A stretch of DNA of 59,773 bases from Anaeramoeba ignava BMAN (GCA_028826165.1 JAPDFW010000035.1:1-59773), one strand, 5' to 3'; counted from the stretch's first letter, positions 1-59,773 are shown. Notes: a model not told the origin generated them from the letters alone. Numbers and translations: made by a program.

Positions 1-235
1 TTTGCTCTGAAATTCTTTCACTTAAATATTCTATTGCTTTTCCATTTTTAAAAAGGAAAATTGTTGCGAAATTGGTTACTAATGAAATTTGTTTAATTTG
101 TTTTTCATTTTCATTTTCATTTTCATTTTCATTTTCATTTTCAAATTTAAATTGAATTGGTTTTGTTATTTTATCTGGTTCATTTTTGAAAAGTTTTGGA
201 TGTTCATCAAAACCAAAAAATAAGCAATCATTCAT
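1..235 (-). CDS. RCC1-repeat/tandem-BTB protein, copy A (5' end only; runs off window)
   Basis: Manual translation from ATG at 235: MNDCLFFGFDEHPKLFKNEPDKITKPIQFKFENENE...KQIKQIS, the same N-terminus as the other copies. Confidence 0.85.
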   Translation of the reverse strand, partial: MNDCLFFGFDEHPKLFKNEPDKITKPIQFKFENENENENENENEKQIKQISLVTNFATIFLFKNGKAIEYLSERISEQ

Positions 236-279
236 TTTTGAAAATGAAAAAATAAAAAAATGAAAAAAATAATTTTTGA

Positions 280-1330
280 ATTTTAATTTTAATTTTAATT
301 TTAATTTTAATTTTAATTTTAATTTTAATTTTAATTTTAATTTTAATTTTAATTTTAATTTTGATTTTAATTTTAATTTTAATTTTAATTTTGATTTTAA
401 TTTTGAATTTTAATTTTAATTTTAATTTTAATTTTAATTTTAATTTTAATTTTAAATTTTAAAATTTTAATTTTGATTTTGATTTTGATTTTTGATTTTA
501 ATTTTGATTTTGAATTTAATTTTAATTTTGATTTTGATTTTAATTTTAATTTTAATTTTGATTTTGATTTTAATTTTAATTTTATTTTTAATTTTGATTT
601 TGATTTTAATTTTAATTTTTAATTTTAATTTTATTATAATTTTAATTTTAATTTTAATTTGATTTATTTTTAATTTTAATTTTATTTTTAATTTTGATTT
701 TAATTTTAATTTTGAATTTTATTTTTAATTTTAATTTTAATTTTAATTTTAAATTTTGATTTTGATTTTAATTTTTAATTTAAATTTTAATTTTAATTTT
801 AATTTTAATTTTAATTTTAATTTTAATTTTTTAATTTTAATTTTAATTTTAATTTTGATTTTAATTTTAAATTTTAATTTTAATTTTAAATTTTAAATTT
901 TGATTTTGATTTTAATTTAAATTTTAATTTTAATTTTAATTTTAATTTTAATTTTAATTTTGATTTTGATTTTAATTTTAATTTTAATTTTAATTTTAAT
1001 TTTAATTTTAATTTTAATTTTTATTTTTAATTTTAATTTTAATTTTAATTTTAATTTTAATTTTGATTTTGATTTTGATTTTAATTTTGATTTTGATTTT
1101 GATTTTAATTTTAATTTTAATTTTAATTTTGATTTTGATTTTAATTTTGATTTTAATTTTGATTTTGATTTTTGATTTTAATTTTAATTTTAATTTTAAT
1201 TTTAATTTTGATTTTAATTTTAATTTTAATTTTAATTTTTGATTTTTAATTTTAATTTTAATTTTAATTTTAATTTTAATTTTAATTTTAATTTTAATTT
1301 TAATTTTGATTTTTAATTTTAATTTTAATT
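280..1330. repeat. (TTTTAA/TTTTGA)n hexamer microsatellite spacer
   Basis: Directly visible; it explains the ILILIL/FNFNFD ORFs. Confidence 0.95.
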
Positions 1331-3092
1331 TTAATTTTGATTATTAAATTTGTTAATTAATAAATCAAATAAATTTGGATTTGTTTGATTTAATTGAAAA
1401 TAATCAATTCCTCTTTCTAATTCTTGAATAATTTCTTGTGTAATTTGAATTTCATCTTTAATTTGATTTGAATAAATCCAATATTCAAATATTTGAAATG
1501 ATTTATTACTTAATTCACTATAATCTGTAACTTTATTAGATTTATCATTTGTTACAGATAAAAACATTCCTCGATATAATTCACTTCTCATTATTAATAT
1601 TAATTTAGGAAATTTATATTGTTTTTCTTTTCTTTCAATTATAAAATCTTTTTCATTTTCATTTTCATTTAAATAAATTCTTTTCATTGTTTCTTCAATT
1701 TTTTCATTTAAATTTATAATTTCTTTAATTTCAGAATATAATTTTGGATTTATTTTGGAATTGTTTGAATAAATCATTTCAAATATTTGATTTGATTCTT
1801 TAATTGATTTTTGAAATAATTTCTTGAAGTTTTTCAATTTGATTTTCATTTTGATTTTGATTTAATCTATATTTCAATATTAATTTATGAGCTTCAATTA
1901 TTTCTCCATTTTCTGTTTTAAATGAAATATCACAAAATTCTTTTCTTTCAAATAATTTTATCAAATCTTCTTCAAGATTGGAAAAAGAAAGGAGAATAAT
2001 AAAGAAATGATTTGTTATATCCACAAGAAATATGATAATTAGAAATATCTTCATTAAATCTTAATTTAGGAAGTTCAATTTGAATTGGAATTGATTTATC
2101 ATTTGTATCTTCAGTTCTTAATTGACCATATCTATTACTTCCAAATCCAATTAGTTTTGAATTAGAAGTTAAAATCAAAGTATGAGAATGTCCAACAGAA
2201 AAATCAAGAATATTATCATTTTCAAATAAAGATGATTTGATTTCAGTAAATTCATAAGTATCATCTTCATTTTTGTCAAGTCCATTGAATATATAATCTC
2301 CACATGAATAAAGTTTTCTTTTTGGATTTTCATTTTGATCTTCTTCAATCAACATTATTGAATGATTAAATCCACATTGAATATCAATTATTTTGCCTTT
2401 TGGAATATTTTGGATTTTGGTTAATTTTTGGATTTTTTCTTCTTTTCTTGATTCTCCTAATCCAACTTGGCCATGGTAATTGAATCCGCATCCAAATAAT
2501 TCTTGATTTGAATTTAAAAGAAAAACACAATCAGAACAATTTCCTGAAAATATTTTAGAAACATTTTTCATCATTAAAATTGGTTTTTCTGTTTTTTTAA
2601 GTGTTTCAGAATCAAAACCAAGTTGACCATATGATTTGAACCAATTCCATAAACATTTTGATTTGAAGTTAATAAGTAAATTGAATATCCAGAAACAATA
2701 TCTTGAATTATTCTATCATTTTTATCTTCAATTAATGATGAAATATTGATAAATTCTTTTGTATTATTTGGATTAATATTTCTTCCTTTGGCAAATACAT
2801 TTCCTTCTTTTGTTAAAATAGCTTCATTTTCAAAACCAACAGATACTTTTTGAATATTTTCTTCAATTTGGATTTTTGAAGGATTTTCATTTGAATTATT
2901 TTCATTTAAATATTCTATTGCTTTTCCATTTTTAAAAAGGAAAATTGTTGAAAAATAACCTGATGAAATTTGTTTAATTTGTTTTTCATTTTCATTTTCA
3001 AATTTAAATTGAATTGATTTTTTTATTGAATTTTGTTTATTTTTGAAAAGTTTTGGGAATAGATTTAAACCAAAAAATATAATTTCATTCAT
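1331..3092 (-). pseudogene. RCC1-BTB-BTB copy B, three frameshifts (~2630, ~1985, ~1805); pseudogene or assembly indels
   Basis: ORFs 2574-3092, 1972-2574, 1800-2054 and 1331-1849 tile one full paralogue; GxNxxGQLG RCC1 motifs; FCDISF..IEAHKLIL BTB. Confidence 0.8.
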
Positions 3093-3196
3093 TTTTGAAA
3101 AGAAAAAAATGAAAAAAATAATTTTGAATTTTAATTTTAATTTTAATTTTAATTTTGATTTTAATTTTAATTTTGATTTTGATTTTAATTTTAATT

Positions 3197-4972
3197 TTAA
3201 TTTTTAAATTTGTTAATTAATAAATCAAATAAATTTGGATTTGTTTGATTTAATTGAAAATAATCAATTCCTCTTTCTAATTCTTGAATAATTTCTTGTG
3301 TAATTTGAATTTCATCTTTAATTTGATTTGAATAAATCCAATATTCAAATATTTGAAATGATTTATTACTTAATTCACTATAATCTGTAACTTTATTAGA
3401 TTTATCTTCAGTTACAGATAAAAACATTCCTCGATATAATTCACTTCTCATTATTAATATTAATTTTGGAAATTTATATTGTTTTTCTTTTCTTTCAATT
3501 ATAAAATCTTTTTCATTTTCATTTTCATTTAAATAAATTCTTTTCATTGTTTCTTCAATTTTTTCATTTGAATTTATAATTTCTTTAATTTCAGAATATA
3601 ATTTTGGATTTATAATTCTGTTTGAATAAATCATTTCAAATATTTGATTTGATTCTTTAATTGATTTTTTTGAAATAATTTCTTGAAGTTTTTCAATTTC
3701 ATTTTCATTTTCATCTTGATTTAATCTATATTTCAATATTAATTTATGAGCTTCAATTATTTCTCCATTTTTGGTTTTAAATGAAATATCACAAAATTCT
3801 TTTCTTTCAAATAATTTTATCAAATCTTCTTCAAGATTGGAAAAAGAAGAAAGAAAAGGAGAATAATAAAGAAATGATTTTCGATATCCACAAGAAATAT
3901 GATAATTATAAATTTCTTCATTAAATCTTAATTTAGGAAGTTCAATTTGAATTGGAATTGATTGGTTATTCGTATCTCTAGTTCCTAATTGATAATATTG
4001 ATTTAATCCAAATCCAATTAATTTTGAATTGGATGTTAAAATCAAAGTATGATCTCTTCCAACAGAAAAATCAAGAATAATATTATCATTTTCAAATAAA
4101 GATGATTTGATTTCAGTAAATTCATAAGTATCTTCATCTTCATTTTTGCCAAGTCCATTGTATCCAGAGCCTCCACATGAATAAAGTTTTCTTTTTGGAT
4201 TTTCATTTTCATTTTCAATCAACATTATTGAATGAAATAATCCACATTGAATATCAATTATTTTGCCTTTTGGAATATTTTGGATTTTGGTTAATTTATT
4301 AATTCGAATTTCTTTTGTTGATTTTCCTAATCCAAGTTGACCATGATTATTCCATCCACATCCAAATAATTCTTGATTTGAATTTAAAAGAAAAATATGA
4401 TATGAGATGATTCCTGAAAATATTTTAGAAACATTTTTCATCATTAAAATTGGTTTTTCTGTTTTTGGAAGTGTTTCAGAATCAAAACCAAGTTGACAAT
4501 TTTCATTTGAACCAATTCCATAAAAATTTTGATTTGAAGTTAATAAGTAAATTGATTGAGCAGAACAACCGATATCTTCAATTATTCTATCATTTTTATC
4601 TTCAATTAATGATGAAATATTGATAAATTCTTTTCGATTATTTGGATTAATATTTCTTCCTTTTGCAAATACATTTCCTTCTTTTGTTAAAATAGCTTTA
4701 TTTTGATAACTAACAGTTACTTTTTGAATATTTTCTTCAATTTGGATTTTTTCAGGATTTTGTTTTGAATCATTTTCACTTAAATATTCTATTGCTTTTC
4801 CATTTTCAAAAAGGAAAATTGCTCCAGAATAACTTGTTGAAATTTGTTTAATTTGTTTTTCATTTTCATTTTCATTTTCAAATTTAAATTGAATTGGTTT
4901 TGTTATTTCATTTGGTTTATTTTTGAAAAGTTTTGGGAATAGATTTAAACCAAAAAATATAATTTCATTCAT
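3197..4972 (-). CDS. RCC1-repeat/tandem-BTB protein, copy C (591 aa, intact)
   Basis: RCC1 blades (GWNNHGQLGLG, QCGLFHSIML, SVGRDHTLIL); two BTB-like domains (FCDISF..AHKLILKYR; KDFII..KLILIMRSELYRGMF). Confidence 0.92.
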   Translation of the reverse strand: MNEIIFFGLNLFPKLFKNKPNEITKPIQFKFENENENEKQIKQISTSYSGAIFLFENGKAIEYLSENDSKQNPEKIQIEENIQKVTVSYQNKAILTKEGNVFAKGRNINPNNRKEFINISSLIEDKNDRIIEDIGCSAQSIYLLTSNQNFYGIGSNENCQLGFDSETLPKTEKPILMMKNVSKIFSGIISYHIFLLNSNQELFGCGWNNHGQLGLGKSTKEIRINKLTKIQNIPKGKIIDIQCGLFHSIMLIENENENPKRKLYSCGGSGYNGLGKNEDEDTYEFTEIKSSLFENDNIILDFSVGRDHTLILTSNSKLIGFGLNQYYQLGTRDTNNQSIPIQIELPKLRFNEEIYNYHISCGYRKSFLYYSPFLSSFSNLEEDLIKLFERKEFCDISFKTKNGEIIEAHKLILKYRLNQDENENEIEKLQEIISKKSIKESNQIFEMIYSNRIINPKLYSEIKEIINSNEKIEETMKRIYLNENENEKDFIIERKEKQYKFPKLILIMRSELYRGMFLSVTEDKSNKVTDYSELSNKSFQIFEYWIYSNQIKDEIQITQEIIQELERGIDYFQLNQTNPNLFDLLINKFKN

Positions 4973-5009
4973 TTTTGAAAAGAAAAAAAATGAAAAAATG
5001 ATTTTTGAA

Positions 5010-5636
5010 TTTTTAATTTTAATTTTAATTTTAATTATAATTTTGATTTTAATTTTAATTTTGATTTTAATTTTAATTTTAATTTTAATTTTAATTTTAA
5101 TTTTAATTTTAATTTTAATTTTAATTTTAATTTTAATTTTAATTTTAATTTTAATTTTAATTTTAATTTTAATTTTAATTTTAATTTTAATTTTAATTTT
5201 AATTTTAATTTTAATTTTAATTTTGATTTTAATTTTGATTTTAATTTTTATTTTAATTTTAATTTTAATTTTAATTTTGATTTTAATTTTAATTTAAATT
5301 TTAATTTTAATTTTAATTTTAATTTTGATTTTAATTTTTAATTATAATTTTAATTTTGAATTTAATTTTAATTTTAATTTTAATTTTAATTTTGATTTTA
5401 ATTTTGATTTTAATTTTAATTTTTAATTTTAATTTTAATTTTAATTTTAATTTTTAATTTTAATTTTAATTTTGAATTTAATTTTAATTTTAATTTTAAT
5501 TTTAATTTTAATTTTAATTTTAATTTTAATTTTAATTTTAATTTTAATTTTTAATTTTAATTTTTAATTTTGATTTTAATTTTAATTTTGAATTTGATTT
5601 TGATTTTAATTTTAGTTTTTAATTTTAATTTTGATT
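5010..5636. repeat. (TTTTAA)n hexamer spacer
   Basis: Directly visible. Confidence 0.95.
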
Positions 5637-7406
5637 TTATTTTTGATTATTAAATTTGTTAATTAATAAATCAAATAAATTTGGATATGTTTGATTTAAT
5701 TGAAAATAATCAATTCCTGTTTCTAATTCATCAATTGTTTCTTTTGTAATTTGAATTTCATCTTTAATTTGATTTGAATAAATCCAATATTCAAATATTT
5801 GAAATGATTTATTACTTAATTCACTATAATCTGTAACTTTATTAGATTTATCTTCAGTTACAGATAAAAACATTCCTCGATATAATTCACTTCTCATTAT
5901 TAATATTAATTTAGGAAATTTATATTGTTTTTCTTTTCTTTCAATTATAAAATCTTTTTCATTTTCATTTTCATTTTCATTTAAATAAATTCTTTTCATT
6001 GTTTCTTCAATTTTTTCATTTGAATTTATAATTTCTTTAATTTCAGAATATAATTTTGGATTTATTTTGGAATTATTTGAATAAATCATTTCAAATATTT
6101 GATTTGATTCTTTAATTGATTTTTTTGAAATAATTTCTTGAAGTTTTTCAATTTGATTTTCATTTTGATTTAATCTATATTTCAATATTAATTTATGAGC
6201 TTCAATTATTTCTCCATTTTCGGTTTTAAATGAAATATCACAAAATTCTTTTCTTTCAAATAATTTTATCAAATCTTCTTCAAGATTGGAAAAAGAAGAA
6301 AGAAAAGGAGAATAATAAATAAATGATTTTTGATATCCACAAGAAATATGATAATTAGAAATATTTTCATTAAATCTTAATTTAGGAAGTTCAATTTGAA
6401 TTGGAATTAATTTATCATCTGTATTTTCAGTTCCTAATTGACCATATCTGTTATTTCCAAATCCTATTAATTTTGGTTTGGATGTTAAAATCAAAGTATG
6501 ATAACTTCCAACAGAAAAATCAAGAATAATATCATCATTTTCAAATAAAGATGATTTAATTTCAATAAATTCATAAGCATTTCCATTTTTGTCAAGTCCA
6601 TTAGATTGATAAGCTCCACATGAATAAAGTTTTCTTTTTGGATTTTCATTTTCATTTTCAATTAACATTATTGAATGAAATAATCCACATTGAATATCAA
6701 TTATTTTACCTTTTGGAATATTTTGGATTTGGGTTAATTTATTAATTTGAAATTCTTTTGTTGATTTTCCTAATCCAAGTTGACCATGATTATTCCATCC
6801 ACATCCAAATAATTCTTGATTTGAATTTAAAAGAAAAATATGATATGAGATGATTCCTGAAAATATTTTAGAAACATTTTTCATCATTAAAATTGGTTTT
6901 TCTGTTTTTTGAAGTGTTTCAGAATCAAAACCAAGTTGACAATTTCTATTTGAACCAATTCCATAAACATTTTGATTTGAAGTTAATAAGTAAATTGATT
7001 GAGCAGAACAACCGATATCTTGAATTATTCTATCATTTGTATCTTCAATTAATGATGAAATATTGATAAATTCTTTTGAATTATTTGGATTAATATTTCT
7101 TCCTTTGGCAAATACATTTCCTTCTATTGTTAAAATAGCTTTATTTTGATAACTAACAGTTACTTTTTGAATATTTTCAATTTGAATTTCTTTAGGATTT
7201 TGTTTTGAATTATTTTCATTTAAATATTCTATTGCTTTTCCATTTTCAAAAAGGAAAATTGCTCCAGAATAACTTGTTGAAATTTGTTTAATTTGTTTTT
7301 CATTTTCATTTTCAAATTTAAATTGAATTGGTTTTGTTATCTCATTTGGTTCATTTTTGAAAAGTTTTGGTTTTTCATTTAAACCAAAAAATAAGCAATC
7401 ATTCAT
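5637..7406 (-). CDS. RCC1-BTB-BTB copy D (589 aa, intact)
   Basis: Full-length ORF paralogous to copy C. Confidence 0.92.
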   Translation of the reverse strand: MNDCLFFGLNEKPKLFKNEPNEITKPIQFKFENENEKQIKQISTSYSGAIFLFENGKAIEYLNENNSKQNPKEIQIENIQKVTVSYQNKAILTIEGNVFAKGRNINPNNSKEFINISSLIEDTNDRIIQDIGCSAQSIYLLTSNQNVYGIGSNRNCQLGFDSETLQKTEKPILMMKNVSKIFSGIISYHIFLLNSNQELFGCGWNNHGQLGLGKSTKEFQINKLTQIQNIPKGKIIDIQCGLFHSIMLIENENENPKRKLYSCGAYQSNGLDKNGNAYEFIEIKSSLFENDDIILDFSVGSYHTLILTSKPKLIGFGNNRYGQLGTENTDDKLIPIQIELPKLRFNENISNYHISCGYQKSFIYYSPFLSSFSNLEEDLIKLFERKEFCDISFKTENGEIIEAHKLILKYRLNQNENQIEKLQEIISKKSIKESNQIFEMIYSNNSKINPKLYSEIKEIINSNEKIEETMKRIYLNENENENEKDFIIERKEKQYKFPKLILIMRSELYRGMFLSVTEDKSNKVTDYSELSNKSFQIFEYWIYSNQIKDEIQITKETIDELETGIDYFQLNQTYPNLFDLLINKFNNQK

Positions 7407-7632
7407 TTTTGAAAAGTAAAAAAATGAAAAAAATAATTTTGGATTTTAATTTTAATTTTGATTTTAATTTTGATTTTAATTTTAATTTTGATTTTAATTT
7501 TGATTTTAATTTTAATTTTGATTTTAATTTTAATTTTGATTTTAATTTTAATTTTAATTTTAATTTTAATTTTTAATTTTAATTTTAATTTTAATTTTAA
7601 TTTTAATTTTGATTTTAATTTTAATTTTAATT

Positions 7633-9435
7633 TTAATTTTGATTATTAAATTTGTTAATTAATAAATCAAATAAATTTGGATTTGTTTGATTTAATTGAA
7701 AATAATCAATTCCTCTTTCTAATTCTTGAATAATTTCTTGTGTAATTTGAATTTCATCTTTAATTTGATTTGAATAAATCCAATATTCAAATATTTGAAA
7801 TGATTTATTACTTAATTCACTATAATCTGTAACTTTATTAGATTTATCTTCTGTTACAGATAAAAACATTCCTCGATATAATTCACTTCTCATTATTAAT
7901 ATTAATTTTGGAAATTTATATTGTTTTTCTTTTCTTTCAATTATAAAATCTTTTTCATTTTCATTTTCATTTAAATAAATTCTTTTCATTGTTTCTTCAA
8001 TTTTTTCATTTGAATTTATAATTTCTTTAATTTCAGAATATAATTTTGGATTTATTTTGGAATTGTTTGAATAAATCATTTCAAATATTTGATTTGATTC
8101 TTTAATTGATTTTTTTGAAATAATTTCTTGAAGTTTTTCAATTTGATTTTCAATTTCAATTTGATTTAATCTATATTTCAATATTAATTTATGAGCTTCA
8201 ATTATTGAACCATTTTCTGTTTTAAATGAAATATCACAAAATTCTTTTCTTCTAAATAGTTTTATCAAATCTTCTTCAAGATTGGAAAAAGAAGAAAGAG
8301 AATAATAAAGAAATGATTTGTAATCACCACAAGAAACATGATAATTAGAAATATCTTCATTAAATCTTAATTTAGGAAGTTCAATTTGAATTGGAATTGA
8401 TTGATTATTTGTATCTCCAGTTCCTAATTGACCATGAGAATTATCTCCAAATCCAATTAATTTTGAATTAGAAGTTAAAATAAAAGTATGTTCAAACCCA
8501 ACAGAAAAATCAAGAATATCATCATTTTCAAATAAAGATGATTTGATTTCAGTAAATTCATAAGTATTTTCATCTTTGCCAAGTCCATTATATCGATGAT
8601 ATCCACATGAATAAAGTTTTCTTTTTGGATTTTCATTTTCATTTTCATTTTCATTTTCAATCAGCATTATTGAATGGAAATATCCACATTGAATATCAAT
8701 TATTTTACCTTTTGGAATATTTTGGATTTTGGTTAGATTTTGTATTGTTGCTTTTCCTAATTTTCTTGATTCTCCTAATCCAAGTTGACCATAAAAATTA
8801 TATCCACATTCAAATAATTCTTGATTTGAATTTAAAAGAAAAACAAAAGCTGAAGTATTTCCTGAAAATATTTTAGAAACATTTTTCATCATTAAAATTG
8901 GTTTTTCTGTTTTTTTAAGTGTTTCAGAATCAAAACCAAGTTGACAAAATTGATTTGAACCAATTCCATAAGCATTTTGATTTGAAGTTAATAAGTAAAT
9001 TGAACTATCTCCAGAAATAACATCTTCAATTATTCTATCATTTTTATCTTCAATTAATGATGAAATATTGATAAATTTATTTGGATTTTTTGGATTAATA
9101 TTTCTTCCTTTGGCAAATACATTTCCTTCTTTTGTTAAAATAGCTTCATTTCAACCAACAGTTACTTTTTGAATATTTTCTTCAATTTGGATTTTTTCAG
9201 GATTTTGATTTGAATCGTTTTCATTTAAATATTCTATTGCTTTTCCATTTTTAAAAAGGAAAATTGTTGAAAATAAACTTGATGAAATTTGTTTAATTTG
9301 TTTTTCATTTTCATTTTCATTTTCATTTTCATTTTGATTTTCAAATTTAAATTGAATTGGTTTTGTTATTGTATTTGATTCATTTTTGAAAAGAATTGGT
9401 TCTTGATTTGAACCAAAAAATAAAATTTCATTCAT
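7633..9435 (-). pseudogene. RCC1-BTB-BTB copy E, in-frame TGA at 9151-9153
   Basis: ORFs 9151-9435 and 7633-8892 are in the same frame, and the intervening sequence is homologous coding sequence. Confidence 0.8.
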
Positions 9436-9633
9436 TTTTGAAAAGAAAAAAAATGAAAAAATGATTTTGGAATTTTAATTTTAAATTTTAATTTTAATTT
9501 TGATTTTAATTTTAATTTTAATTTTGATTTTAATTTTAATTTTAATTTTAAATTTTAATTTTAATTTTAATTTTAATTTTAATTTTAATTTTAAATTTTA
9601 ATTTTGATTTTAATTTTAATTTTAATTTTAATT

Positions 9634-11445
9634 TTAATTTTGATTATTAAATTTATTAATTAATAAATCAAATAAATTTGGATTTGTTTGATTTAATTGA
9701 AAATAATCAATTCCTATTTGAATTTCATTAATTATTTCTTGTGTAATTTGAATTTCATCTTTAATTTGATTTGAATAAATCCAATATTCAAATATTTGAA
9801 ATGATTTATTACTTAATTCACTATAATCTGTAACTTTATTAGAAGTATCATTTGTAACAGATAAAAACATTCCTCGATATAATTCACTTCTCATTATTAA
9901 TATTAATTTTGGAAATTTATATTGTTTTTCTTTTCTTTCAATTATAAAATCTTTTTCATTTTCATTTTCATTTTCATTTTCATTTAAATAAATTCTTTTC
10001 ATTGTTTCTTCAATTTTTTCATTTGAATTTATAATTTCTTTAATTTCAGAATATAATTTTGGATTTATTTTGGAATTGTTTGAATAAATCATTTCAAATA
10101 TTTGATTTGATTCTTTAATTGATTTTTTTGAAATAATTTCTTGAAGTTTTTCAATTTGATTTTCATTTTGATTTTGATTTAATCTATATTTCAATATTAA
10201 TTTATGAGCTTCAATTATTTCTCCATTTTTGGTTTTAAATGAAATATCACAAAATTCTTTTCTTTGGAATAATTTTATCAAATCTTCTTCAAGATTGGAA
10301 AAAGGAGAAGGAGAGTAATAAAGAAATGATTTGTTATATCCACAAGAAATATGATAATTAGAAATATTTTCATTAAATCTTAATTCAGGAAGTTCAATTT
10401 GAATTGGAATTGATTTATTATTTGTATCTTCAGTTCTTAATTGACCATATCTATTATCTCCAAATCCAATTAATTTTGAATTAGAAGTTAAAATCAAAGT
10501 ATGATAACTTCCACAAGAAATTTCAAGAATATCATCATCATTTTCAAATAAAGATGATTTGATTTCAGTAAATTCATTTGTATATGGAGTTATTTTATTA
10601 AGTCCATTAAATGAAGAATATCCACACGAATAAAGTTTTCTTTTTGGATTTTCATTTTCATTTTCATTTTCAATCAACATTATTGAATGATGCAATCCAC
10701 ATTGAATATCAATTATTTTACCTTTTGGAATATTTTGGATTTTGGTTAGATTTTGTATTGTTGCTTTTCCTAATTTTCTTGATTCTCCTAATCCAAGTTG
10801 ACCATAAAAATTCCATCCGCATCCAAATAATTCTTGATTTGAATTTAAAAGAAAAACATGATTTGAAATATTTCCTGAAAATATTTTAGAAACATTTTTC
10901 ATCATTAAAATTGGTTTTTCTGTTTTTGAAAGTGTTTCAGAATCTAAACCAAGTTGACCAAATTGATTTGAACCAATTCCATAAGCATTTTGATTTGAAG
11001 TTAATAAGTAAATTGAACTATCTCCAGAAATAATATCTTCAATTATTCTATCATTTGTATCTTCAATTAATGATGAAATATTGATAAATTTATTTGGATT
11101 TTTTGGATTAATATTTCTTCCTTTGGCAAATACATTTCCTTCTTTTGTTAAAATAGCTTCATTTTCACCTCCAACAGTTACTTTTTGAATATTTTCTTCA
11201 ATTTGGATTTTTTCAGGATTTTGATTTGAATCATTTTCATTTAAATATTCTATTGCTTTTCCATTTTTAAAAAGGAAAATTGTTGAAAATAAACTTGATG
11301 AAATTTGTTTAATTTGTTTTTCATTTTCATTTTCATTTTCATTTTCATTTTCAAATTTAAATTGAATTGGTTTTGTTATTGTATTTGATTCATTTTTGAA
11401 AAGAATTGGTTCTTGATTTGAACCAAAAAATAAAATTTCATTCAT
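9634..11445 (-). CDS. RCC1-BTB-BTB copy F (603 aa, intact)
   Basis: Full-length ORF with RCC1 and BTB motifs. Confidence 0.92.
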   Translation of the reverse strand: MNEILFFGSNQEPILFKNESNTITKPIQFKFENENENENENEKQIKQISSSLFSTIFLFKNGKAIEYLNENDSNQNPEKIQIEENIQKVTVGGENEAILTKEGNVFAKGRNINPKNPNKFINISSLIEDTNDRIIEDIISGDSSIYLLTSNQNAYGIGSNQFGQLGLDSETLSKTEKPILMMKNVSKIFSGNISNHVFLLNSNQELFGCGWNFYGQLGLGESRKLGKATIQNLTKIQNIPKGKIIDIQCGLHHSIMLIENENENENPKRKLYSCGYSSFNGLNKITPYTNEFTEIKSSLFENDDDILEISCGSYHTLILTSNSKLIGFGDNRYGQLRTEDTNNKSIPIQIELPELRFNENISNYHISCGYNKSFLYYSPSPFSNLEEDLIKLFQRKEFCDISFKTKNGEIIEAHKLILKYRLNQNQNENQIEKLQEIISKKSIKESNQIFEMIYSNNSKINPKLYSEIKEIINSNEKIEETMKRIYLNENENENENEKDFIIERKEKQYKFPKLILIMRSELYRGMFLSVTNDTSNKVTDYSELSNKSFQIFEYWIYSNQIKDEIQITQEIINEIQIGIDYFQLNQTNPNLFDLLINKFNNQN

Positions 11446-11572
11446 TTTTGAAAAGAAAAAAAATGAAAAAAATGATTTTGGAATTTTGATTTTAATTTTA
11501 ATTTTAATTTTAATTTTAATTTTAATTTTAATTTTAATTTTTTTAATTTTAATTTTAATTTTAATTTTAATT

Positions 11573-13339
11573 TTAATTATTAAATTTGTTAATTAATAAA
11601 TCAAATAAATTTGGATTTGTTTGATTTAATTGAAAATAATCAATTCCTATTTGAATTTCATCAATAATTTCTTGTGTAATTTGAATTTCATTTTTAATTT
11701 GATTTGAATAAATCCAATATTCAAATATTTGAAATGATTTATTACTTAATTCACTATAATCTGTAACTTTATTTGAAGTATCATTTGTAACAGATAAAAA
11801 CATTCCTCGATATAATTCACTTCTCATTATTAATATTAATTTAGGAAATTTATATTGTTTTTCTTTTCTTTCAATAATAAAATCTTTTTCATTTTCATTT
11901 TCATTTAAATAAATTCTTTTCATTGTTTCTTCAATTTTTTCATTTAAATTTATAATTTCTTTAATTTCAGAATATAATTTTGGATTTATAATTCTATTTG
12001 AATAAATCATTTCAAATATTTGATTTGAATCTTTAATTGATTTATTTGAAATAATTTCTTGAAGTTTTTCAATTTGATTTTCATTTTGATTTAATCTATA
12101 TTTCAATATTAATTTATGAGCTTCAATTATTGAACCATTTTCGGTTTTAAATGAAATATCACAAAATTCTTTTCTTCTAAATAGTTTTATCAAATCTTCT
12201 TCAAGATTGGAAAAAGGAGAAGGAGAATAATAAAGAAATGATGTTGAATATCCACAAGAAAGATGATAATTGGAAATATTTTCATTAAATCTTAATTTAG
12301 GAAGTTCAATTTGAATTGGAATTGACTGGAATTTTGTATTTCCAATTCCTAATTGACCATGATAATTTCCACCAAATCCTATTAGTTTCCCTTTTCTTGT
12401 TAAAATCAAAGTATGATAATCCCCAACAGAAAAATCAAGAATAATATCATCATTTTCAAATAAAGATGATTTAATTTCAATAAATTCATAAGTATTTCTA
12501 TATCTATCCAATCCATTATATCGAGAATTTCCACATGAATAAAGTTTTCTTTTTGGATTTTGATTTTCATTTTCAATCAACATTATTGAATGAAACATTC
12601 CACATTGAATATCAATTATTTTACCTTTTGGAATATTTTGGATTTTGGTTAATTTATTGATTGTTGTTTCTTCATTTATTGATTCTCCTAATCCAAGTTG
12701 TCCGTATTCGTTGTTCCCGCATCCAAATAATTCTTGATTTGAATTTAAAAGAAAAACATGTTTTGAACCATTTCCTGAAAATATTTTAGAAACATTTCTC
12801 ATCATTAAAATTGGTTTTTCTGTTTTTTTAAGTCTTTCAGAATCAAAACCAAGTTGGTTAGAATAATTTGAACCAATTCCATAAGCATTTTGGTTTGAAG
12901 TTAATAAATAAATTGAGTGAATTCCAGAAACAATATCTTCAATTGTTCTATCATTTTTATCTTCAATTAATGATGAAATATTGATAAATTCTTTTGGATT
13001 TTCTGAATTAATCGCAGCTCCTTTGGCAAATACATTTCCTTCTTTTGTTAAAATAGCTTCATTTTCAAAACCAACAGTTACTTTTTGAATATTTTCTTCA
13101 ATTTGAATTTCTGATGGATTTTGATTTGAATATTCTTGATCTGTAAAAAATTCAGTTGCTTTTCCATTTTTAAAAACGAAAATTATTGAAAAATCACTTG
13201 ATGAAATTTGTTTAATTTGTTTTTCATTTTCATTTTCATTTTCAAAAATTTCAATTTGAATTGGTTTTGGAATTTTAGGTATTTGAGTTTGATTTAATTT
13301 TAAAAAGATATTTTGACCAAAAAATAAAATTTCATTCAT
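11573..13339 (-). CDS. RCC1-BTB-BTB copy G (intact; ATG at 13339)
   Basis: Full-length ORF; start assigned to MNEILFFG by homology with the other copies. Confidence 0.92.
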   Translation of the reverse strand: MNEILFFGQNIFLKLNQTQIPKIPKPIQIEIFENENENEKQIKQISSSDFSIIFVFKNGKATEFFTDQEYSNQNPSEIQIEENIQKVTVGFENEAILTKEGNVFAKGAAINSENPKEFINISSLIEDKNDRTIEDIVSGIHSIYLLTSNQNAYGIGSNYSNQLGFDSERLKKTEKPILMMRNVSKIFSGNGSKHVFLLNSNQELFGCGNNEYGQLGLGESINEETTINKLTKIQNIPKGKIIDIQCGMFHSIMLIENENQNPKRKLYSCGNSRYNGLDRYRNTYEFIEIKSSLFENDDIILDFSVGDYHTLILTRKGKLIGFGGNYHGQLGIGNTKFQSIPIQIELPKLRFNENISNYHLSCGYSTSFLYYSPSPFSNLEEDLIKLFRRKEFCDISFKTENGSIIEAHKLILKYRLNQNENQIEKLQEIISNKSIKDSNQIFEMIYSNRIINPKLYSEIKEIINLNEKIEETMKRIYLNENENEKDFIIERKEKQYKFPKLILIMRSELYRGMFLSVTNDTSNKVTDYSELSNKSFQIFEYWIYSNQIKNEIQITQEIIDEIQIGIDYFQLNQTNPNLFDLLINKFNN

Positions 13340-13501
13340 TTTTGAAAAGGAAAAAAATGAAATCAAATTTCTTTTTCTTTAATTTTTTTTTTTGGAAATC
13401 AAAACCAAAACCAAAATCAAAATCAAAATCAGAATCAAATTCAAATCAGATTTAAAATTAAAATTAGGGAAAATAAGGAAAAAATGCAAAAAATTTCGTT
13501 T

Positions 13502-14223
13502 TCATTTTTGATTTTGATTTGAATTTTCATTAATCATTTCTTGAACTTTTTGTTCAAATTGATCTTTATCTCTTTTTAAAAGTTCAGCAGCTTCTCTGTT
13601 CAATGGATCATCTGGATGTTGTTCCTTTTATTTTAAAATTAAAATTAAAAATAAAAATTAAAATTAAAATTAAAATCAAAATCAAAATCAAAATCAAAAT
13701 CAAAACCAAAATTAAAATTTACTTCAAATAAAAGGTTAAGAAGCATTGTAATTTGGAATAAATTATAAACAACTGACCATTGATCATGAAGAATTCCATA
13801 ACAAATTTCTCCTCTTTCATCAATATCTGTATGAAAAATCTTTGTTTCACAAATAACTTTTGGTGGAGAATGTGGATAATCTTTTGGAATTTTAATATCA
13901 AAAACGAAAGATCCATTTCTATAAATTCCTTTTGTTGGAGTTATTATATATTTGAATCCAACAGCAAATTTTTCATCTTTTGGAAATTCAAGTTTATTTA
14001 TGTCATCAAATTCAATTTCAGCTAAATCTATTTTATTTTTGGATTTTGAATTTTATTTTTATAAGAAAAGAATTGAAAAAAAAGTTGGAAAAATTTTTTT
14101 TGCTTTTTTTTTTTTTCGCTTTTGTTTTTCACCTCTTATAATTCGAGGAAATAATAATCGGAATTTCTTTTCTTCTTCTGTTTCTTCGTTTATTTTTTGT
14201 TTTGCGTTGAATAGTTGTTGCAT
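13502..14223 (-). CDS. UBC12: NEDD8-conjugating E2 (Ubc12/UBE2M-like), 3 exons: 14223-14133, 14027-13723, 13624-13502
   Basis: Manually spliced at GT-AG introns with correct phases: MQQLFNAKQKINEETEEE..PRIIRDLAEI..TPTKGIYRNGSFVFDIKIPKDYPHSPPKVICETKIFHTDIDERGEICYGILHDQW..LFEEQHPDDPLNREAAELL. This matches the Ubc12 N-terminal peptide style (MIKLFSLKQ), YPHxPPKV, the catalytic Cys and DPLNxEAA. Confidence 0.85.
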
Positions 14224-14318
14224 TTTAATTTATTTTATTTTTAAAAGAAAAAAAAATGAAAGAAAAATGAAATTTTGAAATTTTAATTTTTTTTTTCCTT
14301 TTCTTTTTCAAAAAAAAA

Positions 14319-17202
14319 ATGAAAATTTGGCAAATTATTCAAGAAAATCAAATAGAAAAATTACAAAAAATTGAATTTATTCCAAAAAATCAATTTAAAA
14401 AAAATGGAAAACCAATTTTACATTTTGCAATAGAAAAAAAAATTCCAAAACAAATGATTGAACTTTTAATTAAGAAAGGAGCAAAAACAAATTCAACTGA
14501 TAAATTTGGAAGAAATTCTTTACATTTTGCTTGCAAATTTAATTCTAATTTTGAAATTGTTAAATATTTAGTTGAAAAAAAAGTTCAAATCAACTCAAAA
14601 GATAATTCAAATCAAACACCTTTACATTTTGCTTGTGAAAATAAATCAAATTTTGAAATTATCAAATATTTAGTTGAAAAAGGTGCTGATATAAATGCAA
14701 AATCAAATTCAAATCAAACACCTTTACACTTTGCTTGCAAATTTAATTCAAATTTTGAAATTATCAAATATTTAGTTGAAAAAGGTTGTGATATAAATAC
14801 AAAAGATAATTCAAATCAAACACCTTTGCATTTTGCTTGTGAAAATAAATCAAATTTTGAAATTGTTAAATATTTAGTTGAAAAAGGTGCTGATATAAAT
14901 GCAAAATCAAATTCAAATCAAACACCTTTACACTTTGCTTGCAAATTTAATTCAAATTTTGAAATTGTTAAATATTTAGTTGAAAAAGGTTCTGATATAA
15001 ATGCAAAATCAAATTCAAATCAAACACCTTTACATTTTGCTTGTGAAAATAAATCAAATTTTGAAATTGTTAAATATTTAGTTGAAAAAAGTGCTGATAT
15101 AAATGAAAAAACATTTTGGAATCAAACACCTTTGCACTGTGCTTGTGAATTTAACCCAACTTTGAAACTCATCAAATTTTTAGTGGAAAAAGGTGCTGAT
15201 GTAAATACAAAAAATATCAGAAATGAAACACCTTTGCATCTAATTTGTGAGCTTAATCCAAATTTGGAACTCATCAGATTTTTAGTGGAAAATGGATCTT
15301 ATATCAACCAAAAAGAAAGGAATAAAAACCAAGCTCCTTTGCATTTAATTTGTCAAAATTCAAAGATTGATAATAAAATTATGTTTGAAATTATCATATA
15401 TTTAGTTGAAAAAGGTGCTGATGTTAATTCCAAAAAAAATAATGATCAAACTCCTTTACATTTAATTTGCCAAAATAGAAATATTGAGCAAAAAATGTTA
15501 TTTAAAATTATCATGTATTTGGTTGAAAAAGGTGCTGATATTAATTCTAAGACAAGAGATGATAAATACACAATGATAAATTTTATTTATCAAATTCATT
15601 TAAGCATTCCGCTTGATTTTTTCCGATATTTGATTGAAAAAGGACTTGATGTGAATGAGAGGACAAACAACAATGAAACCGTTTTGCATTTTGTTTGTCA
15701 ATACCAACAAGAAAATGCATATGAAATAATCCAGTTATTGATTGATAAAGGATGCGATATGAATGCGAGAACTAATATTAGCCAAATCCCTCTAGATTTT
15801 GTTTGCCAATACCAACATGGAAATGCACTTGAAATTATCAAGTTATTTATTGAAAAAGAAAAAGATATTGATAATAAAAAAACAGATTATGGAAGGGCTT
15901 TGCAGTTAGTCTGTGAATATAAACATAAAGACTTATTTGAAATTGTTAAATTACTCATAGAAGCAGGTGCAGATGTGAATTTTGCAGGTGAAGATCTTCT
16001 TTCAGCTCTTCATTTTCTTTGTCGTAATTATGAAAGAAAGTTTCATAATACAATAAGATTATTAATTGAAAACGGAGCTGATGTAAATCTCAAAGGAGGG
16101 CATTTCAATGAAACTTGTTTACATTTCATTTTTTATACACGAAAAAACCAAGATATGAAAAAATTAGTCAAATTGTTGATCCAAAATGGTGCTAATATTC
16201 ATCAAGTCGATGATCAAGAGATCGCACCTCTTGATTTGATTATTTCAAATAATGACTTAAATTCTTTAAAATTGTTGTTATTGCATGATCCTTATCTGAT
16301 TTTCCTTTTAGATATACTAATAATTAAAGAAGACCTAATGGAAATGTTTATCCAAATTTATTCAATCAATCAAGATTTCCACAACTCATTTAAATCCAAT
16401 GAAAATTATTTTGATCTCACAATTTTATCCAACGATTTATTCACGTTTCATGTTCATAGACAAATTTTACTAATGAGATTCGATAATAATACTTCTATTC
16501 TCCAAAATTTTTTCAGTATTTGTAAACAAAAACCAAAAGAAATTGTTCAACTTGCATTAAATTTTCTTTATACTGGATTTAATGATTTTGGAAGAATTAT
16601 TGAAAAACTATCCGTTTTGACTGAATATAAAATCCGACACAAAGATATTGAAAAAAAATTTGAAAAACAACAAATTACATGGAATAAATTCCAAAAACAA
16701 AAAGCAGAACAGTATATATTTGAAAGATATAGAAGTAAACCAAATATACGATGAAGTTGCACTGAATAACACGAGAGTAGAAGAATTCTTCAAGGAAATG
16801 GGATTTGATTCAAATTGGATCGAATCCAAAAAAGGAAGAAAAGGATTAATAAAAGATTTGCATCAATTATATCAACAACAAGAAACAAAAGATTTCACAA
16901 TAATTATTGAAGAAAAAGAAATTAAGGTTCATAAATTAATATTAATAATAAGAAGTGAGTTATTCAAAGGAATGTTTTTACTAAATGTCCAAGATTCAAC
17001 AAATAGAGTTCATGATTATTCAAAAAAATCATTTGAAACTTTAGATCAATTTATTTATTTTCTTTATCATGATAAATTTGATAAATCCAAAACATTGAAT
17101 AAAAAAATAATCGAAGAATTTGAGGATGTGAAAGATTATTATCAATTAAATCAAAATTCGATTTTGGATTTGATTTTACTTGATTTGATTCAAGAAATTT
17201 GA
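14319..17202 (+). CDS. Ankyrin-repeat + tandem BTB protein; one frameshift in the 16648-16754 overlap
   Basis: Many TPLHFAC..LVEKGADIN repeats; BTB1 FDLTIL..FHVHRQILLMR; BTB2 KDFTII..KVHKLILIIRSELFKGMF in ORF 16648-17202. Confidence 0.88.
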
Positions 17203-17274
17203 TTAATAAGATTTTGTTGTATATTTTTTTCAATATTTTTAGAATAAATTTTTTCATTTTTTTTCTTTGCAAAA

Positions 17275-19037
17275 ATGAATGAAATTTTGTTTTTTGGAAA
17301 GAATAAATTACCAACAATTTTAAAAAATGAAGCAGACATAATAACAAAACCAATTCAATTTAAATTTGAAAATGAAAAACAAATTAAACAAATTTCAACA
17401 GGAAGATTTGCAACAATTTTCCTTTTTGAAAATGGAAAAGCAATAGAATATTTAAAAAATTCAAAACAAAATCCTTCAAAAATCCAAATTGAAGAAAATA
17501 TTCAAAAAGTAACTGTTGGCGAACAAAATGAAGCTATTTTAACAATAGAAGGAAATGTATTTGCCAAAGGAAGAGATATTAATCCAAAAAATCCAAATGA
17601 ATTTACCAATATTTCATCATTAATTGAAGATATAAATGATAGAATAATTCAAGATATTGTTTCTTCATCTTATTCAATTTATTTATTAACTTCAAATCAA
17701 AATGCTTATGGAATTGGTTCAAATCAATTTGGTCAACTTGGTTTTAAATCATTGTTCAAAACAGAAAAACCAATTTTGATAATGAAAAATGTTTCTAAAA
17801 TATTTTCAGGAGGTGATTCAAATCATGCTTTTCTTTTAAATTCAAATCAAGAATTATTTGGATGTGGCAATACTGAATTTGGTCAACTTGGATTAGGAGA
17901 ATCAATAAATGAAGAAATTCAAATCAAGAAATTAACTGAAAAAGGAAATTTTCCAGAAGGCAAAATAATTGATATTCAATCTGGAGAATTGTATTCAGTA
18001 ATGTTGATTGAATTTAAAGCAAAAAGAAAGCTTTATTCAAGTGGATGCTATCTAAATAATGGTCTTTGCAAAAATCATGATACTTATGAATTTACTGAAC
18101 TCAAATCATCTTTATTTGAAAATGAAGATAATATTGTTAAAATTTCTGTTGGAAGAGGTCATACTTTGATTTTAACTTCTAATTCAAAATTAATTGGATT
18201 TGGAAATAATGATTATGGTCAATTAGGAACTGGAGATCTTAATTATCAATTGACTCCTATTCAAATTGAACTTCCTAAATTAAGATTTAATGAAAATATT
18301 TCTAATTATCATCTTTCTTGTGGTGATTTCACTTCATTTCTTTATTGTTCTCTTTCTTCTTTTTCCAATCTTGAAGAAGATTCAAATCAACTCATTTGAA
18401 AGAAAAGAATTTTGTGATATTTCATTTAAATCTCATAAAATAATTAGAAAAAAAAGCTTCAAAAATCAAAATTTAAATTAAAATTAAATCAAAATCAAAA
18501 TCAAAATCAAAATCAAAATCAAAATCAAAATCAAATTGAAAAACTTCAAGAAATTATTTCAAAAAAATCAATTAAAGATTCAAATCAAATATTTGAAATA
18601 ATTTATTCAAACAGAATAATAAATTCAAAATTATATTCTGAAATTAAAGAAATTATAAATTTAAATGAAAAAATTGAAGAAACAATGAAAAGAATTTATT
18701 TAAATGAAAATGAAAATGATTTTATAATTGAAAGAAAAGAAAAAGAATATAAATTTCCAAAATTAATATTAATAATGAGAAGTGAATTATATCGAGGAAT
18801 GTTTTTATCTGTTACAGAAGATAAATCCTAATAAAGTTAGAGATTATAGTGAATTAAGTAATAAATCATTTCCAAATATTAGAATATTGGATTTATTCAA
18901 ATCAAATTAAAGATGGAATTCAAATTACACAAGAAATAATTAATGAAATTAAAATTGGAATTGATTATTTTCAATTAAATCAAACAAATCCAAATTTATT
19001 TGATTTATTAATTAACAAATTTAATAATCAAAATTAA
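17275..19037 (+). pseudogene. RCC1-BTB-BTB copy H; RCC1 part intact (374 aa), BTB part disrupted by indels/stops
   Basis: ORF 17275-18399 followed by degraded but recognisable BTB sequence ending FNNQN* at 19037. Confidence 0.8.
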
Positions 19038-19270
19038 AATTAAAATTAAAATTAAAATTAAAATTAAAATTAAAATTAAAATTAAAATTAAAATTAAAAT
19101 CAAAATTAAAATTAAAATTAAAATTAAAATTAAAATTAAAATTAAAATTAAAATTAAAATCAAAATCAAAATTAAAATTAAAATCAAAATTAAAATCAAA
19201 ATTAAAATTAAAATTAAAATTAAAATTATAATTCATTTTTTCATTTTTTTCATTTTTTTTCTTTTCAAAA

Positions 19271-21062
19271 ATGAATGATTGTTTATTTTTTGGTTTAAAT
19301 AAAACACCAAAACTTTTCAAAAATGAACCAGAAATAATAACACCACCAATTCAATTTAAATTTGAAAATGAAAATGAAAATGAAAATGAAAATGAAAATG
19401 AAAATGAAAAACAAATTAAACAAATTTCAACAGGTTATTTTTCAACAATTTTCCTTTTCAAAAATGGAAAAGCAATATAATATTTAAATGAAAATGATTC
19501 AAATCAAAATCCTTCAAAAATCAAAATTGAAGAAAATATTCAAAAAGTAACTGTTGGTTATCGAAATGAAGCTATTTTAACAATAGAAGGAAATGTATTT
19601 GCCAAAGGATATTATATTAATCCAAATAATCCAAATGAATTTATCAATATTTCATCATTAATTGAAGATAAAAATGATAGAGTAATTCAAGATGTCGTTT
19701 CTGGAGCTTATTCAATTTACTTATTAACTTCAAATCAAAATGTTTATGGAATTGGTTCAAATCAAGATGGTCAACTTGGTTTTGATTCTGAAACACTTAA
19801 AGAAACAGAAAAACCAATTTTAATGATGAAAAATGTTTCTAAAATATTTTCAGGAAATTCTTCAATTCATGTTTTTCTTTTAAATTCAAATCAAGAATTA
19901 TTTGTATGTGGATGGAATAATTATAGTCAACTTGGATTAGGAGAATCAAGAAAAGAATCAATAATTCATAAATTAACCAAAATCCAAAATATTCCAAAAG
20001 GCAAAATAATTGATATTCAATCTGGAAGTATTCATTCAATAATGCTGATTGAAATTGAAATTGAAAATCAAAATCCAAAAAGAAAACTTTATTCATGTGG
20101 TTATTATCAATCTAATGGACTTGGCAAATATGGAAATACTTATGAATTTACTGAAATCAAATCATCTTTATTTGAAAATGATAATATTCTTGATTTTTCT
20201 GTTGGAAATGAACATAGTTTGATTTTAACTTCCAAATTCAAAATTAATTGGATTTGGATTAAATCAATATGGTCAATTAGGAACTGGAGATATAAATGAT
20301 CAATTAATTCCAATTCAAATTGAACTTCCTAAATTAAGATTTAATGAAGATATTTCTAATTATCATGTTTCTTGTGGATATTTCAAATCATTTCTTTATT
20401 ATTCTCTTCCTTCTTTTTCCAATCTTGAAGAAGATTTGATAAAACTATTTAGAAGAAAAGAATTTTGTGATATTTCATTTAAAACCAAAAATGGAGAAAT
20501 AATTTCAGCTCATAAATTAATATTGAAATATAGATTAAATCAAAATCAAAATCAAAATGAAAAACTTCAAGAAATTATTTCAAAAAAATCAATTAAAGAA
20601 TCAAATCAAATATTTGAAATGATTTATTCAAACAGAATAATAAATCCAAAATTATATTCTGAAATTAAAGAAATTATAAATTCAAATGAAAAAATTGAAG
20701 AAACAATGAAAAGAATTTATTTAAATGAAAATGAAAATGAAAAAGATTTTATAATTGAAAGAAAAGAAAAAGAATATAAATTTCCAAAATTAATATTAAT
20801 AATGAGAAGTGAATTATATCGAGGAATGTTTTTATCTGTAACAGAAGATAAATCAAATAAAGTTAGAGATTATAGTGAATTAAGTAATAAATCATTTCAA
20901 ATATTTGAATATTGGATTTATTCAAATCAAATTAAAGATGAAATTCAAATTACACAAGAAATAATTGATGAAATTGAAACTGGAATTGATTATTTTCAAT
21001 TAAATCAAACAAATCCAAATTTATTTGATTTATTAATTAACAAATTTAATAATCAAAATTAA
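19271..21062 (+). pseudogene. RCC1-BTB-BTB copy I; GAA>TAA nonsense at 19478 and frameshift ~20235
   Basis: ORFs 19271-19480, 19823-20299 and 20436-21062 plus the homologous gaps. Confidence 0.82.
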
Positions 21063-21308
21063 AATTAAAATTAAAATTAAAATTAAAATTAAAATTAAAA
21101 TTAAAATTAAAATTAAAATTAAAATTAAAATTAAAATTAAAATTTAAATTAAAATTAAAATTTAAAATTAAATTAAAATTAAAATTAAAATCAAAATAAA
21201 TTAAAATTAAAATTTTTAAAATTAAAATCAAAATTAAAATTAAAATCAAAATTAAAATTAAAATTAAAATTATTTTTTTCATTTTTTTCATTTTTTTTCT
21301 TTTCAAAA

Positions 21309-23109
21309 ATGAATGATTGTTTATTTTTGGTTTAAAATGAACTTTTAAAATGAACCATATCAAATAAAAAAACCAATTCAATTTAAATTTGAAAATGAAA
21401 ATGAAAATGAAAATGAAAAACAAATTAAGCAAATTTCATCAAGTTTATTTTCAACAATTTTCCTTTTTAAAAATGGAAAAGCAATAGAATATTTAAATGA
21501 AAATGATTCAAATGAAAATCCTTCAAAAATCAAAATTGAAAATATTCAAAAAATATCTATTGGTCATGATAATATAGCTATTTTAACAATAGAAGGAAAT
21601 GTATTTGCAAAAGGAAAAAATATTAATCCAAAAAATCCAAAACAATTTATCAATATTTCATCATTAATTGAAGATAAAAATGATAGAATAATTCAAGATG
21701 TCGTTTCTGGAGCTTGTTCAATTTACTTATTAACTTCAAATCAAAATGCTTATGGAATTGGTTCAAATCAAGATTGTCAACTTGGCTCTGATTATATAAC
21801 ATTTCCAAAAACAAAAAAACCAATTTTAATGATGAAAAATGTTTCTAAAATATTTTCAGGAAATACTTCAAAACATGTTTTTCTTTTAAATTCAAATCAA
21901 GAATTATTTGGATGCGGATATAATTTTCACAGTAAACTTGGATTAGGAGAATCAAGAAAAGAAGTAAAAATCAGAAAATTAACCAAAATCCAAAATATTC
22001 CAAAAGGAAAAATAATTGATATTCAATGTGGATTTACTTTTTCAATAATGCTGATTGAAATTGAAATTGAAATTGAAATTGAAATTGAAATTGAAATTGA
22101 AAATCAAAATCCAAAAAGAAAACTTTATTCATGTGGAAATTATCAATCTAATGGACTTGGCAAAAATGATACTTATGAATTTACTGAAATCAAATCATCT
22201 TTATTTGAAAATGATAATATTCTTGATTTTTCTGTTGGAAATAGACATACTTTGATTTTAACAATAAAAGGGAAATTAATTGGATTTGGGAATAATTCAT
22301 CTGGTCAATTAGGAACTGGAGATACAAAAAATCAATTAATTCCAATTCAAATTGAACTTCCTAAATTAAGATTTAATGAAGATATTTCCAATTATCATAT
22401 TTATTGTGAAAATGAAAAATCATTTATTTATTATTCTCCTCCTTCTTTTTCCAATCTTGAAGAAGATTTGATAAAATTATTTAGAAGAAAAGAATTTTGT
22501 GATATTTCATTTAAAACAAAAAATGGAGAAATAATCAAAGCTCATAAATTAATTTTGAAATATAGATTAAATCAAAATCAAAATCAAAATCAAATTGAAA
22601 AACTTCAAGAAATTATTTCAAAAAAATCAATTAAAGAATCAAATCAAATATTTGAAATGATTTATTCAAACAATTCCAAAATAAATTCAAAATTATATTT
22701 TGAAATTAAAGAAATTATAAATTCAAATGAAAAAATTGAAGAAACAATGAAAAGAATTTATTTAAATGAAAATGAAAATGAAAATGAAAAAGATTTTATA
22801 ATTGAAAGAAAAGAAAAGAAATATAAATTTCCTAAATTAATATTAATAATGAGAAGTGAATTATATCGAGGAATGTTTTTATCTGTAACTGAAGATAAAT
22901 CTAATAAAGTTAGAGATTATAGTGAATTAAGTAATAAATCATTTCAAATATTTGAATATTGGATTTATTCAAATCAAATTAAAGATGAAATTCAAATTAC
23001 ACAAGAAATAATTGATGAAATTGAAATTGGAATTGATTATTTTCAATTAAATCAAACAAATCCAAATTTATTTGATTTATTAATTAATAAATTTAATAAT
23101 CAAAATTAA
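21309..23109 (+). pseudogene. RCC1-BTB-BTB copy J; indels in the first ~60 nt, remainder open
   Basis: ATG AAT GAT TGT at 21309; ORF 21829-23109 with upstream homologous sequence. Confidence 0.78.
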
Positions 23110-23499
23110 AATTAAAATTAAAATTAAAATTAAAATTAAAATTAAAATTAAAATTAAAATTAAAATTAAAATTAAAATTAAAATCAAAATTAAAATTAAA
23201 ATTAAAATCAAAATTAAAATTCAGATCTAAATTAAAATTAGCTGGATTTATTTATTAAACAATTTAACCATTGAAATTGAAAATAAAAATTAAAATTAAA
23301 ATTTAAAATTAAAATTAAAATGTTATTTAAAATCAAAATTAAAAATCAATTTCAAAAATCTTTTTTTATTTTTTCATTTTTTTTTAATTGTAATTTTTTT
23401 TATTATTTTTGTAATTTTTTTTTTTAATTGATCAAAATAATTTAAAAACAAAATTTGATCTTTGAGCAAAATCTTGAAAGAAACAAACAAATAGAAATC

Positions 23500-25588
23500 A
23501 TGAATCAAAAACAAGAAATTTTATTTTTTGGTTCTAATAAAACAACAAAATTTTATAACAAAAAAATACAAAAAATCACAAAACCAACACAAATTTATTT
23601 AGAAAATGAAAATGAAAATGAAAATGAAAATGAAAAACAAATTAAACAAATTTCTTCAAGTTATTTTTCAACAATTTTTCTTTTTAAAAATGGAAAAGCA
23701 ATAGAATATTTAAAAAAATCAAAAAAAAATCCACAAAAAATTCAAATTGAAAATATTCAAATTGAAAATATCCAAAAAGTAACTGTTGGTTTTCAAAATG
23801 AAGCTATTTTAACAATAGAAGGAAATGTATTTGCCAAAAGGAAAAAATATTAATCCAAAAAATCCAAAACAATTTATCAATATTTCATCATTAATTGAAG
23901 ATACAAATGATAGAATAATTAAAGATATTGTTTCTGGTTCTCAATCAATTTACTTATTAACTTCAAATCAAAATGCTTATGGAATTGGTTCAAATTATTT
24001 TGGCCAACTTGGTTCTAAAACAATTCAAAAAACACAAAAACCAATTTTAATGATGAAAAATGTTTCTAAAATATTTTCAGGAATTTATTCAAGTTCTGTT
24101 TTTCTTTTAAATTCAAATCAAGAATTATTTGGATGTGGCAGTAATTATTGGGGTCAACTTGGATTAGGAAATGAGGGATATTTTCAAGAAAGATTAACCC
24201 AAAATCCAAAATATTCCAAAAGGCAAAATAATTGATATTCAATCTGGATATGATTATTCAGTAATGTTGATTGAAAATGAAGAAGAAGGAGATTCAGATC
24301 CAAATTCAGATCCAAAATCAAATTCAAAATCAAAATCAAATTCAAATTCAAATTCAAATTCAAATTCAAATTCAAATTTAAATCAAAATCATAATCAAAT
24401 TCAAAATCAAAATCAAAATCAAAATCAAAATCAAAATCAAAATCAAAATCAAAATCAAAATCAAAATCAAAATCAAAATCAAAATCAAAATCAAAATCAA
24501 AATCAAAATCAAAATCAAAATCAAAATCAAAATCAAAATCCAAAAAGAAAACTTTATTCATGTGGTTATTATCAATATAATGGACTTGGCAAAAACGAAA
24601 ATACTAAAGAGTTTACTGAAATCAAATTATCTTTATTTGAAAATGATGATAATATTCTTGATTTTTCTGTTGGTTATGCTCATACTTTGATTTTAACAAT
24701 AAAAGGGAAATTAATTGGATTTGGATTAAATGATTGTGGTCAATTAGGAACTAGATATACAAATGATCAATTAATTCCAATTCAAATTGAACTTCGTAGC
24801 TTATTGTTTGATATTTCCGATTATCGTCTTTCTTGTGGTGATTTTAATTCATTTCTTTATTATTCTCCTTCTATTCCTTCTTTTTCCAATCTTGAAGAAG
24901 ATTTGATAAAACTATTTCTAAGAAAAGAATTTTGTAATGTTTCATTTAAAACCGAAAATGGAGAAATAATTGAAGCTCATAAATTAATATTGAAATATAG
25001 ATTAAAAGATTATGAAAATCGAAATTGAAAAACTTCAAGAAATTATTTCAAAAAAATCAATTAAAGAATCAAATCAAATATTTGAAATGATTTATTCAAA
25101 CAATTCCAAAATAAATCCAATATTATATTCTGAAATTAAAGAAATTATAAATTCAAATGAAAAAATTGAAGAAACAATGAAAAGAATTTATTTAAATGAA
25201 AATGAAAATGAAAAAGATTTTATTAATTGAAAGAAAAGAAAAACAATATAAATTTCCTAAATTAATATTAATAATGAGAAGTGAATTATATCGAGGAATG
25301 TTTTTATCTGTAACTGAAGATAAATCCAATAAAGTTAGAGATTATAGTGAATTAAGTAATAAATCATTTCAAATATTTGAATATTGGATTTATTCAAATC
25401 AAATTAAAGAAGAAATTCAAATTACAAAAGAAATAATTGAAGAACTTGAAATTGGAATTGATTATTTTCAATTAAATCAAACAAAATCCAATTTATTATC
25501 TTGTTCAATTGATCAATATATCAAGAAAAAAACTCAAAAAAAATTCAAACAAAAAAAAGAAAAAAAAGGAAGTTGTTTTATTTTTTAA
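23500..25588 (+). CDS. RCC1-BTB-BTB copy K with SN/QN repeat insert and polybasic-CaaX-like tail; several frameshifts
   Basis: ORFs 23455-23853, 23825-24235, 24264-25028, 25012-25230 and 25196-25588 tile one gene; it ends KKFKQKKEKKGSCFIF*. Confidence 0.75.
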
Positions 25589-25718
25589 TTGAAAAACAAA
25601 TAATCTTCTTTTGTATTTTTTTTTAGCTTAATTTGTTTGTGGTTTTTATCTTTTTTTTTTGTTCTTTTCAAAAACCAATTTTAATCCAAAAAGAAAAAAA
25701 AGAAAAAAAGAATTTTTT

Positions 25719-28700
25719 TTAATCTTTATGATCTTCTTTTTTGTTTTTTTTAATTTCATCTGGATTTTGATCTTCTTTTTGTTTTCTTTTTTGTCTTTTT
25801 AAATTTCTTGTATTTTTTTTTGAATCATTTTCATTTTCATTTTCATTTTCATCTTCATTTTCACTATCAGAATTAGAAATGGGATTTTTAAGATCAGAAT
25901 CTGAAGAATCAAATTCCATTTCTTCATCTTTATCTTGAGAATTTGGAGCAAAATCATCATCATCATCATCAGATTCATCATTTAAATCATTTTCATTTTG
26001 AATAAATTGTTGAAATGTTTGATTTTTTTGATTTTGATTTTGATTTTGATTTTGATTTTGATTTTGATTTTGATTTTGAATTTTTGATTTTGATTTTGAT
26101 TTTGAATTTTGATTTTGATTTTGATTTTGATTTTGATTTTGATTTTGATTTTGATTTTGATTTTGATTTTGATTTTGATTTTGAATTTTGATTATTTTTT
26201 TCATTTGGAATTTTTTCAACATTCAACTCATTAAAATCATGTTTATTTTTATCAGAAGTGATTGAAGAATCAATTTTTTTAGCAATTTTAACTTTTTTCG
26301 AAATCAAAAAATTTTCCAATTTAAAATGTTCAGCTCTATCAATATTATTAAAAGTTAAAGAAGGACCACCAATAAGATGGATATTAAAATCGATAGTACG
26401 ACTTGCAGTATGCGAATGATCCAAACGGGAGAAATCAATTGTAGCAATATCAGAATATTTAATATGAATAGATTTATGGATGAAAAAAAGACCGTTTTCA
26501 AGAAGATAAAGAAATCCTTCTGATGTTTTAAAAGATGAATGAATCCATGGCGTTTTTTCTGAAGTTTTAAATTTATGAGGCGATTGAATGGGTTTTTTAA
26601 TCAAAACCCTGAAGACTTTTTTAATAATATCACTTTGAAAACCTGTTAAATCCTTGCAAATTTTATTGTGATATTTTTCTTGTATTTCTGATTCTGTTAA
26701 ATTTAATTCGACCTCAATTTCTTTAGTATCAAATGTTTGAAAAATTAAATGTGAATATTTTGTTTTTCCCCGTTGAATTGGGGCATCAAGAACAATTACA
26801 AATGCTTGTTCTGCATCTGGTTTTGGAAGCATAAACATTTCCGTTATTGATTTGTATTCGATTCTCCAATTGTATGTTGTTCCAGATAGTTTGAAATATG
26901 TTGGATAACATTGTATTTTGTATCTTCCTCGTGGTGAAAATAGAAAAATGTCTTTGAATGATACTATTTCATCTCCTGTTACTGATGCATCTGTTATTTG
27001 TCGTATTTCTTTGTCGAATTGTTCTGCTGTGAAAATTTCGTTGTTTTGTGTTGTTGTTTTTTTAAGTATTTTTTTTGGTTCGAGAATTGCTCCAAGACCT
27101 GTTTCAACATTTGTTTCTTTTGAAAATTAATTAAATTTAAATAAAATTAAAATTAAAATTCATTTTGAAATTCATTTTGAAATTAATATTAATTGAAATT
27201 AATTAAAATTCATTTTGAAATTAAAATTAAAATTCATTTTGAAATTAAAATTAAAATTAAAAATAAAATTCATTTTAAAATTAAAATTCATTTTGAAATT
27301 AAAATTAAAAATAAAATTCATTTTGAAATTAATTAAAATTAAAATTCATTTTAAAATTAATTAAAATTAAAATTAATTAAAATTAAAATTAAAATTAAAA
27401 TTCATTTTGAAATTAAAATTCGTTTTGAAATTAAAATTAAATTTAAAATTCATTTTGAAATTAAAATTAAATTTAAAATTCATTTTGAAATTAAAATTAA
27501 ATTTAAAATTCATTTTGAAATTAAAATTAAATTTAAAATTCATTTTGAAATTAAAATTAAAATTAATATTGAAATTAATTAAAATTAAAATTCATTTTGA
27601 AATTCATTTTGAAATTAAAATTCATTTTAATATTCATTTTGAAATTAAAATTCATTTTGAAATTAAAATTCATTTTGAAATTAATATTCATTTTATAATT
27701 AAATTTAAAATTCATTTTGAAATTAAATTTCATTTTGAAATTAATTAAAATTAAATTTAAAATTCATTTTGAAATTAATTAAAATTAAAATTAAAATTAA
27801 ATTTAAAATTCGTTTTGAAATTGAAATTAAATTTAAAATTCATTTTGAAATTAAAAATTAAAATTAAAAATAAAATTCATTTTGAAATTAATTAAAATTC
27901 ATTTTAAAATTAAAATTAAAATTAAAATTCATTTTGAAATTAATTAAAATTCATTTTAAAATTAAAATTAAATTTAAAATTCATTTTGAAATTAAAATTC
28001 ATTTTAATATTCATTTTGAAATTAAAATTAAAATTAAAATTCATTTTGAAATTAAAATTCATTTTGAAATTAATATTCATTTTATAATTAAATTTAAAAT
28101 TCATTTTGAAATTAAAATTACTTTCTTTTGTATTTTCTAAAACATATCCATTTGGAACACAACCATCAGGATTTGGATCCGAAGGAACTTGATAAGACAA
28201 AGGAACAAAGAATCTAATTTGGGACAAAGAATCAACTTTTGAATTTTCATGAGTTTTATCAGAAAGAACTAAAGTAAGATCATTTTTAGATTGAAGAATA
28301 GATTGGGAAACATTTTTCAAGGGAAAATCAAAAGCAGGTTTTCCATTAACATAAAAATAAAGGGAATTTTCTTTTAAAGCAATATCACCACAATTTAAAC
28401 CTTGAGTTGCCATTTCAACTTTTTTTAAATCCATTTTATGATAATCCAAAATGTATTTTCTTAAGAAATTATAATGATTTGATTGAAATCCAAAAAATGA
28501 TGTTTCTTTCATTTGATTTTGATTTTGATTTTCATTTTCTTTTTCTTTTTCTTTTTCTTTTTCTTCGTTTTTTGTGCTTGTTTTCCATAATACTTTTAAT
28601 ATTGACCCTCTTGAAAATGGATACCAATATACTTCTTTTATATTTCGAAGTGGTATTTGCTTTTTTTTTTGTGTTTTTGTTGATATCCAAACATATGCTA

Positions 28701-28788
28701 ATGGAAGAAGTTTAAGATCTCCATTTTCTGCTTCATTTTCAAGAAGTGAAATATTTTTAAATAAATGTCCTTTTGGTTTTTGTGCCAT
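25719..28788 (-). CDS. SSRP1: FACT complex subunit SSRP1/Pob3; exons 28788-28122 and 27116-25719; probable indel in the QN microsatellite ~26180; no HMG box
   Basis: Motifs FFGF, GLNCGD..KPAFDFPLKNVSQS, SLSQIRFFVP, FSPRGRYKI, FMLPKPD..FVIVLDAPIQRGKTKYSHL, EGFLYLLENG..FIHK, IDFSR..SRTIDF, FNNIDRAE; acidic tail; phase-1 GT-AG intron. Confidence 0.92.
27130..28119. repeat. Intronic satellite of AAATTCATTTTG/AAAATT units
   Basis: Directly visible within the SSRP1 intron. Confidence 0.9.
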
Positions 28789-28871
28789 TTTAATAATAAT
28801 AAAAAATAAATGAAAAATGAAAAATGAAAAATGAAAAAAATTTTTTTTATTTAAAAAGTTTTTGTTTTTTT

Positions 28872-29555
28872 TTTAACGTTTTTTCATTGCATTTATATTT
28901 ATATTTATATTTATATTTATATTTATATTTATATTTATATTTATATTTATATTTATATTTATATTTATATTTATATTTATATTTATATTTATATTTATAT
29001 TTATATTTATATTTATAATTATATTTATATTTATATTTATATTTATATTTATATTTATATTTATATTTATATTTATATTTATATTTATATTTATATTTAT
29101 ATTTATATTTATATTTATATTTATATTTATAATTATATTTATATTTTATATTTTATTTATTTATATTTATATTTATATTTTTAATTTATATTTATATTTA
29201 GATTTATATTTATATTTATATTTATATTTATATTTATATTTATATTTATATTTATATTTATTTTTATTTTTTTTTATATTTATATTTATATTTTTATTTT
29301 TATAATTTTATATTTTATATTTATATTTATATTTATATTTATATTTATAATTTATAATTATTTATATTTATATTTATATTTATATTTATATTTATATTTA
29401 TATTTATATTTATATTTATATTTATATTTATATTTATATTTATATTTATATTTATATTTATATTTATATTTATATTTATATTTATATTTATATTTATATT
29501 TATATTTATATTTATATTTATATTTATATTTATATTTATATTTATATTTATATTT
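28872..29555. repeat. (TATATT)n microsatellite
   Basis: Directly visible. Confidence 0.95.
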
Positions 29556-29796
29556 ATTTTTAGTTTGTTTCGCGATGTTTTAATGTGTTAAAGTTTATTG
29601 CTTTTAACACACTTAATCACCGATAAACCTTTTATGGTTTTGGTTTATTTTTTAATTCCATTTTAAACAAAAAAAATTAAAATGAAATTATTTTTTAAAA
29701 ATTTAACCATATAACCAATCTGGGGTATTTTTTCTTTGCAATAAAACAAGAAAAAAATGAAAAAAGAAAAATTAAAAAAAAAATTTTTTTTAAATA

Positions 29797-30658
29797 AAAA
29801 AATAAACAAAAAATTTTTATTAATTTTTTAAATTTATTTAAACTTGGAAATCAATAAATTAAACAAATATTCTTTTTTAAATTATTATTTAGAAAAAATT
29901 TATAAATTAATTTCTATTTAAAATTATTAAAAATTATGAATAAAATTTATTTAAAAATTATTCATAATTTATAATTTAAATATAAAAATCTAAATCATTA
30001 AAATCCAAATATAAGTAAATAAAAATTAATAAATCTTAAATTTAAAATTAAAATATAATTATATTCCTAATTATTTATTAATCAAAACAATAAAAAAATT
30101 GATTTTAATTGTTTTAAGTTTTAGTTATCAAAATATCATAATTTTTGAATTAATTTGAATGGATATTTTACATAAAAAATTCTATTCATTTAATTTTAAA
30201 CAAATTTAAATTTTTTTTAATTTTTTTTTTCATTTTTTTTTTTCTAATTAAAAACTTATCTAAAAATTATTAATAAGTTTTTTTTTTGATTGCTTTTATA
30301 AAAAATTTCCAATTACTTTTGTAAACTTTTCTAATTCTTTATTTTATCTCAAATTCTTATTATTTTATAAATTATTTTAATTTAATTTTCTTTTTAAATT
30401 AATAATAATTAAAATCAAAAAAATAAACAAAAATTTTTATTAATTTTTTAAATTTATTTAAGCTTTGAAATCAATAAATTAAACAAATATTCTTTTTTAA
30501 ATTATTATTTAGAAAATATTTATAAATTAATTTCTATTTAAAATTATTAAAAATTATGAATAAAAATTTATTTAAAATTATTTATAATTTATAATTTAAA
30601 TATAAAAATCTAAATCATTAAAATCCAAATATAAGTAAATAAACATTAATAAATCTTT
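29797..30658 (+). repeat. ~240 bp non-coding direct repeat (29797-30038 and 30417-30658)
   Basis: Both copies read aaataaacaaaaatttttattaattttttaaatttattta...atccaaatataagtaaataaa.attaataaatctt. Confidence 0.85.
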
Positions 30659-31224
30659 ATTAAAATAAAAATAAAAATTAAAATTAAAATTAAAATTAAA
30701 ATAAAAATAATAAAATAAAAAGAAAAATAATAAAACAAAAATAAAAAAGGAATTAATTTTTTTATCATTTTTTTCAAAATTGATTTTTCCTCAATTCTAA
30801 TTACAAAATTTAGACATTCCATTTTTTTTTCTCTTTTTTTCCTTTTTTTTTCAATTTAATGAAATCACCTCTTGAATCAGAAATTGGATTCTTTGTAAAT
30901 TTTGGGATTTGGGAAATAAATTTAATTCCACTTTTATAATTATGAGGCATCATACTTGAACTGAAAAAAAATTGTGGTGTTAGTGAGTCTCTCCAATTTT
31001 GCCAAAAAATTAATGAAGAAAAAAGAGATAATTAAAAGAAAATTTCCCAATATCCAAGAAAAAATGTTTCAAAAGATAGATAATTATTGAGAGGAGTGGA
31101 AACAATCCGTTTTGGAAATTGATCAACCAAATCCACAAAAGCCAAATCTCAACGAGACTGAAAAAAAGGATAAAAAAAAAAGAAAAAAAATCCAATCATG
31201 ACTTGAATCAAAATAAAATAGAAA

Positions 31225-31791
31225 GTGATGAAGATTTTGATTTTGGAAATTTTCCAAAATATATCACTCAAACCTCAAAAAATGCCAATATTAATACCAA
31301 AACTCGCTCTAGTCTTACAAAAAAAAAACAATATCTTTTTTTTACTGATGATGATTTCTCAAAAAGAAAACTCAAGAAAACAATATCCTTGCAAAAGACA
31401 ACCAAATTATGAAACCCAAAAAGAGATAAGGCAAACCCAAGAAGAATTTTCTGTTCAAAAAAGAAATAAGTTAGAATCATCTCATCAAAAATGTCTTTTT
31501 TGTGGAAAAAAATGGGATTTAATTCACATTCTTGATTGTAAAATCATCAATCATATGGGAAGAGATAAAAAAAGTGGATTATTTGAATGGTTGAATCCTG
31601 CAAATACCACAGAATGGAAAGAAATGGTGAATTATTATCTTCAAAATTCCAATGTCCAAATTAAAACCATCAAGGCTAACTTGGATAAAAGAGATCAAGA
31701 CTTTACTCCAGTCTTAGAGAAATATCTTTCTGAAATATTCAAAAAAGAAATGAATTCATCACGATATATAGCGATTAGACCAGATTTGTAA
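31225..31791 (+). pseudogene. Possible non-LTR retrotransposon C-terminal fragment (CCHC knuckle + RPD restriction-like endonuclease motif)
   Basis: CLFCGKKWDLIHILDC, then IRPDL about 80 aa later; no RT domain visible. Confidence 0.35.
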
Positions 31792-32550
31792 TTAATAATC
31801 TGAGAAATCAATTGTAAATGTTTTACATCCATAGTGACTAATCAAAAGACAAACAAATCAGGAAAAAAAAACAAGTAAATGAAATGAAAAACAAAAATTT
31901 ATTTTTTAAAAAAAAAATTAATTTTTTTATCATTTTTTTCTGATTTTTTATTTGAAAAAAACAGAATGAAATTATTTTTTTTAAAATTTGGTAACAATTA
32001 TAGGCTTTATTCGTCAGAAGATTTATCTATTATCAAGAATTTTTAAACAAAATTGGAAAAAAATTCAAAAAAAACAACTCACAAACTACTTCAAAATGGA
32101 CCTTTTCTCAAACCAACAACAATTTTTTTTCGAAAAGTGTTCCAAATGAAGGCCAACAGAAGAGACTAATCTCTTTTTTATAGTAAAAAAAATTCGAACA
32201 TTTCAAAGCATAAAGATCTCCCTCTTCTAATGATGGATTATGAACAAAAAGTAAAAAAAATCAATTATTCGAAGAATCTTCAAGAAAAAATTAGAAAACA
32301 GAAATTTCTTCAATTCACTCTTTTATTCTTTTTCCTTTTTTTTTCAAATCCAATTTTTTTTTGTTGTTAAACAATTAATAAACAAGAAAAAATTCCTTTT
32401 AAAAATTCTTTTATTGTATATTTGAAGTTTGGGTTATAAAATTTTTAGCCTCGAGAAACCGGGCTTGAATTTGAAAAAGGAATAAAAAAAATAATTCCAA
32501 AATGGATAAAAAAAATTTTCAATCAAAAAGAAATTGAAAATGAAATTAAA

Positions 32551-32918
32551 AAAAGATTTGTGGTCTCTTGTTTACTCTCCGGATTGGGATTTGAAAAATA
32601 CTCAGAAATTTGCAGAAACATGGATTGGAAAAATATGGGAAAAACTGTTTTCAATCCATGGCCAAAAAATTATCTGCATTTGTATATTTCAAATTATTAA
32701 AAAATAACCAAGAAATATTCAATGAAATACGAAATGACAGTATTATTGTTTTTTTTGATGGGAGATTTGATTCTTCAAGAGACGCGCAATTTTGCACTAT
32801 CATTTTTATGGAATCAGGTTTATTTCCGATCATCTGGGTTGGAAACACTAATCTCAATCGAGCTAATCAACTATTCATTGATGGAACATTTAAAATATCT
32901 CCAAAAAAATTTACACAA
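32551..32918 (+). pseudogene. Chimeric transposase fragment copy 1 (Kolobok-like DGRFDSS..FCT fused to MULE LFIDGTFK)
   Basis: IIVFFDGRFDSSRDAQFCTI followed by ANQLFIDGTFKISPKKF. Confidence 0.65.
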
Positions 32919-33129
32919 GATCTAGAAGGAAAGTTTCAAATCGAAAAACAATTGTAAAAGGGTTGTTTCCCATAAACATGGAAAAAGGTTGTGAGAGGCC
33001 AATTACTTTACATTCAGATTTACAAATTAATGAAGGCATCAAGATTTAAAATTTTCAATGCAAGAAGGATCCGATCTTGAATTCGGATCAACCTTCATAG
33101 TTTCAAAAATCATTTTTTTTCAAATTTTG

Positions 33130-33690
33130 GATCTATAAATAGGAATAATTTGAAAAAGCATATCATAAAATTTTTTATCCAAATGAAAAAGAAAAATGGG
33201 AAAGAATACAAAATGAAAACTTTCAGTTCTTATTGCTCCAATTTCTTCCATATTTGAAAGTTGATCGTAATATAATCATTAATTTAGACGATCTCAGTAA
33301 CGTTAAAATCAAGAACACTATTTTGAATAGACTGAAGGAACTTGCAAACAATCCAGAAAAATTTGTCCAACACTATGAATATCTAACTAAAGAAGAAGAA
33401 TAGAAATTGATCAATTTTTTAGACCTAGATAATCCAAAACATTTTACAGTTTCAACAATGATGAGATTGTGGAAACACTTCTGTTTACGATCTAATGAAT
33501 TGACTAATCTAAGATTACGAGATTTACAATTTATCGAATCTGAAGAAATGAAATGGTTTGAATATACAAAAGGCGAATCCAAGAATAATCAAATCAAGTA
33601 TTCCAATTCGAACTTTGAACCAAAAAAAGCTAAATTCTTCAATATGTCTGATGATATAACAGATCCTTAAAATATCATCAAAAATTTCTT
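33130..33690 (+). pseudogene. Crypton-type (DUF3504-like) tyrosine recombinase fragment
   Basis: LKKHIIKFFIQMKKKNGKEYKMKT, LTKEEE*KL, DNP, HFCLRSNELTNLRLRDL, FEYTKGESKNNQ; truncated before the HxxR/Tyr region. Confidence 0.7.
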
Positions 33691-33728
33691 TTTAATCCTT
33701 TTTTTCATTTTTTTAAAAATAAAAATAA

Positions 33729-34200
33729 AAAAGATTTGTGGTCTCGTGTTTACTCTCCGGATTTGGGATTTGAAAAATATTCAGAAATTTGCAGAAAAAT
33801 GGATTGGAAAAATATGGGAAAAACTGTTTTCAATCCATGGCCAAAAAATTATCTGCATTTGTATATTTCAAATTATTAAAAAATAGACAAGAAATATTCA
33901 ATGAAATACGAAATGACAGTATTATTGTTTTTTTTGATGGGAGATTTGATTCTTCAAGAGACGCGCAATTTTGCACTACCATTTTTATGAAATTAAGTTT
34001 ATTTCCCATCATTTGCGTTGGAAATACTAATATGGATCGAGCTAATCAACTATTCATTGATGGGACATTTAAAATATCTCCAAAAAAATTTAAACAAATG
34101 ATAATTATCATGGCATGTTTCAAAGATGCCAAAATTTTTGCTCCTGTTCTTTATGGAATTGTTCAATAAAAAAAAATGAAAAATTATTTATGGTTTTTTA
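33729..34200 (+). pseudogene. Chimeric transposase fragment copy 2 (longer MULE part)
   Basis: Near-identical to 32551-32918 up to ~34097, continuing FKQMIIIMACFKDAKIFAPVLYGIVQ (MULE domain pattern). Confidence 0.68.
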
Positions 34201-34339
34201 GTTTAGTTCGAAATCTTGCACCAAAAAAAGAGAAAAAAGGTGAAGAATGATTACATTGAGATGTCTGAAAATCTAACAAATACTCAAAGTTATAAATAAA
34301 AAAAAGAATTCTAAACGCACAGAGAGAAGAGGAATTAAT

Positions 34340-34945
34340 TATTATAAATAATTTAATAAATAATTTAATAAATAATTTAATAAATAATTTTATAAATAAT
34401 TTTATAAATAATTTTATAAATAATTTTATAAATAATTTTCTATTAAATTTAATAAATAATTTTATAATTAATTTTATAAATAATTTTCTATTAAATTTTA
34501 TAATTAATTTTATAAATAATTTTATAAATAATTTTATTAATAATTTTATAAATAATTTTATAATTAATTTTATAAATAATTTAATAAATAATTTAATAAA
34601 TAATTTAATAAATAATTTTTCTAATAAATAATTTTCTAAATAATTTAATAAATAATTTTATAAATAATTTTATAAATAATTTTATAAATAATTTTATAAA
34701 TAATTTTCTAAATAATTTAATAAATAATTTTATAAATAATTTTATAAATAATTTTATAAATAATTTTATAAATAATTTTATAAATAATTTTATAAAAATT
34801 TTATAAATAATTTAATAAATAATTTTATAAATAATTTAATAAATAATTTTATAAATAATTTTATAATTAATTTTATTAATAATTTTATAAATAATTTTAT
34901 AAATAATTTTCTAAATAATTTAATAATTAATTTAATAATTAATTT
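34340..34945. repeat. 12-bp minisatellite (ATAAATAATTTT)n
   Basis: Directly visible. Confidence 0.92.
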
Positions 34946-34998
34946 TCTAAACATTCTCTATTTTTTTATCTGATTTATTTCTAGTTTTTAAAATAATT

Positions 34999-37900
34999 TC
35001 AATCAAGGTTTTCTTTTGTTGATTTAATTATTTTATTTTCAATTAAAAGTTGATGAGCAGAATTAACAATATGCCTAAATCTTGCGCCTCCTAAATGTAT
35101 TCCACCATACCATCTTGTTACAATTATTAATACATTTTCTAAATTAACTTTTTGTAATAAAAATAATAATTTTTCACTTGCTTTTGTTTCTCCATCATCT
35201 TCTTTTCCTTCAATTAAATCTCCATTTTTTTCCCTGATTCTGTATGCATAAATATTATGTGTTGCTTTCGCTATTTTCTTTTTCTTTTTTAATTGTTCCA
35301 AAACTGTTAAAACATCTCCTTCTTTTTCAATTTTTGCAAAGTGAGCAAGAAATTTACCTTTTTTTTCATTTTAAATTAATATTTTTTAAATTAATATTTT
35401 TTAAAATTAATATTTTTAAAACTCAAAATAAAAAGATTATTTATTACTCGCTTTTTTGTTCCCTTATCAAGAAGAATTTCACTTTCAAACACACACAATT
35501 ACTTTTTATTTGTCCTCTTTGTTCAAATTCTCACAAAAAAATTTGGAAAAAGTAAAAAAAAACGAGAAAATTTTATAAATTACAAGTTGCTGATCAGAAG
35601 GTGATCATGTTAATAATCGACTTTTCAGTCAATCGTGAAATACAACAAGAAATCACGATCAACAATATTTTTTTGAAAATTTACCTCATACGCTAATTAT
35701 TCATTTGAAAAGATTGTGCTTTGACGAGATGATCGAAACTTGGAAGAGAGAAGATCCAATCAAAAAAAATTTATTCTTTAATTTGGATTTACTTCGAAAT
35801 GACAAATCTAAAAAAGAAATCCACATACAAATTAATTTCTAGAATCAATCATAATGGAAATTCGGATGGTGGTCATTATTGGTCTGAAATTCAGACACAT
35901 GAGGGAAGCTGGATGAAATTAGATGGATCCTTGAGACAAGAAATCATTTTGGAAAAAGTTACCTCCTCCGTTATAATTGCTGTTTATCAAAAATCATCTT
36001 TGATAAGTTCTAAAAAGAAAAAAATCAAACATTATTCCCAAAAACCCAAATCTTCTAAATTTTTAAAATTTGGAAATTCTTTTGGAGTTTAAAGAACTCG
36101 TGCTTTTGAGTTCCTCTTTTTCCTTTTTTTTACTTTTTTTTTTCTCATAAAGAAAATAAACGAGTCAACCCAAAAAAAAAAAACAAGATATTTGAACAAG
36201 ATCTTAAACAAATTTGAAAAAAAAAATTTATTTAAGATCAGCTCAACCGAGAATCACTCATATTTAAAATAATATTTAAATTAATGGTACCATTTCAGGA
36301 TTGGGCGCGAAATTTGGTGAAGTGAAATGTGGCTATGTCTCATTCATTTTATACTTAGTTTAGGAGTTATGGTGAGCCGGAGGGGTCCCCAAATTAATTA
36401 AAACTCTTGTTTATTTTTTTTTGTTTATTTTTAATTAAAGAATTTTTCAATAAACTTTTTTTAAATTTTACTTTTTGGATTTTTTTTCTTCATTTTCTTC
36501 TTTTTTTGGAATTAATTCCGTTCCGGTTTTGACTCAATTCCAATTTTTTCTGATGGTAAAAAAAAAATAGTAAAAATCAAACTTGTTGCTCAAACAAAAA
36601 GGAAACTGAAAAAATTGTTACTACATGAAGAATCGTGGAATCAATTAATCCTTCGTCTAATTCGATATTTCCGACTTTGATATTCTTGATGCAATTAAGA
36701 TTCGCAAATTTTTCACGGAGTTATTCTCCATTTTACATGAATAATTTTTAATTCCCAAAGTGGAAATTTGAAAGAATATTTTTTCTTTCAAAAATCATTT
36801 TTCATTTTTTTTGATTTTTTTTTGATTAACTTTTTCTTCAACATAAATTATTATAAAAATAAAAATAATAACAAATTATTCAATAACTTCATTATTAGAT
36901 TTTTTTTCTGATTTTTTTTCTATGAGATCAAAAACAAAAAGAAAATGAATTAATAACAAAAATCTTGAAGAATGAATAATAGGAAGTCTTTTTTTGCTTT
37001 AGCGAGCCTATTTTTTTTGATAGCAATTAAAAATAAATTTTTTCTTTTTGATATTTTGTTTTATTTTTATGAAGAGATCGGATGGAGGCACGACGTTTTC
37101 ATGATAAAAAAAAATTTAGTTCAATCCAATCCAAAAAAATTTTTTTCTCAATCAAAATTCATTTTTTTATTTACATTTTTTATGAATTATCAACAACAAT
37201 ATCGTCTGAAACAGAAACAAAATTTTAATTTAACTAAATCAAACAAAAGATCAAAAAAAAAATTCAAAAAAAATCCAAAGTTCATAAATCTCGAATGAAA
37301 AGAAAACAAAAAAATTGAAGAACTTGAAGAAGAAATTAAACAATTAAATCAAGAAATAAAAGTTGTGAAGGAAAAACAGCAAGAGGAAAAAAAACAAGAA
37401 AGAGAAAAGACAATATTTAGTCAAATTGTATTAGGGATAAGATTTTCTCAAATTGAGGAATTAGAAACATGGATGCAAAAAAAAGAAGTAAATTCACATC
37501 AATATTATGGAGTTTTGAAAAGGATAGATGAAGAAGTGGAACAAATTTTGAAAGATGAATTTTGGGCAAATGTACAATTGATTAAGCAGTGGAAGCAAAA
37601 AAACCCACAAGAAAAATTTGTTTTAGCATATGATGGAAGATGGTCTTCTAGGAGAAATGCAAATGAAGGAACTGTTTCCTTTATATGTGTGGAAGGACCT
37701 GAAGAGTTAAAAGGGAAAATTTTTTTTTCATGACTCAAAAAAAGGACAACCATAATAATTCTTTTTATAGAAAGAAAGAAGCCCTGCTTTTTTGAAGATC
37801 AAACAGATTTTAAAAAAGGAAGTTCTGCAATGGAAGGAAAGTCTGCTGAGAAAAGTATGGAAATTTTTATGCAATTTGGTGTGATACCCGATATTGTTGT

Positions 37901-39797
37901 TCACGATCGGGATTCAAGTTCCTTTGGAAATATGAAAATTATTTGTGATAAAAACCAACATAAGCTGGAGGAATTATTTGACCCAAATCATTGGTTTAAG
38001 AACTTTCATACAAAACTTGTAAATTATATTAAAACTTCACAATATTTGAGAAAGGTTTTAAGATATTTCAAAATGATAATAAGCTTCCCTATAAAATTAA
38101 GACAATGGTTCGATTTTTGTAGAAGAAATTGTAAACATAATTATGATACTTTTTGTGAGATGGTTTTGAATTCCATTAGTCATTGGAGCGGACATCATAA
38201 AAATTGTCTTGCTGATTTTTGTAAAGCTGACTTAAATGAATGTGGAAATGAATTTTTATCAAAAAAAAATGAACAAATTTGCACAAAAGTAAAAGATAAA
38301 AAAGAAAGAGATAAATTATTATTGGAAGCCAAAAAAGAGTTAGAATATTTTATAATAGAACAATTAAAAGATGCTATTAAAATAGTCCATCCATATTCAT
38401 CAAATATCGTTGAATGTTGGAATCATTCTTTAACTAAAATGGTTCCAAAAAATCAAAATTTTTGGAAATACTATACAGCTCGATTATCTGTAAGTGCTTT
38501 GAGATGGAATAAGAAAACTTCTGGTATTTTTGATCTTGCGAGTAGGTTAGGTATTGTTTATACAGAAGAAGAAAAAACTAACATAAATAATTTTTATTTA
38601 CAAAAGGAAAATCAAAAGAAAAAACCAAGAACAAAAAAATATAAGAAAAAAGAAAAACAAAATAAAAAATATTATTATAAAAAAGATCAATCAACAAATT
38701 AAAAACAAAATAATGAAAAGAATCAAATTAATTCTAATAAAAATCCCAAAAATTCTCTCTTGATTTTTTTGAGATCAATATGTTAGTTTTATTCCCTGTT
38801 TGCCTCCATTGAGTAAATACATAAAAATTAAAATACTTCAAAAATAGAATTCTTTTTTATATTATTTTAATGTTAAAAAATCAAATTTAAAATTTTATTC
38901 CACTTGCACTACTCCCTTAAAATAATATTTAAATTAATACTTAAAATAATATTTAAATTAATAATTAAAATAATATTTAAATTAATAATTAAAATAATAT
39001 TTAAATTAATATTTAAATTAATATTAAAATTAATATTTAAAATAATATTTAAATTAATATTTAAATTAATATTTAAATTAATATTTAAATTAATATTTAA
39101 ATTAATATTAAAATTAATATTTAAAATAATATTTAAATTAATATTTAAAATAATATTTAAAATAATATTTAAATTAATATTTAAATTAATATTTAAATTA
39201 ATATATAAATTGATATTAAAATTAATATTTAAAATAATATTTAAATTAATATTTAAATTAATATATAAATTGATTTTGAAATTAATATTTAAATTATTAT
39301 TTAAAATAATATTTAAATTATTTACTTTTACGATCAGTAATTTGTCCACCAGAAATAATTTCAGGAATAAATATTCTTTCATTTTGATTTTCATTTTGAT
39401 TTTCATTTTGATTTTGATTTTGAATTTGATTTTCATTTTCATTTTCATTTTCATTTTCATTTTCATTTTCATTTTCATTTTCATTTTCATTTTCATTTTC
39501 ATTTTTATTTAATCCCATTTCTTGTTCAAACTCTTGTCTAATATCTTCCACAATCTGAAATAAACAAGGTTCTCCTTTAAAAGTGTGAAATATTTCATAT
39601 ATTTTATTGATTATCTTTTGTTTAAAAGATTTTGCAAAAGGTCCTTCAATTTTAATTTTATCACAAAATTCATTTGGATAATTTTCACTAATTTCAAAAA
39701 TAATTAAAGATTTTGCAATTTGAATTGTAATTTTGTTTTGATTTTTTGAAATTTCATTAGAATAAATCGATTTCAAAATTTCAAATTCTTCTTGCAT
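34999..39797 (-). CDS. IMPACT: IMPACT/Yih1 (RWD + UPF0029 ancient domain); exons 39797-39326 and 35357-34999, 3968 bp intron
   Basis: Exon 1: QEEFEILKSIY..NYPN..GEPCLFQIVE (RWD) ..IISGGQITDRK. Exon 2: SKFLAH..KIAKATHNIYAYRI..DDGETKAS..VTRWYGGIHLG..RFRHI. A phase-1 GT..AG junction rebuilds TDRKSKFLAH. Confidence 0.92.
35490..36000 (+). pseudogene. Ubiquitin-specific protease (peptidase C19) C-terminal fragment inside the IMPACT intron
   Basis: CPLC, LPHTLIIHLKRL, YKLISRINHNGNSDGGHYWS..WMKLD..IAVYQK (USP His box); no Cys box. Confidence 0.7.
36285..38916 (+). mobile_element. Kolobok/Mutator-like DNA transposon in the IMPACT intron, flanked by TTAA
   Basis: Sharp GC-richer ends (TTAA|TGGTACC... 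and ...ACTCCC|TTAA) interrupting the intron satellite; encodes a DDE transposase. Confidence 0.7.
37183..38702 (+). CDS. DDE transposase (Kolobok / Mutator-like family); one frame with two TGA stops (37296, 37731)
   Basis: YDGRWSSRRNA..GTV, GSSAMEG, VVHDRDSS, FDPNH, HWSGHHKNC, SNIVECWN..PKN..F..Y..R..ALRWN. Confidence 0.82.
38917..39320. repeat. 12-bp minisatellite (TTAAATTAATAT)n in the IMPACT intron
   Basis: Directly visible; the same unit also occurs at 35371-35420 and 36261-36285. Confidence 0.92.
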
Positions 39798-39898
39798 TTT
39801 TATAAAAAAAAATAAAAAAATGAAATTTTAAAAAAAAAAAATTTTTTTTAATTTTTTTAATTTTTTAATTTTTTTAATTTTTTTTAATTTTTAAAAAA

Positions 39899-42800
39899 AT
39901 GTCTAATTGGAAATTACTTTTAGAAGAAATTAAAAAGAATCAACAACAAACAGAAAACAAAAAACCATTAATAAATGCACTTGATTGTCTTTCAGATCAA
40001 ATTAAATCAGGAGAAGAAATTCCAAATGAATTTTTAGAATCTGTTATTGAAACTTTAATAAAATCATTAACATTTTCAAATTGGAATATGAATCAAACAA
40101 TTTTCTCAATTTTTTGTCATGTTATTATTCAAGCTGGAAAAGATAGAATTGTTAATTTTGTTTCTAAATTTGAAAAAAAAGAAGAAAATTCTATTGAAAA
40201 TATTAGTAAGAAAAATGATATTCTTTCAGTTATTTTTGAGACTATTTTATCTGATAAAAGGGAGCTTAGAGATATTTCTGCTCAGGTTTTTATTAATCAA
40301 ATTAAAATTAAAATTAAAATCAAAATTAAAATTAAAATTAAAATTAAAATTAAAATTAAAAATAAAATTTAAAATTAAAATTTAAAATTAAAATTAATTA
40401 AAATATTTAAAATTAAAATTAAAATTAAAATTAAAATTAAAATTAAAATTAAAATTAAAATTAAAATTAAAATTAAAATTAAAATTAAAATTAAAATTAA
40501 AATTAAAATTAAAATTAAAATTAAAATCAAAATTAAATTAAAATTAAAATTAAAATTAAAATCAAGTTGAAATCAAATCAAATCAAATCAAATCAAATCA
40601 AATCAAAATCAAATCAAATCAAATCAAATCAAATTCAAATCAAATCAAATCCAAATCAAATTAAATCAAAAAATTAAAATTTAAATTAAAAATTAAAAAT
40701 CAAAATTTAAATTAAAAATTAAATCAAATCAAATCAAAAAATAAATCAAATTAAATTAAATCAAATAAATCAAATTAAATCAAATCAAATATTTAAAATT
40801 AAAATTAAATCAAATTAAAATTAAAATTAAAATTAAACTAAAATTAAAATTAAATCAAATCAAAATTAAAATTAAAATTAAATCAAAAAATAAAATCAAA
40901 ATCAAATCAAATCAAATCAAATCAAATTAAATTTAAATCAAATCAAATCAAATCAAATCAAATCAAATCAAATCAAATCAAATTAAAATTAAATTAAAAA
41001 TTAAAATTAAAATTAAAATTAAAATTAAAATTAAAATTAAATCAACCAAATTAAATTAAAATAAATTTAAATCAAATTAATCAAATCAAATTAAATAAAA
41101 TTAAATCAAATCAAATCAAATCAAATCAAATCAAATCAAGTTAAATCAAATCAAATCAAATCAAATCAAATATTTAAATTTAAAATTAAAATTAAATTTA
41201 AAATTAAAATTAAAATTAAAATTAAAATTAAAATTAAAATTAAAATTAAAATTAAAATTAAAATTAAATCAAATCAAATATTTTGAAATTAAAATATTTT
41301 TTGTTTTAATAAAAAAAGACATTGGGAAGTTTAAGCTCAGTTCTGAATGACCAAGCCTTCATTCTTGTCCATGATTTTTTACAAACTTATTCTAAATCTT
41401 CAAATTGGCAAATTCTTGAAGGAATTGCAATGGCTATTGGATATATGGTTTCTCGTTGCAAAACAATTTCATTACAAAACTTCCAAGAAATATTCGAAAT
41501 ACTCAGTTCATTAACACAATTCCAAGCAGCAGCAAATTATTCATCATACGTTAGATTAGCAGCATTAAAAGCATTCAACAAAATTATTCGTTCAGAATCA
41601 ATTTATAAACTTCAATCAACAAATCAATTCTCAGAATTTGCAGGAAAAATCAAGGAAATATTTCTAACAGAAATCAATGATGATGAAATTAATACAAGAA
41701 AACAAGCAGCATTTTTATCATCAGGATTAGTTTTACTTCAAATGAGCACACTTGAATCAGACGAATTGAAAACAAAATTTGTAACAGAAACAATTAATGA
41801 ATTACTTGGATTAGCAAACAAAATAACTCGATGGGAATGTCTTCATGGAGTTTGTCTTTCACTTACAAATTTATTTTCAAATCAACAGTGTTTTTTATCA
41901 ATTACTTATGATCCAAATATTCTTAAAATAGTGATTGAAACACTTGAAAAATTCATTCAGAATCAACATTCAAATGAGAAAAGGAAAAATATCAACATGG
42001 ACACAATGGGAAATTCTAATAACTCAGCTTTGGTTGCTTTAGTCAATATTTTCTTGGGAATTTTTCATCTTGAAACCGAGAAAAACGACTTATCAAAATT
42101 GATGGAAAATTTAAGTCTCAAAGAATCAGCATCATCACAATTTCTATCGAAACATATAATCCCACAAATTGACTATCTTCTTGAGACTCCGTTTTGCAAA
42201 CTTATCGATGGCGCGGAAAGTGCTGTTGAAATCCTAATCAAAAACGCACCCATTTATATGCATCCTCATATTTCTGGAGTTTTAGTCAAAATTTTCAAAA
42301 ACATGTTCCATTCATCTCTGCCTGTTCGCGATGCAGCAATTCGTGCATGGAGACTCGGCGTCGCCAATTTAAAAGGAATTGAATTAATTATTACAAAGAA
42401 TTCTAATGTTTTCGATTCTCATCATCTTGATTTTCTTCTTGAAAATTCCACAGAAATTATTGAGAAACTTCGAATTGATTCGCGAAATAATTCTTACGAA
42501 GTTCGCGAAGCTGTATATCGAGGTGTTGCTCATCTACTTTCTTATCTATCTAATAACAAACTTTTTCATGATCCTAATGTTGTTATTAAACTTGTTGATA
42601 TTCTTGTTTATGGATCTCTTGATAAAACTGGGAAACTTTCTGAATTTTCTCGTCTTGCTGCTATTTATGCTTTGGCTTCTTTTTTGGATTCCTCAGTTTA
42701 TTTTGATATTTTTTCAAGTGTTCAAATTTTTGTGGATTTTGTTTCCCAAAAAATTGTTCCTGTTATTTTCCAACTTTTGAGTTCTGAAGAAGAAGAAGAA

Positions 42801-44819
42801 ATCATTGGGTTTTCTCTTGATGTAAATTAAATCAAAATCAAAATCAAAATCAAAATCTAATATTTTAAATTTAATCAAAATCAAAATCAAATATTTTAAA
42901 TTTAAAATTTAAAGGTTGTTTCAGCTTTCTCTTCAAAATGGAGCTCAATTATACAATCAACTAATACTCTATTCACTCCAATTTTAATACTTACAAACTC
43001 TCCAAATGAAAATATTAGATTTCACGCTTTTTCTTCACGCTCTGCTCTTGTCGGAAATTTTTCACAAGCTTTAAAACAAACCCCGAATTTCATAGAATCT
43101 CTTATTAATGGATTTTCTGGTAGATTTAGTTTGGATCCTATTGATAATCCATTTGAAGAAAACAGAATAGCTGTTGCTAGAACAATTTCGGAAATTATTG
43201 TTTCAAAAGATTTTCAAGAAATTCTCTTTCAAACATCATCATTATTATCCAAATTTATTAATATAATTGTTCAGGCATATTTGAACCCAGAAAATTCCCA
43301 ATCAAAAGAAATGAAAATGATACTTATTGGGATAATTTATGTTGTTTTGTTTTGTTTAGATGAGAAATCAATTGATATAATTGATCCACAAATTGAAGAA
43401 TTAATTGATTTTGTTTGTTCACAAGATTTTTGGTTAAGTGATTCTAATGAAAATAACGAAAATGATCCTTATGCAAATTTTGATGATGATGATAATGATA
43501 ATGATAATGATAATGATGATAATGATAATGATAATGATAATAACTCAACTCCTTTTGAGCAAGAAATTCTTGTTGTTTTAGAAATTTTATTGCATTTATC
43601 AAACAAATTTAATAACAAAAAATACTCTCAAAAATTGTCTGAATTCTATACACTATTTTCTAAACAATTTCAAAAAGAATCAAACGATAATTTTCTTCAT
43701 CAAATTTTAACTTCGAAATTGAAACCAAATTTCCAAAACATTAATATTATATCATTCATTGAAGGATTCATAACAAAAAATCCTTCTGAAATTCAACCAA
43801 ACATTTTCCAAGATTTGATTTCCATTTTTTCTGCTCTTCAAAATTCTATTTGTGATCAAAATTCCTCACTTAAATTGACTCAATTTCTTTTGAATATCAT
43901 GGAAATTAAAATTCAAGAAAAACAATTTCATGAATCAATTATTATCAGTTTTGAGATTATCAACAGATTACTTGATAAACAAATTGCAAAGCAAATAATT
44001 CCGCAAATAATGAATTTATTTTCTAAAATCAAAAATTTATCAGAATCAAACGAAAATGATGATTTTTCAGATGAAGAAATTCAAGATGAATTTTGGATAG
44101 AAAAATTTGGTAATTTTTCTTTTTGGATTTATTGCAAATCTCCTTTTGATCATTTTTCTCAAAAGATTTTATTGAAAACTTGGGAATTGATTGATGATAC
44201 ATTGCAAAAGAAACTTGTTGGGTTTTTGTTAAGAAAATTAGAGTTAAATCAATATTTAGAAAAAGAAATTATTGATGATAATTTTCAAATTGAAACAATT
44301 TTAGAACAAAAAAATTTTGTAGAACTTTTCCAAGTTTTCTCTTTAAATTTCAAGAATTTTAATAAGGATTTTATATCTAAGCTTTTTTCTGCTATTTTTG
44401 AAAAGAAAATCAAATTAATTAATCAAGAAAATTTAGAAGAAATGAATGTGGAAAATTGGTTTGAAATTTTGATTAATATTTCAAGAAGCGATTTAAAAAT
44501 TAGAATTGAAAAGGAATTGGAATTTTTGGGTTCATTAACTTCCCAAAAGTATTTTATTGAATTTTCTGAAGGAAAATTGGTTGTTTTAGTTTGTCTTCTT
44601 TGTGCTGAAATTCTTCGATATTCTTCAATTGAAAACGATAAAGAAATTGTTATAGATCTTATTTATTCAACTTTAAAAAGAGTTTTTGATGGTGAAGATA
44701 TGATTAAATTTGCTTTGGAAAGAATGTGTTTATTTGATAAGAAGGGGAAAGTTTATTTTGGCATTCGAGATGAGAAAGAAAAAGGGAAATATAATGAAGG
44801 ATTTTCTGATAATCAATAA
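39899..44819 (+). CDS. Large HEAT/ARM-repeat protein (~1260 aa); exons 39899-40285, 41319-42821, 42915-44819
   Basis: Phase-0 GT-AG introns join three ORFs; HEAT-like motifs ELRDISAQTLG, YVRLAALKAF, PVRDAAIRAW, YEVREAVYRGV. Confidence 0.8.
40295..41280. repeat. Intronic (AAAATT)n/(AAATC)n satellite
   Basis: Directly visible. Confidence 0.92.
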
Positions 44820-46225
44820 TTTACAAAATCAATTTACAAATCAATTTACAAATCAATTTACAAATTAATTTACAAAACAATTTACAAATTAATTTATAAA
44901 ACAATTTACAAAACAATTTATAAAACAATTTACAAATCAATTTACAAAAATCAATTTACAAATCAATTTACAAAACAATTTACAAAACAATTTACAAATC
45001 AATTTATAAATCAATTTACAAAACAATTTACAAATCAATTTACAAAACAATTTACAAAACAATTTACAAAACAATTTACAAAACAATTTACAAAACAATT
45101 TATAAAACAATTTATAAATTAATTTACAAATCAATTTACAAATCAATTTACAAATCAATTTACAAATCAATTTATAAAACAATTTATAAATCAATTTATA
45201 AATTAATTTACAAAAACAATTTACAAAAACAATTTACAAAACCAATTTACAAAACAATTTATAAAACAATTTACAAAACCAATTTACAAAACAATTTACA
45301 AATCAATTTATAAAACAATTTACAAAACAATTTACAAAATCAATTTACTAAAACAATTTACAAATCAATTTATAAATCAATTTACAAAACAATTTACAAA
45401 ATAATTTACAAAACAATTTACAAAACAATTTATAAATCAATTTATAAATCAATTTACAAATCAATTTATAAAACAATTTACAAATCAATTTACAAAACAA
45501 TTTACAAATCAATTTACAAAACAATTTACAAAACAATTTATAAAACAATTTATAAAACAATTTATAAAACAATTTATAAAACAATTTATAAAACAATTTA
45601 TAAAACAATTTATAAAACAATTTATAAAATTAATTTACAAATCAATTTACAAAACAATTTACAAAACAATTTACAAAACAATTTATAAATTAATTTACAA
45701 AACAATTTATAAATTAATTTACAAAACAATTTATAAATTAATTTACAAAACAATTTATAAATTAATTTACAAAACAATTTACAAATTAATTTACAAAACA
45801 ATTTACAAATTAATTTACAAATTAATTTACAAATTAATTTACAAATCAATTTATAAATCAATTTACAAAACAATTTACAAAACAATTTATAAAACAATTT
45901 ACAAAAACAATTTATAAATTAATTTATAAATCAATTTATAAATCAATTTATAAAACAATTTACAAATTAATTTATAAAACAATTTACAAAACAATTTACA
46001 AATCAATTTACAAATCAATTTACAAAACAATTTACAAATCAATTTATAAAACAATTTACAAATTAATTTACAAAACAATTTACAAATTAATTTACAAATT
46101 AATTTACAAATCAATTCCAAAAACAATTCCAAAAATAATCCCAAAAATAATTTATAAAATAATCCCAAAAATAATTTATAAAACAATTCCAAAAATAATT
46201 TATAAAACAATTCCAAAAACAATTT
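44818..46225. repeat. 12-bp minisatellite (AATTTACAAAAC/AATTTATAAATC)n
   Basis: Directly visible; it explains the KLFC/KLIC ORFs. Confidence 0.93.
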
Positions 46226-46452
46226 AAAAAAGGAGAATAGAATTAAAAAAGATTTTTCTTTTTAAAATTTTTCAATAAAAAAATTTTTTTTTTCTTTTAT
46301 ATTTTTTTATTTTTTTGCTTTTTTCATTTTTTTTTTTAATTTCTTTCATTTCTTTTATTTCCTTTTTTTTTAAAAAAACAAACACAAAAAAAAAAGAAAA
46401 ATTTGATTATTTTATTTAAAAAGTAATAAAAAAAATTAATTTTTGATTTAAA

Positions 46453-49400
46453 ATGTCATCTATTGCCGTTGCAGAATTTGAATTTGAAGCTCATGAAGAT
46501 GGTGAACTTAAAATTGTTCCTGGTGATAGAATTGTTGTTACTGCAAAAGATGAAGCTTCTGGTTGGTGGACTGGTTATTTAGAAAATGATCCTCAACAAA
46601 TTCAAGGTTTATTTCCTTGGAAGTAAATTAATTTCTTTTTATTTTTTTTTTATTGAATTTCAAAATCAATTTAATTAATTACTTGATTGTAAATTTAATT
46701 ACAAATCTAAATTTTGAATATAAATATAATTATAAATATAAATATAAATATAAATATAAATATAAATATAAATATAAATATAAATATAAATATAAATATA
46801 AATATAAATATAAATATAAATATAAATATAAATTTCATAAATATAAATATAAATATAAATATAAATATAAAATATAAATATAAATATAAATATATAAATA
46901 TAAATATAAATATAAATATAAATATAAATATAAATATAAATATAAATATAAATATAAATATAAATATAAATATAATTATAAATATAAATATAAATATAAT
47001 TATAAATATTATAATTATAAATATAAATATAAATATAAATAATAAATATAAATATAAAATATAAAATAAATAATAAATATAATTATATAAAATAAAATAT
47101 AAAAATAAAATATAAACATAAAAATAAAATAAAATATAAATATAAAACATAAATATATAAATATAAAAAAAACAAAAATGATAAAATAAATATAAATATA
47201 AATATAAAATAAATGCAAAAATAAACATAAACATAAAATATAAAATATAAATAAAATATATAAATATAAAATAAAATATAAATATAAATATAAATATAAA
47301 TATAAATATAAATTATAAATATATAAAATTATAAATATAAAAATATAAATATAAATATAAATATAAATATAAAATATAAATATAAATATAAATATAAATT
47401 ATAAAATAAATATAAAATATAAATATAAATATAAATATAAATATAAATATAAATATAAATAAAAATATAAAATATAAATAAAATAAATATAAATATAAAA
47501 TATAAATATAAATATAAATATAAATATAAATATAAATATAAATATAAATATAAATATAAATATAAATATAAATATAAATATAAATATAAATATAAATATA
47601 AATATAAATATAAATATAAATATAAATATAAATTTTAAAATAAATATAAATATAAAATAAAAATAAAATAAATAAATATAAAAATTTTAAAATAAATATA
47701 AATTTAATTTATTAAATGAAAAGTTATGTAAAAGAAGTAGACTCACAAAATGAAGTTCAAGAAACAGAAACACAAGAAAATAAAGGCAAAAAAAGCAAAA
47801 AACAAACGAAAAAAGAACAAAAAGAAAAACAAAAAGAAGAAAAAGAAAAACAAAAAGAAGAAAAAAAGAAACAAAAAGAAAAACAAAAAGAGAAACAATT
47901 ATCTCGACCCGACTCAATGTCTTCTATACCAACAGTAGAAGAAGAAATAGGGGATATCCAAGAGAGTTTCAATTTATCAAACCCAGGTTTTGTTTGGGAA
48001 GGACTTGATAATTCCCAAAATTTGCAAATTTCCGTTACAGGCGTTGTCGAAAAAGGAAGGTTTTCTAAAAAGCCTTACTATACTATCGAAGTTTGTTATA
48101 ACTTTTACAAAAAGAATATTTTTTCAAATTTGATCATTTCCCATTTTTTTCTGATCAATTTATTCAATATTTTTTTTCCTAAATTTTTCCGAAATTTTTT
48201 TCAATTTTTTTATTTTAAAGTCTTCGGGAACAAAATGCCAGTTTAAATGGAATGAATTCGAATGGCTTTATAATCAGTATCTTAGACTCTATCCAAATAT
48301 TAATATTCCTCCTTTAATGGAATATAAAATTCATCGTAAAAACTTAACAAAATTTTTTCACATTTCAAATGATCTTTTTTTTTGACTTAAATTTTTATTC
48401 TTGAAAAAAGCCTTACATACAGGATTTGAAACAAAGGAAAAAATGCGCATGTTCTCTATTCAACAATTCTTGCAAAGGATTGGCAGTCATCCAATTTTAA
48501 GACAAGCATTTTTTTTGCAAATTTTTCTCAAATCGACAGATGAAAAGGTTTATTAATTTAAATCAAAACAAAATAGTTTTGAATATGAATTTGTGAATAA
48601 TTTTAATGTTTGGTTTTCGTTTGTTTGATTTTATGCAGAGATGGGCAAAAGATAAAAAGGAACTTGAGAAGAAATTCAGACATTTTTGGAGAACTGTCAA
48701 ATGTGATCATATTCCTGATATGAATCTTAATCAAACTTTGGATCAATTCCGTTCACATGTTTATAGTTTTAATCAGAAAATCAAGAACTTGAATGGTGTT
48801 GTAACTGAAATTACTGCAAATCGTTATTTAGGTAATTTTAATTTTCAAAATGAATTTTAATTTTAATTTTAATTTTAATTTAATTTTTATCCGATTTTAA
48901 TTTTAATTTTAAATGAATTTTAATATTAATTATAATTTTAATTTTAATTTTTATCCGATTTTAATTTTAATTTAAATTTCGATTTTTAATTAATTTTAAT
49001 TTTAATTTTAATTTTAAATGAATTTTGATTTTTAATTTTAATTTTAATTTTAATTTTTATCCGATTTTAATTTTAATTTTAATTTTAATTTTAATTTAAT
49101 TTTAATAATAATTTTAATTTTAATTTTTAATTGAATCCGATTTTAATTTTAATTTTAATTTTAATTTTATTTTTAATTTTAATTTTAATTTTAATTTAAA
49201 TTTTTGATTTTTATCCGATTTTAATTTTTAATTTTAATTTTTATCCGATTTTAATTTTAATTTAATTTTAAATTTTAATTTTAATTATTTTTTAATAATT
49301 TTAATTTAAATTTCAAAATGAATTTTAATTTTAATTTTAATTTTAATTTTAGAAATGAATTCTAGTTTGTTAAAGTTATCCGCTGCTTGGAGAGAATTTG

Positions 49401-51025
49401 GAAATACTGATTTTGATTGGAGAAAAGATGTTCCATCAAAAGCCAAAGAAACAGATGAAGATTTGACTTCTGTTTTTACTGCTGTTGGTGATGCATGGGA
49501 ACAAATTGGAAAATCATTTTTAACTCAAGTAAAAAAATTCAATTCAATTAAATCAAATTAAAATTAAAATTATTATAATTTAAATTAAAATTAAAATTAA
49601 ATTAAAAATTAAATTAAAAATTAAATTAAAATTAAAATTAAATTAAATTAAAATTAAATTAAATTAAAATTAAAATTAAAATTAAATCAAAATTAAAATT
49701 AAAATTAAATTTAAATTAAAATTAAAATCAAAATTAAAATTAAAATTAAATCAAAATTAAAATTAAATCAAATATTTAAATCAAAATCAAAATTAAAATT
49801 ATAATTTAAATCAAAATTAAAAATAAAATTAAATTAAATTTAAAAATCAAATTAAATTAAATTAAAATTAAAATTAAATTAAAATCAAAAAAATTAAAAT
49901 CAAAATCAAAATCAAAAATTAAAATCGGATAAAAATTAAAAAATTAAAATTAAATTAAAATTTAAATTATAATTTAAATCAAAATTAAAAATAAAAATTA
50001 AAATTAAATCAAAATTTATTGAGAAATCAAAATAAAAATTAAAATTAAATTAAAATTTAAATTATAATTTAAATCAAAATTAAAAATAAAAATTAAAATT
50101 AAATCAAAATTTATTGAGAAATCAAAATTAAAATTAAAATTATAATAAAAATAAAAATAAAAATAAAAATAAAAATTAAAATTAAAATTAAAATTAAATT
50201 AAAATTAAAATTAAAATTAAATCAAAATTAAAAATAAAATTAAAATTAAATCAAATATTTAAATCAAAATTAAAATTAAAATTATAATCAAAATCAAAAT
50301 CAAAATTTAAATCAAAATAAAAATTAAAATTAAAATCAAATCTAAAAATTTAAATCAAAATTAAAATTAAAATCAAAAATTAAAATAAAAATAAAAATTA
50401 TAATTAAAATTTAAATTGAATATTTAGTCTAATTTTGAAGTTGATCACATTTCAATTCCTCTTCAAGAATATGATCGTATTATTTCTAATTTTACTGGTC
50501 CTTTTAAATTAAGAGATCGAGCTCAATTAGATTATCATGAATCACAAAATTCATTAATTCATTTGGAAAAAAGTCGACTTGATTCAGTAAAAAAATTTAA
50601 TTAAAAAAATTTTATTGAAAAATTTAATTAAAAAAATTTTTTTCCGATTTTTATTTTCATTTTCATTTTCAAAATAAAAGGAAAAAGAAAGACAAAAACT
50701 TGATGCAGCAAGAGAAAGAACAAAGAAATGCAAATTCGCAACTGATACAATGATTAATATTGGAGTTGCAGAAACTGTAAAAAAAAATATAATTGAAAAA
50801 TTTTAATTGAAAAATTTTAATTGAAAAAATTTAATTGAAAAATTTGATTTAATTTAATTGAAAAAATAGGAATATTTCCGAGTTACAAGATATCATGATT
50901 TCAAAAAAATGATGCTTGAATACGTTGATTCTCAGATTTCTTTCTACCAAGATATTGTTCAATCCTTCCAAAAGATCAAGCCTTTAATTGAGAAAATTAA
51001 TATCACAAAAGGATTTGATAAATAA
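46453..51025 (+). CDS. SH3-PX-BAR sorting nexin (SNX9/18/33-like); 9 exons: 46453-46622, 47724-48090, 48221-48335, 48411-48547, 48639-48831, 49353-49528, 50428-50586, 50681-50776, 50870-51025
   Basis: Manually spliced with consistent phases. SH3: AEFEFEA..EL..GD..GWW..GLFPWNYV. PX: [33 protein letters not shown] end: [18 protein letters not shown]. Confidence 0.87.
46716..47690. repeat. Intronic (ATATAA)n microsatellite
   Basis: Directly visible. Confidence 0.93.
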
Positions 51026-51209
51026 TTTTTACTTTTCTTTCTTTTCTCTTTTCTTTTTAATCTTTTTTTTAATTTTTGACATTTTTTTTTTCAATTTCAT
51101 TTCATCAAAAAAAAAAACAAATTTTCTTTTTTAATTTGGAAGGATTTTCAAACAAAAAAAAGAATAAGAAATTATTTTGAAACATTCTAAAACAATTTTT
51201 TCTGTTTGG

Positions 51210-52075
51210 AATTTATTTTTGAATTAAATTGAATTTATTTTTGAATTGAAATGAATTTATTTTTTATTTAAATTAAATTTGATTTAAATTGAAATTTATT
51301 TTTGAATTGAATTGAATTTATTTTTGAAATTGAATTAAATTTTTGAATTTATTTATTTTAAATTGAATTAAATTAAAATTGAATTTATTTTTAAATTAAA
51401 TTAAATTGAATTGATTTGATTTTATTTTTTGAATTGAATTTAAATTAAATTTGAATTAAATTAAATTGAATTTATTTTGAATTGAATTGAATTTATTATT
51501 AAATTGAATTTATTTTTGAATTGAATTGAAATTTGAATTTTTTTTTTGATTTTTGAATATTGAAATGAATATTAAATTGAATTTATTTTTAAATTAAATT
51601 GAATTTATTTTTGAATTAAATTGAATTTGATTGTATTAAATTGAATTTAATTTATTTTTAATTAAATTATTTTTGAAATTGAATTTATTTTTGAATTGAT
51701 TTTGAATTGAATTTAATTTTGAATATTATTGAAAATGAATTTATTTTTTTTAAATTGAATTGAATTTTATTTTTTTTAAATTGAATTGAATTTATTTTTA
51801 AATGATTTAAATTGAAAATTGAATTTATTTTTGAATTGAAATTGAATTTATTTTTTAAATTGAAATTGAATTTATTTTTGAAATTGAATTTAAATTATTT
51901 TTTTGAATTAAATTGAATTGATTTTTAAATTGAATTAAATTGAATTGATTTTTGAAATTGAATTTATTTATTTTTGAATTTGAATTGAATTGAATTTATT
52001 TTTGATTGAATTGAATTGAATTTATTTTTGAATTTATTTTTGATTTGATTTAAATTGAATTGAATTTATTTTTGA
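51210..52075. repeat. Degenerate (TTGAA)/(TTGAATTTATTT) satellite
   Basis: Directly visible. Confidence 0.88.
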
Positions 52076-52076
52076 A

Positions 52077-54971
52077 TTAATCAAATTTCTCAGATTTATC
52101 ATCATGTGAAACTAAAAGTTTATTTTGAGAAGGTTGATCAACAGAAGTATATTTGGGTTGTTTCTTTTTACGAATCAAAACAATAGCAATAATAACTATT
52201 GCAATTACAACAATAGGAACAATAACAGCTGCTGCAATTACTCCTGCTTTACTAGAACTAGAACTTGTAGTTTGAACTGAATTACCTGCAGTCAAAACAG
52301 CAAGATATGAAGGAGAACCAGAATAACTACTTGCTAAACAATTATCAAGTGCTGATGCAAAAACTGAAATCAAATAAACTTCTCCTTCTTTTAAATTGTT
52401 TTGTGTAAATTCTGTTTGATTTGAATTTAGAAATTCTGTTGTTGAATTGCAACTGAAACAATATCCTTTTAATCCTTCTGATAATAATAATCCATTCCAA
52501 TTACATTTAATTGATGTCTCTGTTGATGAGCAACTTAATGATTCAATATTTCCTAATTTTGCAATCATTGAAACTGATGAACTTGATGGCCCTAATAATG
52601 ATATATTACATGTTGATTCTGAACATCCACTAATTAAAATAGTATAAAGAACATTTCCTGGAATATTATCTTTAATTCCATAAACATTTTCTCCACTTTC
52701 ATTAATTTGATCAAAATGATTCCATGTGTTTCCATTATCAATAGAAATTAAATATCCATAATTTCTTTCAATTTTACTAAAGTTAATTTGGAATTCTTGA
52801 ATTCCTCCATTCCAATATAAAATATTTGGTTTTGTTAATTTTGTTTTAATATTGATTGTTGAAATATCTCCACAATTTAAATTGGAATCACATGCTGAAA
52901 CATTAATTGTATATTCTTCATTTGGAATTAATGCTGTGAAATTGTATGATGTTGTTGTAATTTGAATTGAATTTGAATCATTTGAATCATTTGATGAATA
53001 TGAAAAAGTATAATTTGTTGGAATTCTTGAGCCTGAAGGTTGATTCCAATTACATTCAATATTAATTGAATTTGAAATTGAACAACTTAAATTGTAAACT
53101 TTTCCAAATAAAGTAAATATTGAATTTGAAACAATTTCTCCTTGATTTTGATTTAAACATTCTTCATTTGAACAACCCCAAATTGAAACTGAATAATTTG
53201 TGTTTGATAATAAATTTGAAGTTAGAATTGCAGATTTTGAAGAATTTGGGAATGATAATTGAGTTTGATTTGAAGAATTTGATTGATATGAAATGATGTA
53301 ATGATCAAGTTTTGGAGTTGAATTAAAAAGAGGCACATCAGGATAATCCCAAGAAACAGAAATTTGAGAATTTAATAAAGCAGAAAGTGATAAATTCTTA
53401 ACAGAATCAATTCTTGTTGTTAAATTCCAAGGATTAGAAGCATCACCACAAACATTCATAAAAGAATCACAAGCACGAATTTGGATTGAATAATCAACAT
53501 TTCCAGAAATATTGGGATATTGAGAAGAATTGAATAATTGAGAATAAATTGAATTGTTCAAAAGAGGATTTTGAATTGAAATCCATTGTTGATCATAATA
53601 AATTTGATAATCAAAATTTGAACCAATAATTTGATTCCAATAGCAAGCAAATTGAGAAAATAAAGAAACACAACTTTGAATACTAACTTGAGGAATGGAA
53701 GAAGAAGTAGTAAAAACATAGGATTTTCCTTCGAAAGAATTATTATTCACATTTGCATGAGAAGCACCAACAATAAAGGATGAATAATAGAGATTTACGC
53801 TTTTACCGAAATAGTCACCAATTTGGCCATCACTTGAAAATAAAATTGTTTCATCATTCCAAGCTGAGCCATTATTTTGAAAAATATAAGCTTTTCCTTG
53901 ATAAGTATTATTGTTAGCAGTTGCATAAGGAGCACCAATAATTGAGAAATTAGAAGAAATTTGAACAGAAAGTCCAAAAAAATCACCAGCATTTCCATCA
54001 CTAGCTGTCAAAATTTCTTGTTCAATCCAATTTGAACCATTCATTTCAAAAAGATAAGCTTTCCCTTGATAAAATTTATCTGAAACATTTGCGTAAGGAG
54101 AACCAACAATAAGATAGTCTACATCTTGAGAAATTCCAACTGAATATCCAAAATTATCACCTGAATTACCATCACTAGCTGTCAAAATTTGATTTTCAAT
54201 CCAATTTGTTCCGTTATTTTCAAAAACATAAGATTTTCCTTGTTCAGAAGAGTTCACAACATTTGCAAACGGAGCTCCAATTATAGCATAATTGCTTTGA
54301 GAAATACCAACACTCCAACCAAAACGATTTGATGAATTACCATCACTAGCTGTCAAAATTTGCTTTTCAATCCAATTTGTTCCGTTATTTTGGAAAATAT
54401 AAGCTTTTCCTTGCTCAGAATAATTTCCAACTTGAGCAGCATAAGCACCAACAATAATATAATTATCATCTTGAGAAATTCCAATTGAATATCCAAAAAA
54501 ATCACCAACATTACCATCACTAGCTGTCAAAATTTGCTTTTCAATCCAATTTGTTCCGTTATTTTGAAAAATATAAGTTTTTCCTTGATAATAATTACTT
54601 CCGACTTTGGCAGCAAAAGCACCAACAATAATATAATTTTCATCTTGAGAAATTTGAACAGAAAATCCAAAATTATCACTTGAATTACCATCACTAGCTG
54701 TCAATGTCAAATATTGAACCCAATTTGAACCGTTATTTTGAAAAAGATAGACTTTTCCTTGTTCTGTGTTGTTTCCAACTTGAGATTTTGGTGAACCAAT
54801 AACTGCATAATTTTCTGACATTGAAACTGATTGTCCAAAATCATCATTTGTTTGTCCATCATTTGAAATTAATATTCCTGTTTGTGTCCAAATTAATCCT
54901 GTTGTTGAAATTGAATAATTAAAAAGTATTAAAATTAAAGTTAGAAATGAAAATAAAGTTTTATTATTCAT
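52077..54971 (-). CDS. Type-I membrane protein: signal peptide, FG-GAP (integrin-alpha-like) beta-propeller, FN3-like domains, TM, short tail (964 aa)
   Basis: Seven FGxSV..IIVGA..GKAY repeats; VSWD..Y..L..NTNYSVSI FN3 pattern; TM GVIAAAVIVPIVVIAIVIIAIVLI followed by RKKK. Confidence 0.88.
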   Translation of the reverse strand: MNNKTLFSFLTLILILFNYSISTTGLIWTQTGILISNDGQTNDDFGQSVSMSENYAVIGSPKSQVGNNTEQGKVYLFQNNGSNWVQYLTLTASDGNSSDNFGFSVQISQDENYIIVGAFAAKVGSNYYQGKTYIFQNNGTNWIEKQILTASDGNVGDFFGYSIGISQDDNYIIVGAYAAQVGNYSEQGKAYIFQNNGTNWIEKQILTASDGNSSNRFGWSVGISQSNYAIIGAPFANVVNSSEQGKSYVFENNGTNWIENQILTASDGNSGDNFGYSVGISQDVDYLIVGSPYANVSDKFYQGKAYLFEMNGSNWIEQEILTASDGNAGDFFGLSVQISSNFSIIGAPYATANNNTYQGKAYIFQNNGSAWNDETILFSSDGQIGDYFGKSVNLYYSSFIVGASHANVNNNSFEGKSYVFTTSSSIPQVSIQSCVSLFSQFACYWNQIIGSNFDYQIYYDQQWISIQNPLLNNSIYSQLFNSSQYPNISGNVDYSIQIRACDSFMNVCGDASNPWNLTTRIDSVKNLSLSALLNSQISVSWDYPDVPLFNSTPKLDHYIISYQSNSSNQTQLSFPNSSKSAILTSNLLSNTNYSVSIWGCSNEECLNQNQGEIVSNSIFTLFGKVYNLSCSISNSINIECNWNQPSGSRIPTNYTFSYSSNDSNDSNSIQITTTSYNFTALIPNEEYTINVSACDSNLNCGDISTINIKTKLTKPNILYWNGGIQEFQINFSKIERNYGYLISIDNGNTWNHFDQINESGENVYGIKDNIPGNVLYTILISGCSESTCNISLLGPSSSSVSMIAKLGNIESLSCSSTETSIKCNWNGLLLSEGLKGYCFSCNSTTEFLNSNQTEFTQNNLKEGEVYLISVFASALDNCLASSYSGSPSYLAVLTAGNSVQTTSSSSSKAGVIAAAVIVPIVVIAIVIIAIVLIRKKKQPKYTSVDQPSQNKLLVSHDDKSEKFD

Positions 54972-55188
54972 TTTTATTTTTGCTTTTTTTTTTTAATTTA
55001 TTAAAATAGAATAAAAGAAAAGAAAAGAAAAAAAATGAAATTTAAAAAAAAAAAATGAAAAAAAAAATTTTTTTATTAAATAATGACTAATTATTATTTA
55101 AAAATAAAAATAAAAATAAATAAAAAAAAATTTTTTTTTCATTTTTTCATTCTTCCAATTTTTTCCAATTTTTTCTTATAAAAATAAA

Positions 55189-58047
55189 ATGATTAAAAAT
55201 TTAATCTTATTTCAACTTCTTTTCTTTTTAATAAAAACTCAATTATTTGTAAATGAAACTCAATTAATTTCAAATGATGGTGAATTGAATGATAATTTTG
55301 GAAAATCAGTTTCAATTACTCAAAATTATGCAGTTATTGGTTCACCAAATTCACAAGTTGGAAATAATCCTGAACAAGGAAAAGCTTATATTTTCCAAAA
55401 AAATGGTTCAAATTGGGTTCAATATCTGACATTGACAGCTAGTGATGGTAATTCAGGCGATAATTTTGGATTTTCTGTTCAAATTTCTCAAGATGAAAAT
55501 TATATTATTGTTGGCGCTTATTCAGCAAATTTATGGAATACTTCAAATCAAGGAAAAGCTTATATTTTTCAAAATAACGGAACAAATTGGATTGAAAAGC
55601 AAATTTTGACAGCTAGTGATGGTAATTCAAATGACAATTTTGGATATTCAGTTGGAATTTCTCAAGATGTTAATTATATTATTATTAGTTCGCCTTATGC
55701 AAATGTTAGTAATAATACTTATCAAGGAAAAGCTTATATTTTTCAAAATAACGGAACAAATTGGATTCAACAAGAAATTTTGACAGCTAGTGATGGAAAT
55801 GCTGGAAGTAATTTTGGATATTCACTTTCAATTTCTGGAAATTACACAATTATTGGCGCACCTTATGCAAATGTTGGTGCTAATCTTTCACAAGGAAAAT
55901 CTTATATTTTTCAAAATAACGGAACAAATTGGATTGAAAAGCAAATTTTGACAGCTAGTGATGGTTCTTATAGTGACTATTTTGGATATTCAGTTGGAAT
56001 TTCTCAAGATGATTCCATTATAATTGGAGCACCTGGTGTTGTTTACACAAACTCCTCTAACAAAGGGAAAGCTTATCTTTTTGAAATGAATGGTTCAAAT
56101 TGGATTCAAAACCAAATCCTTATTCCAAATGACTCAAATTTTGCCTCTTTTGGTGTTAGTTCAGCTATTTTCGGGAATTTGAGTATTGTTGGTTCTTATG
56201 GATATCAAAAACTTTCAGAAGGATCAAATGGGAAAGGTTATGTTTTTGAAAAAATGGATTCTGTTTGGACTCAACAATTATCATTATTTCCAAGTGATGG
56301 TACAAATGGTGACTATTTTGGCAAAAGCGTAAATCTCTATAATTCATCCTTTATTGTTGGTGCTTCTCATGCAAATGTGAATAATAATTCTTTACAAGGC
56401 AAATCCTATGTTTTTACTAATTCCTCCTCTATTCCCCAAGTTAATATTCAAAGTTGTGTTTCTTTATTTTCTCAATTTGCTTGCTATTGGAATCAAATTA
56501 TTGGTTCAAATGTTGATTATCAAATTTATTATGATCAACAATGGATTTCAATTCAAAATCCTCTTTTGAACAATTCAATTTATTCTCAATTATTCAATTC
56601 TTCTCAATATCCCAATATTTCTGGAAATGTTGATTATTCAATCCAAATTCGCGCTTGTGATTCTTTTATGAATGTTTGTGGCGATGCTTCTAATCCTTGG
56701 AATTTAACAACAAGAATTGATTCTGTTAAGAATTTATCACTTTCTGCTTTATTAAATTCTCAAATTTCTGTTTCTTGGGATTATCCTGATGTGCCTCTTG
56801 TTAATTCAACTCCAAAACTTGATCATTATATCATTTCATATCAATCAAATTCTTCAAATCAAACTCAATTATCATTCCCAAATTCCTCAAAATCTGCAAT
56901 TCTAACTTCAAATTTATTATCAAATACAAATTATTCAGTTTCAATTTGGGGTTGTTCAAATGAAGAATGTTTAAATCAAAATCAAGGAGAAATTGTTTCA
57001 AATTCAATATTTACTTTATTTGGAAAAGTTTACAATTTAAGTTGTTCAATTTCAAATTCAATTAATATTGAATGTAATTGGAATCAACCTTCAGGCTCAA
57101 GAATTCCAACAAATTATACTTTTTCATATTCATCAAATGATTCAAATGATTCAAATTCAATTCAAGTTACAACAACATCATACAATTTCACAGCATTAAT
57201 TCCAAATGAAGAATATACAATTAATGTTTCAGCATGTGATTCCAATTTAAATTGTGGAGATATTTCAACAATCAATATTAAAACAAAATTAACAAAACCA
57301 AATATTTTATATTGGAATGGAGGAATTCAAGAATTCCAAATTAACTTTAGTAAAATTGAAAGAAATTATGGATATTTAATTTCTATTGATAATGGAAACA
57401 CATGGAATCATTTTGATCAAATTAATGAAAGTGGAGAAAATGTTTATGGAGTTAAAGATAATATTCCAGGAAATGTTCTTTACAATGTTTTAATTAGTGG
57501 ATGTTCAGAATCAACATGTAATATATCATTATTAGGGCCATCAAGTTCATCAGTTTCAATGATTGCAAAATTAGGAAATATTGAATCATTAAGTTGCTCA
57601 GCAATAGATACATCAATTAAATGTAATTGGAATGGATTATTATTATCAGAAGGATTAAAAGGATATTGTTTCAGTTGCAATTCAACAACAGAATTTCTAA
57701 ATTCAAATCAAACAGAATTTACACAAAACAATTTAAAAGAAGGAGAAGTTTATTTGATTTCAGTTTTTGCATCAGCACTTGATAATTGCTCAGTAAGTAA
57801 TTATTCTGGTTCTCCTTCAACTTCTTTGGTACAAATATTTCCACCAAATCCATCTACATCTACTTCTAGTTCTAGTAAAGCAGGAGTAATTGCAGCAGCT
57901 GTTATTGTTCCTATTGTTGTAATTGCAATAGTTATTATTGCTATTGTTTTGATTCGTAAAAAGAAATCTCATCATAAAGAAATTCATCAAGATATGAATT
58001 TAGCTCAAGAAAGATTAATTTCAAGTGATCAAGAAAATCTTGATTAA
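55189..58047 (+). CDS. Paralogous FG-GAP/FN3 type-I membrane protein (952 aa), inverted orientation
   Basis: Same architecture; the FN3 stalk and TM are nearly identical to 52077-54971. Confidence 0.88.
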   Translation: MIKNLILFQLLFFLIKTQLFVNETQLISNDGELNDNFGKSVSITQNYAVIGSPNSQVGNNPEQGKAYIFQKNGSNWVQYLTLTASDGNSGDNFGFSVQISQDENYIIVGAYSANLWNTSNQGKAYIFQNNGTNWIEKQILTASDGNSNDNFGYSVGISQDVNYIIISSPYANVSNNTYQGKAYIFQNNGTNWIQQEILTASDGNAGSNFGYSLSISGNYTIIGAPYANVGANLSQGKSYIFQNNGTNWIEKQILTASDGSYSDYFGYSVGISQDDSIIIGAPGVVYTNSSNKGKAYLFEMNGSNWIQNQILIPNDSNFASFGVSSAIFGNLSIVGSYGYQKLSEGSNGKGYVFEKMDSVWTQQLSLFPSDGTNGDYFGKSVNLYNSSFIVGASHANVNNNSLQGKSYVFTNSSSIPQVNIQSCVSLFSQFACYWNQIIGSNVDYQIYYDQQWISIQNPLLNNSIYSQLFNSSQYPNISGNVDYSIQIRACDSFMNVCGDASNPWNLTTRIDSVKNLSLSALLNSQISVSWDYPDVPLVNSTPKLDHYIISYQSNSSNQTQLSFPNSSKSAILTSNLLSNTNYSVSIWGCSNEECLNQNQGEIVSNSIFTLFGKVYNLSCSISNSINIECNWNQPSGSRIPTNYTFSYSSNDSNDSNSIQVTTTSYNFTALIPNEEYTINVSACDSNLNCGDISTINIKTKLTKPNILYWNGGIQEFQINFSKIERNYGYLISIDNGNTWNHFDQINESGENVYGVKDNIPGNVLYNVLISGCSESTCNISLLGPSSSSVSMIAKLGNIESLSCSAIDTSIKCNWNGLLLSEGLKGYCFSCNSTTEFLNSNQTEFTQNNLKEGEVYLISVFASALDNCSVSNYSGSPSTSLVQIFPPNPSTSTSSSSKAGVIAAAVIVPIVVIAIVIIAIVLIRKKKSHHKEIHQDMNLAQERLISSDQENLD

Positions 58048-58153
58048 TTCAAAAAACAAAACTTGAAAAAAAAAAAATTTTTTTTTTGATCCACTTTTTT
58101 TTTTGCTTTTTTAAAAAAAGAAAAAATAAAACTATTTTTTTTTCAGTTTTTTT

Positions 58154-59577
58154 TTAAAATTCTCTTTTCTTTTCTCTAATTTGTTTTTGACGAATTTTAT
58201 CAATTATTAAATTAAAATAAAGGAGATCATTTAATTGATAATATTCAGAAGCATCAAAAAGTTCATCAACAATTTCAACAGAAAGATCTTCATCAATTTT
58301 ATTCAGATACAAAAATTGGATAACTTGTTTGATACTATGAGCACTTCTTCCGCTATAGTCATTCACACAATTCGAGCTATCGTTAACATTCAAGAACATT
58401 CCTCTGTACAAATCACTTCTTGCAATAAGAATTAATCGATGAACTTTGATTTTTTCCTGAGCAATAATGATGAAGTCCTTTGAGTCTTCGTCAGAATACA
58501 AGCGTTCCAAATCGCGAATTAGACCTTTCTTGCCAGATTTATTTGCGACCCAATTCTCGTCGAATCCGAGAGTTCTTGGCTATTGGTATTATAGTGCTAT
58601 TTGATATTCCACTGTAGATAAAACTGAGGAAATCAAAAACTTCAAATGTTGATTTTGAGTATGAAATTTGGATCAATTTGGAAACATTTTCTTTCCCGAT
58701 TCGAAGCTCAATTATCAGTCGATGCGCAGGTATTTTTTGTGAGTTTGTGGGTATTTCAATATCAGTGAATTCCTTTCTTTCTAACAAATTCTGGAAGTCA
58801 GAAATCAAACTTTTGGAAACTAAAGAAAACACAAATGAAGTGTCTTCACCACAAACAACTTTGATTGAGTGGTTTTCAAACGAAATGTTTGGATCAATGA
58901 CCATTTCGTGGAATTTATCTATTGGCTCTCCCGCTTTCCAAATATAAACATCATTTTGACTTGTGATTGCAAGTGAATGAGTTGATGATGAAGAAATATC
59001 AGTGATATTTTTATTCACAAGAAAATCAACAACTGAAAAAATGAGTTTTTGATTTGATCCAACAAAATAAACAAAATTCTCAGGATTTGAGGAGGTTGTT
59101 TTTCTTTGCGCAAGAAGGAAACTATGGTTTTGTCCTGTAGCTATTTTGAGGATTGCGCCGATTGGGAATTTTGGATTGTTTTCTGTTATGATTTTGTTTG
59201 GAATGCTTATATTTTTTTGGTGATTAAGTGAAAGTTGGCCTTGTAAATTGAGTCCACAAGAAAATAATTGGCCGTTTAAGTCTTGGAAATAGAAAAACTC
59301 TGAACTCAATCCGGAAAATACTCTCTGAACATTATTTGCGCAAAGAAGTGGTCTGTTTGAACTAGGAATAGTGGCTACTCCAAGTTGTCCGTTTTGATTT
59401 GCACCACAACTGTAAAGTTGACAGTTGTTTGTGATAAAATATGTTTGATTTTTTCCACATATAATATCGTGAACTGATATTGCTTTTTCAAAGAAAAAAC
59501 GATTTTGTGTTGGTGTTCCTACATAGCTTCGATAATCTTCTGGTAATGCAAGCTGTCCAAATTTATTACTTCCCCAA
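58154..59577 (-). CDS. Divergent RCC1-repeat + tandem BTB protein (3' exon; frameshift ~58570; 5' part beyond an intron at the window edge)
   Basis: WGSNKFGQL, CGANQNGQLG, CGLNLQGQL, ATGQNHS; FTDIEI..PAHRLII; LGFDENWV..KGLIRDLERLY..KDFII..KVHRLILIARSDLYRGMF; AG acceptor at 59578-59579. Confidence 0.82.
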
Positions 59578-59773
59578 CTTTTATATTAATTTTTTTTTAA
59601 ATATTTTTTATATAAATTTAAATATTTTTTTTAAATATTTTCAAATTTAAATATTTTATTTTGAATTTAAATATTTTTATTAAATATTTTATTTTGAATA
59701 TTTTTTTTTAAATATTTTTATTAAATATTTTTGGATTTAAATATTGGAATTTAAATATTTTTGAAATATTTTT

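What the first reader, a model, noticed from the sequence alone, without database searches (positions are those of the whole stretch)
1..25588. Mosaic, loop-hypervariable RCC1-BTB array: candidate diversifying repertoire of Cullin-3 substrate receptors
Seen: 11 paralogues whose scaffold and BTB halves are almost identical in DNA, while changes cluster in the same short motifs of each blade. Examples: ISS/T-GYFS/SYSG/SLFS/SDFS/GRFA; GFNYH/GWNNH/GYNFY/GNNEY/GSNYW-GQ; QCG-FN/LF/YF/LH/MF/FT; SVG-HS/RD/SY/FE/DY/NE/NR/YA-H; SCG-YNK/YRK/YQK/DYK/YST/DFT. These positions are rich in aromatic and charged residues. Established: BTB + propeller proteins (KLHL, RCBTB, IBTK) are Cul3 substrate adaptors, and these motifs form propeller loops. 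Inference: an antibody-like intracellular recognition and degradation repertoire under diversifying selection, for example against symbiont, pathogen or TE proteins.
Basis: partly seen in the sequence, partly recalled or inferred. Interest (0 to 1): 0.82.

Follow-up and report, generated by a model that had tools for sequence, protein, structure and literature searches.

The report
Hypervariable RCC1-propeller BTB receptor family
This stretch of the anaerobic amoeba Anaeramoeba ignava holds one partly decayed cluster of a gene family of more than 1,100 copies, in which about 40 residues on one face of an RCC1 beta-propeller vary far faster than silent sites while a double BTB tail stays almost constant. 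This is the signature of a germline repertoire of binding proteins, probably ubiquitin-ligase adaptors.

Summary
The window (a whole contig of Anaeramoeba ignava) holds 11 RCC1-propeller-BTB-BTB paralogues: 4 intact, 6 broken and 1 cut by the contig end.

- **Where the differences lie.** Nucleotide diversity is 0.48 in 38-40 hypervariable (HV) codons against 0.054 in the scaffold.
- **Family size.** Two conserved 29-mers occur 1,144 and 1,259 times in the 42.8 Mb genome, about 5% of it.
- **Selection.** In 31 intact genes, dN at HV codons is 0.82. Scaffold dS is 0.085, a ratio of 9.6 (CI 7.5-12.5). Against the HV codons' own dS, omega is 2.6 (CI 1.9-3.4).
- **Location on the fold.** 34 HV sites lie in loops of one propeller face and none in loops of the other (Fisher 2e-10). 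They align with the Trp/Arg interface positions of UVR8.
- **Composition.** HV sites are rich in Tyr, Trp, Arg and Asp.
- **Mosaicism.** Scaffold polymorphisms are in linkage equilibrium, so the genes are mosaics made by gene conversion.
- **Relatives.** The closest relatives elsewhere, in A. flamelloides, are only 31-35% identical.
- **Not shown.** A Cul3-type cullin gene exists, but Cul3 binding, expression and any immune role were not tested, and nothing indicates somatic diversification.

This is a new variant of a known kind: adaptively expanded ubiquitin-ligase adaptor families. First readers flagged the same family in 71 other windows of this genome. The genome paper does not mention it.

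The parts
16..235 (-). c0: first ~200 nt (N-terminus) of a family copy, cut by the start of the contig
   Evidence: BLASTN 79% over query nt 1-199
1337..3092 (-). c1: full-length copy, broken. 1-nt deletion near 2632 and 2-nt deletions near 1989 and 1812.
   Evidence: At 2631, about 90% of the depth laid there agrees with the assembly, but paralogue contigs may contribute.
3197..4972 (-). c2: intact gene of 591 aa. RCC1 propeller 1-372, BTB1 ~392-481, BTB2 ~488-590.
   Evidence: ORF, Pfam, AF2 models
5637..7406 (-). c3: intact gene of 589 aa, the closest relative of c2 (90% aa)
7639..9435 (-). c4: full-length copy with a single in-frame TGA at codon 95 (about 9151-9153), otherwise open
9634..11445 (-). 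c5: intact gene of 603 aa
11573..13339 (-). c6: intact gene (ATG at 13339, about 588 aa; the mechanical ORF of 597 aa starts at a TTG at 13366)
14319..17202 (+). Ankyrin-repeat-BTB-BTB gene between the two oppositely oriented sub-arrays. It reads as two overlapping ORFs whose frames differ; the ORF overlap (16648-16754) includes an A8 run.
   Evidence: Pfam Ank and BTB; sequence read; its BTB2 is 68% identical in DNA to the family's
17275..19031 (+). c7: broken copy. Propeller open for 374 aa; four 1-2-nt insertions (18384, 18434, 18827, 18872) in the BTB half. One of the two most diverged copies.
19271..21056 (+). c8: broken copy. Stop at codon 70 (about 19478-19480) and a 1-nt insertion near 20234.
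21309..23109 (+). c9: copy with an 11-nt deletion near 21342, just after the start codon. The remaining 585 codons are open; the longest ATG ORF has 426 aa and lacks blades 1-3.
23509..25588 (+). c10: broken copy. 1-nt insertion at 23836, 5-nt deletion at 25020, 1-nt insertion at 25223, and a long N/Q/S microsatellite expansion in the blade-5 'ENENE' loop. It ends in a polybasic stretch plus CFIF (CaaX-like).

Best explanation
The region is one tandem cluster of a species-specific family of about 1,100-1,260 genes in Anaeramoeba ignava. The cluster has two sub-arrays transcribed away from a central ankyrin-BTB gene.

Each gene is intronless and encodes a seven-bladed RCC1-like beta-propeller followed by two BTB domains.

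The family evolves as one recombining pool. Frequent short-tract gene conversion between tandem and dispersed copies keeps the framework and the BTB tail nearly uniform. Selection for amino-acid novelty keeps about 40 positions different in every member. These positions sit in the s2-s3 hairpins and the s4-s1 loops of all blades, which together form one face of the propeller.

The most likely function is a germline repertoire of target-binding receptors. The variable Tyr/Trp/Arg/Asp-rich face binds diverse protein ligands. The constant BTB module dimerises and hands the bound target to a common effector, most probably a Cul3-type ubiquitin ligase.

Shown here: family size, fold, location of the variable sites, dN above dS, mosaicism, species specificity, pseudogene content, and presence of a Cul3-type cullin gene.

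Inferred: ligand binding, Cul3 recruitment, degradation of targets, and what the targets are (proteins of prey or symbiont bacteria, viruses or mobile elements, or non-self recognition).
For: **Identity and size**
- More than 115 annotated A. ignava proteins are 79-90% identical over the full length.
- 29-mers from BTB2 and from the propeller occur 1,259 and 1,144 times in the genome; the reversed control occurs 0 times.
- 72 of the 75 best six-frame matches have no stop.

**Fold**
- Pfam finds RCC1 and BTB.
- AF2 model 2 has pLDDT 89.
- Foldseek gives TM 0.74-0.80 to RCC1, HERC2 RLDs and RPGR, and 0.66-0.71 to UVR8.

**Hypervariability**
- In 115 proteins, entropy is near 0 at most sites and at least 2 bits at 38-40 sites.
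- All 115 loop signatures are distinct, and the patches are nearly independent of one another.

**Selection**
- With HV sites defined on 90 independent proteins, dN(HV) is 0.82 and dS(scaffold) is 0.085, a ratio of 9.6 (CI 7.5-12.5).
- Omega against the HV codons' own dS is 2.56 (CI 1.92-3.39).
- pN(HV) exceeds pS(scaffold) in all 465 pairs.
- Scaffold omega is 0.2-0.4.
- Fourfold scaffold sites differ at 0.13 against an equilibrium of 0.48, so silent sites are not saturated.

**Location**
- 34 HV sites lie in face-Y loops and 0 in face-X loops (Fisher 2e-10). The other 6 sit at strand ends on the Y side.
- The HV sites align with the GW-R-HT and GW-x-x-G positions of UVR8.

**Composition**
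- Tyr is 19% (6 times the scaffold). Trp, Arg and Asp are up; Ile, Leu and Gly are down.

**Mosaicism**
- PHI test p < 0.001.
- 66% of pairs of biallelic scaffold sites show all four gametes, and r2 is about 0.035 beyond 5 nt.
- Window copies are no closer to each other than to copies on other contigs.
- Silent diversity rises 3-fold next to HV codons and decays within about 4 codons.

**Effector side**
- One cullin gene (G000:C58) matches human CUL3 best.
- BTB2 aligns to the BTB of the CUL3 adaptor KBTBD4.
- Human RCBTB1, with the same domain order, is described as a putative CUL3 adaptor (PMC4974088).
Against: - Cul3 binding is untested. The phi-x-E contact motif aligns to T521-E/N522-D523, and residue 522 is dimorphic (E or N) in the family.
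- There is no BACK/3-box. The protein ends with the last BTB helix.
- No ligand is known.
- Expression of the main family is not shown. None of the main-family entries listed or looked up comes from the EukProt transcriptome, although divergent RCC1-BTB relatives do. The one non-genome run has no recorded library type.
- Six of the ten full-length copies in this window are broken.
- The parsimony counts on one tree are inflated by recombination. The NG86 method is approximate in a genome with 3% G+C at third positions.
Confidence: 0.6

Rival explanations
1. The family is a diversified binder repertoire that does not work through Cul3. The BTB domains serve only for dimerisation or oligomerisation, and the proteins act by sequestration, scaffolding or self/non-self recognition, as the hypervariable WD40 propellers of fungal HNWD/NLR proteins do.
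For: - The hypervariability, one-face location and concerted evolution fit any binder repertoire.
- The phi-x-E motif is not canonical and there is no 3-box.
- About 10% of members, and c10 here, end in a polybasic CaaX-like tail that suggests membrane targeting.
- The closest evolutionary parallel, Podospora HNWD, is not a ubiquitin ligase (PMC1805685 and PMC2873952).
Against: - The BTB tail is the most strongly conserved part (omega 0.2).
- BTB joined to a propeller is the classic Cul3-adaptor design.
- A Cul3-type cullin is present.
Confidence: 0.22
2. The propellers are regulators (exchange factors or binders) of the greatly expanded small GTPases of Anaeramoeba. The variable face tracks the diversity of Rab-type partners.
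For: - RCC1-like domains act on Ran, Rab and Arf GTPases (established knowledge).
- Many members carry automatic names such as 'claret' or 'RCC1-like G exchanging factor'.
- The genome paper reports large Rab and TBC expansions (PMC11550330).
Against: - More than 1,100 members with 115 of 115 distinct loop signatures and near-saturated variation far exceed any GTPase complement.
- Partners that are conserved cellular proteins should impose purifying selection, not diversifying selection.
- The high-identity family is absent from the sister species, which also has the expansions.
Confidence: 0.07
3. The family is a functionless or selfish amplification (genomic drift). The loops simply lack constraint, and gene conversion homogenises the rest.
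For: - The copy number is huge, the genes are intronless and sit in tandem arrays, and 6 of 10 copies here are broken.
- Highly diverged patches could block conversion tracts and so persist without selection.
Against: - dN at HV sites is about 10 times the scaffold dS, and 2.6 times their own dS. Neutral sites cannot exceed dS.
- The 31 intact genes analysed have no stop at the ~38 HV codons. About 12% stops per codon would be expected from third-position base composition.
- Residue composition at HV sites is strongly non-neutral.
- The scaffold is under purifying selection.
- 72 of the 75 best genomic matches are open.
Confidence: 0.06
4. Diversity is generated by a programmed or somatic mechanism (targeted hypermutation or cassette conversion in single cells), making the system antibody-like in the literal sense.
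For: - Silent diversity is raised 3-fold right next to HV codons.
- Pseudogenes that stay similar to intact genes could serve as conversion donors.
Against: - All the variation seen is germline variation between paralogues in one assembly.
- Local silent diversity is equally explained by old patch alleles resisting conversion.
- The laid contigs were too short to show variants.
Confidence: 0.03

Closest known systems
MATH-BTB (BATH) and F-box adaptor families of nematodes and grasses (Thomas 2006, Genome Res 16:1017, cited in PMC4091423; PMC12951971)
   Same: Lineage-specific, tandemly clustered, pseudogene-rich expansions of ubiquitin-ligase adaptors. The ligase-binding domain is conserved and positive selection is concentrated in the substrate-binding domain. 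They were proposed to target foreign proteins.
   Different: - The variable domain here is an RCC1 propeller, not MATH or FTH.
- The family has more than 1,100 near-identical members, against tens to a few hundred diverged ones.
- Variation is confined to about 40 sites on one face.
- There is pervasive concerted evolution.
- The host is a free-living metamonad amoeba.
Podospora anserina HNWD / HET-E, HET-D NLR-like genes (PMC1805685, PMC2873952)
   Same: A beta-propeller whose repeats undergo concerted evolution and exchange, while a few positions per blade on the interaction face are under positive diversifying selection. It is a germline non-self recognition repertoire.
   Different: - Those propellers are WD40, with exchange between repeats, and are attached to NACHT and HET death domains.
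- There are about ten genes, not more than 1,000.
- No BTB domain.
RCBTB1/RCBTB2 and IBtk of animals
   Same: The same domain order, an RCC1-like propeller followed by BTB regions. RCBTB1 is described as a putative CUL3 substrate adaptor (PMC4974088). Automatic names of family members point to these proteins.
   Different: - Those are single-copy conserved genes.
- No animal RCBTB was identified among the full-length relatives whose sources were looked up. All of these were Anaeramoeba, so orthology is not shown.
- BTB1 here lacks the alpha2-alpha3 segment.
UVR8 and other RCC1-like domains (RCC1, HERC2 RLD, RPGR)
   Same: The seven-bladed fold. TM is 0.74-0.80 to RCC1, HERC2 RLDs and RPGR, and 0.66-0.71 to UVR8. 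The HV positions align with the UVR8 GWRHT and GWxxxG positions, which by established knowledge form its dimer and COP1/RUP-binding face.
   Different: In those proteins the surface is fixed for one partner. Here it differs in every paralogue.
BTB-Kelch (KLHL/KBTBD) Cul3 adaptors
   Same: A BTB domain plus a beta-propeller that binds the substrate on the face formed by alternate loops. BTB2 aligns to the KBTBD4 BTB.
   Different: - The propeller comes before the BTB, not after it.
- There is no BACK/3-box.
- There are two BTB regions.
- The propeller is RCC1, not Kelch.

Membership tests
RCC1-like domain (RLD) beta-propeller | Tandem RCC1 repeats recognised by the curated profile | tested here: met
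   PF00415 scores 84-88 bits (cut-off 21.7) and PF13540 scores 72-85 bits (cut-off 22) in all intact copies
RCC1-like domain (RLD) beta-propeller | Seven-bladed propeller fold | tested here: met
   AF2 pLDDT is about 90 over residues 1-372, with 7 repeats of four strands. Foldseek TM is 0.74-0.80 to 1I2M, 1A12, 7Q40, 4L1M and 4JHN.
BTB/POZ domain | Profile match above the curated cut-off, and the core fold | tested here: met
   PF00651 scores 36-44 bits (cut-off 20.5) with two stretches. In model 2, BTB2 (488-590) has the hairpin plus five helices at pLDDT 80-93. BTB1 lacks the alpha2-alpha3 segment, judged from the alignment.
RCBTB / IBtk family | Orthology to animal RCBTB1/2 or IBtk | tested here: inconclusive
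   The architecture matches. All 26 full-length relatives whose sources were looked up are Anaeramoeba proteins. No tree with animal sequences was made.
Cul3 (CRL3) substrate adaptor | A Cul3-type cullin is encoded by the organism | tested here: met
   The largest exon ORF of the G000:C58 cullin matches human CUL3 best (401 bits, against 343 for CUL4B). Other cullins are Cul4-like or Cul1/2-like. Exons were searched singly and not joined.
Cul3 (CRL3) substrate adaptor | phi-x-E contact motif in the BTB alpha3-beta4 loop | tested here: inconclusive
   HMMER aligns T521-E522-D523 to L-K-E of KBTBD4. D523 is invariant. Residue 522 is E in 81 and N in 30 of 115 members.
Cul3 (CRL3) substrate adaptor | 3-box / BACK helices after the BTB | tested here: not met
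   There is no BACK hit in Pfam. The protein ends at the last BTB helix, 581-590 of 591. Many BTB adaptors lack a BACK domain, so this does not exclude binding.
Cul3 (CRL3) substrate adaptor | Physical binding of the BTB to the Cul3 N-terminal domain | not testable with these tools
Adaptively expanded adaptor families (MATH-BTB / F-box type) | Lineage-specific expansion in tandem clusters with pseudogenes | tested here: met
   1,144-1,259 copies. Hits are spaced about 2 kb apart. The sister species has only relatives at 31-35% identity. Six of ten copies here are broken.
Adaptively expanded adaptor families (MATH-BTB / F-box type) | Positive selection confined to the substrate-binding domain | tested here: met
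   dN(HV)/dS(scaffold) is 9.6 and omega(HV) is 2.56. Omega for the low-variability codons of the BTB half is 0.2. The HV sites lie on one propeller face.
Somatically diversified receptors (antibody, VLR type) | Diversity generated in somatic cells by rearrangement, conversion or hypermutation | not tested
   Only germline paralogues were compared. The laid contigs were 60-90 nt unitigs.

The most novel reading that the evidence does not exclude
A unicellular eukaryote runs a germline-encoded intracellular recognition system of more than 1,000 receptors. Hypervariable RCC1 propeller faces are continually reshuffled by gene conversion among intact genes and pseudogene donors. Pairing through the near-identical BTB domains could multiply the number of specificities. 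Bound foreign proteins (from prey or symbiont bacteria, viruses or mobile elements) are marked for Cul3-dependent ubiquitination. This would be a protist counterpart of an immune repertoire.
Probability: 0.2. Interest if true: 0.9.

Novelty: new variant of a known kind. Interest (0 to 1): 0.76.

Why it matters
If the reading holds, about 5% of this genome, and perhaps 8% of its genes, is a single recognition repertoire. It would be among the largest and most sharply hypervariable receptor families known outside vertebrate, plant and nematode immunity, and it sits in a protist that keeps bacterial symbionts in a dedicated compartment.

- It gives a clean natural case of diversifying selection on a defined protein face combined with genome-wide concerted evolution.
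- It is a natural library on an RCC1 scaffold.
- It makes the question of whether free-living protists use diversified ubiquitin-ligase adaptors against foreign proteins directly testable.
- The genome paper's main text does not mention the family.

Tried and rejected
- **Reads.** As the tool advised, I laid the part beside it (1301-5050). All runs are held as contigs that break into 60-90 nt unitigs in this family. They therefore settle neither the lesions nor any ongoing variation. At 2631 and 1988 about 10% of the depth carries the alternative indel state, which may come from paralogues.
- **Expression.** No listed run is on record as RNA. Run X5, from another study, covers the coding bins but has zero depth in the c1-c2 spacer. 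That is suggestive only. The short clusters I looked up were genome-annotation fragments, not transcripts.
- **Flank comparison** to separate a young burst from gene conversion. It was confounded because 400-nt flanks reach into neighbouring copies.
- **First AF2 model** from near-identical paralogues. The BTB half came out below pLDDT 50. This was solved by adding divergent Anaeramoeba relatives.
- **PDB sequence search with the tail.** It returned only weak KBTBD4 hits at E 2e-3.
- **Parsimony (SLAC-like) per-site binomial tests.** They are weak because recombination inflates both kinds of change. I relied on pairwise and class-level estimates instead.
- **Thomas 2006** is not held in the library. 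It is cited through PMC4091423 and from my own knowledge.
- **Rejected origins.** A bacterial or giant-virus origin of the window was considered at first because of the A+T content. It was rejected by the A. ignava protein matches and the spliced SSRP1 gene.

Full report
**What the window is.** The window is a complete 59,773-bp contig (G000:C37) of a genome with about 20% G+C. The best protein matches to its long ORFs are more than 115 annotated proteins of Anaeramoeba ignava, 79-90% identical over the full length. This organism is a free-living anaerobic metamonad amoeba that keeps Desulfobacteraceae symbionts. Its genome paper reports 80.65% A+T and greatly expanded gene families, but its main text has no occurrence of 'BTB' or 'RCC1'. 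The held supplements mention BTB only for another family (PMC11550330).

**The observation.** BLASTN of one intact copy against the window and a MAFFT alignment give 11 copies.
- Seven are on the minus strand: c0, which is cut by the contig start, and c1 to c6.
- Four are on the plus strand: c7 to c10.
- An ankyrin-BTB-BTB gene (14319-17202) lies between the two sub-arrays.

Pfam finds RCC1 repeats and two BTB stretches above the curated cut-offs.

Differences are strongly clustered. Nucleotide diversity among the ten full-length copies is 0.479 in the hypervariable (HV) codons and 0.054 in low-variability codons (p 4e-93). HV codons are 6.4% of codons and hold 31% of all differences. The BTB half is 95-96% identical in DNA and the propeller half 87%.

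Only c2, c3, c5 and c6 are open. The broken copies are as follows.
- c1 has three frameshifts.
- c4 has one TGA.
- c7 has four insertions in the BTB half.
- c8 has a stop and a 1-nt insertion.
- c9 has an 11-nt deletion just after the start.
- c10 has three indels and a long N/Q microsatellite.

**Size and spread of the family.** A 29-mer from BTB2 occurs 1,259 times and a 29-mer from the propeller 1,144 times in the 42.8-Mb genome, allowing up to 2 mismatches. The reversed control occurs 0 times. Hits are typically spaced about 2 kb apart in tandem runs on many contigs. At about 1.8 kb per copy this is roughly 5% of the genome. Of the 75 best six-frame matches, 72 have no stop. The family is therefore mostly intact elsewhere, and this window holds a relatively decayed cluster.

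In a search of 1.84 billion cluster representatives, all full-length relatives whose sources I looked up were Anaeramoeba proteins. Those at 36% identity or more are all from A. ignava and include armadillo-RCC1-BTB fusions. A. flamelloides relatives are only 31-35% identical. The high-identity family is thus specific to A. ignava.

**Hypervariable positions.** In 115 full-length proteins, entropy is close to zero at most positions and at least 2 bits at 38-40 positions. In c2 numbering these are 9, 11, 12, 21, 22, 48, 65, 89, 90, 106, 138, 139, 157, 158, 169, 189, 191, 207, 209, 210, 222, 223, 225, 245, 246, 268-271, 277, 306, 307, 323, 325, 336, 338, 363 and 364.

All 115 proteins have a different combination, and the loop patches are nearly independent of each other. 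Any two paralogues differ at 79% of HV codons on average. Even the tandem neighbours c2 and c3 differ at 18 of 38 HV codons, but at only 10 silent scaffold codons out of 546.

**Selection.** I built a codon alignment of 31 intact genes: the 4 from this window and 27 from other contigs.
- Pairwise Nei-Gojobori estimates give dN 0.81 and dS 0.31 for HV codons.
- Low-variability propeller codons give dN 0.036 and dS 0.094.
- Low-variability BTB codons give dN 0.014 and dS 0.069.
- To avoid circularity I redefined the HV sites on 90 proteins that are not among the 31. This gave dN(HV) 0.82 and dS(low) 0.085, and pN(HV) exceeded pS(low) in all 465 pairs.
- Bootstrapping over codons gives dN(HV)/dS(low) = 9.6 (7.5-12.5) and omega against the HV codons' own dS = 2.56 (1.92-3.39).
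- Third positions are 94% A or T, so twofold sites are bias-limited. Fourfold scaffold sites differ at 0.13 against an equilibrium of 0.48, so silent sites are not saturated and the conclusion stands.

Residues at HV sites are not those expected from base composition. Tyr is 19%. Asp, Arg, Trp, Ser, Glu and Gln are in excess. Ile is 1.8% against 21.5% expected. There are no stops against 12% expected.

**Structure.** An AF2 model built from near-identical paralogues gave a confident propeller but a poor tail. After adding divergent Anaeramoeba relatives, the model reached pLDDT 89 and pTM 0.74. Foldseek matches RCC1, HERC2 RLDs and RPGR at TM 0.74-0.80, and UVR8 at 0.66-0.71.

Each blade has four strands. 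By the meander topology of a propeller, the s2-s3 and s4-s1 loops lie on one face and the s1-s2 and s3-s4 loops on the other.
- 34 HV sites lie in loops of the first face (113 residues).
- None lies in loops of the second face (89 residues). Fisher p is 2e-10.
- The remaining 6 sit at strand ends next to the first face.

The profile alignment to UVR8 puts the 'xxH' HV pairs on the W-R of its GWRHT motifs. It puts the 'GxNxx' HV sites on the W and following residues of its GWxxxG motifs. From the published UVR8 structures (my knowledge), these form the dimer and partner-binding surface.

**Mosaic evolution.**
- The maximum-likelihood tree is star-like.
- The PHI test is significant (p < 0.001).
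- Among 59 biallelic scaffold sites with minor allele count of at least 3, 66% of pairs show all four gametes. Mean r2 is about 0.035 at every distance beyond 5 nt. For example, the two-codon N-terminal forms NEI and NDC, and the tail forms TEDKS, TNDTS, TEDTS and TNDKS, occur in all combinations.
- Scaffold distances within the window (0.053) are no smaller than those to copies on other contigs (0.045).
- Silent diversity is 0.19 at codons adjacent to HV codons. It falls to 0.05-0.07 beyond four codons.

Together these results fit frequent short-tract gene conversion across the whole family, with selection preserving divergent patches. A recent burst plus point mutation alone does not explain the four-gamete pattern.

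**The constant tail.** BTB2 (about 488-590) is a complete core BTB. BTB1 (about 392-481) keeps the N-terminal hairpin, the conserved His and the 'IYsn' helix, but lacks the alpha2-alpha3 segment.

BTB2 aligns to the BTB of KBTBD4, a CUL3 adaptor, at E 2e-3. In that alignment the phi-x-E contact motif corresponds to T521-E/N522-D523. There is no BACK/3-box.

The genome encodes about eight cullin loci. One (G000:C58) matches human CUL3 best. Four are Cul4-like and one is Cul1/2-like. Human RCBTB1, which has the same domain order, is described as a putative CUL3 adaptor (PMC4974088). Cul3 recruitment is therefore plausible, but it was not tested here.

**Comparison with known systems.** The nearest concept is the adaptively evolving MATH-BTB and F-box adaptor families of nematodes and grasses (Thomas 2006, cited in PMC4091423; see also PMC12951971). 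The nearest evolutionary mechanism is that of the Podospora HNWD genes, where propeller repeats undergo concerted evolution with positive selection at a few positions on the interaction face (PMC1805685, PMC2873952).

This family differs in four ways: the scaffold is RCC1, the copy number is far higher, the variation is confined sharply to about 40 sites, and the host lineage is different.

**Limits.**
- Expression of the main family is unproven.
- The public runs are held as contigs that shatter in this family, so neither the lesions nor any ongoing variation could be checked.
- First readers of this scan flagged the same family in 71 other windows of this genome, and none had been followed up.

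Noticed in passing
window 14319-17202 (+): An ankyrin-repeat gene with the same BTB1-BTB2 tail sits at the point where the two sub-arrays diverge. Its two ORFs overlap in different frames; the ORF overlap (16648-16754) includes an A8 run. The cause may be a frameshift, an assembly error or a small intron. The genome seems to reuse one double-BTB module on at least three binding scaffolds: RCC1, ankyrin and, in P0124/P0125/P0127, armadillo plus RCC1.
   Followed up: partly
window 25196-25588 (+), and 11 of 115 family proteins: c10 ends in a polybasic stretch followed by CFIF. About 10% of family members end in a CaaX-like box such as CLIF, so a subset may be prenylated and membrane-bound.
   Followed up: partly
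c2 residues 520-525 (window about 3398-3415, -): The loop that aligns to the Cul3-contact phi-x-E motif is dimorphic in the family. The counts are VTEDKS 63, VTNDTS 22, VTEDTS 18 and VTNDKS 8. The two tail types might differ in effector binding.
   Followed up: no
window 52077-54971 (-) and 55189-58047 (+): Two divergently oriented paralogues encode FG-GAP-repeat / fibronectin-III membrane proteins. They are 96% identical over the central ~480 aligned residues (the fibronectin-III region) but only 67% identical in the N-terminal FG-GAP propeller. This is a second case of a variable propeller on a homogenised remainder.
   Followed up: partly
window 58539-59309 (-): A divergent RCC1-repeat ORF with a BTB-like continuation lies at the other end of the contig. 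It is not a member of the high-identity family.
   Followed up: partly
window 31225-38702 (+): ORF fragments of Mutator-like transposases (weak PF20700 hit at 37830-38702), apparently decayed, lie next to the array region.
   Followed up: partly
window 25993-28788 (-): An SSRP1/POB3 (FACT subunit) gene is split by A+T-rich introns and carries SK and NQ microsatellite tracts. It shows that ordinary genes here are spliced, whereas the family copies are intronless.
   Followed up: partly
window 1-235, and many contig starts: The contig begins inside a family copy, and many other contigs have family hits within the first few kb. The arrays seem to break the assembly, so the copy number may be underestimated.
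   Followed up: no
window 24264-24560 and 5064-5224: There are long codon-phased microsatellites: an N/Q/S run inserted in a propeller loop of c10, and an (ATT/ATC)-type run in the c2-c3 spacer. The 'ENENE' loop between s3 and s4 of blade 5 varies in length among copies by slippage, not by substitution.
   Followed up: no
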